Source: Trichoplax adhaerens (lineage: Eukaryota; Animalia; Placozoa). Taken from it: a stretch of DNA of 64,000 nt. Shown piece after piece: positions 1-64,000 of this stretch. Made by a program: the position numbers and the translations under genes. The notes below the pieces were generated by a model that saw only the letters and a program-made list of their open reading frames with translations, made no database searches and was not told where the DNA came from. Every line of letters starts with the position of its first letter. Within the stretch, counting starts at the first letter, position 1. Location: positions 432,371-496,370 of the forward strand of contig NW_002060959.1 in assembly GCF_000150275.1 (NCBI RefSeq), in the 5' to 3' direction.

Positions 1-127
1 CATGGCTTATCCATTACTGGTAACTAATAATATAAAAATGTTTAGAATATTCACAATTATCTTGCTTCTATCTGCTATTTTAGGTTATGATGGTAATTAT
101 AAATGCAATCAATCTTTTCATGTCTAG

Positions 128-3100
128 TAAAACTAGTGCTTTAACTGAAGCTCAAGATTTACATAATGCCTGTACAAGGTATAAAATATTAAATGCTTAT
201 ATTCAGCTAAGAAAAGCTGGTTTAATGATACCCTATTTTTATAAATAAAAGTGTGACAATGTTATTATAACCGCTACTTTATCAATTACTATTTAGAATG
301 ATCAATGTGTTACAGCGATTGCTAAATTATATTGCCCCTCTTTCGCCTGGTATCAAATTTAATCAACTTGTTCTGGATAATCTTGCACTAGCAAATATTC
401 AACTCAATCTCGACAATCAATTTCAAAGTATTCTATATGTCTTATTATTGCAATCTGGCCAGAAAGTAATTAATAAAATTACAAGCGAAAACCTTCAGCT
501 TAATCGTGGTGACTTAACTGAAGACTTCTTCAACGATAAGGCATGCTTTTCTAGCTATTTAAAATAACTTAAATAAAATGATTGCTACATATATATATTA
601 AAGTATTGAAACATAATGTAAACTAATCATATGCTTTTAAGATTATTAATCAGAGTCTAAATCAAACGTTAGCAGTTCTCTTTTGTCCTTGAAAAATAAT
701 TGATACATAGTAACAGAATTATAACCAAATTTTGTTTCGGTAGCTAGTAGATTGATGACTCAATCTATTTAAGTTCAAATTGTTTGTAATGATGTATTAA
801 CGAAATACGAAATATTTAATAATCTCGACGATTTGAAGTTTAAATAGACAGCAACAGTAACAAAAATAGTTTACCAGTTTAAACCAGCACTTATTAGTAA
901 TCGAAATTAGAGGATTTCTTTCTCACATTTTTAGAGCATAACTGCAGGAATTTACCTTCCGAAAACTTTTCTACAAAGTGCATTTCCACTTCGTGGAACT
1001 AAAAGTCTGCAAGTTCTTATCCTAAGAAATACTAATTTATTTCCATTATCGGCTATACAAAGAAAAAACTATCAGTTATCAGGAAGTGTACTAATAGCGA
1101 GAATAGGTCAGTTGTATACATAATGCAATAGCAGAAAAACAATATGAGAAAAACATTCAGTATATCAATATCTAGAAATAAATTTCACATTTTTCCTGAT
1201 TACAAATTTTTGTAATGGTATCGCAAATTATTATAAATTACAGATGGTGTGGCTATAACAAACTCAACAACTCCATTAACAGTTATTTTAAGACCACAAT
1301 CGACTAAGGTAAAATTCGATCTACGGCCAGATTTATCTAGTTAAACTAAAATTTCGGCATGCATGATATCGATGATATTTATTACTTGAGTAGCATTAAT
1401 TGCTTTCTTTTTAAAGTTTTCAAAGTAATTTTGAAACTTTCACATTAAATTAAAGCAGAGTAAATACCGGTACTTAATGTATGATTTATGGTAGTTTTAG
1501 CCAAATTTAATCCTGCTAGTGATATAGAATAAATATTAACTAAAGGTTACAATCGAGGGCATGGTAACACGATCTTCTGTTACACCTATGATAACCTAAC
1601 TTCTTGCTTTAAACCATATCACAGCTAAGAGCGTCTTTTCGAATCAAAACGCAAGCAGATAAAAGTAAGTTCAACAGAGATACTACAATTATGCCGCCAG
1701 TTTACAATTTTTTCTTAATCAAATTTCATCTTCCTATTTAGCTGTTAAGCCTACTTGGTCTTCATCAATTTGTCAACAAAGTCCTTCTAAGTTTGTCGCT
1801 TCTTGTAAACATATGGCTATATTTGCATTACATGGAGTAAGGACTAAATTCTTTAATATTCTATATTTGGCATAAATACTCGTATTTGAATAATTGTTTT
1901 CTGTCTATACTATCGAATGATTACAACATCCATTTTCTTAATCTAATTTTAATTTTACTATCTTAGAATAAAAGCAATAATGGATTAGCATGGCCGGACA
2001 ATGCGCAACATTTCCATATTCGTCCATTGCAGTCCTTTACTTATGTTTTGATTACCATTGGAATAGTCTTTAATTTAATAATCACTTTAATCTACATTAT
2101 ATTGAGGTAAGAGAATAATGTCCATTTTTGAGGAACAAATAATTTACCTTTTTTCATTGCAAATTCCATTTTGACTATTTACACTTCATATCATTTCGTT
2201 AAAAATGTCAATTAAATTATGGATTGTGTGGAATTTCTTTCCTCCACCAGCCAATTTGCAAATCCGTCGAATTTTGCTACTCTACGCACAATTCCAATCC
2301 GACTAAACATATGGATAACGGAAATTATAACATCCAGCACATTCTTACTAACATCGCGCTTAACAGAATTGCCAATTTTTTGCTCTATTGCCGAATCATT
2401 GCTAAATTTTATGCTGCTTTCATCGATAGCATGGATGTTGGTTCATAATTTAGCTTTGCGCAATATTGTAAATCATACCTTGCAAGGTAGAGATGCATTT
2501 TTAACTCACATACGTTATTCCTGTATTGGTTGGGGTAAGTTTGATCCAGATTTAAAGCAACAGTTAAAATCATACGTATTTCAGATATATTACTTTAACT
2601 ATCTAAAGAAAATCATACGATAGGTCTAACGTTATTTGCTTCGCTATTTTTAGTTGCACCTTTCGTTGCTACAGGCGTTGGTGCAGCCATTCTTATAAGT
2701 AATGGCAGCTACCAAGATCGGCAATTGTAAGTTAACATAACCATTAAACTATGCATTAAATTTCATGTTCCAGCTCTAATTCTTGTCTATACTCAAATTT
2801 TCTTGTTACATGGGCAAAAATTTTCGCTTGCTGTTGATGGTTATAATGAATTTATTGGGGTTCTATAGTAGCTGTGTTATTCGATTGCAAACGGAAGTTT
2901 ACGTTTTCCTAATTACTCCAATTGCTGTTGTAACATTAGTCAATTTCTACTTATATGGCTCAACGATCCAACTTTTAAGAGATACAAACAATGTTTTCTC
3001 ACATCTCAGTAGTAAGGAATCGCAGTCAATCCGTCAACTGCTTTCTGCAACATTAATCAATATGATCTTCTTAGTCTTGGCTATCATCTCGGCTGGTTTT

Positions 3101-3820
3101 ATTTTCCAGCCTAAGCCATCGACCAATCTTCTCTTCCCGGTCTCTTTTGCTATCTTGCTGTGCTTAATTGGTCTCTTCAATTTCATGTATACCATCTGCT
3201 GGTCTCAAGAGTTTCTAGTCCATAAAGAATTATTCAAATTATCCTATATTATAGAAACTTGTTGCAGTGCATCCAGTGGCAATTATAACGTAACAGATAC
3301 TTTGGAAGTGACTAATCATACTACATCCGAGCAAGAATTTCAAAAAGAAGAGCATGAAATGAAATCTTTAACTCCATCTAGATCGTTGACAGTATCTCTT
3401 CCCAACCATGATGGCCAAACTAGTAATAGCATTGATCATCCTGTCAGGCTTGTCATATCGCCTCTAAATACCGATGGAATTCGTAGTCGAAGTCCTAAGA
3501 ATACTTCAGCGGCTACTAGTAGCGTATATAGTGGTAGGCATGGTCGTCAACAGCGCCAATATCTTTCTCGCCAGTCAATTCCAATCTCACCTGATTTTAG
3601 TCCAACGGGCCCTAACTTAACCTTAGCAAGTGATTCCAAAAAATCCGAATCTTTATCTTCACTAGAAAACCAATCCATGGTATGGGATGAAGAAGTGATG
3701 AATGATAGTTATTATGTTCGTCAAGTTGATCCTGATCAATTTTCATCATCTAGTCATCATCATGAGCGTTCTTTAGCAAGTTCTATAAGTAGTCGACATA
3801 ATCGAACTACGAGAAGTTAA
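128..3820 (+). CDS. Adhesion GPCR (GAIN/GPS + secretin-type 7TM), multi-exon, 5' end unresolved or outside the window
   Basis: GT-AG exons give GAIN-like segments (~935-1107 SITAGIYLPKTFL...SGSVLIARI; ~1243-1308), a GPS exon ~1742-1836 (WSSSIC...SCKHMAIFALHG), TM1 ~1968-2106, TM2-4 ~2251-2535 (FCSIAESLLNFMLLSSIAWM, adhesion/secretin TM3 signature; YSCIGWG), exon ~2654-2726, and a terminal exon ~2870-3820 (TM5-7 plus Ser-rich tail). Confidence 0.85.
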
Positions 3821-4849
3821 TCAAAAACTTAGCAGCTAGTCTGCGAAATTAGGCAAGTCTGCATTTTGGCAGAAACTTTGTTTGCTCGAATGCAAAGCAA
3901 TTGCAAAAAATTGACTAAAGTGTTGTTCGTTCCCGACATCGATATTGAAAGGATCTTATTGTTTTATTGGATAGTTTCGAAGTATTTTTGAAAAGTATAA
4001 ATCAAACTTGATAACCATTAACTTATGTATTATTACAGATTTCTTTTAAATTAGAATTATTTGACGCAGACAAATTTACTATATACGAATAAGTATCTTA
4101 ATTTGGTAGCGGAGGTCTGCTACATTTCTCTTCCAGAATATTTATGATTGTACACATAATTCAGTTGGTACAGGACTCTTGCTTTAAGGAAAACAGCTAA
4201 CAAGTTGTTATCGAATAAATGCAAAATCTAACCGTCATGTATATATCTATCGTAAAATAATATTAAGTATAAATGCGCTTAAATAATATATTTTCGAAAG
4301 GGATTATTAAACACAATCTGAACGAAAAGTTTTTCTTAAGTTAATATTATAATCAGCTTACACGGCTATAAAATTATTCAAATTTCTTTTATAGATTTAG
4401 CTTTTCACATACAAAACACCTTGAAATACTCCTATTTCTTTTCTTGATTTTATGAATTGCATTATTGCAACTACCTTCACTTCATCAATTACTTTATTGC
4501 TACTATCTTGATTTTATTAATTACATTACCACTATTTTACTAAACATTATGTCTGTGTATGTTATATAAGGCAATAATTTACATTCTTCTATTTTAAATT
4601 GAATATGCTTGTCATGACCAGCCTCTTTATTATTGCTAGAAAGTATTTTCTTACGCTACTTACAAAGTCGTTTGTATTAAATGATTACTAGCAATGTAGC
4701 AATAAAGTTAAAGACCTGCAATGAATATGGTAAATGCTAATTCAAGTGCAATAAAATAAGTAAACAATTTATAATTATATGGCCATGTCACAGTACAAAT
4801 ACACCGTGAATGATACAGTATAAATTTAGTATTTGCGCCCTGGTAGATC

Positions 4850-5450
4850 TTCATACCAATTGTTGATTCTATATGATTTGTGCTTACGTACATGAATCAG
4901 TTGGAGTTCTATAGTTGGATAAAGTTAGGTTACTTGATGTGTTCCGTTATAATTCGGTCTCGATAATCTAAAGTGACTACTTGCTTATGTTAAAAATTGA
5001 GTTATTGAGAACTAATTCGTTGTTAATCGATTTTATAGTTTTAGACGAGTAGTAGCAATGTCGATTGGTTGTTATTGTTGGAATAAAGTAACATAGCTCA
5101 AGCTTGCGAAATTTGTCTGTGAGACTGTAATTTAAAAAGAGTAAAATACTTTACTGTATTCTTTATCACGAGAATAGTCAGTGATAGGCCAATAAAAGTT
5201 GAATTAGCTCATCTAGAGTATTCCTTCGATAAATAGGAAAGGCTATTGCCGTATTAGTACTATATATTGTGATATTGTGGGAAAATATTACTAGTTTAGA
5301 CAGTTTTGCACTGAGGATAGATGGTCATTATTAGTTTAGTAGATGAGTTGTTTTCTGTAGTAAAGTGGAAGTTTAGCTATTTCTAGGCTGGCATAATTTA
5401 TACTAGCAAGCAATACTCCTCGCTGGCAATAGTTTAACTTTTATCCTACA
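4850..5450 (-). pseudogene. Possible decayed leucine-rich-repeat coding remnant
   Basis: Minus-strand fragments YGNSLSYLS/NTLDELIQLL (~5253-5180, one frameshift), TNFASLSYVTLF and MYVSTNHIES resemble LxxLxLxxNxLxxL, with stops and frameshifts. Confidence 0.3.
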
Positions 5451-6248
5451 TACAAGATCAACATGTATAATCTGTCTCACTATTTTAGCTATTTTAGCTC
5501 AATTCAGGATCACTCATCCAATCGATCACTAACCACCTTTAAAAATTTATAAGTAATCCCTTGTCGTTATTCATACATCGATGCACAGAACATACTTCTA
5601 TCACTTTTGGAATGAACTAATTTTATTTTTGAGTCGGCAAGCTTTAATTTATTATTCTGATATAAATACAATTGCTAAGGCTATTACTTCGGCAAAGCTT
5701 GAAAACTTATTGATTAGGGGTTCAATAGGTCACCTTGACCTTCACACTGTTGCAGCGTAGATTGTCCACATTTTGCAGCGAGGCAGCAAGGACAAGTTTG
5801 AACAGAGTAGGAAAGCCGTAGCCAACTCTAAGCCAAAAAATTAACGTTGGAGAAGATGACATAAGCAATCTTGGTATCAACTCTCTTAAGTTTGCTCTAC
5901 ATCTCGACAATCAATCATCAAATTTCTTCCGATTCTAATTTTGCCTACCATCTGGCTTGAGTCATTCAGTAGAAGACTTTTCCACGAATAAATCATCACT
6001 CGATTTTACAGTTCAAATCAATCTACTTAAAATAGCATTACTCTTCTATTCATGTCCGACACTGTAAGCTGCTGGTCGTCTTCGCAATTATAGTTTTTCT
6101 AGTCACATCAATTTTGTACCATAATTGGTTGACTGGCTAATAGTAGCGATCAACCTTTTCTAAGAAAGTAAATTAACACCCATTTAGTATCGCTGCAATA
6201 TTCTTAGAAGCCTAACTCTATCCAATAAAGCTATCAATCTAATCCAAG

Positions 6249-9149
6249 ATGGGGAGCAGCAACACAAGTATGAAAACTAAAGATAATATCTCTAAGGAAG
6301 GAAAACGTATCATGGATGAAGTTGAATCGATTCGTAAAGCAAGTTTACACGAATTTCACCTTGGATATTATCAGAAAGCATTGGATAACTATAACAAGGC
6401 GTTGAAATTAATTCAAGATCTCCAAGATCAAGATCGGATACAGGCTCAACTACAATGCGATGTCAAATTAGATATTTCTCTAGTTTACTTTCATCAAAAG
6501 CAATTTCAAAAAGCGCGAGAATGGATACAACAATCTCTTCAGCTAGGCAAAAAATTGAAAGACCAACTTCGAATATCTCAAAGTCTAGATAACCGTGCTC
6601 ATGTTAACATCCAAGAAGAACGTAATGATGAAGCTAGAGATGATTTGAAACAGTCGTTAAAGATTAAATTGAAGATTCTCGGAGGGAATCATTTAGACAT
6701 TGCCGTAACTTATCACCGTCAAGGAGATCTGTTATGCAGCGTCGACAAGAATCAGGATGGAATGAGGATGTATGAAAAAGCTTTGCAGATATTGCTCAAT
6801 GCTTCAGAAAGTAAGACTTTAGCACTGGCTGAATTATATCAAGATATAGCCATTGCTTATACCATTACTGAGGAAGAAAAAAATTATAATAAAGCCCTGG
6901 ATTTACTCTCGAAGAGTTTAACTATTCGATCCGATCTTTTAGGCGATCATAATGTTTTAGTAGCGGATTCGTACGATAACATGGGATGGGTCAATAGTGA
7001 GCGAGGCAATCATGATCAAGCTATCCCAATGTATCAAAAGTGTCTCGAAATTAAATTAGCCATTTTAGGAAATACACACTCAGATATTGTCGATCTATAT
7101 GATGCTATTGGCTATTCTTACCGCCGAAATTCGCAATACCAAGAAGCGTTGCAAGTGTATGAAAAATGTCTACATCTACAACAAGAATTACCTGCGGGCG
7201 ATAATGCCGTGATAGTCGATACTTACCGAAATTTAGCATCTGTTTACAACACATTAAACAATTGGGAAGAAGGGATATCAGTATTACAAAAATGTCTTCA
7301 CCATCAGCAAAAATCATTCGGTAAAAATACTGACAAAGCTGCTAAAATATACAACGATATCGCCAGTAGCTATTGTCATCAGAATAAGTTTGATGAAGCT
7401 GCATCCATGTTCCAGGAAAGCTTAGATATTAATTTGAAAATTCACGGAAAAAAAAGCCTAGCAGTAGCTAATAGCTATAAACATATTGGAAGTGCCTATT
7501 TACTTCAACACAAGTTTAATGAAGCTCTAAGCATGTATCAGGAATCTTTAACCATCCAACAACAACTATCTGGTAGTAAAGATGATGATGAGGATGAAAA
7601 AATGTTAGATATGGCTGATACATACCAAAACATAGGACATGTCTATTATCATCAAGAAAAGTTACGAGATGCTTTATCAATGTATCGAAAGTGCTTGGAT
7701 ATCCAGTTACAAAAGCTAGATTCTGAAGATTCAGCCATTGCAAGCTCTTATGAATATATTGGAAATGTTTATTTTGATCTACAGAAATATGATGATGCTG
7801 CTATGATGTATCAGAATTGTCTAAAAATCCATAAGGAAGTATTTGGCGAGGAGAGCTCGAAAGTTGCAGAATCTTACCGTCAAATTGGTCTTATCAACTG
7901 CAAGCAAGAGAAATACAACGATGCCATTGCAAAGATACAAAATGCTCTCGATATATTGCGAAAAGATTCAAAAGAAGAGAATTTACAAATAGCAGAATGT
8001 TACGCTAGTCTTGGCCTTGTCCATAATAAGCTTTTGCAATGTAAACAGGTTTTCGAATATTATCAGAAATGCTTCACTATTCGACAAGAACTGCTGGATG
8101 GAAATGATTTAAGTTTAGCTGAGTCTTATAGTGATATTGCTTTTACTCACGGCAAGCTACTTGAATATGATCAAGCGATAGAGATGTATCAAAAGTGCTT
8201 AACTATTCTTACAGAAGGAAAGGCTAGCAAATCAAGTATTGCTGAAACTTATTTTAACATAGAAGATATTCATAAACAACAAGATAATACGAATCAAGCT
8301 ATGGCTATGCATCAAAAAGGAGTCGATTTTAAGCTCCAAGCTGAAGGAGAGCAGAATTCGGATAGAGCTGAGAGTTATTACTATCAGGCAGACTTGTATC
8401 GAGACCAAGAAAAGTATAAAGATGCTCTATCCTTGTACCAGAAAGCTCTGGATATTTTACTCTCGTCAGTACATAAAAATGGCGACGTTGCAGCGTGCTA
8501 TAGTCAAATGGGCATCGTCTTTAAACGACAAAAAAAATATGCAAAGGCCCTTGTAAAATTCAAGGAATGTTTCGATATATTGTCCAAGGAAAGCGAAAAA
8601 GACAACAATGCTATATCTGCTACGTATCTAAATATAGCCCATACTTATTGGGAGCAGAAAAAATATGAACAAGCAATCGAAACGTTTCAAAATTTTATTA
8701 ATCTTCAACAGCAGATGCATGAAGACAATTTGATGAGTGAAAATGTCATCGATTCTTATAGCAACATTGGAGATTGCTATCATGAATTATCCAAGCATGA
8801 ACAAGCATTGCCAGCATTTGAAAAGTGCTTAGAATTACAGCTGAAAAAATTGGATGCCAAAGATATTAAAATTGCCTACACCTACACCAATATTGCAGTT
8901 TGCTACGAATTTCTGGAGAAGATTGAAGAGGCCATCCAATTTCTTCAAAAATCGGCCGATGTCAAAGGTGCTACGCTAGGAAAGAACCATCCTTCTATTG
9001 CTGATGATTATGATGAAATAGGTTGTCTCTATACGCATATCAATAAGCCAAAAGAGGCTGCTATAAAGCATTTTTATGCCGCAACCATTCGCAATCCTTC
9101 AAATCCGAAAATCAAATCTAAACCAAAGCGTAAATTTGGCAAAGGTTAG
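6249..9149 (+). CDS. Intronless TPR protein (42-aa KLC/nephrocystin-3-type repeats), 966 aa, N-myristoylation-like start
   Basis: Uninterrupted ORF with roughly 20 repeats of A.SY..IG..Y..Q.KY..AL.MY.KCL.I; starts MGSSNTS, ends in basic KIKSKPKRKFGKG. Confidence 0.92.
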   Translation: MGSSNTSMKTKDNISKEGKRIMDEVESIRKASLHEFHLGYYQKALDNYNKALKLIQDLQDQDRIQAQLQCDVKLDISLVYFHQKQFQKAREWIQQSLQLGKKLKDQLRISQSLDNRAHVNIQEERNDEARDDLKQSLKIKLKILGGNHLDIAVTYHRQGDLLCSVDKNQDGMRMYEKALQILLNASESKTLALAELYQDIAIAYTITEEEKNYNKALDLLSKSLTIRSDLLGDHNVLVADSYDNMGWVNSERGNHDQAIPMYQKCLEIKLAILGNTHSDIVDLYDAIGYSYRRNSQYQEALQVYEKCLHLQQELPAGDNAVIVDTYRNLASVYNTLNNWEEGISVLQKCLHHQQKSFGKNTDKAAKIYNDIASSYCHQNKFDEAASMFQESLDINLKIHGKKSLAVANSYKHIGSAYLLQHKFNEALSMYQESLTIQQQLSGSKDDDEDEKMLDMADTYQNIGHVYYHQEKLRDALSMYRKCLDIQLQKLDSEDSAIASSYEYIGNVYFDLQKYDDAAMMYQNCLKIHKEVFGEESSKVAESYRQIGLINCKQEKYNDAIAKIQNALDILRKDSKEENLQIAECYASLGLVHNKLLQCKQVFEYYQKCFTIRQELLDGNDLSLAESYSDIAFTHGKLLEYDQAIEMYQKCLTILTEGKASKSSIAETYFNIEDIHKQQDNTNQAMAMHQKGVDFKLQAEGEQNSDRAESYYYQADLYRDQEKYKDALSLYQKALDILLSSVHKNGDVAACYSQMGIVFKRQKKYAKALVKFKECFDILSKESEKDNNAISATYLNIAHTYWEQKKYEQAIETFQNFINLQQQMHEDNLMSENVIDSYSNIGDCYHELSKHEQALPAFEKCLELQLKKLDAKDIKIAYTYTNIAVCYEFLEKIEEAIQFLQKSADVKGATLGKNHPSIADDYDEIGCLYTHINKPKEAAIKHFYAATIRNPSNPKIKSKPKRKFGKG

Positions 9150-9463
9150 TCTAGAAAATCCCTAAAATTTTGTTGTTTTTCAGATGACAGTCTTAACCCA
9201 TTCCATAAGAGTAACTATTTTAGGATAGCTATTGAAGATGATAATAACAAGTCATAAGTCAATTTTGCGTTCGTATTTTACCGGTCATTTGAACTTATTG
9301 ATCATTCAGTGTTGCTAACGAAAGCTCGTCAATATCAAATAAGTGGAGGTATATATTTTTAGCTAGTAGATACTCTTATGCTAACTAGAACTATTTATTC
9401 TCTTGGAAATACTCCTTTATAGGTAGTGAAAAAAAAAAAAATTATAAGAAATTGTTGGCTGAT

Positions 9464-9742
9464 TAGAGTCCGATGATACTTGAAATTCGAAAAAGATCTA
9501 AGGGGAAATATTTAATCTATTCTTTAGCTCAAATAAATCGATACCAATGATTTATTAGGAAACTTGGGCATAGTTTAGTTTATCTTAGAATATTTAGAGA
9601 TCATTCCATTACAGAAATTTTAGGATGAATAGAGTCCGATGACTGAAATTGTAAAAGATTTAATGGGAAATATTAGAATTATTCATTAGTTCCAATAAAT
9701 CGATACCAATGATTTGTTAGAAGCTTGGATATAATTTAGGTT
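9464..9742. repeat. Imperfect direct repeat (~115-bp units, period ~166)
   Basis: tagagtccgatga...aataaatcgataccaatgattt at 9464 and 9630. Confidence 0.8.
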
Positions 9743-10274
9743 GTCGTGGAATGGTTGCATTTTATTCTTTCACCACAGATTTCTACGTAGTTTATTCCAG
9801 CTGGATGGCATTTTATTTTAAGAATGTCGTCAAGAGTAGAAAAAGAATGAATATAGAAATTTGTGCTTTGTACTAGAGACAAATAATGAATAGGACATCG
9901 TCTAGATACAAATTAAAACATTAGAATTATAAACTCTGGCCATGATTAAAATTCCTTATCCTGATGTAATGCTAATTTTAACTCATACTGCTTTTAATTC
10001 ATTCAACTCGTATAATGTCAAATACAAGAACTGATATACAAAATTTCATGATAAATTGTTGCATATGTATTATATGATGGAAGACACTTAATGATAAAGG
10101 TTACGATAATTTTTAAATTCTTCTTCAAGATTTTGTATTGTAATGTTGCGGCTTTAAAAAATAAATGAATAATTTGATTACGGTAGATTTTACTCAGTAT
10201 CTTAGTATATTGTGAAGCCGACTACTTTATTCGGGTTAGAATTATGGAATATCTACTAACTTAATTTTGTTAAG

Positions 10275-10688
10275 AATCATACCATATATGAGCATCAAAG
10301 TGACCTTGGACAATGCTATAATAAATTATCCAAGCGTGATCAAGCATTGAAAGCAGTTGGGAAATGTTTAGAAATGCGAATAAGTGTCCTAGCGCTTAAT
10401 GATATCCTAATAGCTTATGCATACTTTCATGCTGCTGTTTGTTGCGAACATTTAGGAAAGCTTGAAGATGCTATAACCTTTCATCAAAGATCGATCAACA
10501 TTACATCAAAAGCACTTGGAGAGAGGCATCCTTCTATTGCCGAAAAATATGAAGATATTGGATGTATTCTAGCTCGATTAAATAGAAAAGGCAAAGCTAC
10601 TGCTATGTATTCATATGCTGCAAAGCTTCGTAGTGATCCTTATCCTGAAATCATAGTTGATCGAAAGCGTAAAATTGATGACGATTAG
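10275..10688 (+). pseudogene. Orphan C-terminal fragment of a paralog of the 966-aa TPR gene
   Basis: AVCCEHLGKLEDAI...LGERHPSIAEKYEDIGC...KRK aligns with AVCYEFLEKIEEAI...LGKNHPSIADDYDEIGC...KRK; no ATG or upstream repeats. Confidence 0.8.
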
Positions 10689-12487
10689 TCTGTAATTTTG
10701 CTAGAATCTTGAAATGAATATTAATGTAAAAGATTGTTAACTGATCCACTGAGTAAAAAGTCTACCTTAGCATGGCTTTTGAGATATTAGCAATATCATT
10801 CATTGGCTTGCCTTGAGTTGCTATAAACTGTTGCAGTAAATCTCACTTTAATAAAAACGTGTTTCTCGGTTGATAAGTATCCAATTTCTATGAGCTGTGG
10901 TTGTTTCATCTCTCCAATAAATTTGCTACAGATACCTAAAAATTCATTGATTGAAAAGAAATAGGAGGCTAGCTGCATAATTAAATCAATAAGGTGAAAA
11001 AGAATAAGAAAAATTCAAATTGTGAATCAATCCAAGTTAATTGATGTATTGCAGTCTACTAATATGCAGATTGCCTTAGAGTACGTAGATTTAAATTTTC
11101 GAGATTTATACTATTTTCATCTACAACAATATTTTAGTTTAGTTTTAATTTAATCGATTTAATAGTTTATATAAGTTACTATTAATGCGCAGATACTAAC
11201 CATAAATTTATATATTATTATTGCTAAGCAATTACAAGATAAATCTTGTGTCAAGTTGATTTTACTGTATAATTATATCATTTTTCATTACAGCTTTGAA
11301 CAATTTTAGTTATAATAGACAGGTACTATCAACTAGTAGAAAATCTTGCAAAATATCATGTAGCTTTGTCAAAATATTCCTTTACAAAATAAATGTGTAT
11401 CATTAGGAATTTCATATTGGTTCATTTATCTGATAAAAAACACTTTTTCAATTTGTTAAAATAATCAATTACCTTGTCTATATCGACAAATTTAATCAAA
11501 TTGACAGGGATAAATTTCCCTTATAGAAGCAAAAATATTCTAAAATTTTTTATTAGCCATTTATTATGTCATAGATACTGATGGTGTAACAGCAATCGTG
11601 ATCGAGGTTATCATCGCAGGAGGAGGAAAGGGGGTTTGGATCAGTACAAATAAATACTTGAACAATTGGCGGTTTTATAGCCATTGAGCATAATCGAAAT
11701 GCCTACCACTATAGGAAAGCCCAATAGTTAGTGGACAACAAGGCCTGATTTTGTGATTTTCTAATTTGTTAATGCGCCTTAATGTAAGATAGAATGTTGT
11801 TTATTGAGGTTAGTTGATACTAATGGAGCCTGCAAATATTTCTAAAAGGCGGTGAATGGGTGCGCTGTGTCTCCTACCTAGTTAATAGGCCTAAGTATCG
11901 GAACTAGAGCGCTTATTTCTCGTTAATAGGATTAGCACCACTCCTTAAATCGGTACGATCGGACATTTTTTATGTCATGAAGGCCGAGTAGTACTTCGAT
12001 AACGGCTGTACTCACCTCAACGTATAATAGGTAGTAGAGTTCTAAGCCATAATCACATACAAGACGTGGATTTACATTGAGAAAAGTGCGAGGAAGCTTT
12101 ATTAGAAGTTAATAATTAGTTTACTAACACGAATATTTCTCATATAATAAGATAAATTAGAATTAACTAGTAGAAATGAATTATTGCAATACAGCATCGA
12201 TTACGTGAACTATTAAATCAATATGATACGCTTTCATGACCGTCCGTGCTAGATTACTACAATTTTCCATCGTAATGAATATAAGTACAAACACTTTATC
12301 TGATACTCCATATTATTGTGTAATATTGAGATTACCATAACCATGATCTAGAATTAAAATCGAAGTCATTTCGTAAACAGCCTAAAAAAGAAATTTATGC
12401 TACCTTAGATTCAATTACCGCAGATAGCTTCCGTTTTAGGACTGCACATCATTAAGGTAATTAATTATGCCGATGAGTTTTTGCGTG

Positions 12488-12716
12488 GTTTCTCATATAT
12501 CGTTTGAGTTTGTCCATGCTTACCCTGCTCATCATAGACCTTTCTGATATTGTTATTTGATCAGTAACGAATAGCTATAACCAATGCTCTTATATTATTT
12601 TGTAATGTTACGATGACCATAGCCAAGATCAAAAATTGAATTCGAAGTAATTTCTGAACGGTATCCTCAGGAATTTGATGCTAGCTTCGTTTAAATTATT
12701 GGGGATGCCTCCCATA
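12488..12716 (-). pseudogene. Decayed TPR repeat units immediately downstream of the 1357-aa gene stop
   Basis: 12490-12550 (ttctcatatatcgtttgagtttgtccatgcttaccctgctcatcatagacctttctgatatt) closely copies 12766-12826; a further broken unit lies near 12600-12690. Confidence 0.7.
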
Positions 12717-15700
12717 TCAGGACTGTACATCATCAAAGTAATTATGGTAATCAGTTTTATGTGATTTCTCATACATCTTGTGAGCTTGTTCATGCTTCCC
12801 TTGATCATCATAGACCTTTCTAATATTTTCATATGAATTACCAATATCAGGATGATTGTGATCCAAAGCCAATAATTGAATTTTGAGCGATTTTTGGTAC
12901 ATAGAAAGAGCTTCATCAAACTTGCCTTGGTTTCTATACACCGCTCCCATATTTTTATAAGATCCAGCAATGTCGGGATGATTTCGATCTAAGGCTGATA
13001 GCTGAATTTTAAGTGATTTCTCATGCATTATAAGAGCCTCTTCATATTTGCCCTGATCAGAATAGCCCTTGCCAATGTTGTTATATAATGCAGCAACATC
13101 ACGATAATTGTAGCCAGGGATCGACAATCGAATTTTGAGTGATTGCTCGAACGTAGAAATTGCATCTTCATAGTGGCCTTGATCATAGTATACCGTTCCA
13201 ATGTTGTTATATAATTCGGCCACATCGGGATGATTATTACCAAGAACTGATAACCGGATTTCTAATGACTTCTTATACATAGAAATTGCTTCATCATGCT
13301 TACCTTGAGCACTATATGCGTCTCCAATATTGTTATAAGATTGCGCATTATTGAATTGATTTTGTTCAAGCATTGATAATTCAATTTTGAGCGATTTCTC
13401 ATACATAGATATAGCCTCTTCCTTTTTACTCTGAAGATTGTACATTGCTCCAATACTGTTATAGGACTTGGCGACATCTGAATGATCATGACCAAGGACT
13501 GATATTTGTATTTCAAGTGACCTCTTAAGCATAGAAATAGCTTCATCGTACTTGCCTTGATCGCCATAGGCATTTCCCATATCGTTATATAATTTAGCAA
13601 CATCAGAATGATTGTGACTAAGGACTGATAATCGAATCTTCAGTGATTTCTCATACATACAAATTGCCTCATCATACTTGCCGTTATTTCTATGCGCGAT
13701 GCCCATGTTATTATATGATGTAGCCACATCGGGATGATTGTGACCAAGAACTGATAATTGAATTTTGAGCGATTTGGCAAACAGAGAAAGCGCCTCATCA
13801 AATTTTCCCTGATTATTGTATGCAACGCCTATATTAATGTATGATATAGCAATCTCAGGATGATTGCAATCGAGGGTTGATAATTTAATTTTGAGAGACT
13901 TTTTGTGCATAGTAAGAGCCTCTTGATGGTTGCCCTGGTGATCATAAATTTCTCCAATGTTGTTATAGAGTCCAGCAATCTCCAAATGATCGTTACCATG
14001 AATTGATAACTGAATTTGGAGTGAGTTCTTATACATAGAAATAGCTTCTTCATATTTGCCTTGATGACTATAAACATTTCCCATGGCCATATAAGAATGA
14101 GCTACTTGGGAATGATTATGACCAACGAGTGATAATTTCATCTTGAGTGATTTATCATGCATAGAAATGGCCTCTTGGTGTTTGCCTTGACGACTATAGG
14201 CTTGTCCCATACTTTGATATATTGAAGCGATTTCGATGTGATCACCATCAAAGACTAATAATTGAATTTTAAGAGATTTCTTATACATAGCAATAGCCTC
14301 ATTATACTTACTTTGCTGAAAATAGACCTGTCCGATGCTTGCATAGGATGCCGCAACATCACGATGATTGTGACCAAGAATAGATAATTGAACTTCAATC
14401 GATTTTTCGTATTGGCAAATAGCTTCTTCATACTTGCATTGATTCTTATACACTAATCCAATATTGTTATATGAATTAGCAACACTAGGATGGTTATAAC
14501 CAAAGACTGATAAATGAATATGGAGAGACTTTTCATACATGGATAGAGCCTCATCATATTTGCCTTGAATGCAATGGATATGACCGATGGATCCATAGGA
14601 TTTTGCAACATGAGGATGATTGTGACCAAGAGCTGATATCTGAATTGACAGCGATTTCTCATGCATGGAGAGAGCCTCTTTATATTTTCCTTGATGATAA
14701 TAGGCAATACCTATGTTCGTATATACATAAGTAATATCGGGATGATTGTGGCCAAGGAGGGACACTTGAATTTTGAGCGATTTTTCATACATGGAAATTG
14801 CCTCGTTGTATTTCCCCAAATCACTATAGATAGCGGCTATATTAACGTATGATTTAGCAATCTCTCGATGATTATGGCCAAAAATAGATAATTTAATTTG
14901 GAGTGCCTTTTCAGTCATGTTAATAGCATCTTGATGTTTACTCTGCATATAATATACAGCTCCAATATCATTATAAGATTGGGCAATATCAAGATGATCG
15001 TGGTCAAGGACTAATAATCGAATTTTAAGCGACTTCTCAAGCAAAGAAAGAGCCTCATCATACTTACCCTGATGGATATACACAGCCGCTATATTGTTAT
15101 AGGACGAGGCAACATCGATATGATTTGGGCCAAAAACAGATAGTTGAATATGTAGTGATTTCTCGTATAAGGAAAGAGCCTCATCAGGCTTGCCTTGTTT
15201 CCTATGTACATTTCCCATGTTGTAATATAACGCAGCAACACCTGGATGATCGTGACCAAGATGCAATAATTTAATTTTGAGTGATTTCTCAAACATAGAA
15301 AGAGCCTCATCATACTTTCCCTGATTACTGTACACAGATCCCATGTTGCTGTAGCATGTAGCAATATTGGGATGATTATGGCAAAGAACTAAGAACATTA
15401 TTTGAAGTGCTTTGTCATACATACAAATAGCCTCATCATGCTTGCTTTGAGCACTAAATATAGATGCGATATTATGATAGGAATTGGCAACATGGAGATG
15501 ATTGTGACCGAGAGCTGATAATCGAATTTCTAGCGACTTTTCATATATAGAAAGAGCTTCAATATGTTTGCCTTGATCAAAATGTATCGTTGCAATATTG
15601 TCATATGATTGAGCAACATCAGGATGATTATCGTCAAGGACTAATAGTCGAATTTCGAGCGACTTTTGATACATAGAGATCGCTTCTTCGTGCTTTCCCT

Positions 15701-16790
15701 GGCCGCTATAGACCATTCCCAAGTTATTATATGTTTTGGCAACGTCAGGATGATTGTAGCCAAGGGCTGCTAATCGAATTTTTAGCGATTTCTCATGCAC
15801 AGTTAGAGCCTCATCGTACTTTCCTTGATCACAATATGCAATTCCCATGTTTGTATAGGAGGTTGCAACATCTGCATGATCGGGACTATGAACTGATAAT
15901 CGAATTTGCAGTGAGTTTTGATGCATACTAACGGCCTCTTCATGCTTCCCTTGATCATTACAAACTATTCCTAAGTTATTATATGAATGAGCGACATCAG
16001 AATGATTGCGACCAAAAACTGATAGTCGAATTTTTAGCGACTTCTCATACATTGAAATAGCTTCATCGAACTTGCTTTGATTTCTATACACAGTACCAAT
16101 ATTACTATATGATGTGGCAACATCGGGATGATTATGTCCAAGAGCTGAAAGTCGAATTTGAAGCGATTTTTCATGCATCCTGTAAGCCTCTTCATACTTG
16201 CTCTGATCATGATAAATGCTCCCAATGTTGTAATAAGATTGTGCAACATTAAGATGATTGTGACCGAGAACTGATAACTGAATTTTGACTAACTTCTCAA
16301 ATATAGAGAGAGCCTCATTGCGTCTACCTAAGGCTTGATAAACAACCCCGATCTGATTATACGAATTGCTAATACTTTTATTATCCTTGTCCGAACAATT
16401 CAATTTCATATCCAGCGATTCCATATAATCTTTTAAAGCTCCATCCCAGTCTCGCTGTGATCGTTTTATGTTGCCTTGTCTATCTAAACATTGAGTAATC
16501 AGAATCACTTCCTGGATCTTTTCCGCTACTTTTTGTGCATTTTTATTGAATTTTGCTGCTTCCATCCATTCAGTTCGCTTCATACAGACGTCAGCAGTAA
16601 GAAAATAAACATTGTATCTGAATCGATCTTCAATAGTAGTATCATCGACTACCGCCTGAATTTTATCTAACACTTGTGTATAATAGGACATCGCTTCGTT
16701 AAGATTGCCCGATTGATGATTTTCTACACCCTCTCGGTAAAGAGATTTTACATATTCAGGTATAAGAAACTTGGCCAATGGATTATCCAT
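12717..16790 (-). CDS. Intronless TPR protein, 1357 aa, about 29-30 highly regular 42-aa (126-bp) repeats
   Basis: Uninterrupted ORF with consensus HPDVA.SY.NIG.VY..QGKY.EAISMYEKSL.I.LS.LG.N after a ~95-aa N-terminal cap. Confidence 0.95.
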   Translation of the reverse strand: MDNPLAKFLIPEYVKSLYREGVENHQSGNLNEAMSYYTQVLDKIQAVVDDTTIEDRFRYNVYFLTADVCMKRTEWMEAAKFNKNAQKVAEKIQEVILITQCLDRQGNIKRSQRDWDGALKDYMESLDMKLNCSDKDNKSISNSYNQIGVVYQALGRRNEALSIFEKLVKIQLSVLGHNHLNVAQSYYNIGSIYHDQSKYEEAYRMHEKSLQIRLSALGHNHPDVATSYSNIGTVYRNQSKFDEAISMYEKSLKIRLSVFGRNHSDVAHSYNNLGIVCNDQGKHEEAVSMHQNSLQIRLSVHSPDHADVATSYTNMGIAYCDQGKYDEALTVHEKSLKIRLAALGYNHPDVAKTYNNLGMVYSGQGKHEEAISMYQKSLEIRLLVLDDNHPDVAQSYDNIATIHFDQGKHIEALSIYEKSLEIRLSALGHNHLHVANSYHNIASIFSAQSKHDEAICMYDKALQIMFLVLCHNHPNIATCYSNMGSVYSNQGKYDEALSMFEKSLKIKLLHLGHDHPGVAALYYNMGNVHRKQGKPDEALSLYEKSLHIQLSVFGPNHIDVASSYNNIAAVYIHQGKYDEALSLLEKSLKIRLLVLDHDHLDIAQSYNDIGAVYYMQSKHQDAINMTEKALQIKLSIFGHNHREIAKSYVNIAAIYSDLGKYNEAISMYEKSLKIQVSLLGHNHPDITYVYTNIGIAYYHQGKYKEALSMHEKSLSIQISALGHNHPHVAKSYGSIGHIHCIQGKYDEALSMYEKSLHIHLSVFGYNHPSVANSYNNIGLVYKNQCKYEEAICQYEKSIEVQLSILGHNHRDVAASYASIGQVYFQQSKYNEAIAMYKKSLKIQLLVFDGDHIEIASIYQSMGQAYSRQGKHQEAISMHDKSLKMKLSLVGHNHSQVAHSYMAMGNVYSHQGKYEEAISMYKNSLQIQLSIHGNDHLEIAGLYNNIGEIYDHQGNHQEALTMHKKSLKIKLSTLDCNHPEIAISYINIGVAYNNQGKFDEALSLFAKSLKIQLSVLGHNHPDVATSYNNMGIAHRNNGKYDEAICMYEKSLKIRLSVLSHNHSDVAKLYNDMGNAYGDQGKYDEAISMLKRSLEIQISVLGHDHSDVAKSYNSIGAMYNLQSKKEEAISMYEKSLKIELSMLEQNQFNNAQSYNNIGDAYSAQGKHDEAISMYKKSLEIRLSVLGNNHPDVAELYNNIGTVYYDQGHYEDAISTFEQSLKIRLSIPGYNYRDVAALYNNIGKGYSDQGKYEEALIMHEKSLKIQLSALDRNHPDIAGSYKNMGAVYRNQGKFDEALSMYQKSLKIQLLALDHNHPDIGNSYENIRKVYDDQGKHEQAHKMYEKSHKTDYHNYFDDVQS

Positions 16791-17889
16791 GACTCCAAAT
16801 CGGAAGAAGTTGATAAATGTGGGGTTAAAATAGTATTAAGTGAATCAAGGATTTAAACTGTAACTTCTATGGGAGTAAGGTGAAAATGCGCCTGTCCTGG
16901 TACAAAATAAATGGCTTCTATCTACGTTACGAAAATTAATTAGCCTGATCATCGCTTAAAGACTGTACCATATGGACTGTACAAATATAACAACTGTTGG
17001 CTCTATGCCTATGACAGCAGTAATTTATCTATTTCCTTGTTAGATTCTATCAGTGATCGGATCAAAGGAATGCAATCTCAATTATACACTAGCTTACAAT
17101 TAACATAATGTGAATAGAATAATAAAGAAAAATTTGCATACCACTATGCATACTTGCTGTAAATTAAAAGGCTACATGTCAATTCTTATTCCATCCATTG
17201 CTACTAAAAATGTCACGATAATTTCCATCATTATCTTATTTTATTATTGGACAAGCCAAAAAATAGATGAAATACTTGGACTTTCAACTAGTAAATTTAA
17301 ATTAAATAATTCATGATAATCTAGAACGTTCATTACTACTGTCATAGTTTCGTCTTATAACGCTTCATTTAAAGCAAAGTTTCGCATACTAATGATCTCA
17401 GAGATATAAACGCTGTAGATAATATTATGTATGAGTATGATTATTTCTTTATTAGAAAAAATTGTGCCTCCAAATAATTGATAAATTAGCATACAGGTTG
17501 AGTAGTGTCCATTTATTTAATTATCGTAAAATGTAGCAAATATTGCATCATACTCTACTTATTGTACATTGATACAGGCAGAAAATAAAATTAAGAATTC
17601 TTCTTGGTAGAGACTTTTGAATCTAAAATTGACAGCTTTTTAATCTTAATGTAACAGAAGTAATTGTTACATTTCGTGATATGAGAAGTATTTAAAGTTA
17701 AATTTATAGCTTTATCGACGTAGTCAATGTCCATGATCATTTTAATAAAGATTTATAATACAATTTAATGAAACTGTCGTATTGAATGGTAGTTATACTG
17801 CATGCTAGCTAATGATAGCAACTTTATCATACAATTATCACAATATCTAATATCGAATAGCTATCATTGACTTCAAATTTTAAAATTTC

Positions 17890-18475
17890 CAGCGTTCCTT
17901 GTTATAGTTCTGAGCAATATCAGGATAAGGATGGCCTAACACTTGTAATTAAATTCTCAGTGATTTTTCATATATGGAAAGAGCTTCTACATGCTTCTTC
18001 TGCTCTACATAAGCAGCTCCCAAATTGTTATAGCTAGGAAAAGTCAGGATGATGGTAGCCAAGAGTCAATAACTGAATCTTACGCGACTTTTCATACATT
18101 AAAATAGCTTTGTCGTATTTGCCTTGATTATGGTAGATCTTTCCAATGTTGTTATAAGATTGTACGACTTCGAGATGATTATGGCCAAGAACAGAAAATT
18201 TAATATCGAGTGATTTCTCATAAATGGAATAGCTTCTTCATGCTTGTTCTGATTCTTATATGCATCTCCGATTTTCTCGTACAATTCTGTAACGTCGAGG
18301 TGATTATGGCCAAGCGCAGATAATTTGATTTTGAGTGATTTTTTATCGGTAGAAATAGCCTCTCCACGTTTAATTAGATTCTTATACCCATCTTCCATGT
18401 TCTCAAGTAATTTGGCAATGTTGAGATGATTACCACTAGGAACTGATAATTGAATCTTGAGTGATTTCTCATAGG
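17890..18475 (-). pseudogene. Frameshifted fragment (about 4-5 units) of the 126-bp TPR family
   Basis: KKSLKIKLSALGHNHLDVTELYEKIGDAYKNQNKHEEAI followed by a frameshift; more gatttctcata / gatgattatggccaag unit motifs with stops. Confidence 0.85.
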
Positions 18476-18583
18476 TACAGTAGAGAGAGCCTCATTATAT
18501 ACTGTATATCTGAGGCTGCTAAAATAACTCAGAACAGCAACGGTTCATTTTGATCATGTCATAGTCCAAGCATTCATTTTAAT

Positions 18584-18810
18584 GATGTCATAGTGCGCAA
18601 AGAAAAATAGAATGGAAATAGCATAATAAATTACATATAAGAATTTAAGGAAAATTAGTACAAGGGTTTATTTTGATGATGCCATAGTGCACATATTTAT
18701 TTTCATGCAGGAAAAGGGATGGAAATAGCATACAAACTCCATATAAGAATTTAAGGGAAATATACACTTTACTCCCATTAAATACTGCAAAATTACACAA
18801 TTCCATATAA
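18584..18810. repeat. Degenerate tandem repeat, ~105-bp period
   Basis: gatg(t/c)catagtgc and atggaaatagcata...catataagaatttaagg each occur twice (~18612, ~18719). Confidence 0.6.
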
Positions 18811-19899
18811 AACGATGTTAGTCTTATATAGCCATAATATTTGTAAATGTTATGCCAATTAATGTGATAACACAGTAGAGTATGTGTCATTTCCATTAAA
18901 ATATACTTTGTTATTAATTATGATCATAATTAATGTTTTCATCATAAATAATTTTCGAAATTAAAATAAGTGAGCTATCGATTTGAACTAATATTAAAAT
19001 TTTAATATTGCATTATTTCAACTCAAGTTGATTGTATTCATTTGACCCTTTCAGCAGTTATTTGAATGATATTTCGGCTAAAACTGGCCGATCTTCGCTC
19101 TTAAAATAGTATAAAAATTTAATTTTTGTTTCTATTTACTTCCAAATAATCTTGAATTTTGTGCTGCAATCATGGAACCATCTTAACCGATAATCTAATA
19201 TCTAGCAAAGCTTAAGCTTAGCTAGATTAGGTGTGTTTATAACCCTGAAGGGAGTGAATAGGCTTTGATTCCGAATTCAATAGAGATTCATGATTTCACC
19301 TTGACCTCTTTCCATCATGCGATCTAGCGCATAGATTATTCTACTGGAAGAGAATGCTATAAAAAAGTAAGCAAGCCATAGTGAGCCCTGGATAAAAGTA
19401 ATCTTGCATAAAATGATATATAGGTAAAGCCTGATTATTTTTCCTCTCGATATTAAAAGAATTTTAAGGTCTTCTGTGGAGGCGATTTCCAATTATACTG
19501 TCGGGTATCAAGTTATCGAAAGATCTTGGAGATTATCAGCTAGAATTTATCCTATTCGCCCTTGTGATCTAGATTATCTGACTTCTTCTCTCCATCATCA
19601 TCCAAATCTCTGAAAATCAAGGCAGTCAACGCTACCTACTTCAGTTAATGACTACTAGGGTAGATCTAACTTTGATACCACTAATTTTCTCTCACTCTCT
19701 CCCTTACTATTTCTTGGTATCAGTGTCTCTAAAATCTTTACACGATCATTTCATCTAGTAATGACATCAACTCTTGCTCTCTCTATAAATTAACATCGCT
19801 AAAGTTAAGTTCTTCATCAATATTAAGTGAAATAGTCTATCCATTTATGTCATCTTGTACACTTTGATACTTCTAATTTCAAAAACAAACCAAGTGAAA

Positions 19900-22017
19900 A
19901 TGGCCGAACATACTATCGACTACCCAAAATCGACAATCGATAAAATTAAATCCATTCATAAAGCTGGCTTAAAAGAACATTATATTGGATTGTCTCAAAA
20001 AGCTCTAAACAACTATAACAGAGCAATAAAGTTAATTGATGAGCTAAAAAATCAAGATTCCATTCAAACTGAGCTCTTATTTGATATCTATCTGGATATT
20101 TCAGCGGTTTATTGTTCACAGGAAGAATATTCATTGGCAACAGATTACGTAGATCAAGCACGTCAATTAGCTGAAAAATTATTTGATCAGCTTCGAATCG
20201 CTAAATGCGTAGACAATTATGGATGTATTAAGTTAGGCAGGTGTATGTATGACGATGCATTGCAAGATTTCAATCAAGCTTTGCGGGTAAAATTGGATAT
20301 TTTGGGTGATCATAATCTCGATATTGCTACAACATATCATAACATGGGAGATGCTTACTATTTTCGAAAGGAAAAAGAACAGGGGGTAAAGATGTATGAA
20401 AAAGCTCTAAAAATACGGCAAGAAATATTAGGAAATAAGTCTTTAGAAGTTGCAGATTTATATGAAGATATAGGACTGGCACTTTTTGATGCCAAAGAAC
20501 CCGATACTGAAGACCGCGTTTTGCCTTTATTTCAACAAAATTTAGATATTCGATTAGAAGTTTTAGGAAATCACAATAACGCCATCGCAAGATCTTATCA
20601 TAACTTTGCTTGGATGTACTATAAGCTAGGCCGTTATGAAAAGGCTATACCGATGTATCAAAAGAGTCTCGCTATCAAACTAGAAATATTAGGAAATAAG
20701 CATTTAGATGTTTCTCATATCTACAACATGCTTGGCACAATCTACTATAATCAATCCGAGTATGATCAAGCAATAGCAATGTTGCAAGAATATTTAAAAT
20801 CAGAGCAAGACAATGATGAAACTGATGTCAAGAAAATGAATGCAGTCTGCTACAAGTTAGGAATCTCTTATGCAAAATTAAATCAGTATGATAAAGCTAT
20901 AACAACATTACAAAAATGCTGCCATTCTAAGCAAGAATTGTTGGGCAAAAGTAATTTGGAGGTTGCAAATTTATTATATGAAATTGCCACTGCTTACTGG
21001 AATAAAGATGATTATGATCTGGCCAGATCCACCTATCAAGATTGCTTAACTATTAAATTAGATATCATTGGAAAGAAGGATGCCGAAATCGCTAATCTTT
21101 ATTATCGTATAGGAAATACTTACTATCTGCAATCTAAACGTGATGATGCGTTAAAAATGTACCAGGAATGCTTTACTATTCAGCAAGAGGTATTGAATGA
21201 TGATGATCTAGAAATTGCAGAAACGTATAAGTGTATAGGACGTATCTATGCTGAGCAATTACATTACGAAGATGCTATTTTAATGCATCGAAAATGTTTA
21301 GATATTCAATTAAAAAAGTTGGAGGGTGATAATGAAAATATAGCAATAACATACGAAAATATGGCTCAATGTTACGATGATATGATGGATTATAAAAATG
21401 CTCTATTTATGTATCAGAATTGTGTAAATATTCAACAAAAACTATTTGGAGAACATAGCTTGCAAGTCTTAAAATCTTATCATCATATGGCTGTCCTGTA
21501 TTTTAAAGGAAAAAATTACAAGGATACACTTTCAACGTTGCAAAAGATGGAAGAATGCTTACAAGAAAATCCCCATGATCAAGAAGCAGCTGACCTATAT
21601 GCTGACTTTGGTCACTATTATACTAGGCTCTCGCAATATGAAAATGCTCTTGAATACTATCAAAAGGGCTTAGCAATTCACCAGAAAATGTCCGATGCCA
21701 ATAAATTACATATTGCAGAATGTTATGAAGATATTGCAAACACCTTTACCAAATTATCCAAATATGATAAAGCAATCGATATGCATCAGAAATGTTTAGC
21801 AATTCGCTTGCAGTCTGCAGAGGACAAACGCAATAATTCAGAAATTATCAAATCCTATAACTCCCTCGTTGAAATTCATACTCAGCAAGAGAATAATGAC
21901 AAAGCTCAAGATATGCAGGAGAAGTGCCTAAATTTTAAGAAGAAAGTAAAAGGAGAGAAGAATTGCAAGGGTATGTATCGCCAACTCATTGTAGCGATCG
22001 AGATGCCAATAGGGTAG
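19900..22017 (+). CDS. TPR protein, paralog of 6249-9149, 705 aa from the first ATG; C-terminally truncated or spliced
   Basis: ATG at 19900 (MAEHTIDY; the ORF-track start at 19855 is TTG). Collinear with the 966-aa protein up to KKVKGEKN, then diverges at a G|GTATGT site (21971). Confidence 0.88.
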   Translation: MAEHTIDYPKSTIDKIKSIHKAGLKEHYIGLSQKALNNYNRAIKLIDELKNQDSIQTELLFDIYLDISAVYCSQEEYSLATDYVDQARQLAEKLFDQLRIAKCVDNYGCIKLGRCMYDDALQDFNQALRVKLDILGDHNLDIATTYHNMGDAYYFRKEKEQGVKMYEKALKIRQEILGNKSLEVADLYEDIGLALFDAKEPDTEDRVLPLFQQNLDIRLEVLGNHNNAIARSYHNFAWMYYKLGRYEKAIPMYQKSLAIKLEILGNKHLDVSHIYNMLGTIYYNQSEYDQAIAMLQEYLKSEQDNDETDVKKMNAVCYKLGISYAKLNQYDKAITTLQKCCHSKQELLGKSNLEVANLLYEIATAYWNKDDYDLARSTYQDCLTIKLDIIGKKDAEIANLYYRIGNTYYLQSKRDDALKMYQECFTIQQEVLNDDDLEIAETYKCIGRIYAEQLHYEDAILMHRKCLDIQLKKLEGDNENIAITYENMAQCYDDMMDYKNALFMYQNCVNIQQKLFGEHSLQVLKSYHHMAVLYFKGKNYKDTLSTLQKMEECLQENPHDQEAADLYADFGHYYTRLSQYENALEYYQKGLAIHQKMSDANKLHIAECYEDIANTFTKLSKYDKAIDMHQKCLAIRLQSAEDKRNNSEIIKSYNSLVEIHTQQENNDKAQDMQEKCLNFKKKVKGEKNCKGMYRQLIVAIEMPIG

Positions 22018-24282
22018 ATATTAATCAACTTGCGTTAATATTCCTTTGACCATCTGGGTTTGATTTACGATAAACTACTAAGATAGCTAAAGAGTGCTTG
22101 TAATTTTTACAAGGTCTGAGACCGCATTTTGTTGCAAGAAAATATATAGATAGTTTCTATTAAATGGAGTAATAGTATTTTTCTAATAGTAAATACCTTT
22201 TTACAGATACTGCAAGGCCTATTAGTTTAGAGATATTTTAGGCTAGCCAGATGACTCAAGAACACCGACAACGGATACAGGAAAATTGATTCTGTTAATT
22301 AATTCTACTTCATAGAAGTATTAGTTATAGCCTATCCAATAGACAGTAAAGAGATAGAAAAAATTTTACAGCACTATTCCATCATAGTTTAAAACTATAA
22401 GCAGCGGATAAAACATTCGCGATTTGTTAACATACTCGTATAAAGAATTTCATATGTTTAATTTTCGTGCAGATTTACTGTTTTTTCGTTATTAAATTAA
22501 TAATAAGTTGAAGGGCGACACTGATCTTAGGTATTTTCCGATATTAGAATACCACATATCCACCAAGGACTTAAAAATTATATAGGCTGATTCAAATCTT
22601 AGTATTTCTTTATCGTTTAGAGAAGATTGCAGATACTCTAGTAGTGACATCATTAGAATCAAAAATGAAATAGATTGAATAAATTGAGAAATAGTTTAGA
22701 CTGATGCTATTGATGTTCTTTTAATTGGAAGATACAGCGAAAATTGCAAGAGCTTTTGTATTAACATTAATGTTCTGCCCTTGTATCAAATAGTTGGTAA
22801 TTAATAAATTATTTAAAATGCTGAAAACACACGGTAGTAATGACCTTAATTTTTAAAGTATAAGATAATTTACTCTAATCAGGTAAGCTCCGTATGCAAA
22901 CAGTAGGACTATTTCATTCTATGTCTATATTTAAAAGTAAAGAAAGAACTTATGAACCTGAATTATTTACTTGTACTTATTATATATCATGCACAGCATC
23001 TAGAATGGTATAGTAGTTCTGGCAGCGACAAAATTGTAAAGGCCCACATTTGAAAATAAGTTTGCATTTACCATTTATTGTATACCTTATTCCAATAAAA
23101 AAATATCCTTAATCTGATTTAGGGATAGTTACTGATACATTCCCATTCTACAGCATAATACTCATATCTCTTTGTAGTCACACAGAGAAGATAAAAAAGC
23201 TCTAATACAGATATGTTGCATCAGATTGATTCTATTAATTATTCGATATGTCATTTAAATTATGAATGGAAATGAACACATAGATACCAAAAACAAGCTG
23301 GCTTAATATCCAATATCTGAAAGTTGTAGGAATTTTGATCAGAATTTCGAAGTCCGTCGAGTAAAATGGATTAAGCTTTTCGAGAACTGATATTAAATCA
23401 ACCTCTTCTACTTTACTGATTGATTCTCATCAATGTTATTACATTCATTTAGCCTATCCAATTTTAGTTTAATATCTTTATTCCATCGCAGGCTAAACAT
23501 AAGTTCGAATTATTTTATCATTCATCCTTGAACAACTCATTACTAACTAGGATGTACAGATAGAAAGAAGTAAGATACACTTCATTTTATCTATCCGCAG
23601 GTTCAGCAGGACAGAGCATGCAGAGTTGAAGTAGAATATAGATTTAATCCAATATGCATTATTAATACCTACGAATATAGACGTAGATTTCATTGCTTAT
23701 TTATAACAAGCCAATCATTTATTCTACAGCATACGAATTTTCCATCATTCTTGACATTGCTAGTAGTAAGCATTCACATTTCTGTACTGTACATTCAACG
23801 CTTCTATCCTTTGGTAAAAAAGATCGAGTGAGGAAGTATCGGCCGAGAGCAAATAGGGACTCATTATCATATGAATGATTTCTACCCTTATATAGCTTTT
23901 CATCACAGCACATGATATTATCGTCATTAATTACATTATGAATCAAATCATGAATAATTCATTTTATAGAATTTCCATGTTGGCATTATTCCAAATAAGT
24001 TATGTAGAATAGAATCCGGTCTGTGCTTCTGTGTTAGCTATAAATAGGAGATCGATTTTGGATACAGAGTAGTACAGGTCCAAGTCCTAAACTAAGAGCA
24101 GTAAATAATAAAAGCTTGCTTGGACGAATTTGAGCTCATTTTCAAATCTCTTCGCATCGATCTATTTGATTTTTAATTAAAATTGATACTCTTACAATTA
24201 GAATACAACACCATATTGCTATCAATTATCTAAATCTACTCGTACTACTATTGAAATTATTAATCTAAAGAGATCGTTAAAG

Positions 24283-25068
24283 ATGTCAGCTGCAGCTAAT
24301 CAGTTGCAAGATTCCACTAAAGATTGTCAATCAGTTGATGAAGAATTTACATCCAAAGTTGAATCATACAAGGAAGAAGCCGAAAAAGCCAAAAATGAAG
24401 GAAAATTCAACGAAGAAATTGCCTGCTATGAAAAGATTCTAACGATGATTGATGAAGCGACAGTTAATGATCCTACGTTACCTGATTTAAAATGTGAAAC
24501 TTACTTACTCATGGCAGCTAGATATCGAAATCGTCGACAATTTGCAGCAGCACTGGAATACTGCGATAAAACTGAACAAATTGCTGAAAGAACAAGCATT
24601 AAAATTCGTATCTCTGAAGCTTATGATTGTCGAGGCTCTATCTTATGTGAAGAAGGGTCGCTTGATGCAGCAGTAGATGCATTTCATAAAGCTGAGAAAT
24701 TGAAAAAGGAATTTATGTCCGAAGATGATCCACGTGTTGCTCAAACTTATGATGGATTAGGGTGGACTTATCGACAACAAGGAAAATTGCAACTAGCCAT
24801 CGATACTTATAAGAAAGCTCTGAAAATAAGACTGGAGGCTGGCTCCAACGGTATGCTCATTGCTGTTATGTATACCTTACTGTCAGACATTTATGCCAAG
24901 CAAGAAAATTATGAAGAAGCTGTCACTGCAGCATTAGAATCACTTAAAATTAAGAAATCACTTTTTGGTGATGACTTTCCAAATAAGCAAGACGAACTTC
25001 GAGATATTGCAGCCTTATACTTTAAATTAGGCAAAGCCAAAGAAGCAATGGAAATATTGTCATCCTAA
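24283..25068 (+). CDS. Short intronless TPR protein, 261 aa (N-cap plus few repeats)
   Basis: CYEKILTMIDE...DP.L.DL.C cap and VAQTYDGLGWTYRQQGKLQLAIDTYKKALKIRL repeat. Confidence 0.88.
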   Translation: MSAAANQLQDSTKDCQSVDEEFTSKVESYKEEAEKAKNEGKFNEEIACYEKILTMIDEATVNDPTLPDLKCETYLLMAARYRNRRQFAAALEYCDKTEQIAERTSIKIRISEAYDCRGSILCEEGSLDAAVDAFHKAEKLKKEFMSEDDPRVAQTYDGLGWTYRQQGKLQLAIDTYKKALKIRLEAGSNGMLIAVMYTLLSDIYAKQENYEEAVTAALESLKIKKSLFGDDFPNKQDELRDIAALYFKLGKAKEAMEILSS

Positions 25069-25272
25069 GAAATCGTAAAATCTGAATTTTCTGAGGTGTA
25101 TGGTACTATGTAACTTTACATTGGTAGAGAAATTATTATTGAAAGGACATTAACCATTTGTATTGAAGCTGCTAGACAAGTTATTATTGTCAATATGTTA
25201 TGTAGAGGTACTGTAAATCAGATATAACTGGAAAATAATACCAAATCTAGAGATGTGGATAATAATTATAAG

Positions 25273-25358
25273 AAATGTACTTATAAATACTTGTAAATGT
25301 ACTTATAAATAACTTGTAAATGTACCTATAAAGTACTTATAAATGTGCTTATAAGTAT
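25273..25358. repeat. Degenerate minisatellite (aaatgtacttat-like, 10-12 bp)
   Basis: About 7 variants of aaatgtacttat / aaatacttgt in tandem. Confidence 0.8.
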
Positions 25359-27385
25359 CTTAGTAAAATTTATGATAGTTCAAGTATGTTAATTTCAGCT
25401 TCGTAGAAATTAATATTAATGATAGGATTTCGCTCTCATATTGAGCTCTGCAAGTATTATATGAAGTTGCTCGTAATCTTATGTTATAAACGAGTTAGGT
25501 AACGTATTTAAGCAGTCATATTTTTCTCTTCTTATTGTTCTTAGTCCTTCTTTTCTAAGATCTGCTCCTGGGAGAAGTTTTTCTTTATCTGCTAGAGCTA
25601 ATTCTCTTTTTACAAAGTTTTTCAATCCTTAGAGAATCAGTAATAAAATCGGCTGTATGATCGTATGCTGAGTGAAGTTAGTTAAAGAGGTTTTGCTATA
25701 CAACCGCATGTTCTCTTTAAGTGGTATACAAGTTTATACAAGCTTATAGCATTCCATATCAAGTTGAGAACTAGTTCAGCAGAGGATTTGCAACTTGCAA
25801 ATACACACAGCAAAATATATTTGATTTGTCAAGTATTTTGTCAGAAAAGAAGCTACATTTACTAATTAATTCAGTCAGTCTCTGCTATAGAGATAAAAAT
25901 AGACATTTTCATCTCTATCTTTCCTTCTACATGAAGACGGTTGATTTTAATGTTTGTATAGAATACGTGTATGCTAGATTATATTGCAATATTTCCCATC
26001 GAAATAATTTTCTGACGCCCTTAAAATAACTGAAATCTGGTAATGTATAATTCTGTTAAAAATTTTAGTATCCGTATAAGTATTGGCATGGCTTGATGTC
26101 TCAATGATATCAAGTTTCAGTGGCAAGGGACCGTTATAGTTACATTATAAACAAATTTAAATAAAACTAGATCTAAAAATCAGGATAAGAAGGGATTTGA
26201 TAGTGTTTTGATACCAGTTCATCACCAGCGAGAATGTTGATTACTTGCAAATTTAGTAGATGCTTTCAAAGTTATAATGATGCTCCTGGATAATGCGTTG
26301 ATAAGATCATTTTAACTTGTCAAGTCTTCTCTATGCTCTTAGTTTACAACGTATATTGGAACAGAAGGATTTTGATCAAACTATCTCTCACTAAGTTATC
26401 TAGCATTTAAAAAATTCAATCAATATTCAAAGATTTACCTCTAGTATGAATAATTTAGTACTGAATTACGAAATGCTCATTTACTTCATATTTATTCACT
26501 TTATAGGAAGAAATTAAGTATTCGTTAACATCTCGATATTTGACTTTTGAACGCTTAATCGTTTTAGTATGGCTACTAGTGATGAAAGTTTTGATTATAG
26601 TATCGATTATCTGATTTATCATTACCATTTTCAAATGTTACTATGAGGAGAAGAAATAGCAATTCCTCTCGAGCTATACTATCACAATATACTATACTTA
26701 TAAAGTTCAATACAATATCAAAGTGATGATATCCCATTCGAGATTTGCCCAATTTTAATGGCTCCAATTTTTGGAGTTCGTCATTACGAGCTGAAGGGAT
26801 ATAGAACCCTTTCACTCCAAACTACAATTTAATCAGATAGATTGTTTCAATTCCAAAACGATTTTTATTAGTTTATTTGTATTGTCATGCAAATCCATGA
26901 CTTATAGATCTACTCTATAACACCCATTAACTTGATTATACTATTCGAATAACATTACGGTTTGCATACTTGTAAAGAATAGAATGTTCTATTGCCATGG
27001 TTATAAGCAAGTTTGGGATAGGTCAATATTCAAATAATACTTTTAGCATTATATCAGTGATAGAATTTTTCAACTGGATTGGGCATCTACTCAAATAGGG
27101 CGGATCTAAGCGCATTGGTCAGTTAGAATAAAATAAATATATATATAGGCATAATTAGCTGCTGAACGCTGTTATAACAAGTTTAACATCACACATGCTG
27201 AATCGGCTAGATTCAGAATAGAAACAAGTTTATTTTCAAATTAATTGATTTGTCTTCGAGCTCCATCTCTAGTCTTTTATTATCGTTGTAAGCGGATTTC
27301 TGCGATCGATTTCAGATTGAATTGCATCCATTCTGGTCAATATATTTTTTATGCGTTTGCATCGATTGTAAAAGAGCTGCTAACC

Positions 27386-28159
27386 ATGCCTAAAAGAGGT
27401 CGTGTAAGTACGAAATTTAGAGCCAAAGTCAACACTCTCATGCGACAAGCTGCTAATGCTGGTGATCATGAAAAATATCAAAAGAAAATAGACTGCTATG
27501 ATAAAATTTTAACAATGATCGATGAAGATACAAGTCGTGATCCTAGCCTTGCCGACTTACTTTGCCAGATATATCAGAATATGGCTATCGTCTACCAAGA
27601 TGGTCAAGACTATTCACAAGCTTTACATTACTGTGATCTTGCTGAACAAGCTATCCAAAATACTGAATATGACACTCGAATTCCAGACGTATGGGAAACA
27701 CGAGGTTGTGTCTATCATGAACAAAAAGCCTATAGCCAAGCTGTAGAGGCTTTACATAAGAGTTTGCAATTAAAAATGCAGATCTTTGAGTATTGTGAGC
27801 ATCATATAGAACTTGTCCCTACTTACGAACGCTTGGGTGATTCCTATCAAGATTTGGGGAAGACTGACGAAGCGCTCAAGTTCTTCCAGAAAGAGCTTGA
27901 TGCATTGGTAAATAATGATACAGATCCCTCAGAAATTGCAACAACTTATAACAAAATAGCCTATTCACTTCAAGAAGAAGAGCGATATGAAGAAGCCCTA
28001 GCTGTGCTACAAAATGCCCTAGAAATAGAACAAGAAATATTCCAACATGATGATGAAGGTCTTCGAAGAACCTACCAGAACATGACTCATCTCTACATTA
28101 AATTGGGAAGGCAACAGGAAGCGGATAAAATGTTAAATCAATGTATAGATCTAGAGTAA
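27386..28159 (+). CDS. Short intronless TPR protein, 257 aa, paralog of 24283-25068
   Basis: First ATG at 27386 (MPKRGRVSTK); shares CYDKILTMIDE...DPSLADLLC cap and TPR repeats. Confidence 0.88.
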   Translation: MPKRGRVSTKFRAKVNTLMRQAANAGDHEKYQKKIDCYDKILTMIDEDTSRDPSLADLLCQIYQNMAIVYQDGQDYSQALHYCDLAEQAIQNTEYDTRIPDVWETRGCVYHEQKAYSQAVEALHKSLQLKMQIFEYCEHHIELVPTYERLGDSYQDLGKTDEALKFFQKELDALVNNDTDPSEIATTYNKIAYSLQEEERYEEALAVLQNALEIEQEIFQHDDEGLRRTYQNMTHLYIKLGRQQEADKMLNQCIDLE

Positions 28160-29019
28160 TATCCTACTGTATACATGTATTACGACATTATCAAGACAAT
28201 TGCGACTAAATATAGGCGACTGTACAGAAAATGATTTCTTACGTTGTAGCGATGCACCTTATATTGGATTGTATTGATGGCTCCATTTGATATGTAGTAG
28301 TTAGCTTTCTAAGAATAAATAGGATCGTAATGCTTATATTAGTTGATTGCTAATAACTAATGTTAATCAGTTAGCTAAATAGGGTAATTAACTCGATATG
28401 ATATGATATACTGCAATGGTGAAGACGCCACTACCTCACGGTGTTAGATACTGAATTAATTAATGGAAGAATCAAGATATATTAAGCAGATTGATTCGTA
28501 TTGTAAACATATTGATAATCTATTCGAAGAAAAAATCTTCTGTTTGATGTCTTAAGTCTGATTGTAGGCAACATTGTTGCACTAAAGAAATTAAACCAAA
28601 TGTATAGAAGCATTGTAGAGATGAGCTTGGAGTAGACTAAATTTAAGTTCTTTCGAGCTCATGGTGCTTTAGATTAGATTCTTGTTCTAGTCAGTTATTT
28701 ATTGCTCTACTATTCTTAACTCTGTAATAAAAGTCTTGATCCATTAATACTAACTCACTAGAATCTCTGTAAATGTTCCTAACCATCATATGAAATTCAG
28801 TTAGCATAGTTAGTATAATCAGTAAGTTTTAGCAGACTTTCATATCGTTACTACGCGTTCGAATCAATACGATTTGAAAGTCTACCATGATAACTTACTT
28901 CAATAGAACGAATCCAAGATCCAAAAGAAAGACTAAAGAAATTCTAAATTCAGTTATAATTTCACTACTCTTAAACAATTTGTTATTCGATTTGGATCTT
29001 AGCATCCATTTTGCTCGCT

Positions 29020-29940
29020 AAAATTCTTAATAATTGATATGGGTTGGAACAAGATGTTACCACTTCCATACTTGTTAATTACGACGTTGGGCTTTCTGTT
29101 ATCCACGTCACATAATTTGTCCATATACTTATTCCATCGCTTTCCAGAAATTTTCGCTAGTCTTAAATGTATCAACTGCTTTCATTTTATTCAAAATATA
29201 AAATCGGTGACGAAGTTAATGCAGATTTAGTTAGCTCACGCAGAATGAAGCACCATATTGTAATCTCAGCGTAGAGCATTTATCTATGTTGCAAATAATA
29301 GCATCGTTCAAACAGAATAAAGCTATATTTTGGATCATTTTACATCAGCCGCAGAGTTTGGAAAGTCCATCTTTTGCCAATTTCCGGAAGAGAAATATCT
29401 AGATCAACCTGAAGCAGCCTTCTGATATACAACGGGAGGCTATATTGATATATTTGTACTTGTTATTATAATTTAATCAATATGATACTCATAATCAAAT
29501 GAAAAGCACATAAATGAACAAGAGAATTACGTATCCAAAAGTAGTATCGTTCGGACAGGATAAAGCTGTAATTGGATCATTCGAATCAGTCCAAGAGACT
29601 GAAAAGTCCGTCCGAATCTAGCGAATCTCTTAGGAAGCTTCAAACTGGAAATAGGATAGATGATTTGTATAATATACAGGTGTTAATTTCATAGCTACCT
29701 GTCTAGATATGTATGCAATTAAACTTTCTTGTAATGATGTTAGTCTAAAGTCTCTTTCTCAAGCAATGCCTCGTAATTTACAGCCAGGGTTTGAAAAACA
29801 GCTTTCTTAGACAAGCTACACATACCCATCAATGCTAACCAAAAGGCGATCTCACCCGTATCATGAGACTGATTATACTATATTTTAGGACTTGTGGCAA
29901 TACGTGCTACAAAATGCAACACTGAAACATTGAAATTATA
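29020..29940 (-). pseudogene. PERK luminal-domain remnant D
   Basis: DFSVSWTDSNDPITALSCPND resembles copy [22 protein letters not shown] (present twice, ~29300-29380 and ~29540-29610); aataaaatgaaagcag and aacaagtatggaag match copy A exon 9; stops and deletions. Confidence 0.75.
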
Positions 29941-30338
29941 TTTTATTTATTGAATATTGGAAGTATTCTTTTTAAAGCCATAATTCCGCGTCATCATTCA
30001 GTGATTTAAAAATGTCCTTACAGAACAAATAAAAAAACTTGATCTATCTATGTAATAAAAATTTCAATATTCCCATCTGCTACCAATTACGCGCATACCA
30101 TATTCTATATTATTGGCTCTTTTGTAAGGCATTATTACTCTTTTATAACCATGACAATAGTTAGTAGCAATGACAATACGGCTAGTCGAGTTGGATACTG
30201 AATAATCAGCTACGTATATCTGCTATAATTTAGTTTTATCACAGTCTGCAAGAAACATGAAATGCTAAACACTAGATATGATAAGAACTAGAAAAAATTT
30301 TCCTGCATATCACCGCTATTATATAATTAAACGACTCA

Positions 30339-33300
30339 TTATAACACTTTAATCTTAGCATATACTTCGCTCGCTAGAATTTCTTCAGCAAGCGGGCGTT
30401 GTTTTGGGTTACTGCAAAGCAACCATCTTATGAAATTCGCCTAGCATAGTTAACAAGTTAAAAGAATGAATTTTTGTTGACTTTTAAATCGTATTGATTC
30501 GATAACATAGCATACCTCTAAAGGCTTGTCCATGCTAAACGTATTATCAAACTCATTCCGCTCTCGTAAATTAGATAAGAGCTATAAAGCAGGTCAATGT
30601 TTTCAATCACTTTCTACCTTTATTACTTTTGACACTCTATTTAAATATTTTAGTTGATTGAACTTACTTTGATTCGTTCCATTCCAGTTCCCATCGGATG
30701 AAGCAGCTCATAAAGTATTATACCTAATGCATAAATATCTACTTTTTGGTTGTAACATTTCTCATACACCTAGCGGGGTTATTTAAAACCAAGCATATTA
30801 TATACTTCAATCAACACTAAAAAGCAAACGGTACATACTGTATAAATTACCTGTTCAGGACTCATATATAATAAAGTACCCACATTCCTAGTATATATTT
30901 CACGTTTATAACCTTTAGACGTGCTTTGGGATAAATTATCTATCATGTCTGCAGTCACAAATTAACTTGTCAATACGTAATTAACGTTTGTACAATTCAT
31001 ACTATCCATTTTTAAATAGTTTAAATTTCTGATTTGTAGCGGTAACAGTACCATAGTCATTGTAATCAATTGCTAATCCAAAATCGCCAATTTTTATAAG
31101 GCCATCCATAGAAAAGAATATGTTGGCGGGCTACAGTATCAACAGGTAATTCATATTATAAACGTTATGACGATGATATCATGATTTTACCAAACGACAT
31201 TGATACTATGAGTTATCCTATTGACAGTACTACTTTTAAATCTCTATGAATTAAACCAATATCATGGATGTAAACGAGGGCCTTGAGAATCTATAAATTA
31301 AGAATTAAGAAGTGGCAAAGATTTGTGTATTGTGTACGCTAGCAAAGATGAGTACATGATAGATACAATTGCTTAGAAAGAGTGCCACACAATATGTTAC
31401 CTTGATTTCTACTAGAGGCTTACCTGATCAAATATATCATAACATATACTAATGTTCCGATTTTGATGATGTATTTGCAACCATTTGCTCAACGTTTCCG
31501 AATGGCATAGTTGCATTTGAATGATTAAATAGCTAAAAGGCTTTACCACTTCTGTCGGACAAGACTGAGGGTATTTTCTTGCTTTTTCAACACCGAAATG
31601 GACATAAGATGACGATGATGTCATCTCAACTGCGTTGCTATCGGATTGTCTGCTACTAGCAAACGGTAATGTCGCATCTCGTTCTTCGAAGATAATTCTT
31701 GAGCTCGAATTACTGGGAGTAAGGTCGTCATTCATTTTAAAAGCGATTTCTACCAAATCACTACCGCTTTCTTTTCCAAGTAAAGATTATAGAAAAATTA
31801 CGCTACTCAAAGAATTATCGTTGCTAGTATTGCCATTATCGTTACCTATCAAACTTGATAGTCTGTGAATATTCATATGCGAAAACTGAGAATTGGACTC
31901 GCTTTCTTCACTATAAGATTACAAAAATAAATCAAAATCTTGCTTTTTTTGCTAATATGATGCAAATTTCAACGCTATTTTAGTTGTCGGTGACATCATC
32001 TAGTACCTAGCAAATAGGTCTAAGTTATTTGACCCATTGCAGGATAATTTTTCTATCCATGCGTTGTAATACCGTATCGTTCCAATGTTATCTAGTTTCG
32101 CCAGTACCTTTACTTCGCGTAACACTTTTTCACGCTTATCATCCCTAAAAAAATGAATATAAACAGTTGCTTTATCAAGACTATTCTTTAAAATTTGATA
32201 TTTAATCAAATCTATCTTTTAGCCATTTTTCAATGCAATCGCTGTTTACTTGTTAGGCAATTGCAATATTTTAAGTGCGTAATCCTGGTTATCCAATTTG
32301 TTTCTGGCTTTCATCACAACACCATAGCCACCACTTCCAAGCTTCTCTTTTAGTTCGAATTCGTTTTGCAACCTAATGATGAAATTTGTACAACTGCCTA
32401 TGATTATGAAAAAGGCTACCATACTTTTCATCAATCGCAATCAGCATAACACAGTCAATTACCGTGAAATTTGCATAATCTCTCCATTACCAGTGTTGAT
32501 ATTCTAAAAGATATTACAGGCGTATTTCATAAATTTAATGTTACGGTATGTTAATAACTAAAGCTTCTTATCACCAAATCGCTTTTGCTTAAGATAGTAC
32601 ATGCTGTTAACGTTTCAGATAAGTGAGATACGGAACTAAAAATTATCCCATTATATTATATCCTATGCGATATATTTATTTATCGATTAGTGAGAGCAAC
32701 ATTAAGCTACTAAAGTTACCAAATTGGAAGCTTCGCCCTCGTTTGGCACTTGAGAATTAATTTCTATTATTGAGTTAGCAGCATTAACTTTATGATCATC
32801 GGCTGCCGATTCACGTTTTCTAGACTGACACTATACCATGATCCGGATAAAGTAGCAAATGATAATATTTCAGATAAAGGAGATAAGAATCTTTGGCGCT
32901 AATGATATTATATTATTATATTATATCCTAAACGATATATATCGATCGCGAGTACAATTAAAAACTTAATTTACCACATTGGAAACTCGGTCCTCGCTTG
33001 ATACTTGCGATTTATTTTCTAATTTGGAGTTGGCAGCATCTATTTCATGATCTTCGGTTGTCGATTCGTCATTTCCAAGCTGATACTTTACCAGATAGTA
33101 CAGGATTACAAACTTAATGCCGTAAATCACCAGTAGACATGTCCTAATCATGATGATAATAAAATCAGATTTAGGGATTGTAGTAAAATGTTAAGCCAAA
33201 ATGAAATAATACAATAATACAATACTCGTATATATAAGAATCATCTGATATTAATCAAGAAATTGACGCTGTACTATGAAATCGCTACCTTGCTGATGCA

Positions 33301-35917
33301 GATAACATACTAAAGGCCCAAAGACATTGTTTCGATCTAATAATCACCGGACGCTTGCAATATTTTGCCGTAAGAAAGTATTGCGTCTATATCATTTACG
33401 AAATAACAATGTTAATACAATTTTTACCGTACATAAATCGTAAAATCTATACTTTTTAGGAAATGACGTTGTTAATCATCAAGATGAATTAAAATTTCCT
33501 CGTGCTTTAGTAGCGTAGTTTATCTAGTCATAATCTATATTCGTTGATGGCAGAAACATTCTCTGTACAGCTAGTTTGAAAATTAAGTATGGCAACGAGC
33601 ACAGTAAAATCATTTTGCAATTCAGTCCGTCCTTGCTCTCTGAGCAAAACATTCTACGTCATCATATCTACTTAATAGCTAATAGCAACTGTAATACTTT
33701 GCAGAAGGTGATGAACAGAGCATCAAGCCAGCATGCGTAAAATAATATATATTCAATAACTTGTTTGGAACGCTATGCAATATGACAGTCAGAGCATGCC
33801 ACGTGCTTTGAGGGCACAAAAAATCTGCCAGAAAAAAATTGAAGCATGCCAAAATTATGATATCGATCGATTCGCTTTCATATCTATTTAGCTATTTATT
33901 AAAACATGGACGGTAGAGACTATGAATAATCAGTTTGTAGTGCGATAGCGTATGATATCATTTTATCGGATTAATTAGTGGTAAGTCAGAGAGACAAGAT
34001 ACTACCGCAATATCTAAACTACGGCAGCATTTCTATTTCTATTAGATTTGTTAGTGGAATATTTCGCACTTTCTGAACTGTAGTAGCTTGACTATTTAGA
34101 GAAGTTCACGTCGAGATGGTTTAACAAATCTGCAGATTCATTAGCCTTATATAGAACAAGATACTATCACATTTTCTGAACTACGGTAGCTTTTCTATTT
34201 GGAGAAGTTAACGTAAAGATGGTCTAACTAGAGAGAGTGAATGCAATGAATACTATAATTGCGATAATTCGTTCTATATCAAACACTAAAGGATTATTTC
34301 TCGCCTTAAGAAATAGCTACAAAGCCAATCTGTTGAATTGTTGTGTAGCGAAATCAATATCTGTTGTAATTTATTTTATGTAAAGTTGAAATATCATTCT
34401 AATTATTTCTCTATGTATACTGCCTTCCAAAAATAACTCAAGGTGATACCTTACCCTTACGCAGTTTATACTATGGTTTGCTATCGTAGGGATACGTATT
34501 TCCCAAAAATAATTTCCCGTTAGTAATTTATTCTAGTGTTAAAAAGCGTCATATAGTATGATAGGTATTTCTAATAATTTCGATACCGGATAGGAATCGT
34601 AGTTTGTAAGCATTGCAGTTACCTACGGTTTCAACCGGCATGAGCAGCAGTAAAGTAAGCATGTTTTCAATCTAGATATCATTTACAGTAACATGAATGT
34701 AGTGTAATTTGATCTATCTAGCCAGATGACTATAGCAGACTTTACCTCTAAATTCTATTTTATATATCAAGACGACATGGCGAAGAAAGTCAACAATGCA
34801 ACAGTTCAAGAGATCTGATCAGAAATTAAATCAATTTGTCTGATTATCAATCCACTTTTAGGCTGGTGATCGCCATACCTTAAAATATCCATTTTCTTGA
34901 GCATCTACCCGTACACGGTTGCAGTCATCATGGTCGAGAGTAAATCTAGGCTCATCGACTTCTTCCTGTAAATGAAGAGCAGAAATGATAGATTAGTGTT
35001 TTCAGATTAAAAAATATTTCTACTACAGGCTTCTTGCACAAATTATCTATCTATTTTCAGGACGATACTGCAGACATAAATGCTATCTGGCCAATATCAG
35101 CGACGGACTGCTGTTGTACAACTGGATGAACTTTATATGATGATGAAATACTTTTCAGTTTTACCTTGGTCGTTGATGAGAGAAATAGCTTGGAGAATGA
35201 ATGCAAAATCCACCAATATTTTCGTCCGTTATCTTTAGCGTCTGCAGTCCATTTCCTACCCAAGGTGCGAATTGTCATCAATGATTTACTGGAGAAGAAA
35301 GAAGAAACAATTTGTTGTTATTAACGTTCCCTTCATCATTTTTAGTCATAAATGTCTACATGGTAGCTACATGACGGTAAAATGAGTCAAAATTGCATCA
35401 TATTCACTTTTTCCTGTCTTATTTGCGAAACAGTGTATCGATTACTCAATTACCGGTAATTGAATCATCGATTGTGCTGTCACGGAGTTCTACTATTATA
35501 TCAGGAATGGGTAGAAAAAAGTCCAACTTTCACTTTTTAATATTGAGAAAACTGACTCAGAATCAACGCTATATCTCAATATCGAAATACTGAATGATTA
35601 GTGATTAAGTTATCCATAGTTCTATCATGGACCACTGCAAGTCAATAGGAAATATCCTAACTGTACTTCTGAAATATTTAGTCGTCCTATAGTTGTACTA
35701 TCCTATCAGGAATGGGTAAAAAAGTGGAATTTTGACTTGTTCATATCGAGAAAACTTACTAAGAATCAGCGCTGCATGTCAGCCTAGAGGCACTCTCCGA
35801 ATCGTCCAATCCATGAGTACCACATAGAAGCAATGGAAGAATGATCCATACAAAGACAAGGCGGTATCGGAATTGCATCGATATAAGGTTGCAAAAGCGG
35901 CTAACTTGGCAATCCAT
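30339..35917 (-). pseudogene. PERK/EIF2AK3 paralog C: signal peptide, eroded luminal domain, duplicated TM exon, complete kinase with one in-frame TAA (functional status uncertain)
   Basis: Exon 1 (35917-~35759) MDCQVSRFCNL...LVFVWIILPLLLCGTHG; diverged exons 2-3; most later luminal exons absent or decayed. Kinase exons retain GT-AG and [52 protein letters not shown] at 31787-31789 in the kinase insert; terminal stop at 30339-30341. Confidence 0.8.
33995..34230. repeat. Degenerate local repeats in an intron of PERK copy C
   Basis: Variants of gatacta...ctgaactacggtagc...ctattt.gagaagtt.acgt..agatggt.taac at ~33998, ~34067 and ~34160. Confidence 0.6.
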
Positions 35918-36360
35918 TTGTCGATTTGGTAGTCAATATCAATGGAATAATATGGCAGTCCTCTTACCAATATTGGCAGTTGAAAAATGGCAAATTATGT
36001 CATTGCTAATCCTTTTATAGCCACGTCAAAGTACCGTAGGAACTGTAGGATTGTAAGAAGAGCCAAATTAAGTGCATCATTTCCATATCCAACCAATGAT
36101 TATCACGGTAGCATTTTGGGAATCATTTTTTTTCGCCATTTTTGGAGCTATTTAGCTGTGGGATTGACGGACAGCATCATTTTATTTACCTTTCCTACAG
36201 TCAAGCCACTTGAGTACTGTAAGTCAGGCAGTCTGGATTTCCATCTGCACAGCATGGAAGCGTAAAAAATGTGCAGTAGAGTTGTTTTTTTTCAACCAAG
36301 AGTTAGCAACTGTTATTTTTATCAATTCCATTACCTCTACTATCATCCTAGTCGAGGTTG

Positions 36361-36545
36361 ATTCCAGTAGACAAGACTGCTAGTGACAGCAGGACTTGCT
36401 ATTGATGTTGCTAGCCAAAAGAGAGCAAGTCCAACTGCCAATTGTTGCATAGTTGATTTCAGTAGACAAGACTGCCGGCGATGGCTAGACAAGCTACTAG
36501 CCGACAGAGAGCTAGTCTTTAACTGCCATTTTGCTGTATAGTTTT
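36361..36545. repeat. Imperfect ~95-bp direct repeat
   Basis: att.cagtagacaagactgc...ctagcc...gagagc.agtc...aactgcca at 36361 and ~36456. Confidence 0.65.
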
Positions 36546-36619
36546 ATGTTTATAAAATAGATTCAAAGAATAAAGAGTAGACCAAGCTAAAAAGTACTAC
36601 TTTGACGATAGAAATTTAC

Positions 36620-37000
36620 GCTCAGTCTAGTCAAGAAAGGATCCAAGCATTTTTTTGTAGGCGATTCTGAGCCAAAAATGAATATTTCGTATGGTGCACC
36701 TTTGAGAGAAATTTCTCTCACCTTAGATCGATTTCGCCCATTTAGGATATCATAAGTTGAATGTAGCCACTTTAACAAAATAGGTTCAAAGAATGAAAGA
36801 GTCAACAAAGTTAGCTGGAACTAGATTGTTGACAGAAATTGTCACTCAGTTCAGTCAAGCAAGGATTCAAGCATGTTCATGTTGTGTAGACGATTCCGAG
36901 CTAGAAATGAATGTTTTACACGCTGAACCTTGACAGAATATTCCCTCACCTTGACCTATTTCGCCTATCTAGGATATCAATAAGCTAAATGCGGCCACTC
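36620..37000. repeat. Imperfect ~150-bp direct repeat
   Basis: ctcagt..agtcaag.aaggat.caagcat...ctcacctt...atttcgcc.at.taggatatca at ~36620 and ~36845. Confidence 0.75.
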
Positions 37001-37259
37001 AAGGATGCGTTCAAGAAAGAGAAAAACAAATCGACAATGTAATTTTTTACAGCACAGTACAGCAAACTTATTGCATACCTATCGTCTATAATGGTCGATG
37101 CCATGTTTTTGCCGTTGTTAACTCCATCGCTTTCGCTTACTTTCTAAGCTAGATCGCTCATCTGCAGCAGTCACAATCCTTGAATCAATCATCCATAAGT
37201 CGATTCAACAATTGCTCTAACTCTTGAGGGTAACTTTAGTAATTGACGAATAAGTTTCG

Positions 37260-39210
37260 ACGATCAGTTTGGTGGTAAAGGAAATAGGCTACAGTTTCAT
37301 TTTTAAGCTATCAAGCTCGATGGACCACCACGGTGGTAGCAATACTAGCAACAATGATGCGCCGAGTAGTATCCTATTTCTACAATTTTATTTGAAGAAG
37401 AAAGTGGCGATGGTTCGATACAAATTGCCTTGGAAACCAAGAACGATATTAGATTGAGTCATTCAGACTCAAGAATTGTTTTCGAAGAAGTAGATGCACT
37501 CGTGTATCGCCTTTTGCTTATGATAAGCCTTGTAATAACGGTGGAGTTAGGATGCAATCATCTCCATCTTATGTCAATTCAAGCGTTAGCAAAGTAATTC
37601 ACCATCAAAAAACGATCATCTAAGGAATCGTTCCAGGTCTGAGATTGTTTTCCAAGAAAGAGATGCCACTACAGCGTTGCGATAGCAATAAGCTCACGAG
37701 AGATTAATAAATAGTAGTAGATCAAGTCCTTGAAATATCCGATGCATGACTTATCGATTCTATAATTCATTATCAAGACTAACTTCAATCACTGAACTTA
37801 CTAAATTAGGAGCTTTGTCTTCGATGGCTACTGGCCATTCCTTACTTATTATTGAGCCACCAGGATCCAATTAGGACTTCTTCAGCTACCGATTCGCCTT
37901 TTCTAAACCGATCCTTAACTATAGATGGTATTTTCCCATCCTCATCATCATCATCATCGCCATGGAAACATCAAGAATCGAATGAATTGCAGCAATAGTT
38001 GGAACAAATTAGGAATAACATGCTAAGACAGTAATACAAATTGACCCACAGTGCCTATTGGAGTCTTTCATATTTCTCCATAAAAGTAACATAATATCCA
38101 TCGCCAATGACTAGAATGATTGATTTGGTTTTTTTACCCGACTAAATATAGAGCAGCCAAATCTTAGCTTGTAGATGAAGAGCTATGTTGAGCATGGTAT
38201 TCTACAAATAGTCAATCTCAGCCTAGAAAGGTACTCAGGCAAAGCATCCATGATCATAAATAGTAAGGTGCCGAATTCCGTTAATAGGAATGATCAAAGT
38301 AGATAAGTAACGCATAGAGTTGGTTATAGTCATAGCGAGATCTCTATGGCTATAGTAGTCCGGAATAACTGATTTACCTTAGAAGACAGCAGCATTACTT
38401 CCATCCTTGCTAATTTCCATAATAAGTGTCCTTGCTATAAACGGCCGATAGTTTATATCTACAGTATATGTTAAATGAGTTTGGCTAGTTTTATATAATC
38501 AGCTTAGAATAGCATTTTTCGTCATTTCTGTTAGTCAGACCATCCTGCGTTTTAGGAAGTTCATTTCTACCAGCATCAACGACTTTAATTTTATTCCTGG
38601 TGTAAGAATTCTAGCAGCATCAACTACTTCCATTTTATTCATGGTCCAAGCATCGATGATCGCCGTGCAAAATGAAGTGCTATTGACAGTATTTGTGCTT
38701 GTTATTTTGATTGATTTAATCGATAGGATACTCGGATACTCTTTATCGAAATAATGAACACCTAAATGAACAAGTGAGTTATGCACAATAAAGCAATATC
38801 GTTCGGACAACAGAAAGTTGTAACTTGATCCTTTGGATTAGTGAAAGAGTCTGAAAATTCCATCTATGGCCAATCTCTTTGCGAACTTCAAATTGGAACT
38901 AGAATAGATAACAGAATTCATCAGTGCAATATCAAGATGCTCATTTCATAGCCACCTGTCTGAGTATGTATGCAACTAGTTTTTCTTATGATGATGTTAG
39001 TAGGATATCTCTTTCTCCAATAATATCATAATTTGTGGACATGGTTTCAAAAACAGCTATCTTTTCTCTTCTATAACAGTAATGTAGGCCATACATACCC
39101 ATCAATGCTAACCAAAAGTTGATATCAACCGTACCAGGAGAATGGTTATACTTTATTTTTAGAAGAACAGGGACTTGTGGCAATACATGCTACAAAATGG
39201 AACAACGCCA
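37260..39210 (-). pseudogene. PERK remnant B-prime: luminal and TM exon remnants (minus) plus inverted kinase-insert exon (plus, ~37260-37690)
   Basis: IIDAWTMNKMEVVDAAR resembles copy [18 protein letters not shown]; TM/juxtamembrane remnant ~37800-37960; plus-strand RLSHSDSRIVFEE resembles copy [14 protein letters not shown]. Confidence 0.8.
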
Positions 39211-39648
39211 AGACATTAAATTAATCGTATTTTATTTATTACTTGTTGGAATTATTGTTTTTGAAAGCCATAATTCCACATTAATTATTCGTTAATTTTA
39301 AAATACGTTCTCTTCTATTCCCGTAGCTAATTACAAAAATTTCCTGACAGAACAAATTTAAACTTTTATCTAGGTTATAAAAATGACAATATTCCCATCT
39401 GCTATATACCCTATTCTATTTTTTATAATGCTGTGAGGCATAATTGCGTTTTTATAACTATGACGAGTTAGTAGCAATGACAACATGGTCGTAATGGCCA
39501 GTTGAGTTGGATGCTGGAGAGTGAGATACGTGTATGTGGTATAATTCAGTTTTATTGCATGAAACATCAATTGCTAAACATTAGATATGACGAGAATTCG
39601 AAAAAATTTTCCTTATATATCACTGCTATTAATTGATTAAACGACTCA

Positions 39649-42640
39649 TTATAACACTTTAATCTTAGCATATACTTCGCTCGCTAGAATTTTTTCAGCA
39701 AGCGGGCGTTCTTTTGGGTTACTGCAAAGCAATCATCTTATGAAATCCGCCTAGCATAGTTAGCAAGTTTAAAGAATGAATTTCTGTTGACTTATAAATT
39801 GTATTGATTCGATAACGAGGCATAACTCCCAAGGTTTTTAATTATCGCTAAACGTATTATCAAACTCATTCCGCTCTCGTAAATTAAACAAGAGCTATAA
39901 AGTCAATATTTTCAATCATTTTCTACCTTTATTACTTTTGACACTCTATTTAAACTTTTAGTTGATTGAACTCACTTTGATTCGTTCCATTCCAGTTGCC
40001 ATCGGATGAAGCAATTTAATTATGCCTAATGCATAAATATCTACTTTTTGGCTATAATATTTTCTAGATACCTAATTGGGTTATCCAAAATCGAGTATGA
40101 TTCAATCAACTGTCAAAATGAAGAAGTAAACGGTAAATACTGCATAAATTATCTGTTCCGGGCTCATATATAATATAGTACCCACATCCCTAGTATATAT
40201 TCGTATTTCACCTTCATGCCCTTTAGCCGTGCTTTGAGGTAAGTTATCTATCATGCAGTCATAAATTAGCTTGTCGATACGCAGCTATAGCCAATTCATG
40301 CTATCTACTTCTAAATAATTTAAATTTCTGATTAGTATTTTTATTAGTAATTATAATCACTGTGATCAATTGCCAAACCAAAATCGCCAATTTTTATTAG
40401 GCCATCCATAGAAAAGAATATGTTGGCGGGCTACAAGTCAACAGGTAATTCATATTATAAACACTATTATGATATCGTGATTTCACTAAACGACTCTGAT
40501 ACTGTGAGTTATCCTATTTACAGTACTACTTTTAAATCTCTTTGAATTAATCCAATATTATGGATGTAGACGAGGGCCTTGAGAATCTATAAATTAAGAA
40601 GCGGTAAAGATTTATGCATTGTGTACGCTAACAAAGCTGAGTACATGATAAATATGATTGCTTAGAAAGAGTGCCACACAATATGTTACCTTGATTTCTA
40701 GGCTTACCTGATCAAATATATCATAACATTTACTAACGTTCCAATTTTGATCATGTATTTGCAACCATTTGTCCAACATTTTTGGCAATTCGATGATCAG
40801 TTTGGTGGTATAGAAGATGGGCTACAGTTTTATTTTCAAGCTATCAAGCTCGATGGGTTACGATGGTGGCAATACTAGCAACAAGGATGCGTGGAGTAGC
40901 TTCCTATTTCTAGAATTTTTACTTAAAGAAGGAAATAGTAGTGATTCGATACAAATTGCCTTTGAAACCAATAATGACATTAGACTGAGTCATTGCAACT
41001 CAAGAATTGTTTTCAAAGAAGAAGATTCGCTCGTATATCGCCTTTTACTCGTGGTAAGCCTTCTAATAGCAGTGGAGTTAAGGTCGCCATCTTATGTCAA
41101 TTCAAGCGTTAGAAAAGTAGTTCACAACCAAATAATGATCATTTAAGGAATCCTTCAAGTTCGGAGATTATTTTCGAAGAAAGAGAGGCCACATCAGCAT
41201 TGTGATAGCTAAGAATGATCAAATATTCGATACACGATTTATCGATTATATAATTATCGAGAGTAAGATACAATCACTGAACCTACTAAATCAGGAGCTT
41301 GGTCTTCAATGGCTACTAGCGATTCCTTAGCTATTTCTGAGGTACTAGGATCCAATTTGAACTTCATCATCAGCCACCTTGCCACCTTTCACCTTTTCTA
41401 AACTGGTCCTTAACCATAGACAGTATTTTCCCATCCTCATCATCATCATCGCCATGGAAACATCAAAAATCGAATGTATTACAGATTTATCTTGAACAAA
41501 CTAGGAATAACATGCTAAGGCAGCAATACAAATTAACCCACAGTGCCTATTGGAGTCTTTGATGTTCCTTCATCAAAGTAGCATAATATCCATCGCCAAT
41601 GATTAATTTTGTTTCATTTAGCCGACTAAATATTGCGTAGCCGAATCTTGGAGTGTAGATGAAGAGCCATGTTAAGCGTAGTATTCTACAAACAGTCAAT
41701 CTCAGCCAAGAAAGGTTCTCAGCCAGAGCGTCCATCATTATCAATAGTAGGATACCCGAATTCCGTTAATGGGAATGATCAAACTAGACGAGGAATGCGT
41801 AGAGTTAGTAATTATAGTCTGTATTGCTGAGCTAGACAGATCTAATGGATGAGGAACTGATTTGCCTAGACAATTGTATTACTTCCATCCTTGCAGTAAA
41901 CTGCCGATAGTTTTGTATATGTATTCTATCCAATTCCAGCTGGGTTTTGCTAGTTTAAAATGATTAGTTTTGAATAACATTTTTCTGTTAATCAGGTCAT
42001 TCTGCATTTCAAGAAGTTCCTTCCTACCTGCATCAACCACTTAGATAACAGTATATTCGTGGTACAAGAATTGATGATAGGCATACGACATGTAGCTACA
42101 TGGAAAGTATTGTTCATTTTTGTTATCAGATCGTCCTGCATTTGAAGAAGTTCCTTCTTAGCAGCATAGGCCACTTAATTTTATTCATGGTACAAGAATA
42201 GATGGCAGATATACAACATGAAACTACATTGAAAGCAGCTGTGTTTGTTATTATAATTTAATCGATAGCATACTCCATCGAAATGATTAATACATAAATG
42301 AACAAGAGAATCATACACGCAAAAGCAATATCGTTCGGACAGGAAAAAGCTGTAATTGGATTATTTGGATCAGTCGAAGTCTGTAACGTCATCTCTGCCG
42401 GATCTATTAGAGAGCTTCAAAACTGGAAATGGAATAGATGATTACCGCAATGTAAAGATAATCATTTCATAGCTCCGTGTCTAGCTATGGACGCAATCAA
42501 TTTTTCTTATGATGATGTTAGTAGGACATCTCTTTCTCAAACGATGTCGTAATTTGCGAACATAGTTTCAAAAACATCTTTCTTTTGGAAAAGCAAAGAC
42601 CTCTAGCAATACATGCTACAAAATGGAGCAACGCCTGGAC
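39649..42640 (-). pseudogene. PERK pseudogene B: luminal and TM remnants, N-lobe exons deleted, inverted insert (~40800-41210), degenerate kinase C-lobe
   Basis: C-lobe very similar to copy C but HRD>QRD (40542-40544), donor GT>AT (40151-40152), lost donor after DFGLAIDH and a frameshift after DIYALGI. KELLQMQD matches copy A KELLQMRD. Confidence 0.88.
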
Positions 42641-43097
42641 ACTGAAATAATCATATTTTATTGGAAGTATTCTTTTTTTAAAGCCATAATTCCACATTTA
42701 TCATTTCGTGTGTATGTTATAGATCTATTACTACGATTAATTATAAAAATTGCCTTACAGAACAAATTTAAAATTCAAAATAATCTTTTATCTAGGTTAT
42801 AAAAATGTCAATATTCCCATCCGCTAACAAATATACCTCATTTTATTCTTTACAGTGCAGTGTTGTGAGCCATAATTGCGTTTTTATAACCATGACGATA
42901 GTTACTAATAATTATAGCATGACCAGTAATGGCCAGTCGAGTTGGATGCTGAACAGTAAGTTACGTGTATTTGGTACAATTTAGTTTTATCTCTGAAGCT
43001 GCAGAGAACATTAAGTGCTAAACAATGGATATGACGAGAACTAGAAAAAAGTTTTTGTAAATAGCGCCGTTATTATTACATTATATATAACAATTTA

Positions 43098-46000
43098 TTA
43101 TTCAACTTCAATCTTAGCGTACATTTCGCTCGCTAAAATTTCTTCAGCGAGTGGGCGTTTTTTGGGGTCTCCACAAAGTAACCACCTTATGAAATTTGCC
43201 TAGTACAGTCAGCAAGAGCAAATAGTGAATTTTTGTTGACTCGTATTGTTAATCTTATTGATTCGATAACATAGCATACCTCTAATGGTCTCTCCTTGCT
43301 AAACATACTATCAAATTTATTTTGTTCTCGTAAATTGGACAAGAGCTATAAAGTAGGTCATTATATTTTCAATTATCGTCTACCCTCATTACTTTTACCA
43401 CTATAATTGAAAAACTATAGTTGATTGCACTTACTTTAATTCGTTCCATTCCAGTTGTCATTGGATGAAGTAGTTCGTAAAGTATTATGCCTAATGCATA
43501 AATATCTACTTTTTGGCTACAACGTTTCCCCGACACCTAGTTGAGTTATCCAAACAAGACATTGTTACCGGCAATGTGTAGAAACGGGACGTTACCCTAT
43601 ATAAATTACCTGCTCAGGGCTCATATACAACATAGTGCCCACATTTCTAGAATACTTTTTACGTTCATGACCTTTACTCGTGCTTTGGGATAAACTATCT
43701 ATCGTATCTACGGTAACAAAATTAACTTGTCAATACGAAATAACGCAACGCAATCAAGATGAAAACAGTTAAAATTTTGATTCGTATCTGTAGTGGTCAC
43801 AGTACCATAGTCGCCGTAATCAATAGCCAAACCAAAATCTCCAATTTTCACAAGGCCATCCATTGAAAAGAATACATTAGCAGGCTATAATGTCAACAGG
43901 TAATTCATATTATAAACATTAATGCTATTATGCCTTTGTTGAAAGACAATGATACTCGGTACTGAAAATTATCCAATTTATCGCATTACCTTTAAATCTC
44001 TATGAATCAATCCAATATTATGGATGTAGACTAGGGCCTTTAGAATCTACAAATTAACAAGCGATAGAAAATTTTTGCACTACATATGATAGCACAGCTG
44101 AGTACCAGCTAGATATGATTCATTAGAAAGACGACCACAAAAATTATCCTCCTCACTTATAGGTTTACCTGATTAAATATATCATAGCATTCACTAAAAC
44201 TGCGATTTTCAACATTTTTTTGTAACCATTTGTCCAATGTTTCAGAGTGGCAAAGTTGCATTTGAATGAATAAATAGCTAGGTGGTTTTACCACTTCTGT
44301 CGGACAAGACTGATGGCGTTTTCTCGCTTTTCTAACACTTGAATTAACATGAGAGGATGATGATGTTGCCCCAATGACGCTGTTATTGGAAGGTTTACCA
44401 CTAGTACCAGGTAATATTGCATCTTCTTCGAAAACAATCCCTGAGTTGGAATTGCTCATTCTAAGGTCGTCACTCGTTTCCGAATTCTCAAAGGCAATTT
44501 CCATCGAATCCTTGGCACTTTCTTCTCCAAGTCCGGATTCTTGAAAAATTATACTACCCGATGTATCATCACCGCTATTATTGTCATTATTATGATCGAT
44601 CGACTTTGATAGTCCGCGAAAACTAAACTCTAGAGAGTTTCGTGCAAATCGTACTGATGATTTAAACTTTCCATTGAGAGAATTGCTTTCCAATTCTGTA
44701 ATTTGGTCAGTATAGGACCAAGAATAATTTAGTTTTCGGTTCACGTTTGAGGACTGAAATGAACTTTCGGTTTCAAAATTTTCATTATCGTCTTCGGTAG
44801 CAAAAGCCCGTGAGCTTTCTTCACTATAAAATTAAACGAATAATTAAGTTTTATTTTTACCAAGGCAGTACAAACTTCAACACTGTTTTAGTTGCCAATG
44901 CTATTGTCAAGTGCTGTACCTAGCAAGTATGTCAGAATTCTTTGACCAGCTGCTTGATGATTCCTCTACCCATGCGTTATAATAACGTACTGTTCCAATA
45001 TGATCCAATTTGGCTAGCAACTTTACTTCCCGTAAGACTTTTTCACGTTTTTCATCCCTAAGAATGCAAATACATAATCGCTTTCATTAAGAGATATTCT
45101 TGAAAAAGTGTTATCGAATCGAATCTTTTACCAATACAATCATTGTTTACCTATCAGGCAATCGCACTATTTTAAGGGCGTAATCCTGATCGTCAAATTT
45201 CTTTTTAGCTTTGTACACAACACCATATCCACCACGTCCTAGCTTCTCTTTTAATTCAAATTCACTATCCAGCCTAACGAAAAAGTTGACATATAAGGTT
45301 ACAAAAAGGCATCATATCATTTGTAGTCAGCATAATGGAGTACCGTGAAATTTGAATCATCTCTCCATTGTCGGTGTTACCATTCTAAAAGACATTACGA
45401 TGAAGATATGAGAAATATTGCACTGTAACATGTCAATAATTAAATCTTCGTATTACCGAATTGCTTCCTGATAAAGTAGTAGATGTTGTTAACGTATCAG
45501 ATGAAGGCGGCACAGAGCTTTGATCCTGAAAATTATCGATTATAATTATTACTATCATAGATGTATTTATGAAGCATTCGAACTACAATTTCAACGAAAT
45601 TAAGCACCTTGTCCTCGCTAAACATTGGCGATTCCTTTTCTGTCTCCGAGGTATCATTATCTATTTTAGGTTCATCAGTTGCTGTTTCACGTCTTCTAAT
45701 CCAGCGCTGTACCACATAGGATGTGAGAAGAAATTGCACGCTACAAATCACTAGTATCTCTTTCCTAATCGTCACAATGACAAAGAAATGAACTTAGGAA
45801 TTGTAGAAGAATTCTAAAGAAAGTCGCGACAGTACTATAAAAAAGGATATGCAATTACCACCAATCCCAGATTGAACCTTTAATGTTTCCCATGATAGTT
45901 GCATAATAAACATAATTTCCATCGCTAATTAGCTGTTGATTTGGCTTTTTTTGACTGACTAGAATTTCACCATCATCTATGAAACAGCATTTAGTAATTA

Positions 46001-49000
46001 GTTAAGAAAGCATAATAGAATGACTAAACATGGTAAAGTTTTAGGTTCTCAAATTTTAGAACTATACAAACCGAATGGATAAGGAACTGATTTGTCTTTT
46101 AACGCAATTTCATTGCTTCCATACTTGTTAGTTTTCACAATGGGCGTTCTACTATGCAAGGCAGAAAGTTTATACATATACCAACCCATTCCAGCGGCTT
46201 TCGCTAGTTTTGAAAAATCACTAGTAATCAATGTTTTCTCATCTCCGCTCGTCAGATGATCCCTCATTTGAAGAAGTTCTTTTCTAGCAGTATCAGCTGC
46301 TTTCATTTTATTAACGGTGCATGAATCGATAGTTGGATTTATGTACAGCTGATTGTTGTAAGTTCCTGCAAAATTTGACAGTAACTTTACAAAGCGAAGT
46401 GTATAATAACATTTTACATTCGACATTTTGATCTTATTAGAAAACATCGTGCACAAATTAACGGCGTACCTATGTACATAAAAATAGCATTATCTACACG
46501 GGATAAAGCGGTAGTTTTATGATTTGAATCAGTCGATGAGGAGGTTGAGAAGTCAATTCCTTGTGAGTTTCCGGTACCAGAAAGGACCATATCAATTTGA
46601 CGCAGCTTGCCATTTGATAACACCCAGGTTGTCGCTACAGGAGCTTCAAGCTGTAAATACGATGGATGATTAACAAATGGAAGCATGATAATGCCTGTAG
46701 ACACCCGTTTGGATGTCTGTACTATAATTAATTAATCTTGCGACAATTTATTACCTCTTTTTCCCAAATAAGGTCACTTAGGGAACCCAATCTGCGGATA
46801 GTGTTACAAGAACAGCTTTATTATTAGCTCTACAGCAATGTAACCTACATGTACTCGTACGTGCATATGTAAAACAATACCATCCATACCCTGAGAATGC
46901 ATATACTTTGTTTTTGGAAAAGCTGATGTATACTTTTTCCCCATCATTTGTTTCAATACTAACAGGCGTAGCCCTGCCGTCAGAATCACAATGATGCTCT
47001 TCGTCTTCATTAGGTAACGATAGCTTATACTGTCCAACAGTTAAATTCCATCTGCAATGTATTTTGATTTATCGTTATGGAAATATATTGATGACATAAG
47101 AGAATTACTTGCATGACAGATTACGACAAAACACAGACATAATTTTATATTGCGTAAATCTAATATTGGTACTAGCATCATCTGAGACTAAAGAAAGTTA
47201 CGTTAGCTTATACAACTAATACCTTTCTGATCCAGATACCATATCAACAGCTCGTAGACCTTCTTGTTCCCGTCTAACAATCAAGATTTCATCAGCAACC
47301 GCTTCAGTTCCCGAAGACTTGCAACCTTCCCCAGTGCATATATACTGAATCTGTATAATTTACAAGATAGCAATGTTAATAAAGAAATACTAAAAATTTG
47401 AGTCTTATGTGCTACGTAAGATAGCTAGTCATTTTCCCTCATGCCAAAGAATTTGGGTATCGCGGGTTTGAATACTGTCAGACGCACAAAGCAAACATAA
47501 TTTAAAGTAGCCATGACACTGCGCAGCAATTAATAAATATAATATGCGTAAAATCATTTTCTAACTCAGCCTGTCTACTCTTAGAGTAAAATATTCGCTA
47601 TTGAAATAAATAGTCTGCTTTGTGTTACATCATATAATTTATTATGTCATTCTTTTTTAGGGGATTAGTACTAAAATACTTATTAGCCTGCAGAGGATGA
47701 TATAAAACCAACATGCGCACATATGCATTCAACGACATATTCGCCACGTTATAATACTGCACAATAATAAAATGTCACGATATTGCCACGTGTTTTGATG
47801 GTGAAAGAAATTGACGAATAGAGTTAGAAAGCGAATAATTATACAGTGAAATGGCTCATTTGAGTATTTTATGTCGAGAAGGGATACTATAACAATAAAT
47901 CTTCACCACGATATTCTACGAAAAGTTATTTACTGTTCATTAAAATCGATTGGAATTATATGAAATAATGATATAGCAGTTTCAATTTTATGTATTATTA
48001 TATAATTATCAGAGACCAATCACATTCTCGCTTTCGAATTGTGAATAGATATTTAATTATTGATCATACATCATAACATCCATTCACTCGTTTCTTGAAT
48101 CTAGAAATAGCTACAAAAGCCGAGGAACAGTTGAATTGACATCGAACAAAATCAAGGGATGTTATCATTCATTTTATGCAAATTTAAAAGTAATGTATTA
48201 ATTTCAACTAAATATGTTGCTCGCAGAGATGAATAATGAAGTACAGTACCTTTCCTGTTACATAGTTTATTCCATACAGATGCACGTGCTTGCTGCCAGA
48301 AAGAACCGACTTATCGCTGACCTTGTACGATCTGGAGAGCATATCTTCGGCTGTAAACGGCATTAACTAAAATAGTAGGATTAGAAAGAGTTTAGTAACT
48401 TTTAGCCAAAATTTACTGCGCTTACTGAAGTGTACATGACCTCATGAAAATAGATTACAAGAAAGAAAATCTACTTTTCATTCACAACTTCATATTGATT
48501 TATTAATTAACTACATAAAGTATAATTCAATATACTGCAGGCGATATAATGTACTTCTAATTTTAATACCGGTTTATGAATTGTATTTTGTTATGATGCA
48601 GTTTGCATTTTTCTAAAGTAGGACATTTAACAACTTGGCATGTAAGTGCTAATCCTTTGTTTAAGTAGTCATCGAATATTACTGTTATACTACTGGATAT
48701 TAAGATGTCCTTGTTGATTAAATCATAATTTCTGTTTGTTCAATTTTTAAAAATACTACTAAAACACCCTATTGCAATACATGAAATTAAAGAAAATAGC
48801 CAAAAAATTTTCAGCTGATCGAATGTCACTTTACAAATCATGCTGAAATATTATTGTGTTATAAGAAAAGTTGTCATATACAATTCAACTCGTATTTGCA
48901 GAAGCAATAATAGAAAGACGATATCATTGACAGCAGCAATATCTTTGGATTTGTCTAGCAAAACGGCAATGGCACAGTTTATCGGGCCGATTTTTCACAT

Positions 49001-50030
49001 AAAATGATAATATAATAATAACGTCCTTGTTGCAATGACACAATTGATACAGTAATGTTAAGAAATTGAACAGTTTTGACTAAAGATAGCAATCTATTCT
49101 TAGGGCTAGGATGGTATGGTTACTGAAATTATTTTAATACAATTCGTTTGGTTTAATGTCATAGCGGTACCTTGACATGTCCTCTTTCTTGATAATATAT
49201 ATGGCCATCGAGAGAGGGAATCAGTTTAGGGGCATCGACTTCTCTCTGTCAATGAAAGGTAAATGTAATTCATTACGGTCATAGCTTATTTTAGGATTAT
49301 TATTTCAGGCATTTTTTTGGAGAATTACAAATAACATCAATTAGAAAGACTATCCAATAAGTCTATCCAGTAACGCGTGCTGCTGCCGACATCAATGCTG
49401 ACTGACTGATATTAAAGATCCAAGCAGCAGCCATGTATTAGCTCGGTAAAAGAAGGAAAGAAAGTATCTTTCGATCTTACCTTGACGGTCGTTGTTGATG
49501 AAGAGACTAGAGGTCCTAATAACGAATGCAAAATCCAATGTTTTTGCCCATTTCCTTTAGCGTCTAGAGCGGTTAATTTTCCATCCAATGTGCTAACAAT
49601 AATCAACGAATTGCTAGGGGAAAAAAATAAAGGATAATCAGTTTTGGTGATGCTTTTCCTCCTCATTAGCCAAGAGTTGATGATGGCTAGATCACGACTC
49701 ATAAGAAAAAATGGTCATGGCGATTCTCCTCTATGACTTCTACTATTTAGAGACTCTACTGTTGAAAACAGTCTTGACAGGGCTATACTAAACAGTCATG
49801 ATGGGCATGACGTCAGGTATAGGTCAAGGAAAAACAAAAATCGAGAAGCTTCCACCCCATGACTGGAAAACTTACCACGAACCAGCGCTACATTTTAACG
49901 TAGAAACACTCTTTGAATCATCCAGTCCATTAGCGTGACATAATAATAATGAAATAATCCATACGAAGACAAGATGGCATCGAAATTGCTTTAACATAAG
50001 GTTGCAAGAGCGACGAAATTGGTAATCCAT
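43098..50030 (-). CDS. EIF2AK3: Eukaryotic translation initiation factor 2-alpha kinase 3 (PERK), full-length copy A, about 22 exons
   Basis: Signal-peptide exon 50030-49876; luminal motifs [54 protein letters not shown]; WWKEI plus TM; kinase LGRGGYG, YALK, VRYYNAW, long acidic/Ser insert, [30 protein letters not shown]. Exon phases join in frame where checked. Confidence 0.92.
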
Positions 50031-50817
50031 AAAAAGATTTGGCAATCGTAGTCAATTGAACAATTTGCACTCCTCTTCTCAATCTTGGCACTTGAAAATG
50101 GCAATGCCTTGCGATTTCAAAAATCTCTTCTAGCCGATTATTGTAGTAGCAGTAAGACTAAGTAGAAAACAAGAACTAAAATATTAATTAACCACTACCC
50201 TATCCAGGCAATAATCATGGCGATGGTGTTGCTGCTTTGCTATCCACTTTCACCATTTTTGCAGATTTTTAACTGTAGGATTGACGGATAAGATCGATTT
50301 TGTTATTTACCTTCCCTACAGTCCATGGCGCTTGCGTACTGTAGGTAAAGTATTGTAGTCGCCATAGCGTGTCAGTCATTTACAGTCCATGGTATTTCGC
50401 CTACAGTATTGTACTGTAGGGGAGGAAATGCAAAGCATCGAGGATGCGCAGTACCTCTCCCAGTCGAACGAATCGTGCTGACTGACGCTGGTACTGTACT
50501 CGATTGGACTGCTCGAATAAAGCTTTTACTATAGAATCGTTCCAGCGTGGCTCGGATCCTATAGGCAAACGAAAATAAGCCGGCTGTCCGGTGTCCAGTG
50601 TCCACCCACAGTTTGACACGTCGCACATTCCAGACGCCTAGGCGACGTCGCTGTGGTCCAAGTCTTAGTGCGGTACACAGGTTACACTAGCGGTTATAGT
50701 CTATAGACGCTGTACTGTATTGCACTGTACAGTCCGCTCTGCGCATGGGGAGAAGTCTAGCCATAATCAGGATGATAATGAACAGGACATCGGAAGGAAG
50801 GAAGATCCTCTTAATGG

Positions 50818-51071
50818 AGCTACTAGTGCATCGGGTACACATCCATTGCAAGATGTCGTAATAATAGTGATTATTACTAGGACATGCTGATCTACAGAAG
50901 TAATGATAGCTATGATTACTAGGACCTGGTCGTTAGGTCATCTGTAGCTACTAGTGCATCGGGTACACATCCATTGCAAGATGTCGTAATAATAGTGATT
51001 ATTACTAGGACATGCTGATCTACAGAAGTAATGATAGCTATGATTACTAGGACCTGGTCGTTAGGTCATCT
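50818..51071. repeat. Perfect tandem duplication, 126-bp units, period 128
   Basis: agctactagtgcatcgggtacac...ggtcgttaggtcatct identical at 50818-50943 and 50946-51071. Confidence 0.95.
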
Positions 51072-51532
51072 CTCTGATTTCCTACATTTGTAGTGCAACA
51101 ATGGATTATCGTTCATAATCCATACGTATAACGTGACAAGATGAACACGCTTAATGACTATTTATGTTTACGTCCTCTCTACTGAAGTACTGCAACATCA
51201 ATGAATGAAAAATCCATCGATATAACGTGACAAGAAGAATCTGCTATATGATTATTTCATGGTTACGTACTCTCTACTCTCGCATTAGTATTATATTTCT
51301 TATTATATTTATTTTGATATCATAATATTTACAGTCATTTTAAAAAATACAGAAATTAAAAGTATGCCTTTATAAACCAGCCAATCAGCAGTATAGTAAT
51401 CACTTTTTCTGGTTAATATCGTAAGAAAGTCATCGATAATATAACCAGAAAAATAATGCAACTTACACGGCATAATCAATGAATCAACCAATTAATTTAG
51501 AATAAAGCTGCAAAATAATCAAATACTTTTCA

Positions 51533-54365
51533 TTATTTCACGGAATCGCTTCCCCGACGTTTACTATCATCTAAAAAGTTGCGTATTGCCTTCATGCGAT
51601 TCTCTTCCAGCAGTGAAGACATGAGGTGATTCAGGGATTCATTTCCGCTTAAAAAATCGTCTATACCATAAAGTGACATGTTTATGCGATGATCGGTAAT
51701 ACGGTCTTGCTGGTAGTTGTAAGTTCGAATACGCTCAGATCTTGCACCTGTGCCTATCTATAGTTAGGACATTGTAAGCTGAATGCAAATTTTACATGAG
51801 TCGTGCCAACTTTCTAGATACCTGTTGTCTACGAGCATGAACACGATCTGTCTGATTTTGTTGCCGTTGTTCATCAAATAGCTTTGCTTGTAGAATTTGT
51901 ATTGCTTTCGCTTTATTTCGATGTTGAGATTTTTCTTCTTGAACGGCCACAATCATTCCAGTTGGAATATGTGTAAGTCGCACCGCACTATCTGTCGTAT
52001 TAACATGTTGGCCCCCGGCTCTAATAATTGAATGTAATACCAATTTCACTTTACAATGTAACCGCAGTCACTCGCTTAATTGTAATGGAAATAAATGGCT
52101 ATTGTATTTTACCCTTGCGCACGGAAAGTATCAAATTTTATGTCATTCTTATTTATAACAATATCAATCTGAAACACATCAAAAGCAATCGAAGCAATAA
52201 GTGACCACCATACTTCTATCGATGATAAGATACAGTATAATAATATTAAGAATTAAGCAACAACAATGAAACATAATTATTTAAATATTTACCTCTTCCG
52301 GTTGGGGTAAAATAGCAACGGTAGCGGTGCTTGTATGCACTCTACCATCGCTTTCAGTAATCGGAACTCTCTGCACACGGTGAACTCCAGATTCTAACTA
52401 AAAGAGTGAATCAGCTCTTAGGATATATTAATTGATGATCGCTAAGCAGTAAATTGAACGCTGCTACGTAATATCAACATCTATAAATAGTCAGGGCTGT
52501 TACTTTCATTTCACCAAATACTCCAGCTCCAACAATGCTAGCAATCGCTTCCTAATAGTAGTCAAGTAAAATAAATAAAAGATGATACGCCTACTTATTG
52601 AGCCAATACAATTGTAGGTAGCATAAAATTGTTGACCTTAAAACCTCCAACTTCGTTTTCGTGAAAACTCAATGCTTCAAATTTCCAATTTCGATGGGAT
52701 GCATATCTAACATTGACAAACAGATAGTCAAATCGTAAGGTAACAGTATTTATTTAGACGAAACTAATTTAGATTGATGCCTAATGGAATTCATGAATCA
52801 AGGCTACAGGTCAGCTAGTTGTCCGGGACAAAACGTCTAATTGAATAAGTAGTATCCAACCAAAAACTACAAGAATTGCTTCCATATTACTTACCTTTTA
52901 TACATCTGGAATAAATCAGCAGCAAAAAGTGCTGCTTCAAGGCCACCAGTAGCAGCTCGTATCTCAATAATAGCATTACTATCGTCGGCTTCATCATTGA
53001 CAGCTAATTCCTTGATTGCTTCTTGCTAGAAATGATGACCATTCTAAAGCTCACTTACAGTATCTCAAAATAACAAGTTGAAACAAACTAGGGAGTAATT
53101 ATCTTACTTCCAGAGCATTAACTTCTGACATTAATTTATTGCGATCTTCCAAGGCGATTTCTCTCATTTCTTTTTCTTCGTTCGCTAACTGTTCTAACTC
53201 GTTGATTGCCTATAATTGAATATAAATCTACAGCTCATGATAGGCTATCTTTCAAGTTTCTAGCAGTTTAATTGCTCCTCATTAGTATCTTGGCATTATA
53301 TTATCAATGAACTAATATTTTGCTGATCATTAAAAGCCGCATTAGCATCATTAACCATGTCAACATCGATAAATATTGAAGCGGGCATAGAAGGTGAATC
53401 AAAACCTGTTTCTTTTCCTCGATAGTATCGGAAAGCTTTGCTAAGGGAGCGATTCTACGCAAATTTTTATAAATTTCTTTCCGTTCCAGAGTAGAAATGC
53501 TGGCCTAATTAAAATGATTATTTTTTCCAAGTTGTGCTATTAGAGTAAGCTATGTCTTGTCATTTATTAACTTTGCCTAATACAGTATATACTGAATGAA
53601 GTAGGCTTTAGAAAAGTTAGGTAACAATCCAAACGCATTGTATACTATGACAATAGTAAATGGCAACTCGTAGTCTTTCCTTGGTTACCTGGGCATTGAT
53701 ACGCTCTACTAGTTGTTTTTGCTGTTTACTTGCAAATTTTAATTCATCGGCTATAACTTCTTGCAATTGTTGATGCTGAGATAGCTTTTTGGCTAGAGAA
53801 ACATGCACAGCACGGTAGTTAGATAAATACTGTTATGTAGAAGGGAATTAAAATACGATCGAAATCTTTTATGACTACCATTTGATGGATATCAAAGACT
53901 ATACTATCACTTATAATTGTGACCAAAATGTCGTACAATTTTAGATGAACAAATTTGGTAGTTATTGAGATCAAGCCGTCTCCATTGTAATGTACAGGTG
54001 TTCGGGACGCCCTGTAGTTACAGTTAATACCATTTGTAGAGATTACCCTAACTGCTAAACATCTCAAGGCTATTAATATCTTGGTCATGGTAAGATCTCC
54101 TTTGCTATTGCTCATTATCCATGCATTAATCATTTAGCCATGGTTATTGTAGTTTATATGGCAGGAAGAACTTACAGTAGCAACGGGGAAATGATTGCAC
54201 AAGATATCTCGATTGCATTTTCATTGGTAGCCAGGTGGCCCAAGTCCATCCACCTCGGTACCAGACAGTACGCGTAGAATGAATAGCTTGCATTCTATCA
54301 GCAGTTGGTAATAATTCATGTTGCAACGTGTTGAGCACAACGGAGAGATTCCTTAATCTTGACAT
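51533..54365 (-). CDS. MTRF1L: Mitochondrial peptide chain release factor 1 (mtRF1a/MTRF1L-like), multi-exon
   Basis: Arg-rich presequence (MSRLRNLSV...), [44 protein letters not shown] (RF1 PxT motif), [35 protein letters not shown]; stop at 51533-51535. Confidence 0.9.
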
Positions 54366-55230
54366 TTCATTTCACCTGCAACCAATGTCATTGCATATAC
54401 AATGAGTGCATTAGTAAGTGATTCTAAAGTTTGTTCACTATCATTACGATAGCTGCCATGGCTGGCAGCTGCAAATGACATTAACAGACAGAGGTGCAAT
54501 CGAGTTAAGACATGAATCAACTTACAAGGATTCTCCAATTCTGTATCACTCAATCAATGGTTGAAGATGCATCATCCAAGTTCCTTTCTAATTTGTATAT
54601 TGATATCTGACTAGCAGTAAAACCAGACTTGTAATGGCGAGCTAATCCACTTGCCATTCACCAGAGAATCATTGCTGCAGCTGAGCTCAGCTACTACTTC
54701 TGTTTGAACAGGTGTTGTACAATTTGATTGAGGAGAATGTCTGAAGTAGTCCACTAACCCCTAATAGCAAGTGGTGATTTGCCTAGACAGTCTTCCGTAT
54801 ACGATCTACAGTACTGTATGGTACACTTTTAAGCAGATTTCTAGAATGTACAGTACTGTGCTTTACAGTGTAGAGTACTGTAGTGTACAGAAGATACACT
54901 GGGGAAGCTGTGTGTGACTTCGCTCTCATACAAGTATGAGAAACAAAAATAAAAGCCATAGTAAATTAGTATAAGGCAACTACCATTTGAGGTAGACAAC
55001 AGTAATGGAAACTGCCATCTCTTCCTTCGGCCTCGATCCTTTTTTTCACCATTTTTTAAACTGTCTTCTCCTTGACTGCGCACACTCGCTGCCCATGGTA
55101 TCATAGTAACCAGTAGCGCAGTAAAACCTTCTTTATCGCTAACGTATCCGTTGTCTTATAGCTTATCATTTTATTAAACTGGTAGATTTCCTCGGTTGGT
55201 TGTTCAATCCCGATTATATAATATTTCAAA
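54366..55230. promoter_or_regulatory. Divergent (bidirectional) promoter region between MTRF1L-like and ARL3
   Basis: Head-to-head start codons 865 bp apart; clustered TACAGTACTGT motifs (54807-54890) and an X-box-like GTATCATAGTAAC (55098-55110). Confidence 0.6.
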
Positions 55231-58200
55231 ATGGTAAATAATTTCAATTTCATTGCTGTACATGCTAATCAACGGTAGATTGAAGAACGGCTTAGTCATG
55301 ATAATATCAATGGGATAATTTGTTCTAAATCAGGAAAAAAGGATTGTTCATCAACGACCTAACGATTAAGTAGCCAAGTGGTCTATATGTATTTTTTATG
55401 TATATAATAACACTGACCTAATTATGATCTGTCATAATACATTCATACAACTTTATGTATCGTGACTTTACTTTGTATTTTATACTCGTATTTGTAGCGT
55501 TAGTAGTTTGTAGAATACCTTTCAGTCTATGTTGATTCATCGTATTCTTTCATCACGCAAAAACTTGACTCGTTTTCATAAGTCAATATCAGATAGCCAT
55601 ACTTAGGCATGTCAGTGGTAATAGGATGTATGTATGGAAAAATGAAAATTTTGCATAACGGCTCTATTTCTCATGACCAATATCATCGATAGGGACTGTT
55701 GGCATTAATTAAAAAGATGAAAAAGCAAAGCAACAAGGACTTGAGAATACTACTACTAGGATTGGATAATGCAGGAAAAACAACAATACTAAAAAAATTG
55801 GCTTCTGAAGACATTAACCATATCACACCAACACAGGTATAATATTACTGGACCTTTTAAGGAGTACACTAGACTTTTACTTCAGCTATGAAGTGAAGTA
55901 TCCTTCTTCTCCATGAATATTTCCTAACCAATTTACGTTAATGTTGTCAAATTTCATTGCTATTTCAATGCTAACGCAATCACTTGATCATAAATGTTTT
56001 TCCCGTGAGTATGGACCGCTGTTCGTACTATATCAAGGATTATACCTAGTTTTCATTATTTAGTAAAAATTTTTGCTTGTTATACTTATACTGACAAGTA
56101 AATATAATGTATTCGAAAAACTAAATTCATCCAATCTATCATCCGTCATTCTAGATTTTATCGTATTCCTTTCTACTTTATAGGGATTCAATATCAAAAC
56201 AGTACAGTCATCTGGATTTCGTTTAAATGTTTGGGATATTGGAGGTATGCTTCAATACTACAGTCCAATACTGTAGTACACCATTTGCTTAAAAGATATT
56301 ATCTCTGGATAATGTTCGATATACTCACTTAGTATGGCTGGCTAATGCGTAAACAATGATTTCAGGAACCCCCCAAAAAAAAATTGATTGAATCATAATG
56401 ATCCAACATTACTCGATACCATCATAAACGTTTTGATTATCATTAACTTAAGGCAATATTAGCAGTGTTGTACTATTTAATATATCAATACGTATCAAAT
56501 GAGAAACGATCAGTTACCCATACAACATTTAAATTTAGAAATTCGTTCACACCATCTTTCTTATTTCTATAATAATAATACAAATGTTACATATAACATT
56601 TAACCTTTGTAATGATTTCTAACCGTCAAATCTACGATTAATCTTAAGTCTAGTTTACTAACCCATTATTAGAAGTGTTTTTCACTTATTATCACGAAAC
56701 AATTTATAAGAGTAATCTTATTTATTGTATATGTGTCATCATATGAAAATTTGCGATTAAGTATACTAGTAATAGTAAAAATAGGATTTATATTATATGT
56801 ACATTAGACACTTAATTGTATCTTTACGTCGAAATATTCACTATGCATTGATAGAAAATTTATTATCGAGATGAAACTAATATTACACCCAAATTAATTT
56901 TCAGGCCAAAGAAAAATTCGGCCATACTGGCGTAATTATTTCGAAAATACCGATGTTCTGGTAATAGTTGCAGTCGAATTATTCACATATGTTCGATTGA
57001 TAAGTTTATTACTATTGTCTGTTGTCGTAAGCCCATCTTGAAGGCTTTTCAACGGAGATAGGACCGTAGTTCATTACAATATGTGTATACTCGTATGTAC
57101 ATATACCAAATTTTGAATATTGAGCTATTGCAATTGACAGCATAATATATCATTAATATTGTAATCCCTAATAGATCTATGTTATCGATAGCGCCGACCG
57201 CAAAAGATTCGATGAAACTGGCGAGGTATTAACTAATCAATTTGTAGAAATATCATATTCATTTGGCAATTGGTGAATTAATGTCCGTATATTAGGCGAT
57301 GCAATACCTAATGTTACCTTATTATTTTGGTTATTATTGTCTCTTATTCCTGTGTTATCCTTATATTTGATTGCAAATAATCAAATTTGGAGCCATCTTG
57401 ATATCTATAAATACATCTCTGTAGGATATACGATTTATGATACAAATGTCAGACATTTCTTTACTTTCTTTCAAAGCAGCCTTTGTTTTCATCCCCCTAA
57501 AATCAAGATAAAATACAATTCTACCCCTTTTAGCGTATTAAAGTAATTCCCCTGTTATGAAAGTAATATTTGTTTATTGATTTAATTCAAAATTATCATT
57601 TTAATTGCGTAAAAGACGCTCTTAGTAAATTTTAATTACGTACCATATGGATTTAATATTGTAGCTAAGACTATAGTTAAGTGTCGCTATAACAGTGGTT
57701 TATAAAGTTTATACTACCTACGGCACCAGTGCTGAATTAGTTCTATTTTTTATAGCATAAATATATCCTATAGTACATCAAATAGGAATAAATTTCAAGT
57801 TATCAATCTTATAGTTTCCAAGAATATTTTAGTCTACGCCGTTTACCGATTAATTCGTTAGACTCATATGATATCAGACCTTATTTTCATTTCTACTTGA
57901 GTTCAAAAATAGAAATACCCGTCATATATCTAAAACTAATATCAGAATCATTCAGAATTTAGGAAATATACAAATAGGACAGACACAAAGATTCACATTC
58001 AACATGCAAGAGTTATAATTCAAATACTGTATAAATGATTAAAATTAAATCCTAAACTATAAAACTCTGAGTATAAAACTGGTAATCTAGCTTCGGATTA
58101 TACACTCTAAGTACGCCTTAAATCTGTAATATTTTTGGGTGCATACCAAAGAAGATTAGTAATTAGGATTACAGTGATATGACTCCGATTGTCCGATATT

Positions 58201-60401
58201 TAGGGGATAGCTTTTTATTCTACTTCCAGCGAACTCACCAAAGTTTATAACAACTACAGGATGACATTTTGGTCTGCCATAAATACATCAATGCAGTAAA
58301 ATATAAAGCTCTTGAAATGATACACCTACAGTAGAATATGCTAACGCGATTGGCCACGATATCTATAATAATTACGTGGCATACATATTGCAAAATTAAT
58401 TGACATTGACGCAAACACTTTGATAACGTACTAGTATGGTACTAGGCAGGCAAAATGTGAGAATGTGTGTAGGCTTGAAAGGCCTCTCAGGGTGTCATAA
58501 AAAATTTCATTATGTTCCAATACAAATTTTTAACACCTTCAGCAATAGAAGTTTTCACTAGCGGTATAAAACATGCAATAGTTTCATTTTATTTTCTATA
58601 TCAGAGCACTTTTTAAAATAGCCTCTTTTAGCATTCTGAAGCGCCATTTTATTTGAATAATTCTCTTATTTTCTCTTATTTTAATTACTCTAAGCTACTT
58701 GTTCTCCCTACCATTACAATTTTTATTTGATTATCACTACAGTAATTAATAGAAGATACTTTTATAGTTTTACATATATATTATCTATGCAATCATTATG
58801 CATCATAATTATAGCAGGTATACTGCAGGCTGTAGTTACAGATGGAGTGTATTTGTAAAACACAATTATTCAAATTTATTTATTACAAAATAGACGAAGT
58901 TCAGTATCAAAAAAAACTTGCCAAGATTTGTAGTCTTAATCTGTAATATTATCTAGTTTCTTAAGACTGATTTTTTGTTCATTTCATAATTATTTGGTAC
59001 TATAATTAGCCCTACAGCATTACCACTATTGAATTGCTATTAGCTGGTATTTCGATGACGCCAAGAATATAAAGAAAACTAATTTCGATAGTTATGATCA
59101 ATTGTCTTAACTTAAAGATAACCTGTTTAATATTTAATGGCCATTGTTAATATTTTTACTTAAACTTATCATGTAGCAACTTGGCGACCTATTGGATGAA
59201 GATAAATTAGCTGGTATACCTGTCTTGGTATTTGCTAATAAACAAGATTTGTTAAGTGCTGCATCTGCATCTGAAATTGCTGAAAATCTTAATCTTCATA
59301 AAATTCGTGATCGTAAATGGCAAATACAAGCTTGCTCAGCGACAACAGGAGAGGGCATCTCGGTAAGTGCTTAATTCCGAAAGACGTTCACAAATCAGTA
59401 TTAAAATAAAGCTTTCATTACCTTATTTTGCAAACAAGATCGTATATCATAAAGTACGATATTTTGAGTTTGATTTCATTACAATCTCCGATAATTTCAT
59501 TACATTATTAATTATATCCGTTATAATTATATATATTCGTGTTTCTAAAATTTCACATCTGTTAGTTAATGCGTGCAAAAGATGAGGTATTTTATCGATT
59601 TATTGAATTGATAGTGCACTCTTAATTATAGATTAATCATTCTCATCATTATTATACAGTAATCGCACTGTATCGTACGTGACCACATACTACTTATAAA
59701 CTAAAGGCATTCCGTAATTAACCAGTTTTGATATATTGTTCTTATGCTCGTGAGTTCTTAAAAATCAATAAACCTATTTACTTATGCTGTGTCCTTCAGT
59801 ACGTACTTCACTCTCTGTGATCCTCAGCTAAGTCATTACAAAACATATTACACCATATACTAGTGCTCCAATTTTATAGACTGAAAAAGATCTCTATTAA
59901 CTTAAATCGTATAATAAGAAAGGTCTTTCTTAATCTCTATACTGCATCTCAAGATACTTCTTGCTAACGATAAAGTCTAAAATATAGTGTAGATTGTCTA
60001 CAAAATTTTAAATCCAACTGTTCTAAAGAACTTACCACAATCCGTAAAATATTTATGCAACCATACAAAACTACTCATAGAATCGTCACCTAATTCGCGA
60101 TAAGTATTAACTACTGTTTTACTATACTAGTATCTACATTTAGTTAACTATCAATAGTAACAACATCAGTGTCCAGCAATATTTTCATTTCTCAAGATAT
60201 ATACGTGTATGACCAATAAAATTTATTTCTCCACCAATTTAATTTAGAAAAGAAGCTTAATAAAAATATTAGGATTATTATGATGATGTAGTCAATTTTT
60301 ATTTTATAGCGCGCCTATGTTAGAAATAATAAATCTATTTGACAGTTATCATTGTCGCTTTATTTTAGCATGGTCTTGATTGGCTAAGTGCAAACGTTTA
60401 A
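55231..60401 (+). CDS. ARL3: ADP-ribosylation factor-like GTPase 3
   Basis: Exons: ATG only (55231-55233), 55693-55836 (GLLALIKK...[11 protein letters not shown]...LASED...ITPTQ), ~56184 (GFNIK...VWDIG), ~56906 ([17 protein letters not shown]), ~57175 ([12 protein letters not shown]), ~59177 (VFANKQDL...QACSA), 60369-60401 ([10 protein letters not shown]). Confidence 0.95.
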
Positions 60402-61857
60402 AATAACCAATAGCTGTCAACATTATCAAAGGTGAGAACTAGTGATAGTATAATCTTATTATAAATACAACTATTTCCTTATTTGTTGGTGTTGACACCA
60501 ATAAATCAGGTTACTGCTGGCCCACGATACATCATAATTTTATTTTATATTCTATTATATAGCCTTATAGATCCAACTCTCAATCCGTTGAAGCACTTCT
60601 TTATGATTGCCTCTTGTTTTGTACTCAATGGCTAAGAAAACTGTAATAATCTTATTATGATATAGTTCTATAATACCGCTATACGGTACGACTGTAATAA
60701 AATTGATATAATCGTAGCCTTTCGATATATACCGATATTACAACAGTTGACTCTATCGATGCAAACTTTCCAAACTACTAACTTTTGATTGCAATTTACA
60801 TTATGCTAGTGTTAATTCATTGTATAAGGGTACTTTTACAATGTTAAATCACGATGTTGGACTGTTATTTTAGGTATGTAATAAAATTAATCCTGTCAAT
60901 CGAATCTTGTTAATGTCTATCGATTGGCGTTTTACTTCTTGCTGCGTGTATGGTGGTAAAAACGTTGGTCAGTTGATCATTCGTGAAAGTATGATTTGTA
61001 TTAGCGAATACTCGTATCTTGGTTTAGATCTGATTTCGTAATATTGGTTTAATTAAAGTAACAGTTCCTTACTTTACAGCATTTTTACTGATTGTTTCTA
61101 TATGTCTCCAATTTAGACCTTTATTAACATCAATTACAAAATGTATTGATACATATAAGTGTAGTCGGGAAATATAGGTCGCGATATCTAGAACCTTATT
61201 GGTTTGAAAATAATAAGCAGGCGGTATGAAAGACTGCGTTTAATTTAACTGTAATTGTAGTTTATGAGGAACTATTAGAGTAAGGTTTACTACGTAGGGT
61301 AGTTACTACTGTATAGTTGTTCTCTGTCAACCTGTGACCGACTTAGATGGCATCAATTTTGTGGTCCATGGCAGAAAAGGTTTACCGGATTACATATAAT
61401 TAAGTTTATCGTGCATTGCTAGGTTAAAGTTCAATTGGTTTCATTTCTTACAAAGTTTATATCACTTTATTTCAAGGCTTTGTTATACTAGAACTGTCAA
61501 TGAATTGGCAAATAGTGCCTGCTTATTTTATATGCATATCATAGGGATGCTATTTAATTGAACAAAATGATATCTTTAACAGCATGGCCAACATTAGACA
61601 TCGATATTATAATTTTTTGAAGGATCACAATGTTGTTTATTACATATGCTAATATCTGATAACAAGTCCGTAAATAGGTGGTTAGTTTTGGCGAAAATGA
61701 TTAAATAAATTACAAGCATGAAATTACAAATTTTATAACATTAAAAAAATGACTTAAGAAGCCTACTAAGATATCAAGCAGCCACAACATCATAGCAGCT
61801 TTGTATCGATAGCTATTGAATAATACTCATTCAAAATCCGATTGATACATTAAAAAA

Positions 61858-63794
61858 TTATACTATAGGCATAATTTGTTCCGTCATAGCTTGCACAAAC
61901 TCAGTTGTGCTTGCATGGCCGCCCATGTCGATAGTTTTAATCTGTCAAGAAAGAATAATGTCAAGAAATGGAATGTATGTAGGTATCTGGCATACTCTTA
62001 GTATTACCTTTTTGTTTTTGATAACTTTCATTAAGCCGTTGTAAATTGCATCAGCATACGTATGTAAGCTAGAAATTAAATGCATCATAGTTTTAAGAAT
62101 TTGATATTCTATAATAATATACTTTCAACATGTACGCTATCGACAATGTATTAATTAGATAGTTTATCCAATTACTTCATGTGACGCAGCATTGCAACAG
62201 CACTGATGATAAAACCTGTAGGATTAGCAACATCTTTTCCTGCCCCATGGCCAAAGCTATGCCTAGCACCCTTGATACATCAAAGTAGCCAACTTTAGAA
62301 ATTATAGCCACAAATATAAATAGTGTCAATTGGAAATATTAACAACTAACTTGCTCGTAAAGAACATATTCACGGCCAATGCTGTATCCAGGGACAAACC
62401 CTGCTCCACCAATTAGGCCCGCACCCAGATTGCTTAAGATACTACCGTAAAGATTGGGTACCACCAATACTTTAAATTGATAAGGATTGATAACCATCTA
62501 CCAAAGTTATTTCAATATAGTAGTATATTAGGAAAAGTGTAGTAGCAACATTGAACAAATATTGGTCTAACCTGCATACATGCATTGTCTACAATCATTT
62601 CGGTAAACTCAATGGCAGGATATAATTCGGCAACCTCTCGACAGCATTGCAAAAATAGACCATCGGATAATTTCCTGTTGAGGAAATATTGGTATACAGT
62701 ACAATGTTAACCATGTAAAACCTTATGGTCAAATTAATGTACATCAATACAAACATTATATTGGCTTTATGAACTGCTGTCACTTTTGATAGCTTATTCT
62801 TCTGTGCATAATTGAAAGCAAATTGAGCAATCTTTAATGATTGTTTCCTAGTAATAATTTTAAGATTTTCAACAACTCCAGGGACCGTCTGATAAAAAAC
62901 ATGATTCAATTGATTAATAGCTAGTAGATGATCCTATTGATGGTTTTAAATGTACAATGGTTATTTACTTCATGCTCGAGGCCGGAAAATGCATCCTCTG
63001 TTTGTTCACGTATAATTGTAAAATCAATGTTACCATAACGTGTTTTAATACCAGGAATACTCTTGACGTTTACCACATTGGCAAAGAGTTCCAATTTATT
63101 AATAAGCCGCATGCCAACTGGTCTCTCTATTCCATGAACGGCAGTTTCTACAAAACCTGTTATTACATTATGCCGATAAAGGGTCAATTGATCAGTATTC
63201 TATTTTTCTTGAACATTGGTCAATAATTGCTATAGCGATATAAGCTGCAATAACAGCAGCACTAGCAGACGTAATCTATTTTGTATCGGCCATTTTGAAC
63301 TGAAAAGGTTACATTTTTTGGTACATCAAAATAATAATAATAATTTATCAAATGGACAGTTAGCAATTTTTAAAATATCGATATTATCAATTCTATTCAC
63401 TGGATATACGGGTATGATAAAGAGTTTGATAACCTTGCAAGCCAATCTTATTCTTTTGTACGGAATCGACAGCCTTATTAAGGGAATCACTTCCTCTTAG
63501 TCTTGATCCTGCTATATCACTATCAATGAGATTCGGATTATGTCGATATAATTGTTGATTATGATGTCGTACGATACAAGTGAGTTAGTACGAAGCCTCC
63601 ATTGACGTTAGTATAGCAATAATGAAGAACAGTAAGGCGCAGAGATCAAGTATGTACTGTATTATACGTTTTACTCATTCAAAAATCATGTTGGTCCTTT
63701 AAATCATTCATTTATAGAATTACAGCTTTTCGTTGGAATTACTTCTGCTTACCTAATTGGAACTTCTTCAAATTCAATCGGTGCATTAACATGA
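61858..63794 (-). CDS. IDH3B: NAD-dependent isocitrate dehydrogenase, non-catalytic subunit (beta-type); 5' end beyond the window
   Basis: [90 protein letters not shown] and GARH match beta rather than gamma; it lacks the alpha GDILSD. Confidence 0.85.
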
Positions 63795-64000
63795 CTAAAA
63801 AATGATGATGTCAAAAGTTTCAATTGAATTTACAAGCCATTGGTTTATTTATTTTATTGACAAAAGTACACGAGCGAGCAGCAAAGCAATCGATGGAGCG
63901 AGAGCCTGATATGAGGACAACAAAGTGGGTAAAATTGGTTCAACTATCCAAAAGCGTAATCAATTGAATTGACAAGCCACTAGTTTATTTCATTGAAAAT

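What the first reader, a model, noticed from the sequence alone, without database searches (positions are those of the whole stretch)
6249..50030. Candidate stress/immunity locus: diversifying TPR array next to a birth-and-death array of eIF2-alpha kinases
Seen: ~44 kb consists almost entirely of two tandemly expanded families (8 TPR genes/fragments and 5 PERK-derived segments) with frameshifts, inversions and repeat-number change, flanked by apparently ordinary genes. Known: PERK is usually single-copy in animals; eIF2-alpha kinases such as PKR shut down translation in antiviral defence; TPR solenoids are recognition modules in IFITs and fungal/bacterial NLRs. Inference: a lineage-specific sensor (TPR) plus translational-shutoff (kinase) defence module, with kinases decoupling from the ER-stress sensor. 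Physical linkage alone does not show shared function.
Basis: partly seen in the sequence, partly recalled or inferred. Interest (0 to 1): 0.8.

Follow-up and report, generated by a model that had tools for sequence, protein, structure and literature searches.

The report
Placozoan PERK duplicates beside TPR genes
The genome's only PERK stress-kinase locus holds one normal gene, one fast-evolving copy with a cut-down sensor domain and three dead fragments. It lies next to an old cluster of repeat-protein (TPR) genes, a family found all over this genome, so the two are probably neighbours by chance and not a defence module.

Summary
Positions 6.2-28.2 kb carry five intact intronless KLC/NPHP3-type TPR genes and three fragments. 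Positions 29.4-50.3 kb carry five PERK-derived segments and are the only PERK locus in this 105.6-Mb genome, which looks like Trichoplax adhaerens and is not human.

- **Copy C (43098-49997, minus strand):** a complete canonical PERK.
- **Copy B and the two inverted pieces:** dead. B arose from a partial tandem duplication and never had an N-lobe.
- **Copy A (30339-35878, minus strand):**
  - It keeps the signal-peptide exon, the exon matching C's candidate membrane-segment exon, and all nine kinase exons. Splice sites, exon phases and catalytic motifs are intact.
  - Its luminal sensor is reduced to a diverged stub.
  - One TAA stop lies in the kinase insert.
  - Since the duplication its kinase core has changed 44 residues, against 1 in C.

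The defence-module reading is not supported:
- TPR genes of this type lie at 100 or more sites on dozens of scaffolds.
- The local TPR paralogs are ancient (25-42% protein identity), while the PERK duplication is recent (introns 72% identical).
- The two families sit in separate blocks, not in repeated TPR-plus-kinase units.
- No NOD, death-fold or J domain is present.

"Kinase decoupled from the ER sensor" is partly supported, for copy A only. Other agents in this scan had already noted TPR arrays elsewhere in this genome.

The parts
6249..9149 (+). TPR gene T1: intronless, 966 aa, 22 KLC-type 42-residue units
   Evidence: Pfam TPR_12 4.8e-133. Nearest solved structures are kinesin light chain TPR domains. 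Unit count.
10260..10688 (+). TPR fragment T2: 3 units, 44% identical to the C-terminus of T1; no upstream part found
12468..12560 (-). Isolated single TPR unit just downstream of T3
12717..16790 (-). TPR gene T3: intronless, 1357 aa, 30 units. Period 126 nt, 64% nucleotide matches, mean 52% protein identity between units.
17901..18575 (-). TPR pseudogene fragment T4: 6 units spread over three reading frames
19900..22017 (+). TPR gene T5: about 705 aa from the first ATG, 15 units. Closest paralog of T1 (40% identity) and shorter at the C-terminus.
24283..25068 (+). Short TPR gene T6: 261 aa, 4 units
27386..28159 (+). Short TPR gene T7: 257 aa from the ATG, 5 units. Closest paralog of T6 (33% identity). 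Lies tail to tail with PERK copy A.
30339..35878 (-). PERK copy A: signal-peptide exon, diverged luminal exons 2, 3 and 5, the exon matching C's candidate membrane-segment exon (tandemly duplicated), and kinase exons k1-k9 with all motifs. The luminal sensor is largely lost. The duplicated flanks reach 29424 and 36224.
31787..31789 (-). The only in-frame stop (TAA) in copy A, in the kinase-insert exon. It lies inside a possible 96-nt GT..AG in-frame intron (31845-31750).
37256..38610 (+). Inverted piece 1: about 250 nt of the kinase-insert exon in reverse, plus about 1 kb of sequence found only at this locus
38681..40781 (-). PERK pseudogene B: starts in mid k3 and has no N-lobe. HRD is changed to QRD, TAA in k8, TGA in k9, donors of k6 and k8 lost, 6-nt deletion in k7.
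40789..42072 (+). Inverted piece 2: about 300 nt of the kinase-insert exon in reverse; 75% identical to piece 1
43098..49997 (-). PERK copy C, the canonical gene: ATG at 49997, luminal exons colinear with a PERK profile, a candidate membrane-segment exon, kinase exons k1-k9, stop at 43098. The duplicated flanks reach 42208 and 50346.

Best explanation
Two unrelated things lie side by side.

(1) An old local cluster of intronless TPR-only genes of the kinesin-light-chain / nephrocystin-3 type. It is one of a great many such clusters in this placozoan genome.

(2) The genome's single PERK (EIF2AK3) locus, reshaped by recent lineage-specific segmental duplication.
- Copy C is the working ER-stress kinase. 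By analogy with characterised PERK, its luminal domain senses unfolded protein, the kinase dimerises and phosphorylates eIF2-alpha, and translation is attenuated.
- A whole-gene duplication produced copy A.
- A 3.5-kb partial tandem duplication, running from mid-insert exon to the 3' flank with its inverted piece, produced B and inverted piece 1. These were dead on arrival. Patches of B were later homogenised with A.
- Copy A then lost most of the sensor through exon losses that can all be read as in-frame. It evolved fast at the protein level but kept its open frame, splice sites and catalytic residues. It is therefore most likely a still-coding or only recently disabled kinase whose luminal part no longer resembles the PERK sensor.

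Shown here: the copies, their lesions, their relative ages, the rate asymmetry and the genome-wide spread of the TPR family. Inferred: the function of C, the coding status of A, and that the adjacency to the TPR genes is coincidental.
For: - **PERK is confined to this locus**.
- **Copy C:** its luminal exons are colinear with a profile built from five PERKs. All nine kinase exons have AG/GT sites and the motifs GRGGYG, ALK, REV, HRDLKPAN, DFG and SPE.
- **Copy B:** the lesions are listed.
- **Repeat unit:** 37256-40781 matches 40789-44237.
- **Outgroup:** a 4.5-kb metagenome contig (L001) carries a C-type ortholog. Intron identity is A-C 72.5%, C-L001 49% and A-L001 48%, so A and C split after that lineage diverged.
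- **Rate asymmetry**, polarised with L001 over 256 core codons: 44 residue changes in A against 1 in C. Nucleotide changes by codon position are [33,18,37] in A and [3,4,24] in C.
- **Copy A is still constrained:**
  - no indel in any core kinase exon;
  - no stop in the core, although 88 neutral substitutions would give 4.5 stops, P(none)=0.01;
  - 81 of 88 PERK-invariant positions kept, against 79 of 119 variable ones;
  - luminal exons 2, 3 and 5 keep AG/GT sites, the same length modulo 3 as in C, and the same open frame despite length differences of 9, 12 and 30 nt;
  - the exon 1 donor GTAAGT is kept in phase.
- **Sensor loss in A:** no profile hit for the luminal core. Exon 2 no longer matches the solved PERK luminal domain (against 9.5e-8 for C). 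About 1.3 kb of C (47135-45840) has no counterpart in A.
- **TPR family is genome-wide and old**, with no effector or NOD domain nearby.
Against: - Copy A has a TAA in the kinase-insert exon.
- Copy A has lost the acceptors of luminal exon 4 and of the juxtamembrane exon.
- My crude estimate of omega on the A branch is about 0.6.
- A-specific changes since the split from B show no third-position excess ([6,8,10]).

These points fit a pseudogene that died not long ago. No transcript, protein or second close genome was available, so neither the coding status of A nor the absence of co-regulation with the TPR genes was measured. My rough estimate is that a given gene has a TPR neighbour by chance about 1-5% of the time. 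That is small, though the adjacency was picked out after the fact.
Confidence: 0.72

Rival explanations
1. One reading: the TPR genes are recognition modules and the PERK paralogs are translational shut-off effectors of one lineage-specific defence locus.
For: The two families are physically adjacent. Copy A evolves fast and has lost the canonical ER sensor, as might be expected of a kinase recruited to a new input. From general knowledge, TPR proteins can regulate eIF2-alpha kinases (P58IPK) or act in antiviral defence (IFIT).
Against: TPR genes of this type are found genome-wide, while PERK is confined to this locus. The TPR paralogs here are far older than the PERK duplication. The repeats contain no [TPR + kinase] unit. 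T7 and copy A are convergent, so they share no promoter. No NOD, death, Roc or J domain is present. The closest solved relatives are kinesin light chains, not IFIT or P58IPK.
Confidence: 0.06
2. All extra PERK copies, including A, are pseudogenes in neutral decay. Only C matters.
For: A has a TAA in its insert exon. Two exon acceptors are lost and the central luminal exons are deleted. The A:C asymmetry in residue changes is 44:1, with a nearly flat codon-position spectrum. Changes on the recent A branch show no third-position bias.
Against: The kinase core of A has no frameshift or stop, with P about 0.01 under neutrality. Fourteen exons keep both splice sites and their phase, including three strongly diverged luminal exons whose length changes are all multiples of three. 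Substitutions avoid PERK-invariant positions: 7 of 88 changed against 40 of 119. B, which is certainly dead, collected two stops, two lost donors and an HRD change over a shorter time.
Confidence: 0.3
3. Assembly artefact: the copies are mis-assembled alleles or collapsed reads, not real paralogs.
For: The assembly is an older draft with many scaffolds.
Against: The window has no gaps. The copies differ by 23-40% with many indels and different exon content, far beyond allelic divergence. The repeat junctions are clean and nested.
Confidence: 0.02

Closest known systems
PERK / EIF2AK3 (metazoan ER-stress eIF2-alpha kinase)
   Same: Copy C has the full layout: signal peptide, PERK/IRE1-type luminal domain, a candidate membrane-segment exon, and a kinase with the long insert and the YLxIQMQLC motif. 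Solved PERK structures are the best hits for both domains. The kinase exons of copy A are also closest to PERK.
   Different: This locus holds extra copies. As far as I know PERK is normally single-copy in animals, and two literature searches found no report of a placozoan PERK duplication. Copy A lacks a recognisable luminal sensor.
PKR and PKZ in vertebrates (lineage-specific duplication and rapid evolution of an eIF2-alpha kinase)
   Same: A duplicated eIF2-alpha kinase in which one copy evolves fast and has a changed sensor module.
   Different: Copy A derives from PERK and has no dsRNA- or Z-DNA-binding domain. Omega on the A branch is below 1, so positive selection is not shown. No link to infection was tested.
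Kinesin light chain / nephrocystin-3 type TPR (Pfam TPR_12, TPR_NPHP3) expansions in placozoans
   Same: 42-residue units, intronless genes in tandem clusters, variation concentrated at helix-A positions 3, 6, 10, 13 and 14. Other agents of this scan described the same family on other scaffolds.
   Different: The window's genes are TPR-only. They have no Roc-COR, NB-ARC or death-fold exon. Their units are old (52% identity), not near-identical.
P58IPK (DNAJC3), a TPR protein that binds and inhibits PKR and PERK
   Same: It is a precedent, from general knowledge, for a TPR protein acting on the PERK kinase domain.
   Different: P58IPK has nine classical 34-residue TPRs and a J domain. No J domain or P58IPK-like match was seen here.

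Membership tests
PERK / EIF2AK3 | eIF2-alpha-kinase type catalytic domain with all catalytic motifs and a long insert between the N-lobe strands | tested here: met
   C and A have GxGxxG, the beta-3 Lys, the alpha-C Glu, HRDLKPAN, DFG, SPE and a 162-218-residue insert exon ending in YLxIQMQLC. PERK is the best solved match and GCN2, HRI and PKR are much weaker. In B the HRD motif is QRD and the copy is truncated.
PERK / EIF2AK3 | PERK/IRE1-type luminal stress-sensing domain | tested here: met
   Met for copy C only: 9.5e-8 to solved PERK luminal domains and six colinear profile hits. Not met for copy A: no profile hit, exon 2 has no PERK match, and the central exons are deleted.
PERK / EIF2AK3 | Type I ER membrane topology (signal peptide and one transmembrane helix) | tested here: inconclusive
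   Hydrophobic N-termini ([20 protein letters not shown] in C, MQFRYRLVFVWIILPLLLC in A). The A-C alignment of the region upstream of k1 and the A-C match of the open segments 45536-45793 and 32969-33190 (36% identity) mark a candidate membrane-segment exon, read by eye. No topology predictor was available.
PERK / EIF2AK3 | Phosphorylates eIF2-alpha Ser51 on ER stress | not testable with these tools
   Needs a biochemical assay.
KLC / NPHP3-type TPR (Pfam TPR_12) | Tandem 42-residue TPR units matching TPR_12, TPR_10 and TPR_NPHP3 | tested here: met
   E-values from 1e-23 down to 0 for the five ORFs. Kinesin light chain is the best solved match. 28 copies of a 126-nt period in T3.
NLR / STAND or ROCO-type immune receptors with TPR sensor arms | A nucleotide-switch domain (NB-ARC, NACHT or Roc-COR) and/or a death-fold effector joined to the repeats | tested here: not met
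   No such Pfam family in any TPR ORF or in ten of the 62 open segments of 45 aa or more that lie between the genes.
IFIT or P58IPK-like TPR regulators of translation | Sequence relationship to IFIT, or TPR plus a J domain | tested here: not met
   No J domain. No IFIT or DNAJC3 chain among the solved matches at E up to 1e-10.
Co-amplified defence gene cluster (sensor and effector duplicated together) | Repeat units that contain both families, or linkage conserved across species | tested here: not met
   Self-comparison shows separate blocks and no mixed unit. The duplication ages differ widely. Cross-species linkage could not be tested, because only a 4.5-kb contig of a relative was reachable.

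The most novel reading that the evidence does not exclude
Copy A is a working ER-anchored eIF2-alpha kinase whose luminal part was cut down and remodelled under selection. That would make it a new input module on a PERK chassis, for example a sensor of something in the ER lumen other than unfolded protein. Placozoans keep a rickettsial symbiont inside the rough ER lumen of fibre cells (PMC6784892), so a fast-evolving luminal receptor on a translational shut-off kinase could monitor or control that compartment. This link is speculation; nothing here tests it.
Probability: 0.12. Interest if true: 0.75.

Novelty: new variant of a known kind. Interest (0 to 1): 0.38.

Why it matters
As far as I know, PERK is a single-copy, slowly evolving gene in animals. 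This locus shows, in one of the simplest animals, a recent duplicate whose kinase stays intact while its sensor is dismantled and its protein changes about forty times as much as its sister (44 residue changes against 1). If copy A is expressed, it is a natural experiment in rewiring the integrated stress response. It also becomes directly testable whether new inputs to eIF2-alpha kinases arise by remodelling an existing sensor. The result also removes a tempting but unsupported "TPR sensor plus kinase" immune-locus claim. In this genome, adjacency to a TPR array carries little information.

Tried and rejected
- **Synteny in other placozoans.** The exact-protein look-up of T6 found no record. 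The homolog search with T7 returned only itself. The representative search with C's insert exon gave one close relative on a 4.5-kb metagenome contig. That contig served as an outgroup but is too short to show neighbouring genes.
- **Transposon origin of the inverted pieces.** Their non-PERK part occurs only at this locus.
- **Repeat element inside C.** The 146-residue open frame at 46052-46489 has no other copy in the genome outside this window.
- **Hidden death, Roc or NB-ARC exons between the TPR genes.** None were found.
- **Literature on placozoan PERK paralogs or TPR-PERK links.** Nothing was found.
- **Nei-Gojobori dN/dS for A against C** (0.14 in the core). I dropped it as a measure of A's constraint because it averages both branches. 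The outgroup-polarised counts are more informative.
- **B as a neutral control for A.** Rejected, because B is a mosaic homogenised with A (73-95% identity in patches).
- **Joined spliced proteins.** These were neither built nor searched. All searches were exon by exon, which limited sensitivity in the large databases.
Full report
**Source.** The window is G000:C1398:432371-496370 of a 105,631,681-bp assembly in 1414 contigs with about 33% GC.
- Eitel et al. state that the ten longest T. adhaerens scaffolds (70.3 Mb) make up 66.5% of the assembly and that the longest is 13.2 Mb (PMC6067683). That matches this genome's size and its hits beyond 12.8 Mb on one contig.
- Other agents' notes also call this genome Trichoplax. 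I take it as Trichoplax adhaerens or a very close relative. It is not human.

**Observation, TPR side.** Five long intronless ORFs are TPR_12 / TPR_10 / TPR_NPHP3 proteins, and their nearest solved relatives are kinesin light chain TPR domains.
- A profile of the 42-residue unit counts 22 units (T1, 6249-9149), 30 (T3, 12717-16790), 15 (T5, 19900-22017), 4 (T6, 24283-25068) and 5 (T7, 27386-28159).
- It also finds three fragments: 10260-10685, a single unit at 12489-12554, and a frameshifted six-unit piece at 17952-18479.
- The paralogs are old. T1-T5 share 40% protein identity, T6-T7 33%, and all other pairs 25-31%.
- T3's internal repeats have only 64% nucleotide matches and 52% mean protein identity. 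The most variable columns are 3, 6, 10, 13 and 14.

**Observation, PERK side.** Self-BLAST gives this layout: A (29424-36224, -), inverted piece 1 (37256-38610), B (38681-40781, -), inverted piece 2 (40789-42072), C (42208-50346, -).
- The stretch 37256-40781 is a direct repeat of 40789-44237. So a 3.5-kb unit, running from the middle of the kinase-insert exon through the 3' flank and the inverted piece, was duplicated in tandem. B therefore never had N-lobe or luminal exons.
- The inverted pieces carry about 250-300 nt of the insert exon in reverse. The rest of their sequence occurs only at this locus.

**Identity of the PERK copies.** All searches were exon by exon.
- C's exon at 49415-49714 matches solved PERK luminal domains at 9.5e-8.
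- The insert exons of C and A end in the PERK motif YLxIQMQLC and have PERK as their best solved hit.
- A's second kinase exon hits PERK at 3.8e-8, against 0.017 for GCN2 and HRI.
- Searching the whole genome with C's luminal and insert exons finds only this locus. These are therefore all the PERK copies the genome has.

**Copy C.** Nine kinase exons were mapped, all with AG/GT sites:
- k1 45273-45151
- k2 45057-44920
- k3 about 44823-44169
- k4 44046-43990
- k5 43884-43806
- k6 ending at 43610
- k7 43536-43435
- k8 43345-43280
- k9 43199-43098

All catalytic motifs are present. A profile built from five PERKs returned gives six colinear luminal hits between 49230 and 46289. The ATG is at 49997 and is followed by a signal-peptide-like segment. 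C is a canonical PERK gene.

**Copy B.** It starts in mid k3. Its lesions are HRD changed to QRD, a TAA in k8, a TGA in k9, GT donors lost after k6 and k8, and a 6-nt deletion in k7. It is a pseudogene. Its identity to A varies between 73% and 95% in patches, which points to gene conversion.

**Copy A, what is kept.**
- All nine kinase exons have the same lengths as in C (apart from the insert exon k3). Their splice sites and motifs are conserved, with GSGGYG for the glycine loop.
- The only in-frame stop is a TAA at 31787-31789 in the poorly conserved insert. It sits inside a possible 96-nt GT..AG in-frame intron (31845-31750).
- Upstream, the exon 1 donor GTAAGT is kept in phase.
- Luminal exons 2, 3 and 5 keep both splice sites and the same open frame. 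Their lengths stay equal to C's modulo 3 (124 against 133, 87 against 75, and 98 against 128 nt), even though they are strongly diverged.

**Copy A, what is lost.**
- The exon 4 acceptor is gone.
- About 1.3 kb of C carrying exons 6-8 has no counterpart in A.
- The acceptor of a juxtamembrane exon is deleted.
- Each of these losses can be read as frame-preserving. Exon 4 is 117 nt and the juxtamembrane exon is 69 nt. Exon 5 ends with two spare bases, and the exon matching C's candidate membrane-segment exon begins with one spare base in both copies.
- No luminal profile hit remains in A, and its exon 2 no longer matches solved PERK.

**Dating and rates.** The only close relative reachable was P0002 on L001, a 4519-bp ENA metagenome contig that carries a C-type ortholog.

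| Pair | Intron identity | Kinase-core protein identity |
|---|---|---|
| A-C | 72.5% | 77.7% |
| C-L001 | 49% | 87.5% |
| A-L001 | 48% | 70.7% |

- The intron figures show that the A/C duplication, or its last homogenisation, is younger than the split from L001's lineage. The core protein identities run the other way.
- Polarised with L001 over 256 core codons, A has 44 unique residue changes and C has 1. Nucleotide changes by codon position are [33,18,37] for A and [3,4,24] for C. My crude conversion gives omega of about 0.6 for A and about 0.08 for C.
- More distant PERK outgroups give the same direction: 14-17 unique changes in A against 6-8 in C.

**Is copy A dead?**
- Against a long-dead pseudogene:
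  - 88 random substitutions in the core give 4.5 stops on average, and P(none) is 0.01.
  - The core exons have no indel, while the A-C introns differ in length in every case.
  - A's changes avoid PERK-invariant positions: 7 of 88 changed, against 40 of 119 variable positions.
  - The three diverged luminal exons keep their frame.
- For a pseudogene:
  - the TAA;
  - the lost acceptors;
  - the nearly flat codon-position spectrum;
  - no third-position excess on the short A branch since the split from B ([6,8,10]).
- I put about 0.6 on "coding now or until very recently".

**The module hypothesis.**
- TPR_12 gives 2164 first-look candidates, and the 106 scored matches lie on at least 25 contigs, with open frames up to 8698 residues.
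- The 144-residue head of T1 has at least 105 matches on dozens of contigs, often in local arrays. T6 has 246 matches.
- Other agents noted many TPR arrays, and TPR-Roc-COR-death families, elsewhere in this genome. I use that only as context.
- In the window the TPR genes carry no other domain. Ten of the 62 open segments of 45 residues or more between the genes gave no family match.
- The two families occupy separate blocks, and no repeat unit mixes them.
- The TPR duplications are far older than the PERK duplications.
- T7 and copy A are convergent.
- My rough estimate: with 100-300 such genes among roughly 11,500 genes (gene number from memory), a given gene has a TPR neighbour by chance about 1-5% of the time.
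Co-regulation and interaction remain untested.

**Literature.** Searches found no description of placozoan PERK paralogs or of a TPR-PERK link. A survey of eIF2-alpha kinase evolution does not mention placozoans. The placozoan immunity paper reports NLR-like genes with TPR or WD40 arms but does not mention eIF2 or PKR. Placozoans host a rickettsial symbiont in the rough ER lumen (PMC6784892). I mention this only as background for the speculative reading of copy A.

**Verdict.**
- The defence-module interpretation is not supported.
- "Birth and death" of the PERK copies is supported.
- "Kinase decoupling from the sensor" is partly supported, for one copy.
- The noteworthy item is copy A, a recent, fast-evolving PERK paralog with a dismantled sensor. 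I class it as a new variant of a known kind, of moderate interest, pending transcript evidence.

Noticed in passing
window:29002-29227, 38479-38837, 41882-42174 (compare 46052-46489): Short pieces downstream of each kinase 3' end resemble part of a 146-residue open frame inside C's luminal region (shared motif NKMK.VD..RKELL). That open frame has no other copy in the genome outside this window. This suggests an older rearrangement that moved a luminal-region piece to the 3' flank before the copies multiplied.
   Followed up: partly
window:32642-32838 and 32907-33093: Copy A carries an internal tandem duplication (72% identity) of its candidate membrane-segment / juxtamembrane exon region, so it has two versions of that exon.
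   Followed up: partly
window:50815-51071: A 129-nt segment is repeated twice head to tail at 99% identity, between the PERK C promoter region and the RF-1 domain gene.
   Followed up: no
window:12762-16712: In T3's 28 aligned units the most variable columns are 3, 6, 10, 13 and 14 of the 42-residue repeat, on a conserved scaffold. Other agents reported a similar pattern for younger arrays elsewhere in this genome. Here the units are old (52% identity).
   Followed up: partly
window:6249-6270: T1 begins MGSSNTS, which fits the usual N-myristoylation pattern (Gly2, Thr6). This was read by eye only and not tested.
   Followed up: no
L001:1-4519: A contig from an ENA metagenome assembly (ERZ27263980, k141_134889; 30% GC) carries a C-type PERK ortholog. 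So DNA of another placozoan-like animal is present in that sample. The 2.4 kb downstream of its stop shows no TPR gene and no PERK fragment.
   Followed up: partly
window:2219-3820, 51792-52049, 62595-63187: The flanking genes are ordinary: a secretin-family 7TM receptor, an RF-1 domain (peptide release factor-like) gene and an isocitrate dehydrogenase.
   Followed up: yes
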